Positions 1 through 64,000 of a DNA stretch of 64,000 nucleotides are shown one piece after another (within the stretch, counting starts at the first letter, position 1; the number at the start of each line of letters is the position of its first letter). A program made the translations under genes and the position numbers. The stretch covers positions 62,001 through 126,000 of the forward strand of contig JBPGPT010000005.1 in the NCBI GenBank assembly GCA_051047955.1, written 5' to 3'. This DNA is from Cystobasidiomycetes sp. EMM_F5 (taxonomy: Eukaryota). The notes under the pieces were generated by a model. That model searched no databases. It saw only the letters and a list, made by a program, of their open reading frames with translations, and was not told the origin of the DNA.

Positions 1-1705
1 CCATACCCAGTCAATGGCACAATAGATGAACCATTACCGCCAAGCGACAAGTCCAAAGGGAAGGAACCCAGTAAAAAGCGGATGCGCAATTCGTCATGTG
101 CAGACGAGTGGAACAGCACTCCTCGCTATGAAGGCAGATCGTTTCACCATGGTCGCTTTGTTGGCGCTCTGAGACGACGCTTGGAAGGTCAAGAAAGACT
201 CGATGTCCTGGAAGCTACGGTCAACGATCTAGTAGAATGCGAAACGATGGGCGGGCGGGTCATAGGAGTCAAAGTCACGCCGAAATCGGGTGATGGCAAG
301 CAAGTTGAGATTCTCGCTCCTCTCACCATCGTCGCCGATGGACACGCCAGTAAATGTAGGCTGAGTGCCTACACCATGCACTACACGTTTGAATGAAGCT
401 GATGGCTATTTTCACCGTTATAGTCCGAAAAATCGTCAATACGCACGTTGCACCTCCTATAACACGATCATACTTTGTCGGTATCGAAATGGAGGATTGT
501 GTCATGCCAAATCCGAATCATGGACATGTCATCTTGCCGGATTCTGCAGATCCAGCATCAGCTGAAGCGTCAAGTATCGGTCCTGTGCTTGTCTATGGCT
601 TGTGTCCCAAGGTCACACGGATGCTTGTGGACGTCAACACTTCAAAAGCACCTTCTCGAGCCTATCTTTTGAAACACATTATACCTCGACTGCCTGAATG
701 TATGAAGCCGTCTTTCGCCGCGGCACTGGCGGACGATAATCCTCAGAAGGTCAAGATCATGCCAAATTCTTGGCTTCCGCCTTCTATGCAAGGACAACGC
801 ACGGCAATGGAGGGCGTCTTTCTAGCTGGAGATGCGCTCAACATGAGACACCCCTTGACCGGTGGCGGCATGAGCGTAGCGCTCAATGACACTGTCATAC
901 TCACACGGTTGTTCGGAGGGGGGTTGCCGCTCGTTCCTGTCTCTCCTTCTATTTTCACAAACGGTCATGCCAATGGCCACGCAGATGGGAACGCGAATGG
1001 GAACGCCAAAGGCAATGCGAATGGCCTTGAGAATGGGCATTACGATACCAATCCACCAAAGCTCTCGGATGCTGAAGTTCTTAAGCGAGACATTGATGCG
1101 ACATCCGCCGTTGGCGAAGTCAGACGGACGCACAGCCAGCTTTGCGATCTTTCAGACTGGATGGAAATTACATCGAGGCTGGAAGAATGGCATTGGGAGC
1201 GTAAAGGTGTAGCGACATGCGTCAATGTCCTTGCAATGGCTCTGTACTCTCTCTTTGGCGCAGACGATGACAATCTCAACGTACTGCGGAGGGGTTGTAT
1301 CCGGTATATCGGATCAGGCGGAGAGAGGACCAATGGACCGGTCAGCATGCTCGCAGCGTAAGTGCAAGGGTCATTCGGTAGGCTGTCCGTATGACGTGAC
1401 TGAGGCCTCTCTTGCAGACTTCGACCATCGCCGCCTCTGCTGGTTTATCATTTCTTTGCAGTTGCACTGTTTTCTATTCGTCTGTTGTTTACAGCACCTC
1501 GCCCGCCAGCAAGTGGCAATGGCAAAGCCCTGCCGCCAAGTCTGTTTCAGTACCCAGCATTGTTTGTGCAGAGCATCTTTGTGGTAAGCTTGACCGCCTT
1601 TTTCGTGCTTCTGTTGAGCATCCTGACATTGATTCTGCTCGGAAACAGTTCCTCACTGCTTGCAGAGTGATTCTCCCTGTACTGTGGAGCGAGGTCGATT
1701 TCTGA
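1..1705 (+). CDS. ERG1: Squalene epoxidase (squalene monooxygenase), 5' end outside the window, spliced
   Basis: Motifs YEGRSFHHGRFV, APLTIVADGHAS, MPNSWLPP, GDALNMRHPLTGGGMSVALND and VNVLAMALYSLF. Introns at about 356-423, 1358-1417 and 1584-1648 join the frames to ...VILPVLWSEVDF* at 1705. Confidence 0.95.
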
Positions 1706-2006
1706 TACAACATCTGCGTATTTATTCGCATGCATTCTTCACCCGTTCGACTCCGCATGTCTCATCTCGTTACTCTCGTTATACCCTCGCAAGTACTGTT
1801 CTCGATCCCGCTTTATTAGTCATTTTCAGCATTTCTCATCATGTACAAGTACTTCGACGACTTTCACATCGCAAATGCATGAGACTGCCAGCCCGCAAAA
1901 TCATGTTTTGCCATATCGATGCCATTGTGTTGGGATAATATTTCGGTTTTTCGGAATGCTAGCTAATTCTGCTACACACTTGGTTTTGGCGAGACATTAT
2001 GCCTTT

Positions 2007-2572
2007 TCATCTCTTCGCTGTGTGGTTATAGGTGGCTTCGCCGGTCTGTTCTGGCTGTTTTGTCCTTCCATCGGTGTTTACGACCGGGATGTCCAAGTCA
2101 TGCGACTGTAAAGGCATGCGCTTCGTGTCTCCCCCTGGCCCTGCTGCAGAGCTGTCTAGAGCCTCGCCTTCGGGGTTGTTGGGTACGACTTTGTCGCTTT
2201 CTTTTGATTCGGCCTGTCGTTGCGCGAGTTAGGCGCACCTCGTGACGTTTACGAGAGCTTCGAGGAAGCCTTACCTTGGTATTTGCAAGGGTGAAGTCGT
2301 TTGACAGAGTGCCGGCAATCTCCTGACTTGGACCATCAGGACGCTTCTGTCCTCCTCCGGTTGCAGGATTGGATGCACCCGCTGCAGACTGTAAGAGGTG
2401 GAGATTGTGCGACTCTGTAAGTCAATGGAACGGCTCTGGGGCAAATAGGGATATTGCATACCGTCACATTGCCTGCCTCGCTAGTCTGGTAGCCAGTTGC
2501 ACCGACGTTGTTGGACTTCTCGACCTTGCCGACGGTGTGTCCCAAATTGCTGCTCGTGTTACTGCTCGTCAT
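2007..2572 (-). CDS. Small hydrophilic Gly/Ser/Thr/Asn-rich hypothetical protein (about 140 aa, 3 exons; hydrophilin-like composition)
   Basis: ATG at 2572 (MTSSNTSSNLGHTVGKVEKS...). Two introns (GTATGC...CTTACAG and GTAAGG...CTAAC...ACAG, the latter at about 2275-2216) give an open spliced frame ending ...GEATYNHTAKR* at 2007. No recognisable domain. Confidence 0.55.
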
Positions 2573-3342
2573 GATGGAAATTTTGGATTGTTTGGTGATT
2601 TATTCTTGACTGAATTATCAAGAGCTGAAATCTCTTCCTGAGTCCTCAATGTCATCTGTAGGTCAGGCAGCTGTCCTGCCCAAGATCCGCACACATTTCC
2701 TATGACGCAGGGTGCGCGATGGCGGTCGATGGCGATCTTTGCGGTGCCGAAAAGTACGCGACTACTATTCCTCGACGCGCACAATAGGGATGCTCGCGAG
2801 GTATCTCTTGTGCGGCGGTCTCTGCTAGAGTGGGCAGCATTCGAGACAGAGGTAAAGGTAGAATGTCGAGCATTTGATGTCACATTGCAGCTACTGGCCG
2901 AAACTCTCATCAAATGCAATTGCAACCAGCCGTACACTCGTCGACGGCGGCTGAAGGTTAGTTTGGCCAGTTCGCGCGAGTGTCGTTGAGCATTAGACAG
3001 GGCATATCGAGTAAAGGGTTCTCTTTTTCTCCTAATTGACTTCAGTAAGCTTTTGTGTCGCGCTCCGCCGCAGTTGTCCGGCACCAATACTTCTTTTAGG
3101 GGCGCACATTCCAGCCGTGATCAACGCCAGAATACTGTACTGAAGCACACCCAGCAGCACCAACCTAATCCGTCAAGCTACCGACGTACCGCTCGCTGTC
3201 GGCGTGATCTGCTGCTGAACCGGAAGTTCAAAGGCCGCCGCTCTGGATCTGCCTGGAGGGCCTGGGCACCGGCTCGAAGAAGCAAGCATTCGCACATTGC
3301 GACAGCCAGTACGGCGTTGCGGCTGAGCAAGGGAATGCCAAC

Positions 3343-4735
3343 ATGACGCGCTCACCTCGCTCCTCGCTCATGAGGCATCGCCGTGCCCAGCAAGACTCGG
3401 ACGCGTTTGCCTGGGATATGCAAACAGGAGCAACATGGGCGTCATGCACGAATGTACAGCTATCTTGGACTGGCGGAGCAGCGCCGTGAGTTGTGATGGA
3501 CCCCTCTCTCGTCCGCCTCACAGTGCGCGCTCATCGCGGTCGTCGTCTTTCATAGATTTACCCTGACAACCACTGTTGAAGCCAATCATACAACCTCGCA
3601 CACTTCGGTCTTTGATGGGATACGAGACCAAGGCATAGTTTGGCTTGGTAAGTCTAGTCAACGGTACAATCTACAGCGACATTCTAACCAAAAGCCGTGC
3701 TTCGCAGTGGCGGCAGAAGCCAACACGATTGTTGTATTGCACCTTCAAGACTCAAAAGGGCGAAACATCGACACCTCTGATACGCCTGCGCACATTTATA
3801 CCCCATCAGGTCAGGGTTCATCTGCCGCCGACTACAAGTGGTGCTTGAACTGGTCGCAAAATGCGGTCTCACCGACATCAAGCACTGCCCTCGGCTCATA
3901 CAGTAGCGTCAGTAACACTACTACATCTTTGTCTACAACTACCTTGTCGAAATTCAGCGACACCAGCAGTACAAATGCCGCTCAGTACGCGTTCAACGAC
4001 TCTGGCCATGCTACCGCTGCAGCATCAGCCCTTGCAGGCATTTTCTTTGTCGTTGTAATGATTCTGGCAACCATGCTCTATCGCCTCAAGAAGCAGTATG
4101 CCGCTCTAGAGACGCAAATGTCCGAGAGGTATCGCGTTGAAGCCAACCTTGAGAAACTTGGTACATCTTTGGCGACTGCCTCCCGGAATAATCTTCTCAG
4201 CGCTTCCGAAGCAGAATACATTCTGCAGATGTCTTCGCCTGCTTCGTCATCGGCATCTCCAATAGACGCGCCACTGCAGCGACTGCCCTTTTTGAGACCG
4301 CGGCGGGACCTCTCGAGCCTTCGACCGCTTTCCCTTGGCAGCAACGGGAGTCATGACCCATTTGCGGACGGTCACTCTGACAATGGGTCACACGCGTCTG
4401 GTTCAACACGTCTATCAGATCGACATCGCTTCTCAACGATGTCTGCACTTGCGGATATAGCAGACGAGCATATGGAAAGGAATGAGACCAAAGAGAGCGT
4501 CAAACAAAATATCAGCGATGAGGCTCTGACGCCACGACCTGGCAATGTATTTGGCAGGCTCTCGCGTGACTCTTTTGGTGCGCATTCATTGTATTCTGAG
4601 GCGCCTTCCGACACTTCTGGCGTATCAAACACACTGTCACATGGCGCGAGGTCTACTGGCGGTGTTTCAGCGGTCAGCAATGAATACTACCATCGCACGC
4701 AGACGAGGACGATCAAGCCGGTAGTGACTTTGTAG
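3343..4735 (+). CDS. Single-pass membrane protein, paralog A (Cys/Trp-containing N-domain with LSWTGGAAPF, Ser/Thr stalk, one TM, cytoplasmic tail)
   Basis: Spliced model M...CTNVQLSWTGGAAP|FTLTTT...GIVWL|VAAEANTIVVLHLQDS... then ORF 3707-4735 with TM ALAGIFFVVVMILATMLY and tail ending SNEYYHRTQTRTIKPVVTL. Start codon uncertain. Confidence 0.7.
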
Positions 4736-5116
4736 CATCGGCAGGACTCTATAACGCATACCGTTAAAAGGATTGGGATAGATCTTATGGGAACGTCAAG
4801 AGACCATTGTATACACTGTAGCGATGTTTGTCGATAGCATAGCGGATTGCGGGGAATGCAATGAAGAGTGATGATCAGGGCGTGACTTTCGTTTCGCTCG
4901 ACGCATCTTGCTCTGAGGACCACAGAAAGCTGGCAAGTGTAGCAGAAGCACGAAGCCTCGAGCTCTTGACAACTTTTACTTCGTTCGGCAAACGTCATCA
5001 TGCAAGTATGGCTCCGCTGACGGTTACAACGACATGGTCAACCGTTGTCGAGACGCGGCAGACACGGCCAAGATGCTCACGGGAAACGCGGCCTGCCTAA
5101 CGCATGATTGTGACTG

Positions 5117-6799
5117 ATGATTACTGACATGGCAGTGCGACATACGCAGCATCGTGCACGTCAGGCGACTCTGGCGACATCCGAGTATGCTGTATCGCCC
5201 GTGCGGCATGCAACGAGCATTGCAACCCCAAGCGTAGCGACAACCAGCGTCGAGTCTCGTACACCTCCTAGGTGGACCAAGTCTTTCAATGCTACATGGC
5301 CATACTGCACAGTGCAGTCTCTCGAATGGACAGGTGGTACCGCACCGTAAGTTTGTTGGCTAGTTGCAACGAGGATGTGCGGACCTCGGACTGATGCGAT
5401 AACTCCTTCTCGAAAGATGTATGCTCTACGTGAATGCGGCGTATGCGGGCGGAGTGTCCCAAGGATTGATCAGATCATTTCAAGATCACCAAATTTGGAA
5501 CCCCGAAAATCGATAAAGGCAGCCCGTGTAGGCGGTCCCGTGCCAAGCCTCGTATGTACATGTGGCATACACATAGTACTTATCTTCTGTTATATGCTTG
5601 TGACTCGGTCTCATCGTCGGCAGAATTTGCGTTCCCATTTGGTCTTTTTTTGTTGTTTTTTTTTCAGATATCATGGTCTCATACTCTCGATAGACAAAAA
5701 CAGATCTGTGGGAAGCTGCCAGCGAGAACGAAGCAATGGCTGAGTCTTGTCTTGATTTTCTTCTCACGGAAGCCAGCAGGTGGATACACTGCCCGCTGGC
5801 TGGTTGACAATCAGATGTTTAAATGGATGGGTGCGTATACCTCGATAATCAGCTTCAGCGCATACTCCGCTTAACCCCTGTGTCACAGTCTCCGAGAACG
5901 CCGGTACAATACTTTCTTTTGGACTGTCGGACTCGTCTTCGCAATATATCGACAGCGTTGATAGCTATGTCACCATCACAGCCGCAAATTCGACAAGTTT
6001 GGCGTGGTGTCCAGGCCAGCAGCCAGTATTCGCAGAGAACTCTGCGTCGGCACTTGGTACCTCTTCGTACACTTCTACCTGGAGTTCTGCATACCTCACA
6101 GTGTCAACCAGTACCGTTTCTCGGTCAACGAACTCCGTTCCTCCGCCTGTAATCAGTACATCGAGTTCCTCCTCAGTTGAAACCTCTTCTCCATTGGTAG
6201 CACCTCTCAAGAATGAATCTCAAAGACCGATGATATGGCTCTCGATCCTCGCGGCTTTGCTATTCCTGGCATGCTTCATCCTGTCGATACTATACCTCCG
6301 CCTAAGGCGGCAATTCCTGCATCTAAAAGCATCCCACTTACATCCGTACAAACGAAGTGACTGGCTTGAGAAGGACGACAAGGTATACAAAAAGCCCCTC
6401 ATCAGCACATTGGAGGCACGCCTTGCCGTTTCCTCGCCGAATTCATCTGCGGCGGACAACCCCATATCTGAACCTCAAGCTGTTCTGCGACTCAGTCCCA
6501 GCAGGCGCAGCTCAATGTTCTCTTCAGACCTAGGCCCATGCTCGAGATCACCTATAGCGGACGAAACACTCGATCCATTTGCGGAGACAGAGTCTGCTAA
6601 GCGTACTTCCCGGGAAAGTACAGACAACAGACGATCTCTCGGCAGCCACCCCGTCTATTCGGAGGCTCTAACCGAAGTATCTGGCGTATCTGCCGCAGTC
6701 TCCAGCGGAGCTCAGTCCGAAACCGCAGCTTCTGCAACAAGCAACGAATACTACCACCGGACGCCCACGAGGACCATTGGGAAAACATTGCTGCGATAG
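5117..6799 (+). CDS. Single-pass membrane protein, paralog B (tandem duplicate of the 3343-4735 gene)
   Basis: ORF 5117-5350 has CTVQSLEWTGGTAP followed by GTAAGT. The exon ...FKWM|VSENAGTILSFGLSDS matches paralog A at the same intron position. TM IWLSILAALLFLACFILSILY; tail SNEYYHRTPTRTIGKTLLR. Middle exons (5350-5780) unresolved. Confidence 0.65.
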
Positions 6800-7128
6800 T
6801 GAATCGCGCCTCTTCAAGCTGCACAGACTTGCGCATAATTTTGAGTTAGTATATGATTTGCGTGAGGCCGACAGGATTGTCCAGGCCATTCGTCTGTACC
6901 TATCTATTCAATGAATCTAGCTGTGACTGCTGCCTTTGCGGGAATACGTTATGCTTGCATGGTGCCTGTATTTGGCCCGGCCGGCAGTCACCCTGCTTTC
7001 GTTTGCGGGTGTCATACTCCCTTTATGCTGGTTGTCACTGTATCTTTTGACGCCATGCTGAATTGTTGACCAACATGCATACGCAGACATTTCTGCACCA
7101 ATCCTGCTGATTGAACAGCAGCATCATT

Positions 7129-8476
7129 ATGCCGCGAGCTGATTCCGGGCATGGCTCGGTCGCAGCCGACCAGCGAGTCCCACCGAGAGGAACGTCAAAT
7201 GCAGAAGGAACGAGCAGCAGAAACAGCGCAAATGCTAGCAATAGCAATGCGGCAGCTCATGCGACTGCGAATGATCCAGCCATGTCGGTCATCCTCTGTA
7301 CCGGCGGATACGATAATACAATCCGGTTCTGGGAAGCTTGGTCTGGCATATGCTCGAGGACAATCCAGCATCCCGAGTCTGTAGGTCGCGACAGGCTTCT
7401 CTGTACTTTGCTTGCTGAGCATCTACTTATCTAACACGTAACTATAGCAAGTCAATCGTTTGGCAATCAGTCCCGACAAACGCTTCATTGCAGCTGCCGG
7501 CAATCAGATGATCAAGCTCTATGACATGCATCAACAGCCTCAACCCGGAGGTAACGTCGCGCCAGTGAGCTTGCTACTTGACGCACTCTTCCGCAATATC
7601 CGCTCTAAAACTATTTTATCATTGCAGTACGCATCACTCGAAGGGCACGGCGGAAACGTGACCGCTTTAGCATGGCAGAATGACGGTAGATGGCTCGTGT
7701 CTGCTTCCGAAGATGGAACTCTCAAAATATGGGACGTTCGCGCCTCTCATGCCCCGCAACGGAATTTCGACCACAAGTCTCCAGTTAATGATTGCGTTAT
7801 ACACCCAAATCAAGGCGAATTGGTGTCGTGTGACCAAGCTGGAGCCATCAAGATTTGGGATCTCGGGGGTCGTAGCTGTACGCATGAGCTGGTAGGTCGA
7901 CCCCCACGTTAGATTTCAACACGCACGTTTACTAAATTGGCAAACATGGTCAGATGCCAGAAGACGATGTGCCCATGCGGAGTGTTACTGTCGGCTCAGA
8001 TACCAAGACGCTTGTCGCTGGCAACAACAAGGTATGTGCTGAGCCATCTTGAAGCGTATTGTGCAAGTACTGACTTGTGTTCGCAACGGTTTTAGGGTTT
8101 CGTTTATGTCTGGTCCATGCAGCATGGACGAGAAATTACCGACCTCCAACCTCGAACAAAGTTTCAAGCGCATCAGAAATACCTCTTGCGGGCACTTTTG
8201 TCTCCTAATATGAAACTATTAGCGACCAGCTCGGCAGACAGAACGATAAAGCTGTGGAACGTTGACCCGAACGGATATACGCCCAACAAGACTCTAACAG
8301 GACATCAGAGATGGGTGTGGGATATGGCCTTCTCTGCCGATTCCGCTTACCTTGTGTCTGCGAGCTCGGACCATTACGCCCGCCTTTGGGAGCTGCAGAA
8401 TGGGCAGACGGTCAAGCAGTATGCAGGACATTCTAAGCCCTGCTGTTGTGTAGCTCTCAATGATTCACCGTCATAA
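7129..8476 (+). CDS. LST8: TOR complex subunit LST8 (WD40 repeat)
   Basis: [46 protein letters not shown]..., [42 protein letters not shown]. The start may be 7282 (MSVIL) rather than 7129. Confidence 0.96.
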
Positions 8477-8719
8477 TGACCAACAGAAGACAATGTTGTT
8501 GTATTCGTAAGGATTCCATCTTGATCCCCAACGCTCAATATAGGCCACCTATTGCCTTTATGCTCCCGTGTGAAACTTACGTGGAAGGTACAGTCGAACT
8601 TCTCCGTGCAGACAATTCAAACGTAATCCGACAGATGTGTAAGTGTTTCGCTTCGAGACGACACAATCTGCTCAACAACGCACTGCTTGTAACCTTATAT
8701 AAGTACTGCTTGAGAATGC

Positions 8720-11567
8720 CTATAGCTTCCATTCTCGCTTCGGAGCTGCAGAACTAGCCTTCTCTGCGTACAGACGATCGATAACATCCTTGTAATGCTT
8801 TCCGGCCGGTTGACGCTTGATCTTCATTGTTGGGGTGACAAGATCCTCTGGGAACGGTTGTGGTGACAAATGAATCGCCTTGATCTGCTCGAAACTGCAA
8901 TGGTGCACAGCACATCAGTCGCTGAACGAGGGCCGCGGAGGCAGGTCAAGGGCGCACCCTTGCAATTTTCCTTGATGATACTTGTGTAATTCCTTGAGCA
9001 CTGCCTGATTGACTTCAGGTTCTTGCATTAATTTCGCAAGTCCAGCCAGATCGCCGTCTTGGACGGATCTCCCGATTCTTCGCATAAAGGCTAAATACGG
9101 GTCTCGGGTCAGCATATTCCTCTCAGCTGTCACACTCAACGAGTACCTTACCTGTAAATGCAACAGGCTCCGGCACTACAATGGCTACAAGGTGATCACG
9201 TAAGCTGTCGCCATGTACCAGGATTTGAAGGATGATTGGCGACAGAGCATAAGTGTTTTCGACCTGCAATCCCACCTGAATTCAGCTGGCGTCTATCTTT
9301 CCCATACCGTATCACCTTGAATCTACCTTTTCAAGCGCGACATACTCGCCCTGGCTCAGCTTCAATAGATTCTTCTTTCGGTCAATGATGCGCAGTCTGC
9401 CCTTGGCATCAAAGTAGCCGATGTCGCCGCTGTGCAGCCATCCGTCTGCATCTAGCGTCTCCTTTGTATTCTTCTCGTCCTTGTAGTATCCAGGGAACAC
9501 ATTCTCGCCGCGCACAAGAATCTCTCCACGTGGATAAGGTTTGTCGGTGTGCTGTGCATACGCGTCAGCCAGGCTTGAACCACCGTTCAACAGCCACGAC
9601 TCACGAGATAATTCATGTCGGGAACATCAAGCAGCTTGATCTCGTTGCATGGGAGAGGTGGGCCGACATAGCCGTATGCAGCTATGTCATATTCAAATTA
9701 ATGCTGTTGGTGTGTCGAGTTGGCAGGACACTCACTGAAATCGTGTGCGATACATCGCACAGCTGTACCCATTGCTTCCGTCTGGCCATAACCTTCTACA
9801 ATGATCGCATTCCGACCGAGAGCAACTGTAAAGAATTTGAGCACCTCAGGAGCGATAGGCGCACTACCACTCGACAAGAATCGTAGACGGCCACCAAACG
9901 CTTGCCTGATCTTGCGGAAGACAAGCATGTCGTAGATGTTGAGCGCTGAGGGCAGAGATGGTGTCTCTGATTCTAACTGAGCAATTGCGCTCTCGAAAGC
10001 ACGCCTCGATAATGAGCCTTTTAAGCCTGGTGCATCTAGCGTTCCAGCCTGGTGAGATGAAAGTTAGCGGTCAGTCCTCCTCAACGTCAATAGAAAGTTG
10101 CCCGTCCACTCACCTTGATGACCTGATAAAATCGGTTCAAGACACGAGGAACAGCGACCATGGTCTACAGCGCAAGCGCTGTCAGTCAAAGTCTTCTTTG
10201 AGGCACTGTGAGGACCCACATGCGGCTTCAAGACCTGTATATCCTCAATGAGGCGGAGCATATCGCCAGAGAAGTAGCCGAGGCCGACACCAACGAGCAT
10301 ACACATGATTTCGACAAATTGCTGGTATATGTGCGAGAGGGGTAAGTAAGAGATATGTAGATCTCCTGCTTCCGTCTCGGCATTTCCATAAGCCTGTCCG
10401 ATTGCGGATGCAACAATGTTGCGCTGCAGAATCATTGCTCCTTTGGGCTGAGGAACAGGACAATGTTAGTGAAATGGATGATTGGCCTGCCTGGATCGAC
10501 AAAGGCATACCATGCCTGTAGTACCGGAAGTGTACATGATGGCGTACAGGTCGTCTGGTCCAGCAGGCTTGTATGGCTGCGGGTTGGCTCTGCCAATAGT
10601 CTCCACTGTGTATCGCAGAGTCTCAGCCAAGCATACCGAGTTCAGACCACAATCAAACTCACACTCTGCCAAATCAATGACCTTGATGCCTTTCGAAGCG
10701 CCCCACTCTTGAAGTGCCGCCTTCTTCCCAAGTCCGCCGTAGGGTCGTCCACCGTTCTTTAAATCCATGTCCTCAAAGCTTAAATGGAGAGAGGGTCAGT
10801 TTGGCACAGAAGGAGCATGGGATGCACGCCATGCACTTACTTGTCGACAGACACTACCAACTTTACGCCTGGACATTTCTCTGACAGTTTGAGGATTGCC
10901 GGGATGTGTGATGGAGAAGCAAAGACGACCTGTTGTTGACGAGTCAATCGGAGCCTGAGTCATGAGCAATTCAACTGCCTACCTTTGCACCAGCGTGATT
11001 GATGCAGTACTCTACCACGCCTGGACCAAGGGTGTCGTACAGAGACAGCTGTACGAGGGAGAAGCATGATGCGGCCAGGTTGACAAATTGCCATTCAGGG
11101 CGATTTGGCATCCAGCTGCGGAAAGATGCATTAGAGAGCGTGTTTGCGGGAACGAGTGAGTAAGGATGTATTTACTTTGCTACGGTCCATCCGGTAACGT
11201 CACCCTGGGTATCGATGACTCCGGTTGCCGCTAGGTGAAGCAGAGCTGACCCGATGTTGCGAATGTGCTCTTCAGCCTGTGCAAAGGTATACCAGGAGTA
11301 TTCCTTTGCCAGATCCATTGTAGACTTGTCTACAGCTCTCCATCCAAACGCATTCGCATTCGGGCGGAGTCGCATGGATCGCATGAGGACATCGTAGACC
11401 GTCTTTGGGTAGTCTGGATGGGTGGACGTGGTTACGAGCTCTGGGAAGCCTGTAGACCTGAATGCGCCCGTTGATTCGTGGGTCGCTGTGCCCGGCACCT
11501 CTCGTGCCTGCACCGAGTCGCCGTCGACGGGGATGGGGACTGGGAAGATTGGATCTGACCGGACCAT
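8720..11567 (-). CDS. Long-chain fatty acyl-CoA synthetase (ACSL/FAA2-like), multi-exon
   Basis: AMP-binding motifs [76 protein letters not shown] and [10 protein letters not shown]. Ends ...REWKL*. Confidence 0.93.
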
Positions 11568-12176
11568 GGCTTGAGTGTCAGTTGCAGAGTGCGAGTATCC
11601 TGTGCTATGACTTGCTTCAGTATCGTCAAGCGTCAAGAAGTCTCCAAGTTGGCAAAGTGAATCCAAGAAATCACGGCACGGCTACGTCGGCTGTGGTCAA
11701 CCGGGGATCTGAAGAATAAGAATGCAGTCAACGAGGCAATGGACAATTACTCTGGAGATTATGTACTCGCAAGTCCTTCTGGAGCTGTCGTTCTCTAGGA
11801 ATGGCTGTGTTGACTGTGGAATAGATGCGTCAATTGGAGAATATGCAGGCATGGTCTGCAGCAAGCGCCTAGCGAAGCACATGAATTCCGTTCGACGACC
11901 TCAGCGGTTATAACTGCAGAATGAACTGAAGCTTCAGATGAGAGATGAGAAATGCAGGCTCCCTAGCTTGCAATGTCGTCGCAATTGATGACGCTTCGAG
12001 CACGATCATCAAGTATTCAAGTTGATTTGCGTTGTCTTTGTGCGCCTTTGTAACCTCGCAACCCTCTGTACATTTCCACATTACTGGCGATCTTGACTAC
12101 TGTCACGCTGTTCAGAAGCGTGCACGCCGTTTGGCGTCAGCTGTGCAAGTCATCGAGCAGCACCGTCAGCAACAGC

Positions 12177-14666
12177 ATGGCAGCGTCCAGCTCAAACAGC
12201 AGCTTCATCGACCTCGATTCATTCACGAGTCGGCTGCAGAAAGCTCTGCTCCAAGCAAACCGTCTAGCCGTTGCTGTCCCTCCGCCGCAGGATCTGAAAT
12301 TTCAGAGGACCCTCTCGAGACCGCTCGGCAAAAATATCGATGCTCTGGCAGACAGACTGCGGACACTGACGTCTGATACCGTCAACCTTGCACGAGCTCA
12401 GTCGTCGAAATCTGTGCGTGATCTTGCCCACGATGACCTCACGGAAGCGTACCAGTCGACAGTCGTGGACGTTACGGATGGACTCCTCGAAGCTATCGAT
12501 ACTTGTCTAGATGAGCACCGTAGAGCTCAGAGTCGGATAGCAAAAGGAAAGGGCAAGGAGCTGAACAACGTCGAAGAGTCTCCAAGTCTGACGACAAGGG
12601 CACCATCGCCTCCTTCAACTACTACAAACGCATCCGAAGTCATCTTCAATTCGAAATCCACACCCAAATCTCAGCTCGCCTTTCTGGATGCCGTCGACAA
12701 CTCCCGTTCAGCGTTGTTTGTCCCTTTATTACGAAACAAACCACATGGCCTCTCTCCGCTCACTCTTGAACCAGCCGAGATTACCGATGCATCTAGTGGA
12801 AAATCGCGAATGCGAGTACCGCATCCCTACACCACGGAAATTGATGCTGCCCTTTCTCGACCGCTGCCGGATCTTAGACACGAGGTACCGCAGGAGGACA
12901 GCGAGCAGACGATGACGGTAGTACGAAACCGGATGAAGGAAACGCCATTCACATTCGTCGACACGGAGCAACTACTCGACCAATGCATAACAAAGCTCAG
13001 ATCAGCAAGAGCTTTGGCCATAGATCTCGAGCATCATAATTATAGAAGTTATAGAGGTTTCACGTCGCTCATCCAGGTGCGGCGGGAGGGATGACTTGAT
13101 CTCAAATCACCCTGCTAATACACTCATATTTCCCAGATCTCCACCTTTTCCGAAGATTTTGTCATTGATCCTCTTGTCCCCACCATCCGTGCCGCGCTGC
13201 ATAAACTCAACGAAGTGACTGCATCTCCGGACATTGTCAAAGTTTTGCACGGAGCAGAATCCGATATCATCTGGCTGCAACGCGATTTCGGAGTTTACAT
13301 TGTCAACCTCTTTGACACCTTTCACGCTTCTCGCACAATGGAGCGTACTACACGACACTCACTCGCATCACTCCTTCACGAGTATACGGACTTCGTGCCA
13401 GACAAGCGGTACCAGATGGCAGATTGGCGCGTCCGACCTCTGACTGAGCCAATGCTTCAATACGCACGAAGCGACACGCATTTTCTTTTGCATATATACA
13501 TGCGCCTACTACAAGATCCGCGAATGACCTCCGAAAAAGTGGATCGGATCCGCCAGTTGAGCGCGAGTACTGCTAAACAAGTATACGAACACTTCAACTA
13601 TGACTTTGAACAAGGATACGGCGATAACGGGTGGTTGAATCCGCTGACAAGATCCGGCAAGTTGGCCATCTGGGGAGTCGATGGAACAACGACGGGTTGG
13701 GTCGACTCGCAAGGTATGCGCAAATTCGAGACGTATCGCGGGCTTCACGACTGGCGCGATCAGGTCGCAAGGCAGAGGGACGAAAGTACAGGTTATATAC
13801 TGCCCTCGGCTGTACTGTCGGCTATCGTGGATAGGACACCCACTTCTGAGGCGGAGCTTGTTGCCGTTCTAGGGCAGGATGCAAGCAAGTACCTCGTTGG
13901 AGAGCATGAGAAAATCCTCGAAGTCTGTAAAAAAGCTCGAGCTCGAGCAGACGAGACCAGTGCACGCCGAAAAGCCGAGGCCAGTGACAGAAGCGGCGTC
14001 AGTGCGATCGCAGCTGTACAATGGGGCGACGGCTCGCCTCGACTCGGTGGCCCTCCGTCGGTTCAATCTGCGCTATTTCAGCAAGTCGCTAACAGAAATG
14101 CTGCGGCGAGGCATCCCAAGAAGCATTTTACTACCTTCACTTCGATCCTGGCAAAGATTCACAGCGATCTCTTGCAGCAAGCGCAGATTGCCGACCACAG
14201 CGCCTTCTTGAAATCCCAGGAGACTGCTCTTCTTGACTCGTCTGAACGAAAGGACGCGGAAGAGGATCCAGACATCGACGTTTCGAGTGCTGTGAGCGAG
14301 GCCCCGGTACTTAACGGTGACCATCTGTACATTCCCAAACGGACAGAGTCGCCCGCGAGTGCGCAAGAACGTGCTCTGGGACTTGCAGCAGATACAATTG
14401 TCCAGACGTCCAAACGCGTCAAGCACAAGTCGAGCAAGCGGAAACAAGCCGAGCCATCGGACGACATCAAGCCGTTCGATTACTCCAAAGTGAAATCTGT
14501 GCTTGATGCGCCGGTCAAGGCAGACGACAATGGCAGCTCTCCAGCGAAGAAGGCAAAGAAAGAGAAGAAAGTAAAGGGAGAGCGCGTTGATGACAGCTCG
14601 TTCCCCAGGGCACCCAAGGCAATGAGCGGTCCGAAAAGTGGGAATCGGTCTCAGACGTTTTTTTAG
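12177..14666 (+). CDS. RRP6: Nuclear exosome 3'-5' exoribonuclease Rrp6 (N-terminal domain, DEDD exonuclease, HRDC)
   Basis: AIDLEHHNYRSYRGFTSLIQ|IST, KVLHGAESDIIWLQRDFGVYIVNLFDT, KRYQMADWRVRPL, YARSDTHFLL; HRDC WRDQVARQRDESTGYILP; Lys-rich C-tail. One intron at about 13077-13136. Confidence 0.96.
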
Positions 14667-14883
14667 GATGCGCGGAGCAGCTTCTCGTCTTCATGTCCTT
14701 CTACAGTGTGCATCCTCGTTGTTGTTCTTGCGGAATCTTTTTCGCTTTGACCATGTCCGCTGCGGGGCTGCCTTCTGACCCTTGGCAACACATCCGAAAC
14801 CTTTCAAAGTGGATTGGGAACTGCGTACTCAGCGAATCGACGTCGGCGGATGGACGGATCTCGCCGACGATAGCGAGCTCGCC

Positions 14884-16295
14884 ATGGGTCTCGCTGGGCT
14901 GCTGTTTGAATGCGCCATCATGGCAGCCGGCACATTCGCAGTTGGGCACATTCCTCTATTGCTGTCGGGCGAGCGATCCAGCGGCACTCGCAGGGTGACC
15001 AGCTGGCTCAGAACGCAGTCGATATCGTCCTTCTCGGTCGGGCTGCTCATCTCAACGGCACTGAGCGTCGTGCTGCCCGAAGGTGTTGCAGTGGTCATTC
15101 GGTCTCTGCAAGCTGGAAACGAGGGAGAACACGAGGGAGAAGTTCACGAGCACCTTGAAGACCCCATCGCTGAAGCAAATGTGTCGGGATATATCGGATC
15201 AGCACTCTGCGCGGGCTTTCTTCTGATGTGCGGCCTGAATGCGTTCTTATCCAGACGCTGCTTTGCCGGCTGACGTTCCGCCCTCTTGGTATATTCTACA
15301 TCGCTCAACTCACAGGTTTTGCGTACATCAGCTTGCAGGATCATCCGCTTCTCCGCGAAAGGCAGAACCGGTAAATGGTAGCTCTGAAGGTGTCAATAAC
15401 CAGCCCTATAGCAACGGCGACCGGCATAATGCATATGGCATCCATGATGCAGACCAAGACGCGGAAAGTCAGGCCCTGTCAGGATCAGCATCCACGTCGG
15501 ACTTCTTCTCGGTCGCTTCCTCTGCCAAACATCTTACGAAGTTAGATTCTCACAGAAGGGGCAGCGACGCCTGCAATCCCTTCGATGCTACATCACCAGC
15601 CTTTTCGACTTTGCTTGGTCTCATGTTTCATGCACTAGCCGACGGCATCTCGTTGGGGGCTGCTTCGGTTTTCAGCAGTACATCTGAACGAGAAGCCAAG
15701 AGCGGCCTGTCGTTTCTAGTCTTTCTATCTCTCATGATTCACAAAGCGCCGGTAGCTTTCTCGCTCTCGAGCCTCCTGCTGTCATCAGTGTCCCGGGCGA
15801 ATCTTCGATCCCAAAAACAGTACATTCGGAAAGCGCTTGGCGCCTTTTCTCTCGCGACACCTGCTGGTGCAGTCATCACGTGGATTCTGCTAAAGCTGTT
15901 GACGTTTGTCAGTCTGAGCAGCAGTGTCGACGATAATCTGGAAGAGGATGGCAACCTTGATGGACCGCTTGCCCAGAGCATGCGCGGTCGTATGGAATTC
16001 TGGAGTGAGGCTGCAAACCTGTATGACTGGATCATGTTGCTGATGTGGAATGCTCTGAACAGCGGGCATGGCTCTTCTCTTCTCTGCGGGGACTTTCCTC
16101 TTTGTGGCCACACACGTTTTGAATGATGTGGAGGTGTCCAACCCGCATGGAGACAGGGAGTGTCTTATGATGGAGGAGGAGAGTGTTGGGCTGCATAGTG
16201 TCGATGCCAAGCGGCCGCATGCTTCTGTATTCATACTCGGCATGATTGTCCCGCTGGCGCTGAGTTTCGCGCTAGCCGGTCATCACGGACATTAG
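14884..16295 (+). CDS. ZIP-family metal transporter (ATX2/ZIP9-like)
   Basis: GLLISTALSVVLPEG, TLLGLMFHALADGISLGA, VFLSLMIHKAPVAFSL, FSLATPAGA and ALLFSAGTFLFVATH, with several hydrophobic TM segments. Confidence 0.9.
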
Positions 16296-16496
16296 GCGGC
16301 GTTCTGTAGCATACAAGATTGTATATAAAATGAGGCAATTAGAGCTCGTAAAGTTGTCACTGTCGATTAAGTGCGAAAGCTCTTCCCCTCCAAAGTCATA
16401 TATGTGCTTCAGATTGACAACAAACCAACATGACACGACAATAGCATTTGGGCAACACATCCCGCAATACATTTCTGCCATCCAGTCTATGCCACC

Positions 16497-18780
16497 ATGT
16501 CGCTCACTGGCGTCACCTCGTCTTCCAGAACTCTGCTCTGCGAACACATTCTTCACCTGCACTTTGGAGCAGCAGTCGGCGCCGTTTCGAGCGTTCTTCT
16601 GAACCGTGGCCGCCTTTCCTACGAGACGCTTCTGCGTCTGGTCCCGCGTACACTGACCCAACGTAGCGTTCAAGCGAGCCTCCTGGTCCTCGTCCAGCAC
16701 AATTGCCTGTTTCACGTGCAGGACAGCGATGACGGTCTCGAATACTTTGAGATGAATGTGCCAGAGATCCTGCAGCGCCGCAAGATTGGTAGTGTCGCTG
16801 CTATGGCTCGCGATATGTATGGTAAACGCGGAGCGGATGCAATCTTGCGCGTCCTGGTAAATGGCAAATTCCGCTTGTCGGATCTCGTTGCAGACATGTC
16901 TGGAGAATCGCACGCTTCCTCGTCAGCTTCACCTGAGTACTGCGAAGTTGTCAAGACGGTGTATGAGATACTGGAAGCCAGGACCTTCCGACCCATAACA
17001 CGGGTGGATCATACATCCAAGGATGACCAGGATCTGCAGTACGAAAAGCAATTATTGAGACAGATCAAAGGGCCGCCCGGTCCCAAGGACATCAAGAGAA
17101 TCAAAAACGAGGTCATGGAGAATAGAATACGACTCGACAGGGAACATCGAGACTGGGGACAGGATGTTGATCGCTACGTTGAGCTGTGCGAGCATTTGCA
17201 GTTGGCCAGCACTGCAACCGCAGCAGCTTCCGACAGCCCTTCGATCACCGAGTCGCATAGTAGAGTGAGCTGCCATACATTTTGTTCCTCGGCTCGTGAA
17301 CTAATCGTACATCAGAAACGGAAATCTATGGCATCATCTTCGCGACATACCAAAGCTACTGTAAGGCCAAGCAGCCAATATACAAGTCTCAGGCCGCTAA
17401 TTGAACGACATACATGACAACAGCGCCTCGATTTACCGTTTGATGTAAGAAAATGCTCAACATATGCTGCAAGTGGTTGAGAGCAATAGGAACTCACGCT
17501 TCCTTTCCGAAAGTCCGCCATCTTTGTCAGAGTGGACTTTACCAGCTTTGACTTGAAGATGCGTAATGAGCTGGTCTGCAAAGCAGTAAAGGCACATCGG
17601 GGCCCCGCAGCAGCACACATCGTGCAGAATATTCTCAGTCACAAAGTAGCACGTTTGGATGATGGAGCCCTGTCGTCCACTCTGTACGATCCCGAAAGCA
17701 GTGAGTAAAGGCGCTCCGGTTGTGACACTGCTCGGCCGTGATGTTGAGAATGGCCTGCACTACAGCTCCAGCTCCGTTCGACGTGTTATTGAGTGCGGCG
17801 GAGAAACGCTCTCCTTCCCGTCGCGCCGTGCCTCTACCTGAAGATGATTCGTATGATAGGCCGTTGGTAAACGGAAACTCCGAGGCTCCTCTTGCCATCA
17901 CAATGCTATTTCCAAAAGTTAACACTGTAGCAACGATGGGACTGGAAGCAGGCGGGGAATGGCTTGTGACGGACAAAGAGCCAGATGAGCTGGTCTCGGA
18001 GATTTTGCATCATCTAGCCAACACGTGTGACTCACGACAGCGTCGGGACGATTTGATATCGCCTGCGGACATAGCACAAGCGCAGTTGGATCGATCTACC
18101 ACCCGAAATCACACATGGGTCATTAGCTCGGAAAAAGAAACGTATCCAACTGCGACTAAGCGCTCAAACTGGTCTGTGGATTTCATCTATGCTCATGAAC
18201 AGCTCAAATTATCGCTGCTCGAAAGCCATATAAAGAAAAGCTTTTCCCGACATGGGTATCGGATATGGCGAGCGGTAGACGAGAAGGGCAAGATGGAGGA
18301 AAAACAGGTTCGTTTCATGGTACTGTGCAGTAGTATTGGAAGCTGACATGCCTTCAGATTGCCAAGCTGACAATGTTGCCGGCTAAAGATGTTCGAGCTG
18401 CTATCGGGCATCTTTCGGCAGCTGGCTTCCTTCACCAGCAAGAGATACCGCGAAGTACCGATCGGAATCCATCCCGCACAATCTTCCTGTGGTACGTTTC
18501 GAGATCGCTATCCTACCGGACAATGATTACCCGGCTCTATGATGCGCTGGTCAACATCGCCATACGATACGAGGAGGAGACGTGCCGCCATCGAGCTCTA
18601 CTGAGACGCGCAGAGCGGAGTGACGTGCGGGAGAACATTCAGTTGTTGGAACGCACAGATCGAGACGAGCTGGAAACCCTAGATTGGAGGCTGGAGAGTC
18701 TTGGAGTGGCGCAAGAACGGATAGATCGAGACTTGTTCGTCCTTGAAACTTTACCGATACCGCAAAGACCGTCTACTTGA
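16497..18780 (+). CDS. RPC82: RNA polymerase III subunit Rpc82/RPC3 (POLR3C)
   Basis: N-terminal LCEHILHLHFG...VLLNRGRLS...SLLVLVQHN; C-terminal GYRIWRAVDEKGKMEEKQ|IAKLTMLPAKDVR...QQEIPRSTDRNPSRTIFLW, typical of RPC3/RPC62 winged-helix repeats. Confidence 0.9.
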
Positions 18781-18985
18781 TGAACACAGTACATTTGTGC
18801 GCACTTCGACATGCTCAATTGTACTGTAGATTATGCGCGAAATATACGCCCGAAACCCTCTGCTTACTCTAATTATTACGACAAGAAACGCTCAATGCTC
18901 TAAATATACTTGGCCGGGAGTTGGGTGGGTATCATTATCTCGAGTTGGGAGTGTCAAAACCTGTTTCGAGCTGGAGTGTAGGCCT

Positions 18986-20548
18986 TTACATGATCTTGCC
19001 AAACATAGGAATCAGGGTCTGTGCAACGGTGAAAGAAAAGACAAGCTTCGGCGCAACGACAAGCAGCTAAAGACAAACAAATGTCAGTACTAGCCCTTTG
19101 TGACCTTTTCTGCAACCTACCTTTGGTGTAAGACCCTTGAAGAAAGCGCCTGTATATTTGCGTTAGAATAGTTCTCCTTGTCGGACAATCAAATGCTCAC
19201 CAGCGCCTTCGTTCCGAATCAAATCTCGTACTAGCGTCATTCCGCCGACTTTCGATTCGAAGCTGTTGCAACATCAGCAGTAGTTAGAAGGGCATCTTGC
19301 ACAACCACCGTGAACAGGGAACTCGACCTACTTTTGGTTTTGTACACGAGTCTTGATGACATCGAGCGGCTGGGAGACGGTGATAGAAGCCACACTTCCC
19401 ATCACTGACGCGATTGCGTTTTGTCCCCACGTTGCGGAGGAATAGTCTTGCAGTCCGAGAATGTATTCCTTGGTAAAAGCAGATCCACCGAACAGCTACA
19501 TGGAGTAAAAGGTTTGGCAAATCAGAATACGGTATAATGACGGTAGCTGTGACAGTACGCTTACAGCAAAACTGCCCGGTGCGTTACGGGCTGCTGTCCA
19601 ACCCCAACCTCGGTATAGCGCAAAGCCCTCATCAGCAACAATCCGCAGTACACCTCGGCCACGGAATGCCTCTGGGTTGGTCCTAGGGGTTCAATGTCAG
19701 CCCTCGTGTTCACGAGCCACAAATGCGCCTGAGTTGCGCACTGTCGCTTGATCTTGAGAACATCCAGCGGTAATAACACGATCTCACCAATGCCGATCAG
19801 ACTATAGTAGACATCTTCGGTATAAGCTGACGGTACATTAACTCACTGGCCGCAACTCACCTGCCAGCTGTTGCATGCATCATAGCTTTGCCATTCTTTT
19901 CGCCAAACGCTCGACTAAAGCCGGCTTTGTAATTTGCGCTGTTGAACAGAGCAAATCAGCGGTCGCTTTGTACGAAGCGGACAATGCTAACTCACTTGAG
20001 GAAATCGTTGGCGTATGGTTGTCCGCCAAACCTGTGTTGTATGCGAATGAGCGTCCAGGTAGAAATACTTGTAAAAACACCAACTGACTTGTATATCCTT
20101 TGCAATATTTTGTATCCAGCTGCGTACCCCAAGCCAGGAAACAGACTCAAGAATTTACGTCCTACGCCAGCATCTGCGTATTGCCTGAACACGACCGAGT
20201 TGAGCGTCGATAACGATAGCTGTAGGAACAAGCTATAGCGAGCCCTGAACCACAAACGGTTCTGTCTGTCCTCTCACATTTGCCTTGTTGCTCATGAGAC
20301 GCTTGCTGATAGTATCCACCTTCAAAAAGGATGAACAACTTAGACGGCATGAACGGACAGATTTCGAGCAAATTCGAGCAGGCTCACCGGATGGAAGAGA
20401 AACAATTCAGCGATGCCTGTAATCCATATTCATTAGTCTCCAAGCCGAATGCGCCATTGGTATAGGGAAAGCAATGCGCACCAGATGCACCACTTCCAGC
20501 AATACGGGCAGCAGCGGACTCCCTATGCTTTCCCATTGTCGGAGACAT
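18986..20548 (-). CDS. GGC1: Mitochondrial GTP/GDP carrier (mitochondrial carrier family), many short exons
   Basis: Spliced peptides ARIAGSGASGIAELFLFHP, KRLMSN, FLSLFPGLGYAAGYKILQRIYK|FGGQPYANDFL, GIGEIVLLPLDVLKIKRQ, AARNAPGSFA, FFKGLTPK and TVAQTLIPM match the GGC1/YHM1 subfamily. Confidence 0.92.
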
Positions 20549-21331
20549 GTTTGATGTCGCTACTTTGCGATGTTCTTGACGATTTTGGCTTGCTTTCTCC
20601 GATAATCAATATCTAGGATTTGATGTGCAGATTTTTGGCCCGCGTACAGCAGTACGTCGTCAAAGGCGCAGCAGAACAGCAAACAGAGCAGAAGCAGTTG
20701 CGGACGCAGGATTTAAGAGTAATAAGTGACGGCCTGAGGTTCACCGTCGAAAGCTTCAAACCTCAACACCAAATGGTGATCGCAGTCTGAGACCGCTTCA
20801 ACAGAGTCTGAAGACCTTCATCTCTCAAAAGCGACTGGATGGATATTATGGGAACATTCAGCCTTGACAGAGTCTGAAATCTGTGTCCAAGATGCTCTAG
20901 CTGTTCCGAAATTGCACATTCTCCCCGCAAACGAAGTCACTTCCAGCTCGCGGACAGCCGACACCGCTACAGCAATATCGTGTACATCGCTGACTTTGAC
21001 TGAACCTTTCGTGATTATAGCATGCATGAATTGACGTCGGCGAGGCTGGTCGTACTCGAGATTTGTGTTGCGGGGCGGGTTAGATTATGCATACTGACGA
21101 GAAGTTCAACGCCCCGCTGGCTGACATTTCCTCCCACCCTCACTCACTCTTCTCACTCCTCTCTCTTCTCTTCCATTCACTCTGCTCGAACTTCAAAGCG
21201 ACGGCTGGCTGTCTGCTTTTCTTATACTAACGGTTGATCCAACACTACACAAATCCGCATCTACCCCAACCTCAACGAGCCGGTCTCGTTAGCTTGTTCC
21301 AACCCGATAAACACTCTGTAGCTATATCGTC

Positions 21332-23815
21332 ATGCCTGGTCTCCTCTCGGCAGTCTCTTCTCTGGCAACCGTTCTGTCTGGTCTCGGCCTCGTCGGCTCG
21401 CTGTTCAAGCCGCTCCCGCCTCTTGTGGACGGACGTGCGTATCATCTTCTATACATCATCCTTTCGTGACTCATAGACTCTTCGTTAAAGTGCAAGGTGT
21501 ATTGGGTCCAACCATCAACCCTCTTCTACAACCGCTTGGACTGGCCCTGGTGGCCGCACCGAATGGTACCGTCAATGCGAACCCGCCTACCTGTATAGTA
21601 GAGCCCTATCAAGGTAAAGGCAACAATCATCACGTTCCTCGTCATCTCTGACGTTACCAAATCACTGCCAGTCTCCGCTCCTACAATCACCGACTTCCCA
21701 CCGTTCGATAAGGATCTCGCCACTATTTACCGCTACCGTCAACAGCAGTCTACAAATCTAGGTGGATGGTACGTGCTAGAGTCATGGATGACACCGTCAC
21801 TCTTCACTTGCGCAGCTGGCAACAAGACATCAGAGCTCGATGTTGCCGGAGGTTGGGGTACTCCGGACAATGTGAAAATGCTGCTAGAGAGGTGTGTGAT
21901 CTTCAAACCTGCTTGGATTACTGTAGCTGAATGTCTTCATAGGCATTGGGATGCTTTTATCACGGAGGACGATTTCAGACACATGGCCGCCATTGGGTAA
22001 GGCTAATATCAACCTGTCCTTTTCAAAACTTGCAAGCTGAACAGTATATGTGCAGAATCAACACCATCAGACTTCCTATAGGTATGCGTTCTCCTCCCTT
22101 TGAGGCGCGCCGAGCTGACGTTGTACTCAAGGATACTGGGCACTGCCAAGTACCTATTTGACAGGCACATCTTTTGAGCCACACACTGGAGTCGGTGGAT
22201 CCGTGACGTACGTATGATACATAGACTGACGTGTCGTGTGTAGATCTACACGAATTTGTGGCCACGAATTGTTCAAACCATCATCACTGCCGCAAAATAC
22301 AATATCGGTGTGCTTGTGGACCTTCACGGAGCACCTGGATCGCAGAACGCCCTACCGAGCTCTGGTGAAGCTGGTTCTGCCTCGCTGTGGACAGACTCTT
22401 CTCTGCAAGCCAAGGCGGTGTTGGGACTAACATTCTTAGCGACCCAACTGTCTCAAGCAACAAACGTTGTTGGTCTTCAAGTAGGCATAATTTTTCGGAA
22501 CCCTCCACAATTACTGACTGTCATACCGCTGTAGTTGCTGAACGAACCCAACGCGCAGCCAGACCTCGAGGCTTTCTGTAGGTTGCCTTGAGCTTACTCT
22601 ATTGTAAGTACCACTGAAAGTCGTATCAGATGACTCAACTATCGCGTCGCTGCGTGCTGTATCGCCAAACGTCGCGTCATTACCCATTTACATACACGAC
22701 GCTTTCGACATTGGCCGCTTTGCCCGATACGTATCGCAACGCAGCGACTTTGTCGTTCTCGATCATCACAGCTATTTTGTCTTCTCGTAAGCTTGGGCAT
22801 TACTGAATGTCGAAACAGCCTCACTAAAGAAACATTACAGGCCGTCCGATGCAGATGCTCCCGTGACACAGGCGACCAACGATGTCGGTGCAGGTATCTC
22901 TGACGCATTGCTGGAAGCTTCAGTACTCGCGAAGCGCAACATGATTGTTGGCGAGTTCTCGTGTGCGGTTTCGAACGACTCCCTTGCCAAAGCTGAGGAT
23001 CCAGTCGCGGCACGTAAACTGTTTTGCACGACTCAGATGCAAGCATACGCGAATGTCACTGCCGGATGGTATTTTTGGAGTGAGCGAACATGGTCTTTAC
23101 TGGGAAGCTGTTATTTGACCATACACGTCTATCAGGCTGGACTGAAGAGCAGTGTGCACAGGACCCTGCTTGGTGGTAAGGAGATAGTGTACCTGCGAAT
23201 TCGCGACCAAGACTCATGCTCTCTTACAGCATGCAAACAGCGATTGGTCACTCGCTTCCTGCTTCCTTCGCGAGCTACCCGGGCGCAGAGCCTCGCAACA
23301 ATACCGTTTCTGGCAAAACTTCAGCAGTCTCGCAGAGTCTTCAGTCCGCTATATCTGCCATTACCCCGCCGTCCCTACAGAGTGCTTTGGGCACCGCTCT
23401 GAATGGAACTTCGGCGGCGGTCGGTACGGTTGCAGGAGTTGCAGATTCAGCTTCACAAGCTGTCGGCACTCTCAAGCAGAAGAGGACAAGCATGTGGTCT
23501 CGTCATCTTCTACACGGTACTGTCGAGCGACGGACTCATCCGCGTAGCTGGGCTGTCTCCAATACCCAGCCGAGAAGAAGAGATTCCAGCTCTGCGACAG
23601 CACTGGGCTACTCGGATGGCTTCTCCGCCGCACGAACATTCGCTTCGCATGGCCTGAGCAAAATTGGATTTGTCAACCAGTACATCAGCGATACTTTCGC
23701 TGCGCACGTTGCAGCAGGTCAAGCTGTTGCAACGGATTCGCCAGGGTATCAGAATTGGTTTGCGCAAGGGCAGTCAGATGCAGAGGCTTTGATTGTGAGT
23801 GAATATCAAGAATGA
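21332..23815 (+). CDS. Glycoside hydrolase family 5, exo-beta-1,3-glucanase-like
   Basis: YRYRQQQSTNLGGWYVLESWMTPSLF, HWDAFITEDDF, INTIRLPIG|YW, VLVDLHGAPGSQN, acid/base motif LLNEP, nucleophile region IVGEFSCA and GWYFWS. Hydrophobic N-terminus. Confidence 0.9.
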
Positions 23816-24215
23816 ATATTTAAAGACGCTAACACACAAGGACATACGATACCTAGATGCAAGCGATTCAAGCTAGCAATGCTGGGAAAGGCATGTAAAG
23901 CGGAGGGACGGGACGAGACGGAGGTCAGAACAGGCAGTAGTGTTGCATAGTGTGGTCTTGTTGTTATGCAAAGCTACCAAGGTTCGCCGGGATACATTCA
24001 TAAGTCTGCTGATATGACCCGCAATCCTCCCGTCTGTTTCACCCCGTTGCCAACTTCGACCTCATCAGTGTCACTGCAGTACTAAGCAAGAACAGCGTCG
24101 CATAAGGATTGCATTACGATCTGGAGCAGCCTCCATCTTTCTACTCGAGGCAAACTCCGGGCCCGGGCTGTCACTGCTGAAACGGCGAGAAACCTGAAAC
24201 GAACATTTCTGAACC

Positions 24216-25830
24216 ATGACTGGCGCCCTTCCCAGTCATCTTAGACCTTCGAATAACCGCACAGCTTCCAATGCTTCGACTGCGTCTGGCTCGTTTGGAA
24301 CGTCAGGACGCGATGTTTCGTTGCTACTCCAAGGACGTCAGTCATCGGCATAGCTTATCCGGACAAGAGCTAGTCGACAAAAGCTGAACTCCGTCTTCGC
24401 ATATGTAGATGTGGGACACTTGTCCGAAGCGCAAGTCCAGAGCTTGAACGCTTTCAAAGCCCTGCTCTTTGCCCAAGGCCTCTACGTCACGGAACCCAAA
24501 CCCTCGCACGACGACGCGACACTGCTGAGGTGCGTACACGACTGTCCGGCGGACGTCCAGCTTTCCTCATAGCGTCCATTGCGATACGACTTCAGATTCC
24601 TGCGAGCGCGAAAATGGGATGCTCAAGCGGCTTTGAAACAGTTCAAGGAAGCCGAAGAATGGCGAAAGTCATGCGGAGTCGACATGTTTTTCGCTCAACA
24701 CGATATTGCTTCGTACAATCAGGCGCGCAAGGTGTATCCCTGTTGGACAGGAAGGCGCACCAAACGCGGTCTCCCATTCTACGTCTATCGCGTACAGGAG
24801 CTCGATAAGAAGGTGCGGTGGGACTCTTGACAAGCTTTAGGGCTGATGGAATTACTGACTCCTGCTGGCTCGCTTACTTCCACTCTACAGACTCTTGAAG
24901 CAGCATTGGCGGGGTCACTAAAACAGTCGCAATTGCACATGAAAAAAGTCCCGCATCCCCACGGGCACGGAGTTGGTGACAAACAGATAATGCCAATCGT
25001 AGCTCTATATGAAGCTCTTCTCCAGCTTGTAATGCCATTATTATCGAGCATTAAGGACCGCCCGAATCCGGAAACTCCAGTCTCAGCTTCAGTCAACATT
25101 GTCGATATTACTGGAGTTGGATTGAAGCAGTTCTTCAACCTCCGGGGTCACTTGGCGGAAGCTTCTGCGCTGGCTACTGCAAGATACCCTGAAACATTAG
25201 ACAGCATTCTCGTAGGCATCGTTCGAAGGGCTGTACAGAGCGGTTGCTAAATTACCGCATTTACTCAGGTCATTGGAGCGCCCTCGTACACAGAAACTAT
25301 CTTTGAATTTATTGGAAGATGGTATGTCGAAAGCGCAATACCAAGGCGATCCTATTTGACAAATGATTTTCAGGTTTGACCCAGTTACGCGCGCGAAGAT
25401 CAAGTGAGTCTGCGTATAGTGGAAAGGTCTCATGGCGAAGATTAACTCGCCTATCAGGATCATGCCTGCTACTGACAAGGCTGCCACGCTGGCGAGACTG
25501 GAGCAGGTCATCGATATTGACAACATCCCCAAGGTGTATGGCGGCAATCTGGACTGGCACTTTGGAGATATGCCCAACATCGATCCTGCAATACGGGAAG
25601 CATATGGATACGAGCCGCAGCAATGGCCAGCTGGGCCAGTCTACGTGCAGGGCGATGAGATTGTTGCTGTAGGTTCCAATGCGGACGGGACACTTCGGCA
25701 CGACATAGTCGGCAAGCTGCGAGATCCCCAGCATTCTTCCGAGACGAAGCCGTACTCTCCTGAGGGCGTTGCTGCAGCAAATGTCTCCGCAGCTCCAATT
25801 CATCCGGCGAGCGTGCCAGCTGTAGTCTAG
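24216..25830 (+). CDS. CRAL-TRIO / Sec14-like lipid transfer protein
   Basis: HDDATLL|RFLRARKWD, YPCWTGRRTKRGLPFYVY, IVDITGVGLKQFFNLRGHL, ARYPETLD, FDPVTRAKI and IDIDNIPKVYGGNLDW. Confidence 0.9.
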
Positions 25831-26215
25831 TCCTTTGCTGGGACTGCAAGGCGTCCACAATCATCAACAATGGAAGACCTTTGCGCACATTGCTCGTCAT
25901 GTCGCTGCCTAATGTATCGTTGGTCTTTTATGCGCCACTGACCAGTTGCCGATCAGTCTGATTCGGCCTGCCGTCATGCAATTTACGCGGGAAGCACTGA
26001 AATAGCTGCGTTTACAATTGAAAGCTTTGACGGCCTTTCCACTGTCCAAGATAATGTCCATTATGACCATGGAGTGCATGTTCTGAAAGCGTTGTCTGCG
26101 GATTCCGTATCGACGTTTGACGAGCTTGGGCTAGCTCATTCTGGCCTGCCAGCACTTTTTGGTCGAAACCTGCTATGCCGAGCGAGCCATAGTCGCTTTC
26201 AGATAGCGGAGAGCC

Positions 26216-29200
26216 ATGTCTGGCAACGTCAAGCTCATCATCCGGCAGCCGCCTCACCGCGACTTTGTCCACGGATACCCTGGACTGACTGGCCTGCGAG
26301 ACGTCGGGGAAGCAAAACTGCACGGCACCGTCGAAGTCCGGGTGGGAAACAGCGCCGTGCAAGCAAAGTACCTGCACATCGAACTGCGAAAGACGGAAAC
26401 GGTCTCGACGAGCAAGGTGGGTTTGCGTAAAATGCAGTGGCGTCATGATGTAGCACTGAGACTGTCGCGCAGGGTATTCGAAGATACTACGAGGTAAGGC
26501 CGAGACTGGAAAGACTCCTGAGGACTGTGCATATAATTAAACCCCCATCACCAGCTTATTGGAACCCAGGCCGAGATACTATGGCAACCAAAGAACCCTG
26601 ACGCCGAAGGATTTGGAGGCCTGGACGATGTATGTTGTAGTGGCTCTGTACTCTCTCCATGTTTTGAAATTCGCTGACTCAGATGGGACTCGCCAATATC
26701 GCAAATCACCGAACACACAGAGCAATCATGCCTTTTCTATACCGGTTCCAGCTGGCCTACCGCCATCCATCGTCGCAGACCGTTCCAAGAACACCGGAAT
26801 TGTCTATCACCTCTGCGCAACTCTTCTTGCAAAACCAAAGAGCAAAATCTCGATATTCAGCGGACCTCCTGCCAAATTGCCGGTTGCAATTACGCAAAGT
26901 GCAGAGATCCTGATTGAGAAGCATGAGCTCAATTCGACCTGGCCAGTCTACTCCTGGCAGGCGGAAGAAGAGGCTCTCATACACGAAAGAGCAAATGTGG
27001 AAGTAAGGCTCAGAAGGGACAGCGTAATGTATGGAAGTGGAGATCCAGTACAATTCGTGCTCGACTTCCATAACAAGCGTGCCACAGCGACGAAGGTGAG
27101 TTTTTACATATCTCCAAGTATGGACGACAATCGCTGAGATGTCGGGACGTCACCGCCACTTGTTTACAGATCAACAAGGTCGAATTAACGTTGCGCGAGA
27201 TAGTCACAGCCCGCGAGGTCATCAATCCGAGTTCTGGCCCAGTCGCGAGTTCCACCGCCGGCTCCCCAGACAGCGAGGCTAGGCGGACTCTTCAGCAGGT
27301 CACCGAGGTATTTGCTATCAAAGTACCGGTTTCAAAAACACTGGCAGCCGGGACCGCATGTTCGCATATTGTTCGAGGATCTCTACCCGCAACGCATCAC
27401 CGCTTTACTGTTCAAAATGCTAAACACCTTGAAATCCGGTACGTCTTGCGTGTCCGGGCGTCTGTCGAGACTACAAAGGAGAAGAAGCAGCCGCTCTCCA
27501 GACGTTTCTCAGCATACACATCGGGTGTTAACGGTAGCGCGTCTAGTAACGTGGTCATCAACGGCAATGGCAAAGCGGATGGCAGTCATCGGAAGGAGCT
27601 GAAATTAGTTGAAGAGCAGATCAAGGAGCTGATCATGGACGATATTCCGGTGCTAATCTCGCCCTGGTCATCCAAGTTGGGTGAGTGGTATCGCAGCAAA
27701 CTCCAAGAAGCACCTCCACATCTTCTGCGACCCGCCAATGCGCCTACTTCTCCGATGCAGCGTCTCCTATCTCCCTCGACCAAAGGCGCAGATTTGCCTT
27801 CCGTACATATTCCTGCAAAGAGGGTCGCCCAGTCGCCTGTCGATGTTGCGTCTCCCACATTTGCTGGGTCAAGACCAAACTTTACACCCAACCCAGCCGC
27901 CAGTCGGGAGTCAGACTTCACACCCAAACCAGCGGCCAGCCGAGAGCATAGGCCTGCCGCTGCGAGTGCAATGACTCCTGTCGAGGAGCAATCGGAAGAG
28001 CCCTCAATCGACGAGCAAAGCAGCGATGCAAATCGAGAGCGCGTCTTTTCTGAAAGCCTTGCTGCTGGACGTCGCTTATCTAGCTTTCCAGCTAGGGTGG
28101 ACGGTCAAGATATCGAAGCACGCTACCGACCACTTTCCATTCAATCTCCACCCTTGGGCGCTTCCGATATGCAGAATGGTTTCGATCGCAATGCTGTAAT
28201 GCAAAGGCAGGGCGAGCAGCAACTCCGCCTAACTAGATCTCACGATGAACAACAAGCTGGGGCGCGGCCAGTGTCTTCGCGCATGTCCATGTCGCAGTCC
28301 ATGGAATCACCAGTGCGCGATCCTCCGAATCGTCTGCAGATGGACGGCGCCTACCCTGTGTTTCCGAAGCCTTCTCCAGTGGTTCAGCAACATCAAAATG
28401 CTGTCATTCCTCCTCGCCCCACTCGTGCTGCGCCTCCTCCTCCTCCCCCCGCAGAAAGCGACGGGGTTGACTCTGGCGGTGCTGCATTTGGAGGGGAATC
28501 AGAGGCTGATATTGGCAGTACAAGCGATACTGGAAATTCGAGGCAGCGTGAGCCAGCCGTGAGCAAAGTGCCCATCCATGTCAGCAAGCGGAAAAGCGAT
28601 GATGCGATGCAGCCTCTTATGCCGAGTAGCGTCAGCAATACCAACAGCGCTGGCATTCCGCCGCCTCGCATCTCTGCACCACGCCCCAAAGTCACGAATA
28701 TGTTTTCGTTGATGAGAAGCGGAACCCTGTCCACCATAACCGGTTCTCCGCCAGAATCTCCGGAAGATATCATGACGAGATCGCCATCCTTATCGTTCGA
28801 CACTGCAGCGAAGCAATGGCCGACTGCTGAACAGGAGAAGCAACGTTTGGTAGATAATTACAACAGACAGATTGCCTCGCAGCAGGAAGATCAAATAGCA
28901 CATCGGCATATTGACGCTATTCCGGAAGAGCCTGAACGACCGAGCTTGTTGCATGCGAATGACCGAAATCATTCATCTGCTTTACAGAGGACTACCAGCA
29001 ACCCGATCAGGAGCGAGAGCGGCTACGAGCAGGGTTATGGAATGAACGGCGATGATACCACGGGAGAAACACCACACCAACAATCAATCGCAATGTCGGC
29101 GGATGTGCCTTACCTAGATTCGGGTAAGCAGGCAGCCTGCGCAGTGAGGGGAAAAGTTCGCTGATGTTCGCAAAACACAATAAAGCCCGTACCATGAGAC

Positions 29201-29907
29201 ACGCGGCTCCGAGCGGCTTAATGAGCCCAGCATCCGCTGAGAAGTCTCTCTTTCAGATTGCCGCAACCTATCCGGGAGTGGATCAGCAGAAGTTGCTCTA
29301 TCTACAAGCGTTAGCTGAGCGCGAAGCCTATCAGCGCAAATTGGCCGGCGCAAGCCCAAAGCCGCTGTTGGCTCTGGAGGAGAAGCGTCGACTGCAGAGC
29401 AGCGTCGGATCTGACGTGGGCGGCAGTGCCAATTCAAACAGTCAAGGCGGCTTCAGTGCTTATAGCGCCAATTCAGCGTCCCAACAGGGCTCATACTATC
29501 GCGCTGCTGATGTAGCTTCATCCATCTACCTTACACCCTCTGGCGAGTACAATGTACGGCAGCGGCACGGCTACATTGAGTCACCACAATCGTCATCGAC
29601 ACATCTCCCGTCCTCCACCTCCGATCACTCCCAATCCTCGCTCGGTTCTTGGCTTCGCGATCCTAGCATAGCTCGTGGAAAACAACGCAATATCTCGGTA
29701 TACGAGAGTGATGATGGTCGACATTCCAGTCGTCGAAGTCTGGCAGAGTCCAAGGATGGACCGCCATTACCCCCGCGGCTTCCCCCTAAGCCTAAAGAGC
29801 TGCTCCTCGATATGTACTCGCACCTCGACTCTCCGACCGAGATGCGTGCTGCAGACTACGAACAGCATTTCGCACGACGCTCGGTGGCTGCTTCTACGGC
29901 GTACTAG
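26216..29907 (+). CDS. Arrestin-fold-like N-terminal domain protein with a long Pro/Ser-rich disordered C-terminus
   Basis: N-terminal beta-rich GYPG...LHGTVEVRVG...AKYLHIELRKTE, FSIPVPAGLPPSI, GIVYHLCATL and LEIRYVLRVRASV resemble arrestin/Ig-like sandwiches. Long ORFs 27191-29164 and 29164-29907 are joined by an intron. Family assignment is by resemblance only. Confidence 0.65.
27881..27946 (+). repeat. Imperfect 36-bp coding tandem duplication (FTPNPAASRESD / FTPKPAASRE)
   Basis: tttacacccaacccagccgccagtcgggagtcagac is followed by ttcacacccaaaccagcggccagccgagag. Confidence 0.8.
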
Positions 29908-30508
29908 TCGATCCTTTTGTCACGCTTCCCTGCCACATCTCCTGCCGTTGTCGTCATCGTAGCCTGCAATCACTGCCTTTTCTTAGCAGCGATTAAATCG
30001 CCAGCACCTCCTTTTATACACGCTGTTTCGCCTAGTATGAGCAATCCCCATAGAAGTACGCAAAACACGCGGCAGTAAGAAGAGTAATCTGTCCATATCA
30101 TTCGTAGCCAGTTCTTGGAGTTGTCGAGGTTGTTGTCTTTCGCGCGCGATGAACATCCATTTGTAAGACGTAGTAGTCGCGATATACAAGTCACATTCGA
30201 TGAACAGTCGCTGTTCTAGCAAGGCCTGCCGTAGCTTCCGGGTGCGAGCTCTTGCCACCTTGCGTACAGCAGCTAACTGCGGTAACATCACAGCAATTGG
30301 ACTACGATGTTATTTTACGTTGTGCGCGTTGATCGTGCTTGTTGCCATTCGTAGGCCAGGTTGTTGTCCATAAACTCGATAGGCGTTGGATTCTTACACA
30401 TTCGATTTCTCCTGGTCACTGACATCTTACGTTGACCAGGTTTGTATATAAGACGGTCGTGACGAGGTACGGAGGACTATAGTAGACCCGTCTCATTGAT
30501 CGGAGAAG

Positions 30509-31667
30509 TCAGTAGTAGCCGACAGTGTCAAGATCTCCATGAGGGTGCCGTTGAGTTTGTATTCGGATAATCTCGTCAAATTCGTCGTCTAAGCTATTTG
30601 CGGCATCAATCTGTCATGATCGAAAGCAGGGAGCTCATCAGCATATACACTCCGTCTCCATTACAAGTTATCACTTACAGCCGTACAGAGATCCAGCATA
30701 GCTCTCCCGACGATAAGAGCTTCTTCGTGATGGTCCTTGATCTCGATATTAATAGTGTGAAAGGGCCTATTCATTTCCCCTCCTTTTGCCAGCAAATCGT
30801 CACAGACTGCGTCAAAGCATCTCTCTTCGCACTTAATAACAACATCCGCAATGCCTCTGCTCTCCTGCCATCGTTCAGGCGCAGTCTTGATGTTGCGGTT
30901 TCGGTCAATCATGGCGAGGATGCCGTTGGCAGTATACAGCCTCGCGTCTTTTGCCTCGAGATCCCGATACATGTCATCGTAGGGCGTCCCGAAAGCGTAA
31001 ACATTGGATTTGTCAGTCGCATTGCCTGGTAGCCGGACAGCAGAGCCAGTACCTGCACTCGTTACGTTGAATTTCGCGCGACTGCAGGTTCGACAAGAAA
31101 AGCAAATGGTAAGTAGGTTGTCCACCGATGACTGTAGACCTGCATGTGAGAGAAGCTTGACCACCTACGATAATACCTTATGCCCCTCCATAGACCGATT
31201 CTACAAAAATGCAAAAAAGCACAGCAACTTAGACGAGATCTTCGAAAAGCAGACTTTTTTGGCACAGAGTGGCCAATGTGACTGACATTATTACTCGCGC
31301 ATAGAACACAGAGATTCTTCCGCACTTTGTATAGATTGATTTTTTGCGATTGTTGTGCGAGTGATGGTTGCGCTACACCGTTTGTCGGAGGCGGGAATGT
31401 GGATGGGCCGGCTGCGCCATTCACCTGCGGCTGCTGCTGTTGTTGGACAGGAGGTGTTCCGTATGAAGTGTAGGACTGCTGATTTGGTTGGAAAGAATGG
31501 ATTGCTGGGGTGGTCCTTGGGGCAGGACAAGGTTGCGGATGCTGCGGCTGAGGCTGCTGAAATTGGAAGGGTTGCGGGACCTGCTGCTGCTGGAGAATTA
31601 TCGAGGGTCGTGTAGAAGTCTGTTACTGCTGTTTTGCGTTTGCAAACCTAGCTCTTCGCGGGTCCAT
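30509..31667 (-). pseudogene. SSU72: Degenerate copy of SSU72 (RNA Pol II CTD phosphatase)
   Basis: Same 4-exon structure as 56905-58066, but codon 15 is TAA (31625-31623) instead of CAA. It also has a +1/-1 indel pair in exon 1 and substitutions at conserved sites (DKPN>DKSN, VITCEE>VIKCEE, PVHIIN>PFHTIN, KDNHEE>KDHHEE, HEILHT>HGDLDT). Confidence 0.88.
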
Positions 31668-31823
31668 GTTCTCAGAACCTGGACAGGACGATCCGTATCA
31701 CTCATTTAGAGCCAAGTAGACCAAAGCGTGTCGAGCGGTTACAGAATATCCAGGGATATATTATGCATGGTTCGAACGGCTTGTCCTCGATGCGCCTCGC
31801 GGCCCTCAGACGGATCCAATAGT
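30509..31823. repeat. Left arm of a ~1.3 kb direct repeat (SSU72 gene plus about 155 bp upstream)
   Basis: Aligns by eye to 56905-58226 in the same orientation. Homology starts at the stop codon and ends at ccaatagt (31823 / 58226). Confidence 0.93.
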
Positions 31824-32075
31824 CACGGTGTTCAAACCGGTTTTTACCTGAGGCTTCGCGCTGCAGAATGTCGCCCACCCACATCTGGGGTCTATAGATC
31901 TGATTGCAGCTTGGCTGATCAGGAACCTTGTGTGAGTAGAGGCGCAGCAGTCGCATGCGATGTGCCAGCCACTATTCACCTCATCCTGCAGACGGCAGCG
32001 ATAGTCCGTGATCCAGCATGAAATGGAGTCCACGGCTTGTTGGTTGGGTTCCTAACTCCAGGCGTAGTTGGAACG

Positions 32076-35000
32076 TTACGTGTCCGATGCGAGTTGGAAT
32101 TCGCAGTCTGTCCATCGCCTCAAGACAGATGCGTATATTTTGCCCAGGGACAGGCGGGTGCGCGTAGCATGCACTTCCATGAATGACGACATTGATAGAA
32201 CCACCATGACACGTGTACGAAGCGAAACCAACGGCGAATCGAGTATTCTAGTTGGTCCACCTGTCATAAAGCGCAAATATCTTATCAGTATGTTGCGAGT
32301 TGTGAAAGAAAGTGGATTGCCTGCCGTAGAGGATCCATCTACAAGCTGGATCGTCTTGTGGTTCTGCTGACCCCCCAATGCCAAGTCTGCCCAGTCGTTC
32401 CCAATCTACCGAGCCCGTAAGATCGTATGTCGGCTCTGTAAGATCGCTCTGCTTGCTCCAAGGAAGAAGAATAGAATAGATACAGATTGTGAGCGCTGCC
32501 TGGAAAGGCCCCAGAAACATCGGCAGTGTCCACGGCCCGCTCGCTTGAAGTAGAGATAAATCTTTTGCGTATCGTACTACTTGAGCTGCATGCAAAACCG
32601 TTCTGCGGGCTTCTATAGTGCCCGTCCAGTTCAAAAGAAGGTGTCGAAATGCCTCAGCCGCGCTCTCCTCCCCGTTCTGCCCTGCAGCATTATATATATG
32701 CGCGATGTTTGTGGAACATGACATGCAGAGCATATTCCACAAGAAGAACTCTGAAGTAGTATCGGCCAAACAGAGCAACGACTTGGCGGAAAAGTATTGA
32801 GCTAGATAAGCGAGAGCCGTGCCGATTCTTCTGGCGGGAGTCAGCCTCCTGTGCCAATGCGCAGTTATAGGAAAGCATGGCACTGACTGTGGGTCGGGCT
32901 GCCATTCATCATCAAGCATTCCCAGCTTTCGACATCGAATGTGCAATTGCAGTAGTGTCATGGCTGACTTAAGCTGGAGTGGTCTATGGAGCTGCCCGAC
33001 GGATTTCCCTTTCAGCAAATCGGACAACCAGGCTGACACTCGGACTTCTGTCGTGTCGGTAGTCGTCATAAGTTGTGCCCAGGCCTGTGCAGTTGTTGCC
33101 AGCCAGAGCGAGTCACTGCAAGGAAAAGCTGTTGCTATCTGGATGAGCGAATGTTCAGGAACACGTATATCGCCCGACAGCATGCTGAACCAGCAATCCG
33201 CAACTAGCAGACAATGCGCTAAGCTGCAATAGATGTTAGGCAGACACGCGGCCTCAACTTGACCCTAATAGGTACGTACCGCTTCGATGTTTCCTGCTCG
33301 ATAAATTTTCGCCAGCTGGATTCGATGTTACTTTCTGATGTCTGAAGTGAATTTATACCTTGAAACGGCGACACCGAAGCAAACAAGCCAACTTTTCGAG
33401 CGTGTTGTATGGCCATGATGTGCAAGGAATACGCGTGCCTCAAAGTAGGAACATCGCCGCCTATTGAAGCAAGATTGCCTCAGCATGATTTCAATTGCGT
33501 GCTTTGCGGACAGGATGAGTCACCGAGAATGCCAGCATATATGACCAGTACGAGGCACTGTAGCACATCGAGCTCCTGATGCATGTCGAAAGCACCCATG
33601 ATCCGCTCTTCCAGCGCCATTTGTACACGCTGCAGGACATTGCTCGAGAACGCTAATGCTTTGGGCGTCCCGATTGACTGGCGCATGGCGAGATCAGTGG
33701 GATGCGCAACATGGCTTACTAGACGTGCTCACGCGAGCGCCGTTGGCACACATTGACAAGAGACAAATGATCGACAGATTTTGGGAATTAAAAGTCGGGA
33801 TGTGGGTAAACCTGCGATGCATGTGGCAGGTAATTCAGCCACGGTTCATGACTGAAAGAGTATATTTCGTACACATGGACTCCGTAATGAGCTGAGAGAT
33901 ACTCCTGGAATAAGGGCCGGTCAATACGTCAAGGTGATGATAGTCCAGGGGCCTACATGCAATGCCGCCCCCAAGAAATCGGAATTGGGTAAATCAGGCA
34001 AATGGCCCACGGCTGGCGGTGGCTATAGGTGATCATAGTTTTAAGCTTCTCAAGCTCATTCGCCAACCGAATATCAGTAAGTGCAGCTTACGTCTCCCGA
34101 TGCTACCGACTTGATACTACTTGCTAGGGAAGGACCGTCTTCTACCAAAGGCCAGAGGTCGCGTACAGCTGAGTAACGTCGGGCCAGGTCAAGAGGCGAG
34201 AAAGGCAGCTGATTACAGACTCCTTCGGATGCGGCAGGACCTGAGCCGGCATTGGTGGTAACAACGTCACCTATACCGTCTGATAAGTTAAACGTGGGCA
34301 CCGAATCGTCGGTTGCGAGTGGCACTACGCCAGGGTCAAGATTCGCATTTTGTAAGACCGGAGTCGACAGCCACGAGCGGAAGGCATCGTCAATATGGTC
34401 GGTCAGTTCATACTGTACTTGTGGGTTGAAAAGGTCGATAACAGAATCATGCCACCTGAATTGGTGTAATTGGTGTAACTCCTGGGGATTGACACCGCTG
34501 CAGAAAGCTGTGTCATCAAACGGTCGAATGACCGAGCTTGCGGAAAAAGGATCCTGTCTGCTGACTGGATAAGCGTCTTGTGCTATAGCTTGCGACGCAA
34601 GCCGTTCTGGAACTTCCGCAATGTCTGCAAATAGATTCGCAATGTCTAGCTCGTCGCCGGGCTGTCTTTGCTGCTGTACGAGTTGAGACATGTCACGTTT
34701 ATTGCGTACACGTACAAGTCTGCTCACCGATCGCATGTCTAGCCGCATTTCGCCGTCATGGAATGCGTAGCGAGGACCAAGATTTGACCGCTCGGCGGCC
34801 GTAAGAGCGATGGGAGTGTCCGGGGCTGCCTGTTCTGCTTGACCAGCTCCTGCAGTTGTTCCTGCAACTAGATTGCTCAGATGCGGGCTGATATCCGTAC
34901 TCAATTGATCCGCATCTGGTACAAAAGTAGTTGAGACAACCAGGGGCTGTGTAGACAAAGAGTCAGGCCATCTGCTTGACCTCTGTTCAGGAGTATAAGA

Positions 35001-35584
35001 GCAATACGTGCCTCGCAGCGAGGAACGGACTGCTGGACGTGTGCCCCTATTGACGATGTTGGCAGGCCGTCGCGCTGCGGGGAAAAGGAAGATGCTTGGC
35101 CGAACCACGATTCCTGTGAGGACGAGAACAAGCCGCGAGAGATATCGCCCATTCGAAGCGTCTCAAGGTCTTCGCCTTGACCGCTGTCAGCGTTTTCTCC
35201 GTCTGGTTCCTGGGCATCATCAGGTTTGTCGGCTAACGTTATTGCGCTCATCTCCGCGCCCGGTAGAGCGTGTCTCCGCTCGTGTCTGGATAGCACATCC
35301 TTGCGAGCAAACGTTTTCCTAGTCGTGAAAGGCCGGATGGTCTTGGTCAGCGTCCTGCAAGCAGAAGCTGGCACGATGGGCGCTCTTGACTAACAAGCAG
35401 TAACGACAGGCGAATGGGCGACTACCGGAATGGACCCTCGCATGTCGAGCGAGATGCCCAGACTTTGAAAAAGTCTTGCCGCATCTTTGCTCGCTCAGAA
35501 ATCAGCCCATCTGTAGAGGTCCGGAAGCCCATGCCATGTGGCATGACCCCACTAAGCTCACTCATTGCAGTTGACTTGGCCCAT
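32076..35584 (-). CDS. Transcription factor with two N-terminal C2H2 zinc fingers plus a fungal-specific TF middle domain
   Basis: Spliced fingers [49 protein letters not shown]. Downstream [48 protein letters not shown] and [17 protein letters not shown] are typical of this fungal TF class. 3' end uncertain (32248 or about 32076). Confidence 0.88.
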
Positions 35585-35930
35585 GTGGCTTTCGGCTTCG
35601 AGACTGGCAGCTCGGAGTGCATATCAGGGCGTTGACTGCCGTATACGTTGGTGCGAGACTGGCTTGTTGGCCTAAGCTGAGCCGACTTTACCATTTGAGG
35701 GGGAACCTCTCACGCCCCATGCTCACAATGCAACAATGCGTACGGCGGCTGAAAGTGTGTAACTTCGCGCAGGAGCCGGTCTCATTCGTTTCCTCGCGTA
35801 GCCGCAACGGCAGAGATGAGTCTAATAAGCATACATTCCGTACACACGCGACAAGCCAATGCGTAAAGGAAGCACTGTGATCATGCGAGTATCTGGATCT
35901 AGATGGCCGCATCTTATCGTTATGGCGCCG

Positions 35931-37532
35931 TTAGATACCATTGCCGCCGGTCACCTGCAAAAATACCGTTCATCAGTCTTTGGACGGACTTTTGTATTGG
36001 CGAAGCAATTCAGCCCTGACCTCAAGCGTATGACCAGTCACATAGCTCGCCATCGGCGAAATCAAGAAGAGCACTGCCGCAGCCGCTTCCTCCGCTTTCG
36101 CTCCACGTCCCAACGGTATCTGCAATTCCGAGGGCGACAACATCAGAACGCCAATATGATATCCAGGCTGGTGAAACTCACGCCTGGTACAGGCTTTGAG
36201 CCGTCCCCGGATCCGCCTCCGGGAATACCGAGTGCAATCTTTTGACCATCCACAATGATTGATTCGCCTTTCTCCTTTGGCTGAGTCAGGCGTGTCTCGA
36301 TTAGACCACTGACGCCGCTGCGCACTTAGCTTTCTGACGTCGGCTGCGTACGGAAGTGTAACGCACAAGGCTACAGTATTACAACGGACGTTGAAGGAAC
36401 CTGTTCATTTAATGTGATCAGCGTGTGGTGAGCCCGTTTTCGTCGTGGATGGAGGATGGAGAACACACCCCATTCTTTTGCGACAGTCTTGGTCAAGCCT
36501 GTGATACCCTGATGTTTGAGAAAATACTCAGCAGCTTTCGAAAGATTAAAGTGATGAAGCTCACAGCCTTTGCGGTAGCGTCTATTTAGTTACAGATGTT
36601 AAGTGTAAGGAGACTGCGCATTCCTTACATCATATCAACACTGGGAGTCGACTTACAATTGGCTTGGCCAACGTTGCCATGCAAGCCTGCAATAGAAGAC
36701 ACATTGACGATTGATCGATTGGTATGTACGACCTTTGGATCTTTTGACCGTAGAATCCCAGCCGCGGCTTTGATAATGCCTACATATCATCATCATGATC
36801 ATCCATGTCTCGTCAATGGATATTTGAGTGCACGGATACCTACGAAACGGTGCGACATTGTGGACCCTCAAGATCAAGTCAAAGGTTTCATCCGACATTG
36901 TGTGCAGCATCTGTTCGGGATTGCCAAGGCGGACCGGTTGCCATCAGTCATGCGGTCATATATCGGTGCGTGTCACTCATACCTTATCTGAGAACGTCCG
37001 TGTGACATGATTCAGTAACGTAAATGATACGGACAGCGCAAGACCATTCGAGCTGCGAAGACTCACCGAAGGTGAAACCAGCATTATTAACAATGTGTGA
37101 CACTTTACCGTATTTGCTACAGAGCGATGGTTAATGCGATGCGTCAATAGGTTGCCTCACAACCCACGACATGGTCTTGTCAATCAGGGCTTTAGGGAAG
37201 TCGTCCGCCGTGATGTCTCCGGAAACTGCGTACGCGTCCCCGCCTGACCTCTGAATCTCTTGCACCACAGCCTGAGCTTTCGCTGTGATATTGGAGCGGT
37301 ATCAGAGAGTAGCGCATCTCCACCCTGACGGGGCAAGTATCGTAGACTTGCCATCGTCGATATCGCTGACTACGACTTTAGCGCCTTCCTTCGCAAACAG
37401 GACCGCGCATGCTTTACCAATGCCCTGAGCAGCTCCCGTGATGATGACAACATCACCCGCTATAAGACCGCTAGGATAGCTGTTTGTTAGATGGTTGCTA
37501 ATCGCCGAGAGTCTGTTGGCAGTAGTCGACAT
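35931..37532 (-). CDS. Classical short-chain dehydrogenase/reductase (FabG/3-hydroxyacyl-CoA dehydrogenase-like) with N-terminal PTS2
   Basis: VVIITGAAQGIG, VVVSDIDD, IVNNAGFTFDKMLH, NVSSIAGLHGNVGQANYATAKA (YxxxK), IPLGRGA and SPMASYVTGHTLE|VTGGNGI*. RLSAISNHL at residues 7-15 fits the PTS2 consensus. Confidence 0.92.
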
Positions 37533-37804
37533 GGCGGACGGAATATCTGGTACTCGCTCGATATGTAGTGAACAGCAACGTAGATGAGATTAGGGATGTC
37601 TGTGAGGATGTGAAGTAATGCAGAATGCTATTCACTCAGACAGTGGCCTGTTTTAGTGCACAATATACGGGTGGGGCCGCGAGATGGGGACGGCACAGCC
37701 ACTGGCTTCAGCTGGACCAACACGGGACACCAGTGCATCAATAATTTCCACTGAGCTGCCAATCGCTGGAACCAAGTACTGCTCGCTGCAGCCCACACAG
37801 CTAG

Positions 37805-39089
37805 ATGACGGATTCGGGGGCGGACCTGATGCAGCGTATCGCGGAGTTTGGTGCCGACAATGCGATAGTCAGCACGCACCACACGTCTTTACTTGAGGAG
37901 TTGAGGACTTACCTGCTTCATAATTGCCAGGACCAGCAAGCTGCCTTTACCTTACCATTAGTCGTTGAGCAGCAAAAGCAGAGGCTATCGCATTTGACGC
38001 AACCGCAGGAATACGAGTATGGAACACACGAGCGACACAAGCTGGACGTCTATCCTGCCCAAAGCCATGACCGGCACTCTGAGCGGCCTCCACTGCTTCT
38101 CTTCTTGCCAGGCGGTGGCTTTGCAGTCGGAGATAAGCGCGCTGCTCCCGGCGGTCAGCAAGCCCTCACGTATGTTGTGCCAGCACTTAGTGACATTCCT
38201 CCATCTGGACGATGCTCTCTCTCGACACGTCGAATCGACATCCAGTCTATGCTGGACTGGCAAACTATTTCGCTGCCCATGGTATTCCCTGTTTCAGCGA
38301 AACACTCGCGATAATGCCCTGACATATGGTTAACTTTGCATGACTGCTGCAGGGTTCTGCGTTGTCGTTATGAATTACCGACTGTTACGGCATGGTGCAA
38401 TTTACCCCGACGGGGCTAGCGACCTGGCACAAGCTTTGGCGTGGATTGGACAAGGCAATCTAGGGAACCGAGCAGATTGCAACAGTGTCTACCTTTTCGG
38501 GGAGAGTGCCGGGTAAGCAGGTATAGCATTCACTCATGGGTCAGCGGAGTCTTCCTGATCATACTGCAATTGTGCCGAACTTTGTCGGGCAGAGGTATGC
38601 ACATCGCGACACTACTCTATGGCAAATGCCAAGATTTCCAGTCTATTCCATCGATACCTGGAATATCGCTGCGGGGAGTAGTGTATTTGAGCGCCCCATT
38701 CGGAGGTGCGTCTCCACTGCCTCCGAACTGGCAAACATATTATGGCGGAGAAGCGGCGTTTCAAGATCATTCCCCGATTGCGCTACGACGGGCCAGCTCG
38801 GACAGAACCCCCACACTCATCGTCAGCGCAGACTTTGACATAAGCGCAGTTCGAAGCTGGGTAGGATGCCAGCATGCATTGGCCTCAATCATTGGCATAC
38901 TGACGCTACGGCATTCAGGTCGAGCCGTTTCGTAACGCTGTGCAGGCTGCGGGCGCTCCGGTACAAACTATTGAAGCGACCGGGCATAATCATGTCAGCC
39001 CGGCTGCTAGCGTGGGCCTGAACGAAAAAGCAGACCGATGGTGTCAAACCTTGATACAGTGGGCATATTCTCGTGTCATTCTGCAGTAA
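37805..39089 (+). CDS. Alpha/beta-hydrolase (HSL-family esterase / kynurenine formamidase-like)
   Basis: YGTHERHKLDVYP, oxyanion motif LFLPGGGF.VGDK, VVVMNYRL, nucleophile elbow LFGESAG, SADFD and GHNHVSP. Stop at 39089. Confidence 0.88.
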
Positions 39090-39383
39090 TATCTGGCTGT
39101 CAGGTATTTGGGGTCGAAGAGGAGTGCATCAATAGCTTTGCAATTCTAACGCAGCTATTCGCTCCGGGTTTCACTTGTAATCTGAATATGCATGCGTGTT
39201 ATTATGATATAAGAGCAGATTGAATGCTGAAGTCTGCTCACATCTCTTGGCCAGTATGTTTCCTCCTCACTCCAACCTGAGCTATGTCCAATTCCTGCAA
39301 TTGGGAATTACATCAGTGGGACTCAGGCTATACATTCAGAATTATTATCCTCGAGCTCGGCGCGCAGCCCCGGAGCCCGCCGA

Positions 39384-39391
39384 GTGGGGTC
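39384..39391 (+). promoter_or_regulatory. GTGGGGTC motif upstream of the PRISE-like gene (candidate cluster TF site)
   Basis: One of five exact GTGGGGTC/GACCCCAC copies seen in non-coding DNA of the island. A GCGGGG follows at 39399. Confidence 0.45.
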
Positions 39392-39572
39392 AGGTCATGC
39401 GGGGCGGTGGCTTCGCTTGGTTTGTAGCGCCAATTGGTATGCGTGCCGCAGTACATATCCTCTGCTTCATCTGGAACGCTGCCGAGATATCAGACACCCT
39501 GGGGCTGGCTTCAGTTCTGCTATCCGACGTTCCAAAGGCTCCGTATACTCACGACCTCATCAAAGATCTAGA

Positions 39573-41494
39573 ATGCAGAACGAGATATTACTTGTCTATG
39601 GCGGCAATGGGATCACTGGAATGGCATTCATAGAGGCCGTCCTGAAGGAATCAGACACTGCCGGTAAGCGATAGATCCTGCAACTATAAGGCACTACAAT
39701 GGCAGTCTGAATCTTCCAAATCGACGCTTCCGTGCTCCACGGTACTAGTACAAAAGGTGGTCTGCATTTCGCGAACCACTCCGTTCGTCGATTTCCGAGA
39801 TTCTCGATATTCTCATTTGAAACTGGATCTTAACTCCGGGGCCGACAACATTGCCAGCACTCTGGAAACTGCTGGTCTCGGCAACGCTACTCAAGCACAC
39901 TTTTTCGCTTACATTTCCAAAGACTCGGAGGAAGAGCTGATTGGGGCCAATGTCCCCCTACTTCAGAAGGCAAGAGGCTTACTAGCGCCTTAATATTGAG
40001 CTGGTGTACTTTCCCCTGGGCTAATCAAGACGTCTTCTTCACAAACAGGCTGTCGAAGGCACAACGAAGGCGTGCCGTAATCTCAAAGTGTTTCACTTGC
40101 AGACAGGTTACAGTAAGTCTGGTGCAATATCGCCTACAATTCCTCGACTGACGCAGCCCACCTACAGAATATTATGGGTATGAGGCTTTTGAATCATCGC
40201 TGCAGACAAGTCAGAGCTAAGACAATCTCACAAGTGTGACCAAAGGAGGGGATCAAGTCGCGAAACAGCCATTCTCGGAAGATGCTCCGAGAACGCGGAC
40301 GAACCAGTAAGTCCAGGTGCTCCACAGATCGGCAATGAAACCTCTTAGTTCTGGGATCAGCTTCTACTATCCGCAAGAAGATCTTCTGAAAACTGCGTCT
40401 GCCAAGTATGGGTGGAGTTGGCTTGTGACGCGCCCCTGCATGGTAATCGGAGTAGCAAAAAGTGAGATGTAACCGCAATGCAGTATACACGAATGCTTAC
40501 AATTATTGGGCTTGCGGCGTGCCATGATAGGTAGCATCATGTCGGTACGTGTGCCTCGACACCCGGATTGAAAGCAATCGAACTGATTACGGACCCTTAC
40601 CTGCTGCCTAGATGTAGGCCTCCAGCCGAGTCTCCGAGTTTCGGCAAATAAGCTAATCACCCATTGGTGCGATCTGATAGTGCGGTGACGATCGCTCTGT
40701 ATGCCGAGCTCTGTCGCGCAACTGGCTCACCCTTCCGTTTCCCGGGTGCCGACTTCAGCTATTCCGTGCTTGGTCAAAACGTATGTCTTTCCATACGCTC
40801 TCACATGCATGACGGCAATCGAGGAACACGGGCTTAGATTGTCAAACCGTCGGCAGTCCACAGCCTGGCACAATGCGGCATTTCAGGTTTTCCTGTTACA
40901 GCGCCCGAATGCCTGGAACGAGGCATATAACATCTGTGACAACGAGAGCGGCGATCCATACACTGAGCTCTGGCCTAAGTTGGCTGGGTAAGTGAAGCAG
41001 TTTTGGCGAGTCTGCCATCCGCAATCCCAACACTAACGGTCGTGTCCACAGCTATTTTGGTGTTAAGGTGGAAGAGCCTCCAAAACTGCCGAGTACGGTG
41101 AAGATAGGAGAAGAAAATCACATAGCCTTCAGAACTGGCGAGTGGGCGCGTACACATGATCTGAAAAAGATTGCTCGTGAAGCAGGCTTGGACGAGAATG
41201 TCTACGACCTTGCAAGCTGGGACTTCTTGGATTGGACAACTACAATGCGAGTCTACAACATGTTGGCGGTGACAGCCATATTGATCATGCTTTCCAGGAC
41301 TTGGCCGGTCGTTGGCTCACTTGAGAAGGCCCGACAGATTGGGTGGGGCAAAGACAAGGATATTGGTACATACGAAGATGGCTATGTTCCCACGTTCGAC
41401 AGACTCAAGCAGTACAAGGTATTTCTACGAGCTACAACGCTTGTACACGATGATACTAAGTATACGTGGCCAGATCATTCCGTCTTCCCCGTAA
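39573..41494 (+). CDS. PRISE-like (progesterone 5-beta-reductase/iridoid synthase-like; SirQ-type) atypical SDR, putative enone reductase
   Basis: LLVYGGNGITG, VVCISR, LDL, HFFAY, LQTGYKYYG, PFSEDAPR, FYYPQED, WLVTRP, IALYAELC...FPG, NEAYNI and SLEKARQIGW are the diagnostic PRISE-family motif series. Highly spliced. Confidence 0.88.
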
Positions 41495-42098
41495 ATGGTC
41501 GAAGTGGCACCGCTGTCGTGCCAAATTTCGGTAATCGTTTCCGCGAGCCGCGAATTTTATCGGGAGACCATAGTAACCGAGAAAGTACGGTTTCGGTGTA
41601 GTATAGCCGTTATCCTTTCGCCTCACATGTTATGACGGTGGAGGTGGAGCGTTGCTTCCATAATTCGTGAAACATCTTCGTGCAGAACACAACTACTGCA
41701 GCATGCAACAACTGCGCGACGAGTTGACAGACATTGCAGCCGACTATCGCGTACGCGTATACGCCGAACGTCTTGCTTTGGACAGGAGGCCAGCCGCAGA
41801 GGTCAGATGCTGGAGTTGCTGGACCCGATGCTGAAGGCCTAGCACACATACTGAAACACCGGATCTTAAAGCTGTGCGGCAAGGTTTGTCACGGTTCTGT
41901 GTACATTGTTACAGTGGTTACACCGCAATTCCTTCACTTGGCATTAAGGTACGGTATTCTATAGCTACCGTGTCTCGTTGGAGGATGTCCCTGCACAATA
42001 CAAGCTTAAGCTTATTTTTATGAGCCTATACAGAGCAATACCTGCAATGGGTCACAAAGGACAACACGGAAGCTACAGACGACAGCTGTTGCTGTCTG

Positions 42099-44657
42099 CT
42101 AATCATAGAAGGGCTCAACGTTAAGTCCGTGTAATGCTTCTTGAATCTGTATAGCCGCCACGTGCGAATAGTATCGCGAAATGGCAACATCTCCAGCCAT
42201 AATGATAAATCTCGGATCTGCCGTCGATATTTGGTGAGTCATGAAGCGGCCGGTAAGCTGAGGGACACTCACGACCAGTGGGTCTCCATGTGCCCCGGAC
42301 TTCGCCTTCAGCATTCAGACCCCATACATCCTCCATTGCGTCTGTAATGTCTTCCCCTACGATCTCGGCAGCTTGTAACCGCAAATTTTTGTCCCGGAAG
42401 CTATTGATAGATTGGGCAAGATAAGGCTAGTCAGCCTAGGTCTGTGAGGAGTCTTGTGCAGTTGGCCGTACTTACCCTGTAGCGAAGAGTATAAGATCGG
42501 AATCCAGAGCAGAGCCGTCCACGAAGGCAAGACCTGTCTCCGTGAAGCTGTCGATTGCGACTCCAGACTTAACTTTGATCTAGGTGTATGAGTAAGCAGT
42601 TGTCAGCCAGCCTCGCCATCGAATCGACTTTATCGGGACAGTACTGACGTGGCCATCTGCGATGAGCTCTGAGCAACCTATGTCGACGTAGTGGCCGCCT
42701 TGAAGAACGATGTATACTTGGTGAGCTTTTGTATATAGAATGAATGGTATCAACTCACCTCCTCGACCCAGAGTGTGCGCAAACAAATCGCCGTATCGAA
42801 GCAATTTGAAGCCGGCCGCCTCTAGCTTGTCGAAGCGTTGACTGGCGTAAAAAAACTCAGCTTCCGCTCGGAGTACGCAGGTCGGCGAAAGTCTACGCAC
42901 GAGTACTTCCTGATGAGATCATGTTGTATCCGCATCACCATAGCCCGTGTCACAGCAAGCGGCGTTCCGAAGGCGAAGCGATCAGACACCTCAGATGACA
43001 TGCGATCATTGTAGCCAGCTGCATAAATTGCATATGTATAGATCTCAGTAGACTAGCCCTACTGTAAACAACCAAATGCGCCCACCTCCCAGAATAGCTG
43101 CAAGGTACTCTCGCGGGATGACAAACGTCTTTTCGCGCTGTATTAGCGTGACTTCAGCACACCCGCTGAGATATAGGTCTTGCGCCATATCATGGCCTGT
43201 GCCGCATCTTGTCAGACGATGCGCAAACGCAAGGAAGTAGCAACTCTACCTGAGTTGGCAGTGCCGATTACTATGGCTTTCTTGCCTCGCCAGGTTTTGC
43301 CATTCATGTAAGCAGATGAATGCACTATGTCTCCTTTGTAGAGCTCCTGTCCAGGTTTGAAGGTAAATGAGCTGTCTGTAGAAGCAACGGAAGCAGGAAC
43401 GTACGCGATTGGGAAGTAGCGGCATACTAGGCCTTTGGCTGCCCGCTCCCGCCGCGAATACAAGGAAAGAGGCTGTCACCTCCTGCGAGCTCTCTGACTC
43501 GTGGGAGATAGTCGGCTTGAGCTGTATGAGCCACGAGTGTGCTGAAGTATCGTACTTTGCGGCGATGACCTCTGTAGACGTCCGAACAGGTACTCCGGCT
43601 GCAGCAGCTAAGGCGCGGTACTGGTCCGCGACCCTGGCAGTAGGAACCCACTCCGGAACATCTTTTGAATATGGTAGGTAGGCAGGATGTCCTGTGCGCA
43701 CAGCGATGAGCTCAGAGGGATTCGCGCACGTAGCCAAGATTTTGCCTTACCGTAGGCTTTCGGGGTGTGGAGACAGAGCAAATCGTATCGGAGTCTCCAG
43801 CTATCGCCGGCAGCAGCATTCTTGTCTATCACCAGGACTTTCATCCCCATTCCGCACAAACGCGCACCCAGCTGAGTCCCATTCTGTCCTGTATGGATCG
43901 TATGTGAGATGCGGTACACAGTTTGAGGATACTTTACATACCCGCGCCAATGATAACGACATCGTATGCAGAAAGATGCCCGTTGCTTCGTCTCTCGCCT
44001 GTATTATCCTCTATATTTCCATTGGGATTGCCATTTGCGTTGTGTATAAAGCTAGGCACGGCCTCCTTTTCCTGCTTCGTTGCGACAGGGTTTACATATG
44101 GGTGGCCCTCTAGAGACTCGACAGTGGAGGAGATGATCCAGAACTTCCACTGGTTATTCGAAGAGCCGGAATCGGGGATAAGGCGAAATGCTCCAGAACA
44201 TAGGGCAGCGGGTCGGGAAGTCTTGAAGTTGTAGAGGCCTTGGATCCAAGCAAGGCCTGGTATTGGAGGCTTGACCTTTTCGGCAGTGCCGTTCTGGAAC
44301 ACCAAGTCGTGCACGCCAGCTCGCGGCACTAGCGTTTCAAGGGCTGATTTGACCTTGGCGCGCCCGGTAAACGTCCTGAGTGTGCCGCTCAGAGCGATCT
44401 GCAGGGTGGAGAGCCTTTAGCATACGCATTGATGTTATCGTTCAAGCGCGTGAACTGACCTGGTCGCGAAGGAAAGCATCGCTACGGAAAAGTTGTTCCA
44501 GTGCGGACCATTCCTGTCGTTGGATTGTATCGTCTAGACGCTTGATCATAGACTGACAGACTGCCTCCGCATCGACATTGTCCGGTATGGAGATGTCACT
44601 CGGCAGAGTATAGTCCAAATCGCCGGGGTGGATTGGGGGGATCTGAAGGCGAGCCAT
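42099..44657 (-). CDS. Flavin-containing monooxygenase with N-terminal extension (class B, type-II FMO/YUCCA-like)
   Basis: Extended N-domain (LFRSDAFLRDQ...SGTLRTF), DVVIIGAG|QNG, GDSWRLRYDLLCLHTP, FMO fingerprint variant YKGDIVHSSAY, KKAIVIGTANSG|HD, GGHYVDIGCSELIADG, LFATG and DVWGLNAEGEVRGTWRPTG. Confidence 0.9.
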
Positions 44658-45207
44658 TTTATCGGATTATCGAGGTCGACAGAGTGCTCCAGCGCAGCGA
44701 GGGCAGTGGAGGAGGCAGCGTGTGCTCGTGTGCTTGCCTACGGATCCACGTAGCCGCCGTAGCATCGTCCTGGAAATCAGGCCCCGTCAAGCTGGACCCA
44801 CTCCCGGACCCACACGGCCACACGATGTTTTGCTGACAGCTCAGTCTGCACGGCATCATAGTATTTGTATACATGCAGCTGCAGTACCGCATGGTAGCTT
44901 AGTATCATATCCGTCCACATAAAGGGAGTAAAGGCCGCCTCACACTAAAGGCAGTTTTGGATAGTTGTGGCAGCTGGCGTAGGCAACGAGCGCATTTCGT
45001 TTCATGTTATTACCATTGCCTTTCAAGCTGGCGTGCGATGCTGAGTCAACTGTTGCGCAAACACCCAACAGGAAAATCTCCGTTACCAAAACAAAACCTG
45101 GACCTAGTAATGTCCCACTAGCTGGATTCATCGACATGGAAAACGCAATATTCAACAAAAAACCACCGTCGATACTTTGTCTCCTCAAGTACGCTACCAA
45201 GTCCACT

Positions 45208-47806
45208 TTACTTGGCGGATGCCAAGCTCTCGAGCTGGAGCTCGTCATGCTTGCCTTCGTCTGCTGGACTTGCCGCTCGAAGGGCGCTTGCGTAGTCAGT
45301 GCTGGACATGTTCGTGGTGCTGTCTTTAAAGTTGGCGGTGACACGCGGGACATGATACGGGATAGGACCACCGATAGCACGAAGGCGATGACCAAAGATC
45401 TGCAGAACGGGGACCACAAGGAAGCAGCATCCGTTGATGATGGTCAGCATCGAGACTGCGAGTCATCTCAAGCTGCCTTAGCGTCATGTATGCGAGCGTT
45501 GATATTCACGCTTTACTGACATGCATAGATGGGCCCTTTACCCAGTGTCAAGTCGAGCACTACATGCCGTGCGAGAGCAAGTCAGCATTTTGCATGCCAC
45601 AGATGAAACACACGCACTGTAATAGCTGAGCACAAAACCACCGAGCACGCGGAAGAACTGTAACGCCAGAAACTCGTCGGCGGAGAGTTACGTCTCTCGG
45701 AACAACGGCTCACGTTGATCCAGCCCGCTGATGTAGAGTATGATGTCAGCTTCCGATGCTCGGACACACCGCATAGATATCCTGCGTACAAATCTCGCCG
45801 CCAGCGTCTGGGTAGCAATCAAGAACATATTGGTAGAACCCGGTCATGCTCTGCCTCCTGCATATGTCAGTCTCGTTATCAAGGCCGGACCGGATCAAAC
45901 GAACCATCATGATCCCAGCCAAGTAAGAAGCCTGCACACACACGTACCAGCCTCGCCAGGTCAGAAGATGGACAGCTTCTAATCAATCGCGAGATCGCTT
46001 ACCCAACCGACTGCAACCCAAATGTAATGCCACCGACGCTCGAGTGCGTAGCCGAAGATCACAAGACCAACCAAGAGAGGTCCACAGCCGATATAGTTGA
46101 CCCACAGCCGGACTTCGGGCTTCCACTGGCCGCCAGAACGTTTGATATACGTCCGTTGTATGTAACCGTTAATGATGTGCCCGGCAACCTCGCCGGTAAC
46201 TACGCCAATCATCTGTATTCGCTCTGGTTGTCTCAGTGCTTGCATGTTGCGTATTTCATAGTGATGACTGCCTTACGGGAGCGATGTAGAAGGCTGCCAG
46301 ATTCTTGTACTCGAAGCCATAACTTACATTCATGAGAACACTGATTGTTGTGGCAACTGTATCGAAAACGAAATCAGCACAAGACTTTGACAAAGGGCGT
46401 TCGCGTACTGCCAATGACGCCCAAGAAAATCAAAGAAATCACAACCCCGACCATGGCAACAACCGGCCTGGTCAGAACGCTGGTCTCGGCGGAAGCAGTA
46501 TAAGTACACTGCGTATTTTCGATCATTGTAGCGAACTCACACAAACGACCGGATCCATGCTTCTTTTTCGGTATACGATGTTTTCGGGCGTGAACGGCCT
46601 AGACCAGAGGCGCGACTGATCCACGCTGCAGTTGAGGGTTGCTCAGACGGCGCTATGGCCCTATTATACCTGTGAAATAAAGCGGTTTCACATTTAGCTG
46701 CTTCCGGCGACGCACGATATGTGTGTGTCGTTTGTGTCGTTACTTACCAAGTCTCATCGCAGAAGAGAAGCAGGAGAATTAGGGACACGCCGCTGAGAAC
46801 TGCAAATTGGCCAAATGCCCAGTGCCACAGTGCAATGTTGGCGGGATTGACGGATAAGACGCCGTTGGCGATCAAGGGACCGAGATAAGGCGATAAAATC
46901 CAGAACGACGTCCACTGGATAGTGTTCTCTTAGCAAAATCTTTTAGGTTTGTGCAGATGGGTCCACTGACTAGATTGACCATGGCAACCTGCTCGTGAAA
47001 AAAGTACATGTCTATATAGTAATACAGCTGACATCAGCGTGTTTCTCGAGCTGAGCGAAGCTGCAGTCACCTTTGATGATCATGAGGCCAGTTGCCTGGC
47101 ACGTTGCGGAAAAGAAACCATTCAGGATGCGGGCCGCCAAAAAAGTATTGAAGTCTTCAGCCGCCGCGCAGAGTATTGCAAATATGATGGATAGTGTCGT
47201 CATCCAAATGACCACGGGCAACCTGCCGTACACCTGGGACCACGAGACTGCAAAGACGCCGCCGATACCTGGGACTTTGTCAGTGTCGGACCGCAGGCTG
47301 GCCTGGGCAGGCTGACAAACCTAGCATGGCAACGTTTCCAGACTAAGAAGTGGTTATATCAGGCTTCATAACACACTGCAGCATTTGCGTAGACCTACTT
47401 GTGAAGACAAAATGGTGTTAAGGGAAGCCTGCCAGTAGGTAGCTTGCGGGATGAGGGTAGCCGCACCCGTCGCACTGCCATAATCCGGCAAAACTGCCGC
47501 GACTGCAGTAGATAGCAAAACTCCCAGTTTCTTGCGGGATGACCAATTCAGTGGATCTTTGCAGTCTGTACAGGGATCAGCGAGGAGCATGGTGTACATT
47601 ATCTCGCGCCTTCTGGAGCCTCACCATCGGCAGGCTGGTAACGCGGTTGAAATCAGTACGGGCCGCGAGCTATGAGCAGGTAAACCAACCTGAGGAACCA
47701 ACACGATGTGACCGCGCTTCTTGAGAGCTGCGCCTGCCGCACCAAGTTGGACATCTGACACGATGTGTTCCGCTCCCTCGAGATCGATTGTTGGAGTAGC
47801 CATCAT
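45208..47806 (-). CDS. Major facilitator superfamily transporter (DHA1-like)
   Basis: HIVLVPQ, DPLNWSSRKK, YGRLPVVIW, FLAARILNGFF, WKPEVRLW, YVLDCYP, GWIN|FFRVLGGF and LQIFGHRLR, with many TM segments. Confidence 0.9.
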
Positions 47807-47919
47807 CGAATCTACTAGTACCGAGATACTGCTAATGTTCTACAGGTGCCGAAGGGGGCAGAGGCTGTAAAGACAGCCATTCGACTCGAAGCTTTCGCCT
47901 GGGGCTCCGGCAAGGGCGC

Positions 47920-48118
47920 GACCCCACCAGCACAACATCTGCCAGGTCCCAATCTTGGTGTGGAACATGGGGTCCAGCAACTTAGCAATTGCTTCGGGAT
48001 GCCTTGCAGCTTAGCCTTAGAGATACGATGAGTTACAGAGCAGCCAAGGGACGCAAATGCATACGAAGCGACGAGCACGAATGGTTTGTTCGGCAGTAGG
48101 GAGCGAAGACGACCCCAC
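47920..48118 (-). promoter_or_regulatory. Two GACCCCAC motifs (47920, 48111) plus ATGGGGTC (47967) upstream of the MFS gene
   Basis: Read directly, 110-310 bp upstream of the MFS ATG. Confidence 0.45.
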
Positions 48119-49248
48119 CCAACATCGCCAGGATACACACATGTTCATATCGGCCTAGACGGAGAAGATTTGTCATTACTGAAGATCATGTAGCTTTCTC
48201 AGATCACAAAAGGGCTGAAAGGCGTCGCTTGCTTCAGCGATAAGCAGTCGCCAGAGTTTGCGCCAGTCAGCTTGCGACAAAGTTGGCACGAGGCGCTTTA
48301 TTGATGTCTACTAGCTTGTAGAACATTATCTTCTCCACTCCTCGCGACTGAACCGCTCCCGGACAATGATGTGTATCGCGGTACCGGCTCGCGCACTGGT
48401 GGCCCGCCTTTTGTTTCAACGTCGACAGCTATGAGCCGCAGGCCGACGCGCTTCACGACGTTCGTTGCCGGTCTTCAGCCATGCCAGCAGCATTTTCGGT
48501 CGGACCCCTCAAGACCGTCCGAAGCAAGTAGGATCATAACGGAGGCCGCATGATTTTGTCCATGCTAGGAGCGGACTGAGGAGAAGCTGGATGGAACCAG
48601 TAGCCCACAGGCTAGTCTGCAATACTCTGGCGGGCCATCTCCTCACCCAGCAATGGCCGCCTGCTCTCGCCTGGAACGCTGACGCTTTAGCCGATCTTAC
48701 CGCTGGACGGCCATCGCTAGATGGATAGCCGCGTTGCAGTGACGCCTAGCTGTTCACGCAGAACTCCTGTGCTGACCGCACCAAAGGCAGAGGGTCTGGA
48801 GTCAGATGCGGCTGTTATGCCGGTGGTACTACATCAAACTTGCTTTCTAACAGTGCGCCCGAGCACAATGAACGTCTGCAATCTTCTCTCGAACATGTCA
48901 TTTCTCTAAGTGAATGAGCGTTACTTCGACCAAAATAGGCAGTCTCAGCAGAGCCGACAGGGAGAGGGAGAAGCAGAAGCACCTATGATTGGATTCGGCG
49001 CTCCGATGGTCATTTGTGTCTCTGATCATAAGGACAGTGGACACTTTGGCTAGCGCAGTCCCGCCGCGTACGCGACAGTCTTTTTGTAAAGGAATGCGCA
49101 CATTGAAACGTTGTCATCACATTCTTCTGAGTCCCAGTGACGCTATAAGGCCTGCGAACATTTTGTATACCAAACATTTCCCGTATGCGATATATACCAT
49201 GCCATCGATAGCGGATGCCCGTACGAATGAATAGACCAGGTTGCTATT

Positions 49249-51424
49249 TCACGCCCTTCTCTGCAAGCGCACATCCAGCTTGTTGGCCAGCGCGAACTGA
49301 CCGAAGCTGTCAGTTCTGTGATGTCCGTCCGAACATTTGTGGCTATCTCACTGACCCAGTGATTCTTGTACTCGAGCGGGATTGACGGGTTGACAGGCTC
49401 AATTGTGAATGCGTGTAGGATCGCAGGAACCGCTAGCCGCATTTCTAGCAGGCTAAGATTCTTTCCTATGCAGGTGCGAGAGCCTCCCCCAAACTAACAT
49501 CACGATAGTCAGCAGAGTAGACAGGGCTATTTGCAGCGTCACTCCTATTGAGACGCTTGACACACCGAGAACATGTACTTGTCCATTCTGGACGAAACTT
49601 CCCTGTCCTTGGTAAGCCATCGGTCAGGTCGGAACTCTCTGCATTTTTCACCAAATATTTCCTCGTGCTGATGGATCTGCCAAGCACTGACGCCAACTTG
49701 AGTCTGTGATAGAGTAATTCAACATATCAAAAAAGTTGGCTGAGGCCGTCGTTGCATACCCCTGCCTCGAAATATCGGCCGGCGAGATGCACACCGCCAG
49801 GAGGAACTATCCTTGGCAGCGGATACGACACAGCTGGATGTATACGAAGTGCTTCCTTGACGGTGGCCAAGAGGTATGGCATTTCGGCAGCCTGTTCCAT
49901 ACATTCTCAGCTGCTATCGCGTCACTCTGAGGGCGAAGGAGTCCTTTCACCTCGGAAGCAGATATCGTACCATCCTCAGCAAAGCTTGCGGCCCGGGAAT
50001 CTATCTCTTCCATAAGCTTGCCCAGTACAGTGGGTGTGCGGAGTAGCCAGTAAAATAGGGCTGTCATAGTAGTTCCCGTCTGAACGGTGATAGTTCAGCC
50101 ATTGTATCGTTTAGTTCCACGCGAGTCCTATGACAAACCGTTTCACTACCTGCAGCCAAGGCGACTTGGGCGGCTTGCTTGACACGATCTCTGTACGGTG
50201 ACAGATCCGGGTATGCTTCATCTGTTTTCCCTTCATATGCCTTCATCAGAACGCTCATCTGATCCGAATGCGAGTCAGCATCCGCTTCGTGACGCTGCAA
50301 CTGTCGTTCAAGAAACTGGGCAGGCGAGCGCACCAGGTCAGCGAAGCGCCTCTTTACTTCGTTAGACTTGCTCACCTCGGCTGTGAATGCGAAGCCTTTC
50401 GTAATCGCTGCTGGAGCCGCCATCTTACTGAGAAGGAACTGCGACAGAGGGAATCGCCCGACCTGTTCAAAAAACCATGTCAGCCGCGGGCTTCAATAGT
50501 CAGCGGGGTCTGACTGACGTGAGCCGCGACAATGTTGGCTTGGGAGAACTAATAGCAAGCTTGATTCAGCTGTGAACGCCGAAGGTCAGCATGATGACAA
50601 GAGCAACTTGCAGAATGCATCAAGCCAGACTCGTCGCCGTGCTCAATCGCGCCTGTGTATACACTATCGGCCCACCCCAGCCCCAAAATTGCTCATGTCT
50701 CACCGAAGGCTTCGCCACAGCTGACAAGCGAGCTCAAGTCGAACGCCAGGCTTTCTAGCTTGAAGCCAAGGTTCACCACAGTTTGACCATCGCTAGAGAG
50801 GTCCAAATTCTTGAGAAGGGAAGTTACACCTTTTCGCATCACTTCTTCCAGACCCAACATGGTTTTCATGGTGACTGTTGACATACGGGATCAATCGATG
50901 CGCATGCAGCACCCCATCAGTGTCGATACTCACATGCGGGACCGTACCAGCGTTTCAGCTGGCTGTGGTAGCCATCATTGACTGCGTTGAATGGGTTGGG
51001 TTTATGCTGAGGATTACCGAAGGGAGGATAGAAACTCGTCTTTATAAATCCCGTTGCAAGTCCGTCTGCGCGCGATTCGATAATCAGCATACCATATCCT
51101 TGCTAAATTTGTCACGAGCCGCTCCATACAGATAGCTGGAATGGCTTCGGGTTCATCTATGCAGACTTCATTGGGAGCAATTCGAACGACCGGGCCGTAT
51201 TGAGCGTGCAGCGTGTCCATGCGGTGGGGCCAGTCTCCGTCTACAGACATCTTGGCCGACCACAGGTTAGTAAGCGACGCGATGAAGGGGCCTGGACAAT
51301 GTGCAAGAGGATGCCAGAACCGCATGTAGATTATATAGGCTGCTACTGCAGACAGAGAAGTCGTGAGCAGCAGAATTGACATGGACGAGGCATCATCAAG
51401 CCATGTCATTGTGGATGAGAACAT
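49249..51424 (-). CDS. Cytochrome P450 (resembles the pisatin demethylase/benzoate hydroxylase-type clan)
   Basis: N-terminal TM then HPLAHCPGPFIAS, YGPVVRIAPNE, I-helix AAGSET|T, KEALRIHP (ExxR), FRPDRW and heme motif FGGGSRTCIG. Ends ...VRLQRRA*. Clan assignment is tentative. Confidence 0.93.
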
Positions 51425-51519
51425 CGTATGTAGCGCTATACTAGTACGGGTTGTGAGCAAGCGCTGCTAGAAAAGGTTTAAGGGGTTAAGTTGCGAAGGG
51501 AACGAGCTTGATGGGAGAT

Positions 51520-51536
51520 GTGGGGTCAGCGGGTCC
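51520..51536 (+). promoter_or_regulatory. GTGGGGTC followed by GCGGGTCC upstream of the P450 gene
   Basis: Read directly, about 100 bp upstream of the P450 ATG. Confidence 0.45.
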
Positions 51537-51815
51537 GATGCTGCGGAGCCCCGCGGAAAACGAGGTGGCGTACTTCGCCGCCTGTCAATAGCGCTTGGTG
51601 TCCGGCTACGTCCGTCATCTAGGAAGCACATGATTACTCCGCACGCAGCCATGAATTTATGTAAGCTTCTCTTCACCTTGTTTGGCCGTGCGATAAGGAC
51701 TCCACTACCTGACAGAAACGCATGCCGGCTACTGCAGGGCACCGAAGCGAACGTCTGACATGACTAGAACTATCAAAGCGTCTCTTCCCGGTCCAATCGC
51801 GTCAATGATTGGGGG

Positions 51816-53840
51816 TCACAACTTGAAACCTTGGGTGGCAGCCTGACGTATCTCCTGCCGTACACCAAAATCCAACAAAATCTCTTCGGAGCCCTGCAGG
51901 AATACGTGTATTGTTGTTGAATTAGCTAGGTCGACTCGTCCTTCTGCGTGTGAACGCACTCCTGGTATAGCTACTGATTTGGCATCCCGTCGAATGCGTT
52001 CTACCCGTTCACCTTGTCCGCCTGTTGATGTCAATGCATTAGCAAAAGTCGCGCAGCCGCCAATGTATGATTGAGACCGCCTGACCTCGTGTGATGCCAA
52101 TTCCCCCTAGTATCTGGACAGCTTCTCTAGCCACAAGTTCTAGCGTCATACTGCAATGAGCTTTCATTAAGGCGGTAGTTCCACCAAGCCGCCTGTTCGC
52201 TTCTTCATGACTGAGCTTGTGTATGGCGTATACGATAGACTGCGTTGTCGAACACGTCATCTTATTGTTAGCGGGGCTCGGGTAGTCTATTGAAGCAGTC
52301 CCCACCTCGAGCCAAGTCTGCTGGGACTCGATGCAGCGGGCCATATGTGCGAGCTGATGCAATGATCATTAAGAGTCGACGACGCAGAAGGTTCGCGTTG
52401 TTCAAGCAGCTCACCTTGTTGCGAATGACCTCGCTTTCAATGAGAGCCTTTCCAAAAACTCTCCGCTTATGTGCGTAGTTAATCGTGTCCTCGAGGCAGC
52501 ATCTCGCAAGCCGTTGCGCGGAAATACCGATAAGCAACCGTTCGTGATTGAACTGCGAGCTGGCCTAAGACAAGGAAGCGCAGATTCGGATCAGACTTAC
52601 ATTAGTAAGAATCATCTTGAATCCTTCGCCCTCCCTTCCGATAAGATTTTCTTTTGGCACTTCGACATCCTGTGGTCGTAGCCGAGGTCAGCTGGATTCT
52701 CACCGGGCAGTGTGGGCATTTCTACGTACCTCAAAATTGAGCAGCGTAGTGCCCGCAGCCCACTGCCCAGACATCAGCATCTTGTTTCTCGTTACTCCGG
52801 GGCCATTTTCGATGAGAAGAAACGAAATACCAGCCGGATCTCCAGGCTTTCCGGAAGTGCGTACTGCAGTAGCTGTACAAGCATGCGTGAGCCTCGCATC
52901 GGCCCTGTATTTTCGCTTCGTGCTCACTGAAGTAATCCGAGTACATGCCACAAGTGATCCACCTGGAGTCAATCAGCCTTTGTTGCGGTGACGTCTCGTA
53001 TTGATTGTTTGCTTACTTTTTAGTCCCGCTGCAGGAATGAAGGTCAAGCGTCGGAGGGCTGCGCAGATCTGAGCGGCTCGACTTACTTTACAATATAGCT
53101 GATAGGACACAGTCTCTCAGCCTTGAATTGATAGCAGAAGTGATGCGGCAGAAACCCTTACTGCGTGCCAGCAGAGTTAAGTTTGGCAGATGTGGAAAGA
53201 TTTTTGACATCACTGCCCGCCTGAGAGGAGAGACACCGTAAGAGTGTAAGTCTGATTTGGGATGGCCGCAGCTCGCCTGTGGTTCAGTGATCGCCAGGCA
53301 TAGACGCTTGCGACCAGAGAAAATGTCCGGCAGTACTCTATCCTGTAGTTCTTGCGAGCCGTAGTTGTATATAGGAGGACAGCCTATCTGGAGACTACCG
53401 ACTGTAGCTTGGCCGACACCGACTGATGCACATCTGTGCAATTCATCAATCATGATCATATCATGACTGTCAGAGCCAAGCAGGCTTCAGCACCGAGTTT
53501 GTTTGCGGCCGTTTCTTATGGTGTCGTTGACCTACAATCCATCCCAATCTTGCGCCTTGACGCCTCCAAAAACAGTACCGTCTGCTTGTGCCCAGCGCAG
53601 CGGGACGCGGGGCCCGAATGCGAATGCAGCCAAGAGACCAGCTTTTGCAAAGGCCTGGTAAACGTCCGGATTGATTGCACGGTTTTCTTCCCATTCATAT
53701 GCTACATCGAAAGTGTGCTCGTCAAAGAAGGCCCGCGCTGCTCCTCTCAGGCTTTGATGACTCTCGGTATAGTAGGGAGATGGAATGGCCTGCGCCATTA
53801 CCGACGTATCAGGGGTCTGGGATGATGATGGGTGCATCAA
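51816..53840 (-). CDS. Acyl-CoA dehydrogenase (fungal type), C-terminus GFKL
   Basis: SPYYTESH, RLCLAITEPQ|AGSDV, YIVNGTKKWITCG, TAVRTSGKPG, GISFLLIE, FNHER, RRVFGKALIESEVIRNK, AREAVQILGGIGITRG and AIPG|GSEEILLDFGVRQ. Confidence 0.93.
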
Positions 53841-54195
53841 GACACTGCAAGGTCAACTCACTCGATACCATTGCGGCTCCGCAAAGGGGGTCGTAGACCC
53901 AAACGATACTGCTGATGATTCAGTACTTGTGGCCATAGGTGTGGATGCCATGTTCTGCAGCTCCGTCAAGACGTGATGAGTCGTGGTCGATGAGCATTGA
54001 CGATCTTAGCAGTCATTCAGCTATATCACTTCGGGCTTGTTGGTGCGGACCCACCTATACCCACCTTGCCACCAGGCATGGTGGAGAGATGGCTAGTACA
54101 CCGGTGCGTTGCGCGATCTACGTCTGACCGTCGTTCCAGGAGCGATACAGAGCCTGCCGACACATATACTGCCTCCTCTACGTAGAAACGTCGCA

Positions 54196-55020
54196 ATGTC
54201 CAAATTCCTCAGTCAACCTCGAAGGGTTGTTACCTTTCACGACGATGACGGCAATGCGTGGGACCGAGCTGTTGCGCCATGCTGGATGTCTGGACTGACT
54301 TGCACCGTGCCAGATGTGTGTGGAAGGACGAAGTACCCGAGCCGGTGCGGGTATGTGCGCCTGGCACTCCTGCCGGCAATCTCACTGTTCGCGTGACGGA
54401 GATATGGCATACTGAGAAGGTACGGCAATCTGATCCTGTACGACAATTCCTCGCTGTCGTAAGCTAAGAATGTATTGCTATGAGAATCCTGACGATAACG
54501 CCTCTTCCCGTGATGTCGCTGGAGAAATTACAGCTAAGGGTGCTCTCTCCGCCCTCCACTACGATCATGGTGCAGTTTTGTCAGTATGGGCGTGGTCCGA
54601 AGAAGCCCTATTCCCGCTGACGATGCAATTGTTGCAGCCGAACAGTGGACTTTCCCCCAAATCACGGCGACAAGTCGCATCGTACACAAAGCATAGACTT
54701 TGCCATGGTCATATCTGGAGAGATCTACATGGAACTCGAGCCAGGACAAGAGATCCTACTCAAGACCGGCGATACTCTGGTGCAACGAGGGTGAGGCACG
54801 CTGTTCAGTGTTCAGTCTTGTGCTACTCTGACACCGAGAACCCTACAGAACGATCCACAAGTGGATTAATCGAACTGATGCATACACACGAGTACTGTTT
54901 GTATTGCTTGGCGCACAGCCGCTCAAAGCGGAAGAGGTAAGCAGTTTGACCGTGATGAGTGGTCTTTCAATGACAGAAGGAGTCCAGGCAAACAAAGCAG
55001 ATTATAACCTGAACGAATAG
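54196..55020 (+). CDS. Cupin-2 barrel protein
   Basis: PRRVVTFHDDDG, HRTQSIDFAMVISGEIYMELEPGQEILLKTGDTLVQRG|TIHKWINRT...RVLFVL. 3' end approximate. Confidence 0.85.
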
Positions 55021-55147
55021 GGCTAGCAAAACAAAAGCGTGTGCAATATGTTGTATCAGCATTGAATCGGACAGCGGGATGTTATGTTCGATGTAATGCA
55101 GGGTTGTAGTCTTAGGTTGTAGTCTTGGCTTACAACACGGGGCTTGC

Positions 55148-56446
55148 CTACATTTTCGCGCTTTCCTCTACTTGCTCTAGCACTGCCACCCCGCCAGACA
55201 AGCAAGGTTTCCCATTGACTTTTTGAACAAAGTCAAGCACAGTAGTATTGCCATCCCGCTTGCGCAGCCAGATGGAAGTCTCGAGCTGGTCACCAGGCAC
55301 GACGGGACTACGGACAGAGTACATCGGCGCCACCCATCTGCAGTACAGGATTTAATTGGGACGTACGATGTAAATCTAGCACTCATATACTTCAGTTGAG
55401 CAGACGAACCACCATATTGCATGATCGCCCGAGCGGCATGTCCTGAATGGCATGTTGGTCAGCTGATTGTGGACCCTTACCAAAATAGTTCACGCTACCG
55501 ACCATAACTGCAGAGGCCATGGAGTATGGCACCAGGGAATCCCATAGCCTTGCCGAGAGCAGGTTGGACATGTAGCGGATTGAAGTCGCCTGAGCCAGCA
55601 GTAATACAACCAGAAGTTAGACTCTTCTTGTAACCTGAGCAGCCTGTCAAAAGCCTTTACCGGAGAGGCGGTACAAGACTGCTTGCTCTGGGCTGGTATT
55701 GTCTGTATACACACCATCTGGGCGACTGTTCGGCGGCCTGGAGGCGCCCTTCGCTGGCTGAGAGCGCGGCAGACTCTTGCTGAATCCACCGCTGTCAAAT
55801 TTGCCAAAACAGTATGCACTTGACTGTTGAGACGCAACGATACGCGCATCAGCCGATTCCAGCCATTCACACAGAGACGAGCTGCGCACCACCATATGAA
55901 CGTAATCTTCACCATCTGGCCCCACTAGCGCTTCCTCCTCATCCACAATGAGACCTTTGCCAGTGTCTTTGATACCGATGACCCGCTTGGTGATCTTCCA
56001 ACCTGAGTCAGAATTAGCTGGAATGGGTTTGAGTATCGTGATACTCTGCTCGGCATGCTGTTCATGCAGATATCCTCTTATTATTCAGCATAGAACCCTG
56101 TATTAACTTGGCACGTACCACCATCCTCTTGGGATCCATAATCGGAAGACCCGGTGCAAGACCTGCTGCATTCTTCATCATTGCGAAAGGCGCAATGTCG
56201 GAATGATCGCCCTTCAGATCAAGCACCAGCGGGTAAGTGGGGAAGGGCCGCCATCGCGCGTTGTTCTCATCCAGGAAGCAGAAGTCGTCCCGCTTGGCGC
56301 CAATCTGAAAGTAACGCATGAATGAAATATTTGAATGGAGATCCGATAGGCGTACGCACTCCTATGGCATACAGTAGTATGTCACGCTGGTTCCACGCGA
56401 CTGGTATAGCTTTCAGCTGGGCCCCCAGGGCTCGATCGAGGTCCAT
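55148..56446 (-). CDS. MaoC/hot-dog fold enoyl-CoA hydratase 2 (peroxisomal dehydratase) with PTS1 (AKM)
   Basis: WNQRDILLYAIG|IGA, FPTYPLVL, HAEQSI, hydratase-2 motif YRLSG|DFNPLHV...ILHGLCSYG, MSARFTS|PVVPGDQLETSIW. Ends EESAKM*. Confidence 0.92.
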
Positions 56447-56904
56447 TGCAAGAGAGGAGGTAAGGAGAGTGAGAAAAATAATGCAGTGAATGGAGTCGAG
56501 ATGAGCTAGCCTCGCACAACACACGACAGTGTTTTTCAAGCCAAGCGGAATCTTTACAGTGTTTAGGCGTCTTCAGAACCCCACTTCGGTCATCGCCACC
56601 CAGAGCAACCGATTCCTGGTCACAGTCCGGGTGGGGCTGTAACGTTGACATTTGATAGACAGGAAAAGCGGCCAGAAGGGCTTTGATGGTGTCGCAGCGT
56701 GTAGAGTACTTTCAAGACTCGTTGTTTCAGCTGGCAGAAATTGTCCTTGAAAAATCCTTCGTACTTGTTGGACATCTGGCATTACTCCCGTCCGATGGGA
56801 CGAGCGTGGTGCACAGCTTGATAGGTGATGCAAGCAGCTTGCCTTCGACGTTGTACAGGAAACAAATGCACGTGCTTATGTTGTGATGACCACATGTATT
56901 CAAG

Positions 56905-58066
56905 TCAGTAGTACGCGACAGTGTGAAGTATTTCATGAGGATGGCGTTGCGTTTGTACTCGTATGATCTCATCAATTTCGTCGTCCAAGCTGTTGGCAGC
57001 ATCGATCTGTCATTGGACAAGCGGATGGCACCAACGTCATGAGATCCACAGGACCTGCACAGAAATTCCCCACTCACAGCCGTACACAGATCCAGCATTG
57101 CCCTACCCGCAATGAGTGCTTCTTCGTGGTTGTCCTTGATCTCAATGTTAATAATGTGAACGGGCCTGTTCATTTCCCCTCCTTTTGCGAGCAAATCGTC
57201 ACAAACTGCGTCAAAGCATCTCTCTTCGCACGTAATAACAACATCCGCAACGCCTCTGCTCTCCTGCCATCGTTCAGGGGCAGTCTTGATGTTGCGGTTT
57301 CGGTCAATCATGGCGAGGATGCCGTTGGCAGTATACAGCCTCGCGTCTTTTGCCTCGAGATCCCGATACATGTCATCGTAGGGCGTCCCGAAAGCGTAAA
57401 CGTTGGGTTTGTCAATCGCGTTGCCTGGTAGCCGGACAGCAGAGCCAGTACCTGCACTCGTTACATTGAATTTGGCGCGTCTGCAGATTCGACAAGAAAA
57501 GCGGATGGTAAGTAGGTAGTCCACCGATGGCTCTAGACTTAATGTTAGAGAAGCTCGGCCACCTACGATAACACCTTATGCCCTTCCATAGACCGATTCT
57601 ACAAAGATGCAAAAGGGCACAGCAATTTAAACGGAATCTTATCAGAAGACACTTTCTGGCACAAGGTGGCCATGCGACTGACATTATTGCTCGCGCATAC
57701 AACACAGAAATTCTTGCGCACTTTGTATAGATTTGTTTTTTGCGATTGTTGTGCGGGTGGTGGTTGCGCTACGCCGTTTGTCGGAGGCGGGAATGTGGAT
57801 GGGCCGGTCAAACCATTCGCCTGCGGCTGCTGTTGCTGTTGGATAGGAGGTGTTCCGTATGAAGTGTAGGGCTGCTGATTTGGTTGGAAAGGAATGGATT
57901 GCTGGGGTGGTCCTTGCGGCAGGACAGGTTGCGGATGCTGCGGCTGAGGCTGCTGAAACTGGAAGGGTTGTGGGACCTGCTGCTGCTGCTGAAGAGGTAT
58001 TGAGGGTGGTGTAGAAGTCTGTTGCTGCTGTCCTGCGTTTGCAAACCTGGCTCTTCGCGGGTCCAT
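56905..58066 (-). CDS. SSU72: RNA polymerase II CTD phosphatase Ssu72 (intact copy, 4 exons, Q/P-rich N-terminal extension)
   Basis: Catalytic CX5R loop [73 protein letters not shown] and LHTVAYY*. No disablements seen. Confidence 0.96.
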
Positions 58067-58226
58067 TGCGAAACGCCCTGGACAGAATGATCCGTAACCT
58101 TTCGTCAGTCAGAGCCAACTAGACCGAAGCGTGTCGAGGGAGTATAGAGCTTTCAGGCGTGTTTGCGTATGTATTCGAATGGTTTGTCCTCGATGCACCT
58201 CGCGGCACTCAGACAGCTCCAATAGT
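56905..58226. repeat. Right arm of the ~1.3 kb direct repeat (SSU72 gene plus upstream sequence)
   Basis: Homologous to 30509-31823. Includes a 122-bp run (57280-57401) identical to 30881-31002. Confidence 0.93.
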
Positions 58227-59336
58227 AATTTGTATTTTCATCAGAAGAGAAATGGACGAGGATAGGCGGTCGGCAATTGTGCTGCGTGTGGACGACTGCG
58301 TGTGCCCATATGCTGGACGGCACTCACCTGGGCTGCAGTGTAATTATATCGAGATGGTGTATGACAAAACTGGGTGAAGGCGATATGGCAAGTCGGCAAA
58401 AATAAGCAAGCAATAAGTGCGCATGAACAGTACTAAGTTAGGTGTGACATTGGATGCCAAAAGAATACTTTACGTTATGATATTGCTCTGCCTTGCTGCA
58501 GATTGCGTTTGTGTTTCGACAACATCATTGTAGACTGCGTTGGACTGTAAAAACGATGCAGCTGGCAGTTGCTGGAGCCCAACGTGACTGGTTCAGGTTG
58601 GAATGTGCTTGAATGGACGATGCAGGCCATGACTGCACGAATGCCCCCTCATCTGGCCTCGAATTGCACCACTGTGAACAAGATTTGCCGTCGTCAGCGT
58701 GCAGTCCTTCCCAGAGCGTCGCGTAAACCCAGCCCACTCTTCTTGGATCGCTTCTTGAACATTACTCTGCATCCGCACTCGTGGCATCGGATGGCCTCTG
58801 AGAAATCAGCCGTTTCCGAGTCAGCTGCCAGACGTCTTTGCAGATGTGCATTCCGCCCTACGTTTTGCGCGAATCTCGTTGGTCTGCCCGCAGTCTATGG
58901 CATGAGCAGATGTCAATGGGCGTCTTGGATATTGATACATCCCATTCGCCCACTCACCTCCGCAAGAGTAGGCTACCGGAGCAGTTGGAGCTGGAGTGCC
59001 ATGATTCAGCTGATACTCTGCCATCTCAGGCTCGCAGTGTCATGTCGTGCATACCCTGAGGCACGTCCATTGTTAGTGTACGATTCTGAGCAGAGTCAAG
59101 CCTTTTGGACTCGTACAAAGTTAGAGTCTTTCTGACCTCGATTGCCTTGAGACCTGTAAATGAGCTAACTTAGCTGGACGAGGCTGCCATTGAATGGCCA
59201 TCTTTGTTTCCTGACCTGCTGCAGCACATCCAACTCGGAACACGTTCCCTATCGCCAGCCAGAAAGTCCCGCATGCTGCCGTAAAAGTCCCGCAGTTATT
59301 GGGTGGATTGGGTCAGGCCTCCACTTCACAGCTCCG

Positions 59337-62280
59337 ATGGACAAGCCTAGTCGAGCCAGTCTTCTGAGGGCAGTCCCCACGGCCATATGTGCTCTAATTG
59401 GGCTGGTCTTCGCCCTCGGAGCCTGGCGCTTCTTCATCACTCGTACGGTCGCGCTTCCTCTCTGTGTTGCAGAAACCTTGTTGACGCGAAACTTGTTTGA
59501 TCCGCCAGACCCCAGCGACAGATATCAGTGCTCGTCGCTTCTGACGTCGGGACAATGGCTAGACGACGAGAGGAGCAAGCCTGGTGCACTCGCGAATTGG
59601 CAGCCGGACGGGTGTATGCTGTCGAGCTATACGCCAAAGAACGCCTACAAATGTCTTAGCGGGAGACGCGTCGTTTTTGCTGGCGATTCGACAGTCAGGC
59701 AGCTCTTCTACGCTACCGCAAAGATTCTCGACCCCGCTATCCAGGTGCCAGACTATTATGCATCTCCGCCTCCCCCTTCTGCAGACGACAAGAAGCACCA
59801 GGATGTCACCCTCTCTATCGGTGGAGGAGTCGATGGCCCGGGCAATCCGCACGCAATCACCCTCGACTTTGTATGGGACGCGTACCTCAATACTTCCAAA
59901 GTCATCGACATGCTTGGGGGTCCGACACTGACCAAAAAACCCAAACCTGCTCTTCTCGTTCTCGGCTCTGGACTATGGCAACTCCGGGCCATGGGAGAAG
60001 GTGGAATGCAAGCTTGGAGTCAGTCGATGGATCGCGTGTTTGAAGCGACGGCAGCAGGGCATACGCAGATTGCAGACGAAGTCATCCTTCTTCCCGTGCA
60101 GCATGTCATACCGGAAAAGCTCAATCAGGACCGTAAAATGGTACTTACCCCTGCTGCTATCGCTCGCATGAATGACGATCTCGAACGTCGTCTGCCCAAA
60201 GGGGCTTCTAGTGCTGGATCAGACGGCACTGCTCCCGGGACAGTCAGAGTCCCGACTACCTTCCCAGGTGGTATCGCACAGATTTCAATACCCTACGTCT
60301 TCAACGACCTCATCTCCACTGCATCGAATCGAGCCTTTCATACAATCGATGGCATTCATCTAGATACAGCAATGACCAAGACAATGTCCAATATCCTCCT
60401 CAATCTCCGCTGCAACGACGTTTTGCCGAAACAGTTTCCATTTGACAGGACGTGCTGTAATCAGTACCCTGCGCCAAACTGGCTGCAGGGTCTGCTCATC
60501 TTTCTCATTCTCGTGTGGGCCCCGATTGGTGGCCACTTTATCGGTGCTAGTGAGCAGTCTTTCAGCCTCGACTTGTTTTACAAACACAAGTGTTCTGAAT
60601 TGCTCATTCAGAAACTCCAAATTCTAAGCGTCTCTCTGCCATCTTTCCTCCTCAACATGTCCTGACCCCGCTCTCAATATTCGGATTCGCGATTATCTAT
60701 CAGTACTTTGGCGACCGTACTTCTCTGTTTCTAAAAGTGCAAAAGCAATTTGAGTTTTGGCCATTCACTTTAGCAATGCTCGGATCGTTGGCTTTAGGTG
60801 TCGGGACCGTCAAGAAGCCTGAAAAGGATCTTGGCTTCTTGAATCGTGATCAGACTGACGAGGTGGGCTGTAGAATCAACAGATGTCGGCTGTAGACTAC
60901 AGATGCTGACTGTTGCACGTGTCACACCAGTGGAAAGGATGGATGCAGATTGCCATTCTCATCTACCACTACTATGGCGCGAGTAAAATATCTGGAGTCT
61001 ACAACCCCATCAGAGTGCTCGTCGCTGCTTACCTCTTCATGAGCGGATATGGTCATTTCCATTTTTACTACAAGAAGGCAGATTTCGGACTAGCGAGGAT
61101 AGCAGCCGTTCTCATTCGCTTAAATCTTCTCACCGTCGTTCTTGCTTACGTGCAGGACACAGACTACCTGAGCTACTATTTTTCTCCGCTCACAACACTC
61201 TGGTTCATCGTCATTTGGCTGACCATGTTTGTCGGTCACAAATACAACACCTCAAGTACGCCGTTTATGCTCGCAAAGATTGCCATCTCGGCGGCCATTA
61301 TGACGGCAATCCACAAGATCTCGTGGCCTCTGCCTGCAATATTCCAAATCTTCAACAGTCTGTTTGCGACAGAGTGGAATGCTCGAGAGTGGAGCTTCCG
61401 CGTCACTCTCGACATGTGGATCGTCTACATCGGTATGCTCGCTGCGTTTGCATACATCAAGATTACAGACCAAAAATTGTGGGAACGGTCTTGGTGGCCT
61501 GTCGTGCGCCGTTACTCGATTATCGTTTCCGCAATTATCATGCTCGCATACTTTGGCTTCGAGCTCCAGTACAATAAACTGGATTATAATCTCTACCACC
61601 CGTACATCTCCGCATTCCCCGTTCTTGCGTTCATCGTACTCCGTAACGCAACACCGCTGCTTCGATCGACTTCTTCAAAAGCCTTCATTTGGATTGGTAA
61701 ATGGTAGGGTTGTACTAGAGCAAGGGGCAGAGCCTGTGGACTGAACGCCTTGCGATCCGTTCTTTACAGCTCACTTGAAACGTTTATTTGCCAATTCCAC
61801 ATCTGGCTGGCTGGAGATACCAAGGGCATCTTGATGTTGTTACCCAACCCCCGGCTGCGTTTCCTCAATCTCATCGTCTCGACTGTCATCTTCCTGTTTG
61901 TGTCGCAACAGATTGCAGAAGTGACTGGCGACCTTACCGACTGGCTGTGTGGCAAGAAATCCAAGCCCGCTGGTGCTACGCGCAAGGCCGACGTGTTACC
62001 TACGTCTATGCCTAGCAAAGAGGGAGGGACAGAGTATGTTGCCCTGTCGCAGATTGACAATGGACAGAGCGTGCAGGGGAATAAAGAAGCGGCTGGTGCA
62101 AACAAGCTTAATGCACACACACGGCAGCCATCGGTTCCCTCGGCGGATCAGGGGCCTATCGGACGAGCTCTCGTGAAGCTGCCCGTGAGATGTGTGGTCA
62201 TCTTGTGCACCATCTGGGCAGTCAATCTGCTATATCCGCGAGCGCATCCAAGTCAAGGGCATCTGCTGCCAGGAAGTTAG
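59337..62280 (+). CDS. CAS1: Cas1p/CASD1-family polysaccharide O-acetyltransferase (SGNH-like lumenal domain plus multi-TM acyltransferase domain)
   Basis: NWQPDGCML, FAGDSTVRQLF (GDS), DGIH (DxxH), LNLRCND.LPKQFPFDRTCC..YP, GFLNRDQTDE|WKGWMQIAILIYHY, IRVLVAAYLFMSGYGH, EWSFRVTLD and SLETFICQFHIWLAGDT. Confidence 0.94.
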
Positions 62281-62467
62281 CTGGAGTAGCCACGGCGTTC
62301 AGTGAGTAGACTGTAGATAGTAGAGGATGCTTTGCGAATGGCAAACCTCGTCAACTTTGTTGTGTCTGTCGATGTCATCGATCAGTTTTGGCAGCACGTT
62401 GCGGGTTGTCTGTCAATCTCTAAAGACAGTCACCCCTTCTGACGACCATCCTGCACCACCATACACT

Positions 62468-64000
62468 ATGAGCGGACATGCTTCGACTTCAGCTTCCGCG
62501 AGCAGCAGCAATGGCAGATCTGGCCAGACCCAAACTGCTGGACGAGGCAGAGGCAGCAGCAGCAGCAGCAGCAGCAAAGGCAAGGGTCGAGCTGGAAGCC
62601 ATGCTGGGCGTGGCCGTGGAGTGAGACGGGCAGCCGACTACACGCCCACGCCCGAAGTCATCGCACCCCACTCTGCCATCAGCGAAGCAGCCCGTCTGGC
62701 AGTCGAGCGGGCTGAAGAGAAGGCGAAAGCGGAAGCTGCAGTCTTGGTCGACGGCAGCGACGTGGACGGCGAGCTCGTAGCGAATGAGGAGCGCGAGGTG
62801 GAGCTGTGCTACATCTGCGCCGAGCCAGTAAAGTACTACGTCCTGGGCATGTGCAGCCATCGAACATGTCACGTATGCGCTATCCGACTGCGAGCGCTGT
62901 ACAAGAAGAAGGAGTGTACGTTTTGCAAGGTGGGTGGAATTACTGTCCCCGCTGGAGCGATTGTCGACTGAAGAGTTTGGATGATTTGCAATTCTACAGC
63001 TCGATCTGCCGACAGTGATAGGCACAGTCGACTCTGACATGCACTTCCAAGACTACCCACCTGACGCATTCCCGTGTTCAGATGCCCGCTTAGGTATCGC
63101 TTTCGAGACGGCCGAAATGATGGAAGATACGATGGCTCTACTGCGCTTCAATTGTCCCCAACTCGACTGTGACTATCTGGCAAACGGCTGGCTAGATCTA
63201 AAGAAACATGCTCGTACCGAACACGACCGCGTGTTCTGCGATTTGTGTACCAAGCACAAAAAGATCTTTTCCCACGAGCATACCCTATTCACGTTGCTCG
63301 ACCTGAAACAGCACATCAAGTCTGGCGATCCCGTACCAGTGTCAACGAGCGATGCAGGCAACACGGGCTTTACTGGCCATCCAGAGTGCGAGTTCTGTCG
63401 AATTACATTCTACGATTCGGATCAGCTGTTTGCACACTGCAGAGACCGACACGAGCAGTGCTTTATATGTATTCGGAATGGCGTCGGCCGATACCAGTAC
63501 TATGTAGACTATCCGCACCTGGAAACGCACTTCCAATCTCAGCATCATCTCTGCCTGAACCCACAGTGCCTTGAACAGAGGTTTATCGTCTTTGATACTG
63601 AGCTGGATCTTCAGGCGCACTTCATTGCCGAACACGGAGCTACCGTTGGCAAGACGTCACGACGTGTGGAAACCAACTTTAGTTATACATCTCCACCAGA
63701 TCCGCGTGCAGGCGGAGGAGTGCAGATGCGACCTCGCCAGCCGGTAGTACATGCTTCAAGGACCACACCTGTGTCGAATCCAATACATGTAGAACATGAT
63801 CCTGTACCGACGGCATCCTCCAGTACGGCCAATGAAGTCGTTGGTAGCCGTGGCAGAGTCGTGCCAGGTCTACAACGCGGCGGATTTAATACTACCCTTT
63901 CCGACACTTCAACACCCAACAAAACTGAAAAGAAGCCAGCTCGCGATGTTCCAACTATGGAGGAATCGATTACAGGAATACGTCAGACGGATCCAATGAT
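62468..64000 (+). CDS. HEL2: Ribosome quality-control RING E3 ligase Hel2/ZNF598, truncated by the window end
   Basis: RING CYICAEPVKYYVLGMCSHRTCHVCAIRLRALYKKKECTFCK, then LLRFNCP, FCDLCTKHKKIFSHEH, GFTGHPECEFC, LFAHCRDRHEQCFIC and C2H2-like fingers. Confidence 0.95.
62555..62575 (+). repeat. (AGC)7 coding microsatellite (poly-Ser in the Hel2 N-terminus)
   Basis: Seven consecutive AGC units read directly. Confidence 0.85.

Follow-up and report, generated by a model that had tools for sequence, protein, structure and literature searches.

Two copies of SSU72 (hereafter A and B) in a 64,000-nucleotide stretch of a contig of Cystobasidiomycetes sp. EMM_F5 (JBPGPT010000005.1, positions 62,001 to 126,000; the window) form a real and statistically solid two-block mosaic, in which a young block, running from position -156 upstream of the gene to about codon 258, passes inside exon 3 into an old block whose synonymous divergence is close to its plateau. 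A and B are direct repeats, 26.4 kb apart, around a 25-kb single-copy stretch which we read as a catabolic cluster. We give about an even chance to the explanation that a cluster-bearing segment from a long-separated lineage was joined here by a homologous crossover in exon 3, so that B would be a chimera and A a displaced spare.

The contig to which the window belongs is 730,574 bp long and comes from an 18.3-Mb genome rich in introns, and the lone self-repeat of the window (30506-31823 vs. 56902-58226; 85.3% identity) covers the two genes. Both are located on the minus strand with four exons each (Table 1), and the genome gave exactly two SSU72 matches by DNA, by protein and by the Pfam model. 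The model PF04722 matched B with an E-value of 3e-61 and A with 6e-56, the curated cut-off of 25.3 bits being passed by exon 3 of both (B, 207 bits; A, 189 bits), and B matched the PDB Ssu72 chains with E-values of 3e-57 to 3e-40. The CX5R motif of the Ssu72 phosphatase is present in an intact frame in B; A has retained it, although codon 15 is a stop. The order along the minus strand is CAS1 (divergent)/RPB12, B, the cluster, A, and an arrestin-like gene (convergent), for which Arrestin_C was present in 7 of the 9 homologues scanned; the arrestin side of A is a series of housekeeping genes. RPB12, small, intron-rich and placed between CAS1 and B, is easily overlooked in a listing of open reading frames (ORFs). 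SSU72 is single-copy in every species of a fungal survey (PMC5307856) and is essential in S. cerevisiae and not in S. pombe (PMC8091971). Adjacent ORFs at 3497-4735 and 5849-6799 (plus strand) for Ser/Thr-rich single-pass membrane proteins have similar C-terminal ends and are probably an old tandem pair, with no match at the DNA level; the start of the contig carries a direct repeat with 93% identity (contig positions 1-143 and 173-317).

Table 1. Features of the SSU72 pair, the interval between the copies and the adjoining genes (positions in the window)
Feature	Position	Strand	Basis and remarks
Arrestin-like gene	25942..29907	+	Start approximate; converges on the 3' end of A
SSU72 copy A (pseudogene)	30509..31667	-	Exons 31667-31287, 31200-31169, 31081-30679, 30610-30509; GT-AG introns
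Probable second compensating indel pair in A, exon 4	30527..30538	-	Alternative: five substitutions in four codons
Mosaic breakpoint interval in A	30718..30813	-	Codons 228-259; best ~30721
122-bp identical core in A	30881..31002	-	Codons 165-204
Compensating one-base indel pair, exon 1 of A	31494..31529	-	12 codons out of frame, low-complexity N-terminus
Premature TAA, codon 15 of A	31623..31625	-	Gene model of A
Upstream homology of A, 156 bp	31668..31823	-	Stops abruptly at 31823, the junction with the cluster side
Transcription factor, Cmr1-like/Fungal_trans	32079..35700	-	Atlas 0.97, Fungal_trans in 21% of members; ends approximate
Short-chain dehydrogenase (SDR)	35976..37532	-	PF00106 and PF13561; 3' end approximate
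Probable alpha/beta hydrolase	37805..39070	+	Motifs by eye; no Pfam match; ends approximate
PRISE-like NAD(P)-dependent reductase (lead only)	39200..41600	+	Atlas 0.92, third-ranked; no Pfam match; ends approximate
Flavin monooxygenase (FMO)	42100..44666	-	PF00743 (E 4e-5), PF01266 (E 4e-4); ends approximate
MFS transporter	45211..47800	-	PF07690 and PF00083; ends approximate
Cytochrome P450	49146..51420	-	PF00067 (E 5e-7); ends approximate
Acyl-CoA dehydrogenase (ACAD), C-terminus -FKL	51816..53830	-	PF00441 and PF02771; start approximate
Small gene, cupin-like by eye only	54190..54940	+	ORFs; no Pfam match; ends approximate
MaoC/hydratase-2 peroxisomal dehydratase	55148..56446	-	Intact 7-exon model, 308 aa, C-terminus -AKM
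SSU72 copy B (intact, 306 aa)	56905..58066	-	Exons 58066-57683, 57598-57567, 57480-57078, 57006-56905
Mosaic breakpoint interval in B	57117..57212	-	Change-point test
122-bp identical core in B	57280..57401	-	Exact match to the core of A
Upstream homology of B	58067..58226	-	Alignment to A
RPB12 (RPABC4), housekeeping	58649..59024	-	PF03604 (E 7e-8) and translation; directly upstream of B

The change-point test was performed on 257 codons with the same residue in A and B, the frameshifted stretches and the stop being left out. A single synonymous change-point gave an LR of 24.9, which was as high in 0 of 2,000 permutations, with differences at 24 of 219 codons on its left and 18 of 38 on its right; the break was best placed after codon 258 (support, codons 228-259). 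NG86 dS rose from 0.18 (0.12-0.27) over codons 1-258 to 1.72 (95% bootstrap, 0.74 to infinity) over codons 259-305, where 20 synonymous and 4 non-synonymous differences were counted (pS 0.67); pN was 0.04 in both blocks. Among the non-coding parts, the upstream 156 bp (72% identity, z 17), intron 1 (76%) and intron 2 (85%) aligned between the copies (0/500 shuffles each), the DNA beyond -156 and the 3' UTR gave no alignment (486/500 and 432/500 shuffles, respectively), and intron 3, though flanked by two conserved exons, was 50% identical and barely over chance (10/500 shuffles). The homology edge opens with a 9-bp identical stretch (31815-31823/58218-58226) that includes a CCAAT-box-like word on the opposite strand, and no microhomology longer than 10 bp was found among the intergenic pieces. 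Reading the upstream alignment as conserved promoter blocks in an old region was rejected as weak (runs, p 0.04; window, p 0.19).

Most of what a sequence-only reading of the pair had claimed agrees with these values. Its count for the first 24 codons of exon 4 (differences: 11 synonymous, 2 non-synonymous) is exact, introns 1 and 2 and the ~155 bp upstream do align, the last intron and the 3' UTR are unalignable as it had said, apart from the slight excess in intron 3, and the pS and pN of codons 259-305 uphold its long purifying selection on both 3' parts. Uniform synonymous divergence, by which that reading had proposed to be refuted, was not found. Its partition into exons 1-3 and exon 4 was misplaced, because the old block begins inside exon 3.

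The SSU72 pairs used as controls (from 80 metagenome loci; the pairs depend on one another, and the last zone is well covered in few of them) had synonymous divergence that was flat across five zones (pooled 0.68, 0.60, 0.60, 0.56 and 0.61), and their plateau near 0.60 makes the earlier wording of a near-saturated 3' divergence a fair one for 18/38 codons; the same zones of A vs. B gave 5/25, 0/38, 3/33, 10/26 and 11/26. A single plain duplication and later decay, in which the 3' excess would come from local hypermutation of A or from weaker synonymous constraint at the 3' end, agrees with A being in decay, but the excess is almost wholly synonymous (20 vs. 4), which hypermutation of a dead gene cannot produce, and the control pairs stay at 0.56-0.68 throughout; we give this explanation practically no credence, as the earlier reading had also held. 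RIP-like hypermutation was likewise rejected, the changes being mixed in kind and the excess synonymous. The codon choice of the 3' part of A was not told apart from that of B (11/21).

The 122-bp identity is exact, as had been claimed, and the run is unusual when compared with the whole coding sequence (p 0.0006); its status as a separate tract was overstated, the evidence being weak once the exon-3 break is allowed. Within the 5' block, the longest run at synonymous sites had p 0.19-0.22, the inner-tract test gave 45 and 65 of 150 permutations, and a second break on the neutral sites with introns and the upstream region included (78 of 404 differing) was not significant (113/1000), so that treating the core as a third block of its own was unsupported on synonymous or neutral sites. 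With all differences counted, the core was marginal (p 0.011-0.013). An empty core was found in 0 of 41 moderately diverged control pairs, and divergence fell from the upstream region (39/155) through intron 1 (15/74) and intron 2 (11/77) to the core (0/18; Spearman p 0.06). A short conversion at the core may have followed later.

The core is long enough to confuse short reads, which would suit an assembly artefact or a wrong phase at this place (for example, a chromosome with B5'-A3' and a circle with A5'-B3'-cluster, or two merged haplotypes). We regard this as very improbable. A has lesions to the left and right of the core, whereas B has none on either side, and only the assembled phase therefore leaves an intact SSU72. 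With repeated 30-mers as its limits, the unique sequence that extends from the contig start up to the core measures 92,713 bp, and a public Logan contig encoding a protein identical to the arrestin exon has exactly this length; this agreement, in which length alone was compared, suggests that another short-read assembly, probably made from the same reads, truly branches at the core. The contig contains no Ns, the single-copy state of the cluster and its flanks argues against a retained second haplotype, and a phase swap would keep the two-block pattern.

The earlier description of the pair was incomplete in two respects, the pseudogene state of A (stop and indels) and the self-contained cluster between the copies, both of which it lacked. 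Nearly all amino-acid changes between the copies fall on A: at 16 of 16 differences in the catalytic domain, A has the rarer and B the commoner residue among 120 homologues, and the lesion at 30527-30538 affects a His present in 118/118 homologues. Thirteen of the 16 are plain substitutions (three lie in the shifted stretch of exon 4), and 8 of these 13 were seen in none of 89-120 homologues, some at positions fixed in 120/120, which is the pattern of unfiltered decay. Codons 111-258 contain 9 non-synonymous and 16 synonymous differences, the neutrality of A since the 5' split had p 0.004-0.044 (kappa 1-6), and the omega of A over that time was 0.3-0.46; A was under purifying selection for much of its past and was not neutral since the 5' split. 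The shortage of non-synonymous changes, yet with 8/13 residues unique to A, suggests a step from function to decay, and A would have been functional for more than half of the time since the 5' split before it died. The low pN of the old block, with the changes falling nearly all on A, indicates that both 3' parts were long under purifying selection. Two compensating indel pairs are expected by chance at ~0.005 (0.04 for one real pair); they favour a period with two sheltered functional copies and are left partly unexplained. Two routes by which A might be rescued were considered and rejected, an intron newly formed over the stop, since acceptors close by put the sequence out of frame, and a downstream start, since the next in-frame ATG falls after the CX5R motif.

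The interval between the copies contains about ten single-copy genes, with a regulator and a transporter of its own, and from its gene content we read it as a putative peroxisomal beta-oxidation-like catabolic cluster, self-contained and the likely payload. The MaoC gene alone was modelled in full, the ends of the other genes being approximate. A C2H2-like motif was read by eye in the ORF at 34904-35389 of the Cmr1-like gene, PRISE was found in 19% of the Atlas members for the PRISE-like gene, and the cupin-like gene may be broken. The readings of peroxisomal signals follow the PTS consensus, and the SDR has an N-terminal PTS2-type nonapeptide at residues 7-15, the same position as in R. toruloides 10558. 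The MaoC model was identical to a Rhodotorula homologue at 177 of 304 aligned positions. A search with it gave 10 homologues at 44-48%, and all 8 with a source name were Microbotryomycetes-type yeasts, which argues against a distant ascomycete donor for this gene and names no donor. Two further full-length MaoC paralogues are on other contigs (C201:1879-3252 and C221:347935-349889), and SDR paralogues also occur elsewhere in the genome; on C221 an SDR match directly precedes that to the hydratase, an arrangement that a FOX2-type multifunctional enzyme would show.

The tetranucleotide profile of the cluster was the most deviant of the 28 blocks on the contig (0/27 others reach it), a shift which may come from low long-exon density alone (1898 codons vs. 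2424-5039 per block); its codon usage was that of the host (G 46 on 41 df, GC3 0.515). No transposase or tyrosine recombinase was recognised when 98 ORF translations of the window, mostly of the interval, were compared with Pfam, a search that can miss short exons. Target-site or terminal repeats at the cluster edges did not exceed chance-level short repeats, and no tRNA that might have served as a target was found in the window.

Capture of the cluster would have proceeded as follows, its foreign origin, polarity, mechanism and order being what we infer from the pattern. The donor segment would have consisted of the 3' end of SSU72 with the adjoining cluster and would have come from a long-separated but related lineage, such as a sister species or an ancient cluster-bearing haplotype. 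It would have been joined to the resident locus by the crossover in exon 3, and its far end would have been joined without homology to a second resident gene copy cut at -156, giving RPB12 - [resident 5' + donor 3' = B] - cluster - [resident gene = A] - arrestin. This could have happened in one event, by one-sided invasion with both SSU72 copies useful for a while afterwards, or in two, if cluster-bearing and cluster-less alleles diverged in separate genomes and merged later; finally A would have become redundant and decayed. Such a course explains the long selection on the 3' parts without two SSU72 genes per genome, since each would have been the sole SSU72 of its own genome. The MaoC gene next to the old block of B is intact. 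The sharp end of the homology at -156 speaks for capture, as do the step of A from function to decay and the self-contained, single-copy nature of the interval with its deviant tetranucleotides. The old block of B adjoins the cluster, which is where the GAL alleles of S. cerevisiae (10.1101/829325) would lead one to expect it if the cluster came as a non-homologous insert. Against capture stand the host-like codon usage of the cluster, the indistinct codon choice of the two 3' parts and the failure to find a relative that would polarise either block. In addition, the two compensating indel pairs fit two sheltered copies in one genome better than sudden redundancy, and a second uneven tandem pair on the same contig (415962-417546 and 418660-420263; 73% overall, 58-96% per 100 bp, with a 44-bp identical run) indicates that conversion-like patterns occur here without a cluster. 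This second pair is possibly another conversion mosaic or a case of strong coding constraint.

The same observations bear on an old duplication within the genome, perhaps at the insertion of the cluster, after which ectopic conversion would have kept the 5' block alike, the 3' part would have escaped early and A would have decayed last; we hold this to be a tentative but credible account, with less than even confidence. Mosaics made by interlocus conversion are well documented (PMC3924837; 10.1101/2025.10.29.685298), the copies are at a suitable 26.4 kb in direct orientation, divergence drifts down towards the core (Spearman p 0.06), counting all differences puts the core at the margin of significance (p about 0.01), and sheltering, host-like codon usage in the cluster and the possible parallel on the contig all suit it. 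However, it needs two working SSU72 genes for long enough to reach dS >1, with no new function and in an otherwise single-copy family, and near-identical direct repeats would have had to escape pop-out throughout. The gradient towards the core is not significant (113/1000), and the non-coding 5' edge is alignable up to a sharp end, whereas intron 3 is nearly erased.

A further reading, which we consider doubtful, is a gain of the cluster that needs no recombinase: a part of SSU72 would carry the cluster and dock by homologous recombination into the orthologue of the recipient, possibly as a 26.4-kb circle, leaving a working chimera and a spare. The 3' decay of the spare would then lock the cluster in, because the only SSU72 left after a pop-out through the similar 5' block would be a damaged one.

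The pairwise data are symmetric and would permit the reverse polarity, with B and the cluster resident and the 3' block of A together with the arrestin-side arm brought in from a diverged lineage by a larger hybrid crossover. The A residue G303, found in 3 of the 4 nearest homologues that cover this position, and the host-like codon usage of the cluster agree with this, but the whole arm would have to be foreign, the blocks to the left of A have no compositional shift, the arrestin side is a series of housekeeping genes, and a duplicated flank is absent from the genome; we therefore judge it improbable. Relatives were sought in a protein collection, where no close SSU72 was found (best, 84%), the nearest named one being from a Cyphobasidiales MAG (84% over exon 3), followed by Microbotryomycetes, so that the source is probably a Pucciniomycotina yeast. 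Among the best 80 of 264 metagenome loci, no close SSU72 locus (best, 75%), no neighbours shared with the SSU72 region and no RPB12 match were found, and one locus had a weak match to the ORF at 8096-8473. SSU72 was not adjacent to CAS1 or MaoC in the distant Sporidiobolales and Microbotryum as judged by locus tags. Since no close relative was found and the codon usage is host-like, divergence in different species, introgression, a donor and a foreign side are put forward here as candidates, although what the earlier reading inferred in general terms is reasonable.

Known systems share parts of this arrangement. Opsins and RHCE-type cases (PMC3924837) and HMA4 (10.1101/2025.10.29.685298) are mosaic paralogues made by interlocus gene conversion, and they resemble A and B in that the copies are direct and close together, include strongly and weakly diverged blocks and share an identical tract. 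Unlike them, the SSU72 pair has a divergent block without adaptive amino-acid change in a normally single-copy family, a ten-gene cluster between the copies, and one dead copy. The GAL loci of S. cerevisiae carry anciently diverged metabolic alleles, under balancing selection in population data, and their edge can cut a housekeeping locus (PGM1 promoter 48% vs. coding region 94%); very high dS beside a metabolic module, dropping with distance, is common to both cases (10.1101/829325). The GAL alleles are in different strains, whereas the SSU72 versions are on one chromosome, in the one genome compared. Aspergillus fumigatus has gain and loss of clusters and idiomorphic cluster alleles, with accessory clusters between conserved flanks as here (PMC5711037); these loci are rich in transposon fragments, whereas the present cluster has a duplicated, chimeric housekeeping gene as its flank and gave no recognisable transposase or recombinase. 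One-sided invasion, or ectopic gene targeting, in plants in the laboratory gives the same outcome, one homologous and one end-joined end leaving a chimeric gene and a spare (PMC9299229). It is known from transformation experiments, whereas the event that we infer here would be a natural one. SXT/R391 at prfC is a bacterial integrative element that restores its target gene, with a site-specific integrase and short att sites; it is similar in that a conserved gene stands on both sides of the insert, as a repaired working copy and as a displaced one, and different in that the SSU72 repeat is 1.3 kb and an integrase and att sites were not found. For the cluster itself, the peroxisomal beta-oxidation-like p-coumarate pathway of Rhodotorula toruloides, which includes the 10558 SDR with its PTS2-type signal, shares the family types of peroxisomal dehydratase, PTS2-bearing SDR and alpha/beta hydrolase (PMC7873862); in contrast to that pathway, no CoA ligase or thiolase was recognised in the cluster, which adds ACAD, P450, FMO, the PRISE-like gene and MFS.

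The best-ranked literature matches, in a search with subscription journals mostly outside it, contained no natural duplicated chimeric housekeeping gene around a fungal cluster and no Cystobasidiomycetes paper, and the search found no literature on an SSU72 duplication of this kind in fungi. Cluster gain in fungi outside the transposon-rich filamentous ascomycetes is poorly known. If the old duplication with conversion is true, the locus would be a clean example of an ordinary process, ectopic conversion with later pseudogenisation. If the cluster was captured, the integration would be recorded, and dated in two steps, by the chimeric housekeeping gene on one side and the dead copy on the other, and other genomes could be searched for clusters flanked by a duplicated single-copy gene that has a synonymous change-point.

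Follow-up and report, generated by a model that had tools for sequence, protein, structure and literature searches.

What task could a run of ten contiguous enzyme, transporter and regulator genes share in a fungus? The question is raised by a block in Cystobasidiomycetes sp. EMM_F5, which lies in the 64,000-nucleotide stretch of contig JBPGPT010000005.1 analysed here (positions 62,001 to 126,000; the window, from whose first letter coordinates are counted). The reading preferred here, and considered rather probable, is an inserted, co-regulated catabolic island that feeds peroxisomal beta-oxidation through a cytosolic front end of enone reduction, oxygen insertion and hydrolysis. It would form a catabolic or detoxification island of about 25 kb in a housekeeping region, between two copies of Ssu72. 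For now the block counts as a catabolic cluster that has yet to be characterised: its general type is familiar, its gene set and its border are unusual.

Gene content and surroundings

Predicted splice models of all ten genes (10/10) are free of internal stops and have GT/GC-AG introns, giving the contiguous, intact enzyme, transporter and regulator genes expected of a fungal catabolic cluster. The models come from splice-aware DP with junctions mended by hand, those of the MFS and transcription factor genes being the least certain. They bear out the gene order, strands and two divergent pairs of the original prediction, the SDR (-) and esterase (+) genes lying 272 bp apart and the ACAD (-) and cupin (+) genes 244 bp apart; only its block start at 32076 on the minus strand gives way to 32248, where the transcription factor model ends, with an uncertain 3' end. 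Pfam on exon frames matched most of the ten families predicted (zf-C2H2, adh_short, BD-FAE/Abhydrolase_3, FMO-like, MFS_1, p450, Acyl-CoA_dh_N/_1, Cupin_2, MaoC_dehydratas and MFE-2_hydrat-2_N), with PRISE matches below cut-off. The Ssu72 bracket, the peroxisomal signals, the shared GTGGGK word and JsFMO as the closest solved structure do not figure in that prediction.

Both flanks hold housekeeping genes (PMT, ATG8, MBF1, tubulin, squalene epoxidase, RRP6, RPC82, CAS1, a ZNF598-like RING gene and CTF4). The predicted lack of PKS, NRPS and terpene synthase genes held up, none of these families turning up in the ORFs that were scanned across the window and the 20 kb on either side; one Pfam run took in 94 of the 150 listed flank ORFs and another covered the others. 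Nor was a transferase, cyclase or backbone gene found in or near the block among the ORFs scanned. Genome-wide, PF00109 gave at least one ketosynthase and two thiolase cross-hits (a lower bound); the sole ketosynthase found, which a MaoC match adjoins, is read here as a putative FAS. A metagenome scan yielded no close relative, the best reaching 74%.

Predicted peroxisomal enzymes and a candidate front end

Three of the four beta-oxidation steps are encoded in the block, and peroxisomal signals stand on three consecutive pathway steps. The SDR (35931..37532, minus strand, 293 aa; 60% to an unlinked paralogue) is 3-hydroxyacyl-CoA dehydrogenase-like and combines an N-terminal PTS2 (RL-x5-HL) with the classical SDR motifs TGxxxGIG, NNAG and YxxxK, as in 3-oxoacyl reductase-type enzymes with a PTS2. 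Its signal, RLSAISNHL, resembles RLSAVSGQL of R. toruloides 10558. The acyl-CoA dehydrogenase (ACAD; 51816..53951, minus strand, 447 aa; 57% to an unlinked paralogue) has the ACAD domains and the catalytic Glu, placed as in LCAD/IVD-type enzymes; its C-terminus, FKL, is a weak, non-canonical PTS1, and the paralogue ends in AKL. The stand-alone enoyl-CoA hydratase 2 (55148..56446, minus strand, 308 aa; 49% to an unlinked paralogue) carries YRLSGDFNPLH, a form of YRLSGDxNPLH, matches PF01575 and, below threshold, PF22622, has both halves of the double hot-dog fold, and ends in the PTS1 AKM. Intron positions in common with the unlinked paralogue number 3 of 11 for the SDR, 0 of 6 for the hydratase and 1 of 13 for the ACAD, and Fox2 is a gene separate from all three. 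CoA ligase and thiolase, predicted to act in trans, have 16 (PF00501) and 12 (PF00108) matches elsewhere in the genome. The proposal of a backbone-less unit feeding peroxisomal beta-oxidation is thus backed by targeting signals, extra paralogues, an upstream motif and the island structure.

The PRISE-like reductase (39573..41494, plus strand, 380 aa) contains GGNGITG, TGYKYY and HFYYPQED, which fit the PRISE motifs GxxGIxG, TGxK and FYYxxED, with the catalytic Lys and Tyr. Scanned as exons and not as spliced protein, two of nine matched PF22917, both below cut-off (22.2 and 14.4 bits where 27 is required; E 8e-5 and 0.019), and the genome has no other PF22917 match. The Atlas places the protein at 0.95 to a cluster in which 19% of members carry PRISE; its exons match P5bR/ISY in the PDB only at E 0.15-0.37. 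GsfE has a PRISE-type fold. The alpha/beta-hydrolase, an esterase (37805..39089, plus strand, 327 aa), has a PGGG oxyanion loop, a GESAG nucleophile and a C-terminal His, with no PTS seen. For the Cupin_2 protein (54196..55020, plus strand, about 195 aa) the best solved relatives are 3ES1 and 8X0U, the latter linked to cupins that act on cyclohexenone. Cupins of this kind are reported to act on cyclohexenone intermediates (PMC13463297, excerpt). The cytochrome P450 (49249..51424, minus strand, 505 aa) has an N-terminal membrane anchor, AGSET, EALR and the heme Cys motif.

The FMO (42099..44657, minus strand, 629 aa) proved to be of the N-extended type II, as predicted, with a SnoaL-like N-domain, both Rossmann motifs (GxGxxG, here GAGQNG and GTANSG), an ATG motif and the fingerprint FxGxxxHxxx[YF] in the form YKGDIVHSSAY (YKGxxxHxxxY, Tyr for the first Phe). 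The first Rossmann motif lies at about residue 218 of the model, in keeping with an N-extension of about 160-200 residues, and the extension matches SnoaL/NTF2-like clusters fused to FAD-binding domains (0.91). The sole PDB match, to the FAD-binding exon, is JsFMO (8ACS, E 1.6e-9). With JsFMO, FMO-E/F/G and PsFMO A-C the enzyme shares the N-terminal extension, both Rossmann motifs, an FMO-type fingerprint and His216 (PMC10028610, excerpt). Relative to JsFMO, Thr replaces Asp217 and His replaces Tyr458, so that one of three named active-site residues is kept. Bacterial full-length relatives (28-32% identity) keep His-Asp in 19 of 20 cases and GYY in 18 of 20; among fungal-type relatives a His often stands at the Tyr458 position, nine of ten readable non-bacterial or unlabelled ones carrying it, and identity to named fungal relatives is at most 34% over the full length. 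None of the PRISE, esterase, hydratase-2, cupin, P450 and MFS genes had a homologue within 8 kb of 41 bacterial FMO loci; ACAD and SDR genes lie within 8 kb in two of the 20 full-length bacterial loci. Single active-site mutants of JsFMO each merely halved activity, and scope varies within the group: cyclohexanone-type ketones were converted by the PsFMOs but not by JsFMO or FMO-E/F/G, with no natural substrate given in the excerpt of PMC10028610.

How might these enzymes act together? The starting compound, lipophilic and probably cyclic, would be hydroxylated by the P450; a shift of water on a hydroxy-enone is a possible task for the cupin. NADPH-dependent reduction of the conjugated C=C would fall to the PRISE-like enzyme and oxygen insertion beside the ketone to the type II FMO, after which the serine hydrolase would open the ester or lactone. 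This front end would lie outside the peroxisome, no targeting signals being seen on its enzymes. The saturated acid would then be activated by a CoA ligase encoded elsewhere and shortened in the peroxisome by the ACAD, hydratase-2 and PTS2-SDR of the block, with thiolase in trans. An ACAD would be needed only with a saturated acyl chain, which fits a reductase upstream. The specific order of ene-reduction, Baeyer-Villiger oxidation and lactonase is put forward tentatively. Of the pathway originally predicted, the coherent backbone-less unit feeding beta-oxidation stands; the route itself is weakened by the substitutions at Asp217 and Tyr458 and by the differing scope of N-extended FMOs. Import by the MFS transporter (45208..47806, minus strand, about 543 aa) finds no support, since this putative DHA1-like protein carries DPLNW, the motif of a family whose members are mostly exporters.

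Upstream word, known systems and competing functions

The transcription factor gene (32248..35584, minus strand; an 898-aa model) encodes two C2H2 fingers followed by a long stretch towards the C-terminus; Pfam called no Fungal_trans domain in the factor. The word GTGGGK is present upstream of all eight transcription units, with 12 sites against 1.2 expected (between 35547 and 56636: 35547 in intron 1 of the factor, 37671, 39384, 44796, 44808, 47922, 48113, 51520, 54049, 54059, 56579 and 56631). The word was first spotted by eye, and the window for the factor was widened to take in intron 1; its background frequency is 15% of low-coding windows, and an equally rare word was common to eight random windows in 2 of 3000 draws. 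Among upstream stretches of the paralogues it occurs in one of seven, at -403. Over the whole 24.4 kb, the exact 8-mer loses significance once corrected with the genome-wide rate (246 copies; p 2.4e-5 x 32,896 = 0.79), and the extended motif was found upstream of none of the CoA ligase or thiolase genes. The Ssu72 pseudogene, too, has a GTGGGK site upstream. By the recognition code the finger residues predict GYG-GGK, which the shared word fits; GTGGGG is also compatible with CreA/Mig1. Judged from these sites, the ten genes are probably co-regulated, and the island is predicted to be induced by its own two-finger factor through GTGGGK.

Several known systems resemble the block in part. The p-coumarate pathway of Rhodotorula (Rhodosporidium) toruloides likewise pairs a stand-alone peroxisomal (PTS1) dehydratase with PTS2 3-oxoacyl reductase-type SDRs, distinct from its fatty-acid enzymes, and has a near-identical PTS2; its table, in the excerpt, lists no ACAD, PRISE-like reductase, type II FMO or cupin (PMC7873862). 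Unlike that pathway, the block is contiguous and has no CoA ligase or thiolase. The likeness to 10551/10558 rests on description and the PTS2, and the unlinked paralogues may be the true counterparts. In logic, not homology, the block also recalls limonene/carveol degradation in Rhodococcus erythropolis DCL14, by hydroxylation, ene-reduction, BVMO, lactone hydrolase, CoA activation and beta-oxidation (PMC7794910, excerpt); DCL14 is bacterial, whereas here the type II FMO and PRISE-like reductase are candidates for those roles. The hxn nicotinate cluster of Aspergillus nidulans is a fungal catabolic cluster with a pathway-specific Cys2His2 factor, HxnR, called unusual there (PMC5746545, excerpt); its enzymes and phylum differ, HxnR has PF04082, which was not called in the factor of the block, and the excerpt holds no binding motif for HxnR. 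The palt (palitantin) and alkyl-salicylaldehyde clusters share cupin, ene-reductase, SDR, P450, MFS and transcription factor and act on cyclohexenone (PMC13463297, excerpt), but they carry an HR-PKS, whereas the block, which has no PKS, instead encodes three beta-oxidation enzymes together with an FMO and a hydrolase.

The substrate might already be an unsaturated lactone or ester, coumarin- or butenolide-like, reduced by the PRISE-like enzyme and opened by the hydrolase, with beta-oxidation shortening an arylpropionate-type acid and the FMO and P450 performing hydroxylation or heteroatom oxidation. Such a route without Baeyer-Villiger ring expansion seems rather doubtful, and its weight falls within that given to the island, since the catabolic reading is the same. 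The likeness of the back end to the p-coumarate module speaks for it, as do the departure of the FMO from JsFMO at two of three named residues and the inactivity of several N-extended FMOs on cyclohexanones (PMC10028610, excerpt); the FMO architecture, however, is that of a group whose reported trait is Baeyer-Villiger activity, and the cupin points to cyclohexenone intermediates (PMC13463297, excerpt).

It is less probable that the block tailors and exports a fatty-acid-derived or otherwise backbone-less metabolite, such as an oxylipin or lactone, with peroxisomal shortening as a biosynthetic step. The MFS looks DHA1-like by motif, which counts in favour of this reading. So do the match to the palitantin tailoring set (PMC13463297, excerpt) and the reduction of an enone C=C by GsfE in griseofulvin biosynthesis (PMC11669671, excerpt). 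Three beta-oxidation steps and a hydrolase argue against it, together with the lack of a transferase, cyclase or backbone gene among the ORFs scanned and of any polyketide ketosynthase found in the genome beyond the one read as FAS (a lower bound). That the block serves two or more unrelated functions, or is a chance aggregate of accessory genes between duplicated Ssu72 copies with no single pathway, is improbable. In favour of it, the GC content of the block (0.518) lies within the background range, and its tetranucleotide distance of 0.083 compares with at most 0.082 in 20 background blocks; yet ten consecutive intact metabolic and regulatory genes with sharp borders at the repeats, two tight divergent pairs, an upstream word common to 8/8 regions and matching peroxisomal signals on consecutive steps would be left to coincidence.

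If the catabolic island is real, it suggests, as a candidate that is compact and open to test, what PRISE-like reductases outside plants and N-extended type II FMOs, groups known mainly from plants or biocatalysis, may do in nature, and the predicted regulator site would ease induction screens.

The Ssu72 bracket

A 1.3-kb direct repeat with 85% identity brackets the block, and its two copies hold the only Ssu72 matches in the genome. The right copy (56902..58226, minus strand; model 58066-56905, 306 aa, plus upstream homology) is intact in frame, matches PF04722 and has CX5R, which spans intron 1. The left copy (30506..31823, minus strand; model 31667-30509, with about 155 nt of homology upstream of it) is a pseudogene: codon 15 (31625-31623) is an in-frame stop, a frameshift is compensated, and Pro, Thr and Asn residues that all or nearly all of 81 outgroup matches share have been substituted; all amino-acid change in the core falls on its branch. 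Divergence between the copies is mosaic, with dS of 0.25, 0.05 and 0.99 along the gene (dN 0.067 in the 3' third) and a 123-nt identical run (permutation p 0.002). Position between a working and a broken copy suggests that the block was inserted as one unit. Transposase and recombinase families were absent from the frames scanned by Pfam, and self-blastn gave only the Ssu72 repeat and one 38-nt match elsewhere, with no terminal repeats or short target-site duplication such as a transposon-type element would leave.

How did the block come to sit there? An old in-place tandem duplication of Ssu72, with no transfer, comes near an even chance: both copies would have stayed functional while gene conversion partly homogenised them, genes would have been recruited between them, and the left copy would have been lost recently. 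The host-like composition agrees with it, and the identical run and stepwise dS fit repeated conversion of nearby repeats; but it demands that two redundant copies stayed under strong purifying selection until dS neared 1 in the 3' third, and the beta-oxidation genes of the block are not recent local duplicates. Alternatively, a cassette may have entered the lineage by homologous recombination into Ssu72, bringing its own diverged Ssu72; the two resulting copies would be chimeras that share a near-identical crossover tract. With one of them decayed, the cassette would be locked in, since pop-out in the crossover tract would leave a damaged phosphatase. Joined to a eukaryotic ring-cleavage route in which one natural substrate is handled by both the PRISE-like reductase and the N-extended type II FMO and then passes to peroxisomal beta-oxidation, this account is quite unlikely as a whole; if true, it would show that recombination within a conserved housekeeping gene can bring in a fungal cluster, or hold it in place, with no transposon involved.

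Gene content and setting of the block

The ten genes lying between the two Ssu72 copies (about 32-56 kb of the window) encode, in order, a TF(-), an SDR(-), an esterase(+), a PRISE-like protein(+), an FMO(-), an MFS transporter(-), a P450(-), an ACAD(-), a cupin(+) and a hydratase-2(-). The order originally described is borne out and the observation strengthened, and the predicted gene models are free of internal stops for 10 of 10 genes (families were assigned by Pfam scan of exon frames, and models by splice-aware DP with manual fixes). The genes have 4-16 introns each, and GC-AG borders occur in 6 of the 104 modelled introns. Two models need a predicted microexon, which restores family-like sequence: 2 nt in the PRISE-like gene (40612-40613) and 5 nt in the SDR gene (36983-36987). 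The claim that the block lacks a backbone gene also stands: the ORFs scanned in the window and 20 kb to each side yielded matches to housekeeping families and to none of the backbone families. Genome-wide, a PF00109 search detected no PKS and found one ketosynthase (G000:C184:12522-18353, 5 kb from a MaoC match), which we read as a fatty acid synthase; this count is a lower bound because the mitochondrial KS was not found either. Rfam gave no match in the window.

The window (G000:C199:62001-126000) belongs to an intron-rich fungal genome of 18.3 Mb, placed by an Ssu72 tree of 22 sequences within Pucciniomycotina as sister to the included Microbotryomycetes (support 0.93); among named Ssu72 records, the nearest carries the label Cystobasidiomycetes. 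An AMP-binding gene at 9600-10800, which by eye resembles a long-chain acyl-CoA synthetase, is located outside the repeats at a distance of 21 kb from the cluster, and no reason was found to tie it to the cluster. The adjacent ORFs 3497-4732 and 5849-6796 have no Pfam match and are weakly similar to each other (38 nt at 84%, tblastx segments), probably forming a tandem paralogue pair. The left neighbour of the bracket (27074-29904) consists of long ORFs of low complexity that contain proline-rich motifs and look arrestin-like; they have no Pfam match.

Enzymes of the putative route

The block is most economically read as a hydroxylation followed by reduction of an enone, insertion of oxygen and hydrolysis, all of which would take place outside the peroxisome; ACAD, hydratase-2 and SDR would then act inside it, with ligase and thiolase supplied in trans. 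CoA ligases and thiolases are encoded elsewhere in the genome. By its logic the putative route resembles the carveol route of Rhodococcus erythropolis DCL14 (as far as the accessible text of PMC7794910 describes it) joined to a Rhodotorula-type peroxisomal module. The route originally proposed, with its putative substrate, import and Baeyer-Villiger step, is a reasonable hypothesis.

The N-domain of the FMO matches SnoaL-like clusters and has no match in the PDB, and the full-length named relatives are uncharacterised fungal FMOs (30-34%). For the FAD exon, the only PDB match is JsFMO, an N-extended type II FMO of known structure, from which the cluster enzyme differs by Thr at Asp217 and His at Tyr458 while retaining His216. 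Bacterial relatives have His-Asp in 19/20 and GYY in 18/20, and His occupies the Tyr458 position in 9 of 10 readable relatives that are non-bacterial or unlabelled. With such mixed active-site residues, Baeyer-Villiger activity is plausible, not implied. No matching gene set was found in the bacterial FMO neighbourhoods; at two actinobacterial loci (L169, L185) an N-extended FMO lies at most 8 kb from an acyl-CoA dehydrogenase and several SDRs. The genome encodes other FMO-like paralogues too, at L158/L159 (G000:C210), L163 (G000:C180) and L096 (G000:C3), and the one on C180 also aligns across the N-extension (23-32%).

The PRISE-like protein has complete motifs and is the genome's single match to the PRISE profile; profile scores with fragments as query fell below cut-off, and a single-exon homologue search, weak evidence with one exon as query, gave no match. 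The esterase has its triad motifs and no significant PDB match. The best PDB matches of the cupin are 3ES1 and 8X0U, the latter presumably StrC. In the accessible portions of the sources, cyclohexenone intermediates are substrates of the fungal cupins StrC and PaltE (PMC13463297), other fungal cupins are epoxidases (PMC12720273) and the fungal enzyme GsfE reduces an enone (PMC11669671); the available text of PMC12968361 supplies just the PRISE definition. A search of an open-access library for PRISE and GsfE as fungal ene-reductases found no paper.

Peroxisomal-type signals are seen at the SDR N-terminus (RL-x5-HL) and at the C-termini of the hydratase (AKM) and, in a weak form, the ACAD (FKL); none was seen on the predicted esterase, PRISE-like, FMO and cupin proteins, and the P450 has a membrane anchor. 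The catalytic Glu of the ACAD aligns with Glu255 of 1EGC, which we take to be an LCAD-like MCAD mutant; a homologue search with one ACAD exon, again weak evidence, gave no match. The genome holds an unlinked second set, namely an SDR on C113 (60%), a hydratase on C201 (49%, C-terminus SHL) and an ACAD at C199:377 kb (57%, C-terminus AKL), with Fox2 on C221. As this set exists and the paralogue pairs have few intron positions in common, the cluster's SDR, hydratase and ACAD are old extra copies rather than the housekeeping ones. According to the accessible text of PMC7873862, R. toruloides breaks down p-coumarate with PTS2 reductases (RLSAVSGQL, RLQQVQGQL) and a peroxisomal dehydratase of the stand-alone type, none of them shared with its fatty-acid enzymes; the accessible text of PMC5536155 adds nothing on peroxisomal ACADs.

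Is the block then a catabolic island? We consider this probable. Within that reading, a route in Baeyer-Villiger order, for which the FMO would insert the oxygen, is possible, and one that begins from a lactone is slightly less likely. A biosynthetic tailoring cluster is unlikely. That the genes are a mere aggregate seems improbable.

The Ssu72 bracket

The bracket, together with the common upstream word, is a new and checkable fact. Self-blastn finds one long repeat, 30506-31823 versus 56902-58226 (85% over 1337 nt, direct orientation), both members being Ssu72 and the genome's only two Ssu72 matches. Homology extends about 150 nt upstream of the gene and ends at the stop codon. The right copy is intact. 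In the left one, codon 15 is a stop, a frameshift is compensated further on, and 16 amino acids differ across a 188-codon core, with changes at Pro, Thr and Asn positions kept in 81/81, 81/81 and 80/81 outgroup matches; the tree branch lengths of the right and left copies are 0 and 0.093, respectively. Overall dS is 0.36 against a dN of 0.041, therefore the divergence mostly dates from when both copies worked. It is also mosaic, with dS of 0.25 (codons 1-45), 0.047 (46-112) and 0.99 (113-188) at a dN of 0.02-0.07 throughout, and includes a 123-nt identical run (permutation p 0.002).

We infer that two long-separate working copies were brought or kept together and exchanged a tract, and that one then decayed by about 0.02-0.03 substitutions per site. 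The bracket may have originated either through recombinational entry or through Ssu72 duplication in place; the composition of the cluster is host-like. A metagenome scan returned 80 Ssu72 loci (best 74%) and no close relative, and at these loci no homologue of the cluster proteins (tblastn, 1e-4) or of the flanking genes (1e-2). An assembly artefact as source of the repeat is rejected by the 85% identity and the one-sided decay, RIP-like mutation by the synonymous differences (10 C>T versus 7 T>C), and recent transfer from a distant donor by host-like GC, intron richness and an FMO just 28-34% identical to named relatives. A transposon was likewise rejected as explanation of the block. A search of an open-access library found no paper on fungal clusters that have direct repeats on either side and form circular intermediates.

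A common upstream word

Two C2H2 fingers are present in the TF, and under the zinc-finger recognition code the residues by which they contact bases predict a GYG-GGK site. GTGGGK, first noticed by eye, is present in 8/8 upstream regions (12 sites versus 1.2 expected; the TF's own site is in intron 1), against a background of 13.5% of 1479 windows, or 15% when the low-coding half is counted by itself. An unbiased k-mer count of the upstream regions ranked GTGGGG with GTGGGGTC top, and among 3000 draws of 8 random windows, 2 had a word of such rarity in all eight. The 8-mer, counted over the whole region, was not significant after correction with its genome-wide count of 246, which replaced a smaller sample (2 copies in 597 kb) that was too low; none of the genome's CoA ligase and thiolase genes showed the extended motif upstream. 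The GTGGGG sites could instead be due to a CreA/Mig1-type repressor. HxnR, a C2H2 factor controlling a catabolic cluster in the accessible text of PMC5746545, is a precedent for the C2H2-run catabolic cluster proposed here. A GTGGGK site also lies upstream of the Ssu72 pseudogene. Neither Pfam nor Rfam gave a match in two long gaps, 58226-59337 (1.1 kb) and 47807-49248 (1.4 kb); GTGGGK occurs twice in the latter, which also has a near variant at 47974.
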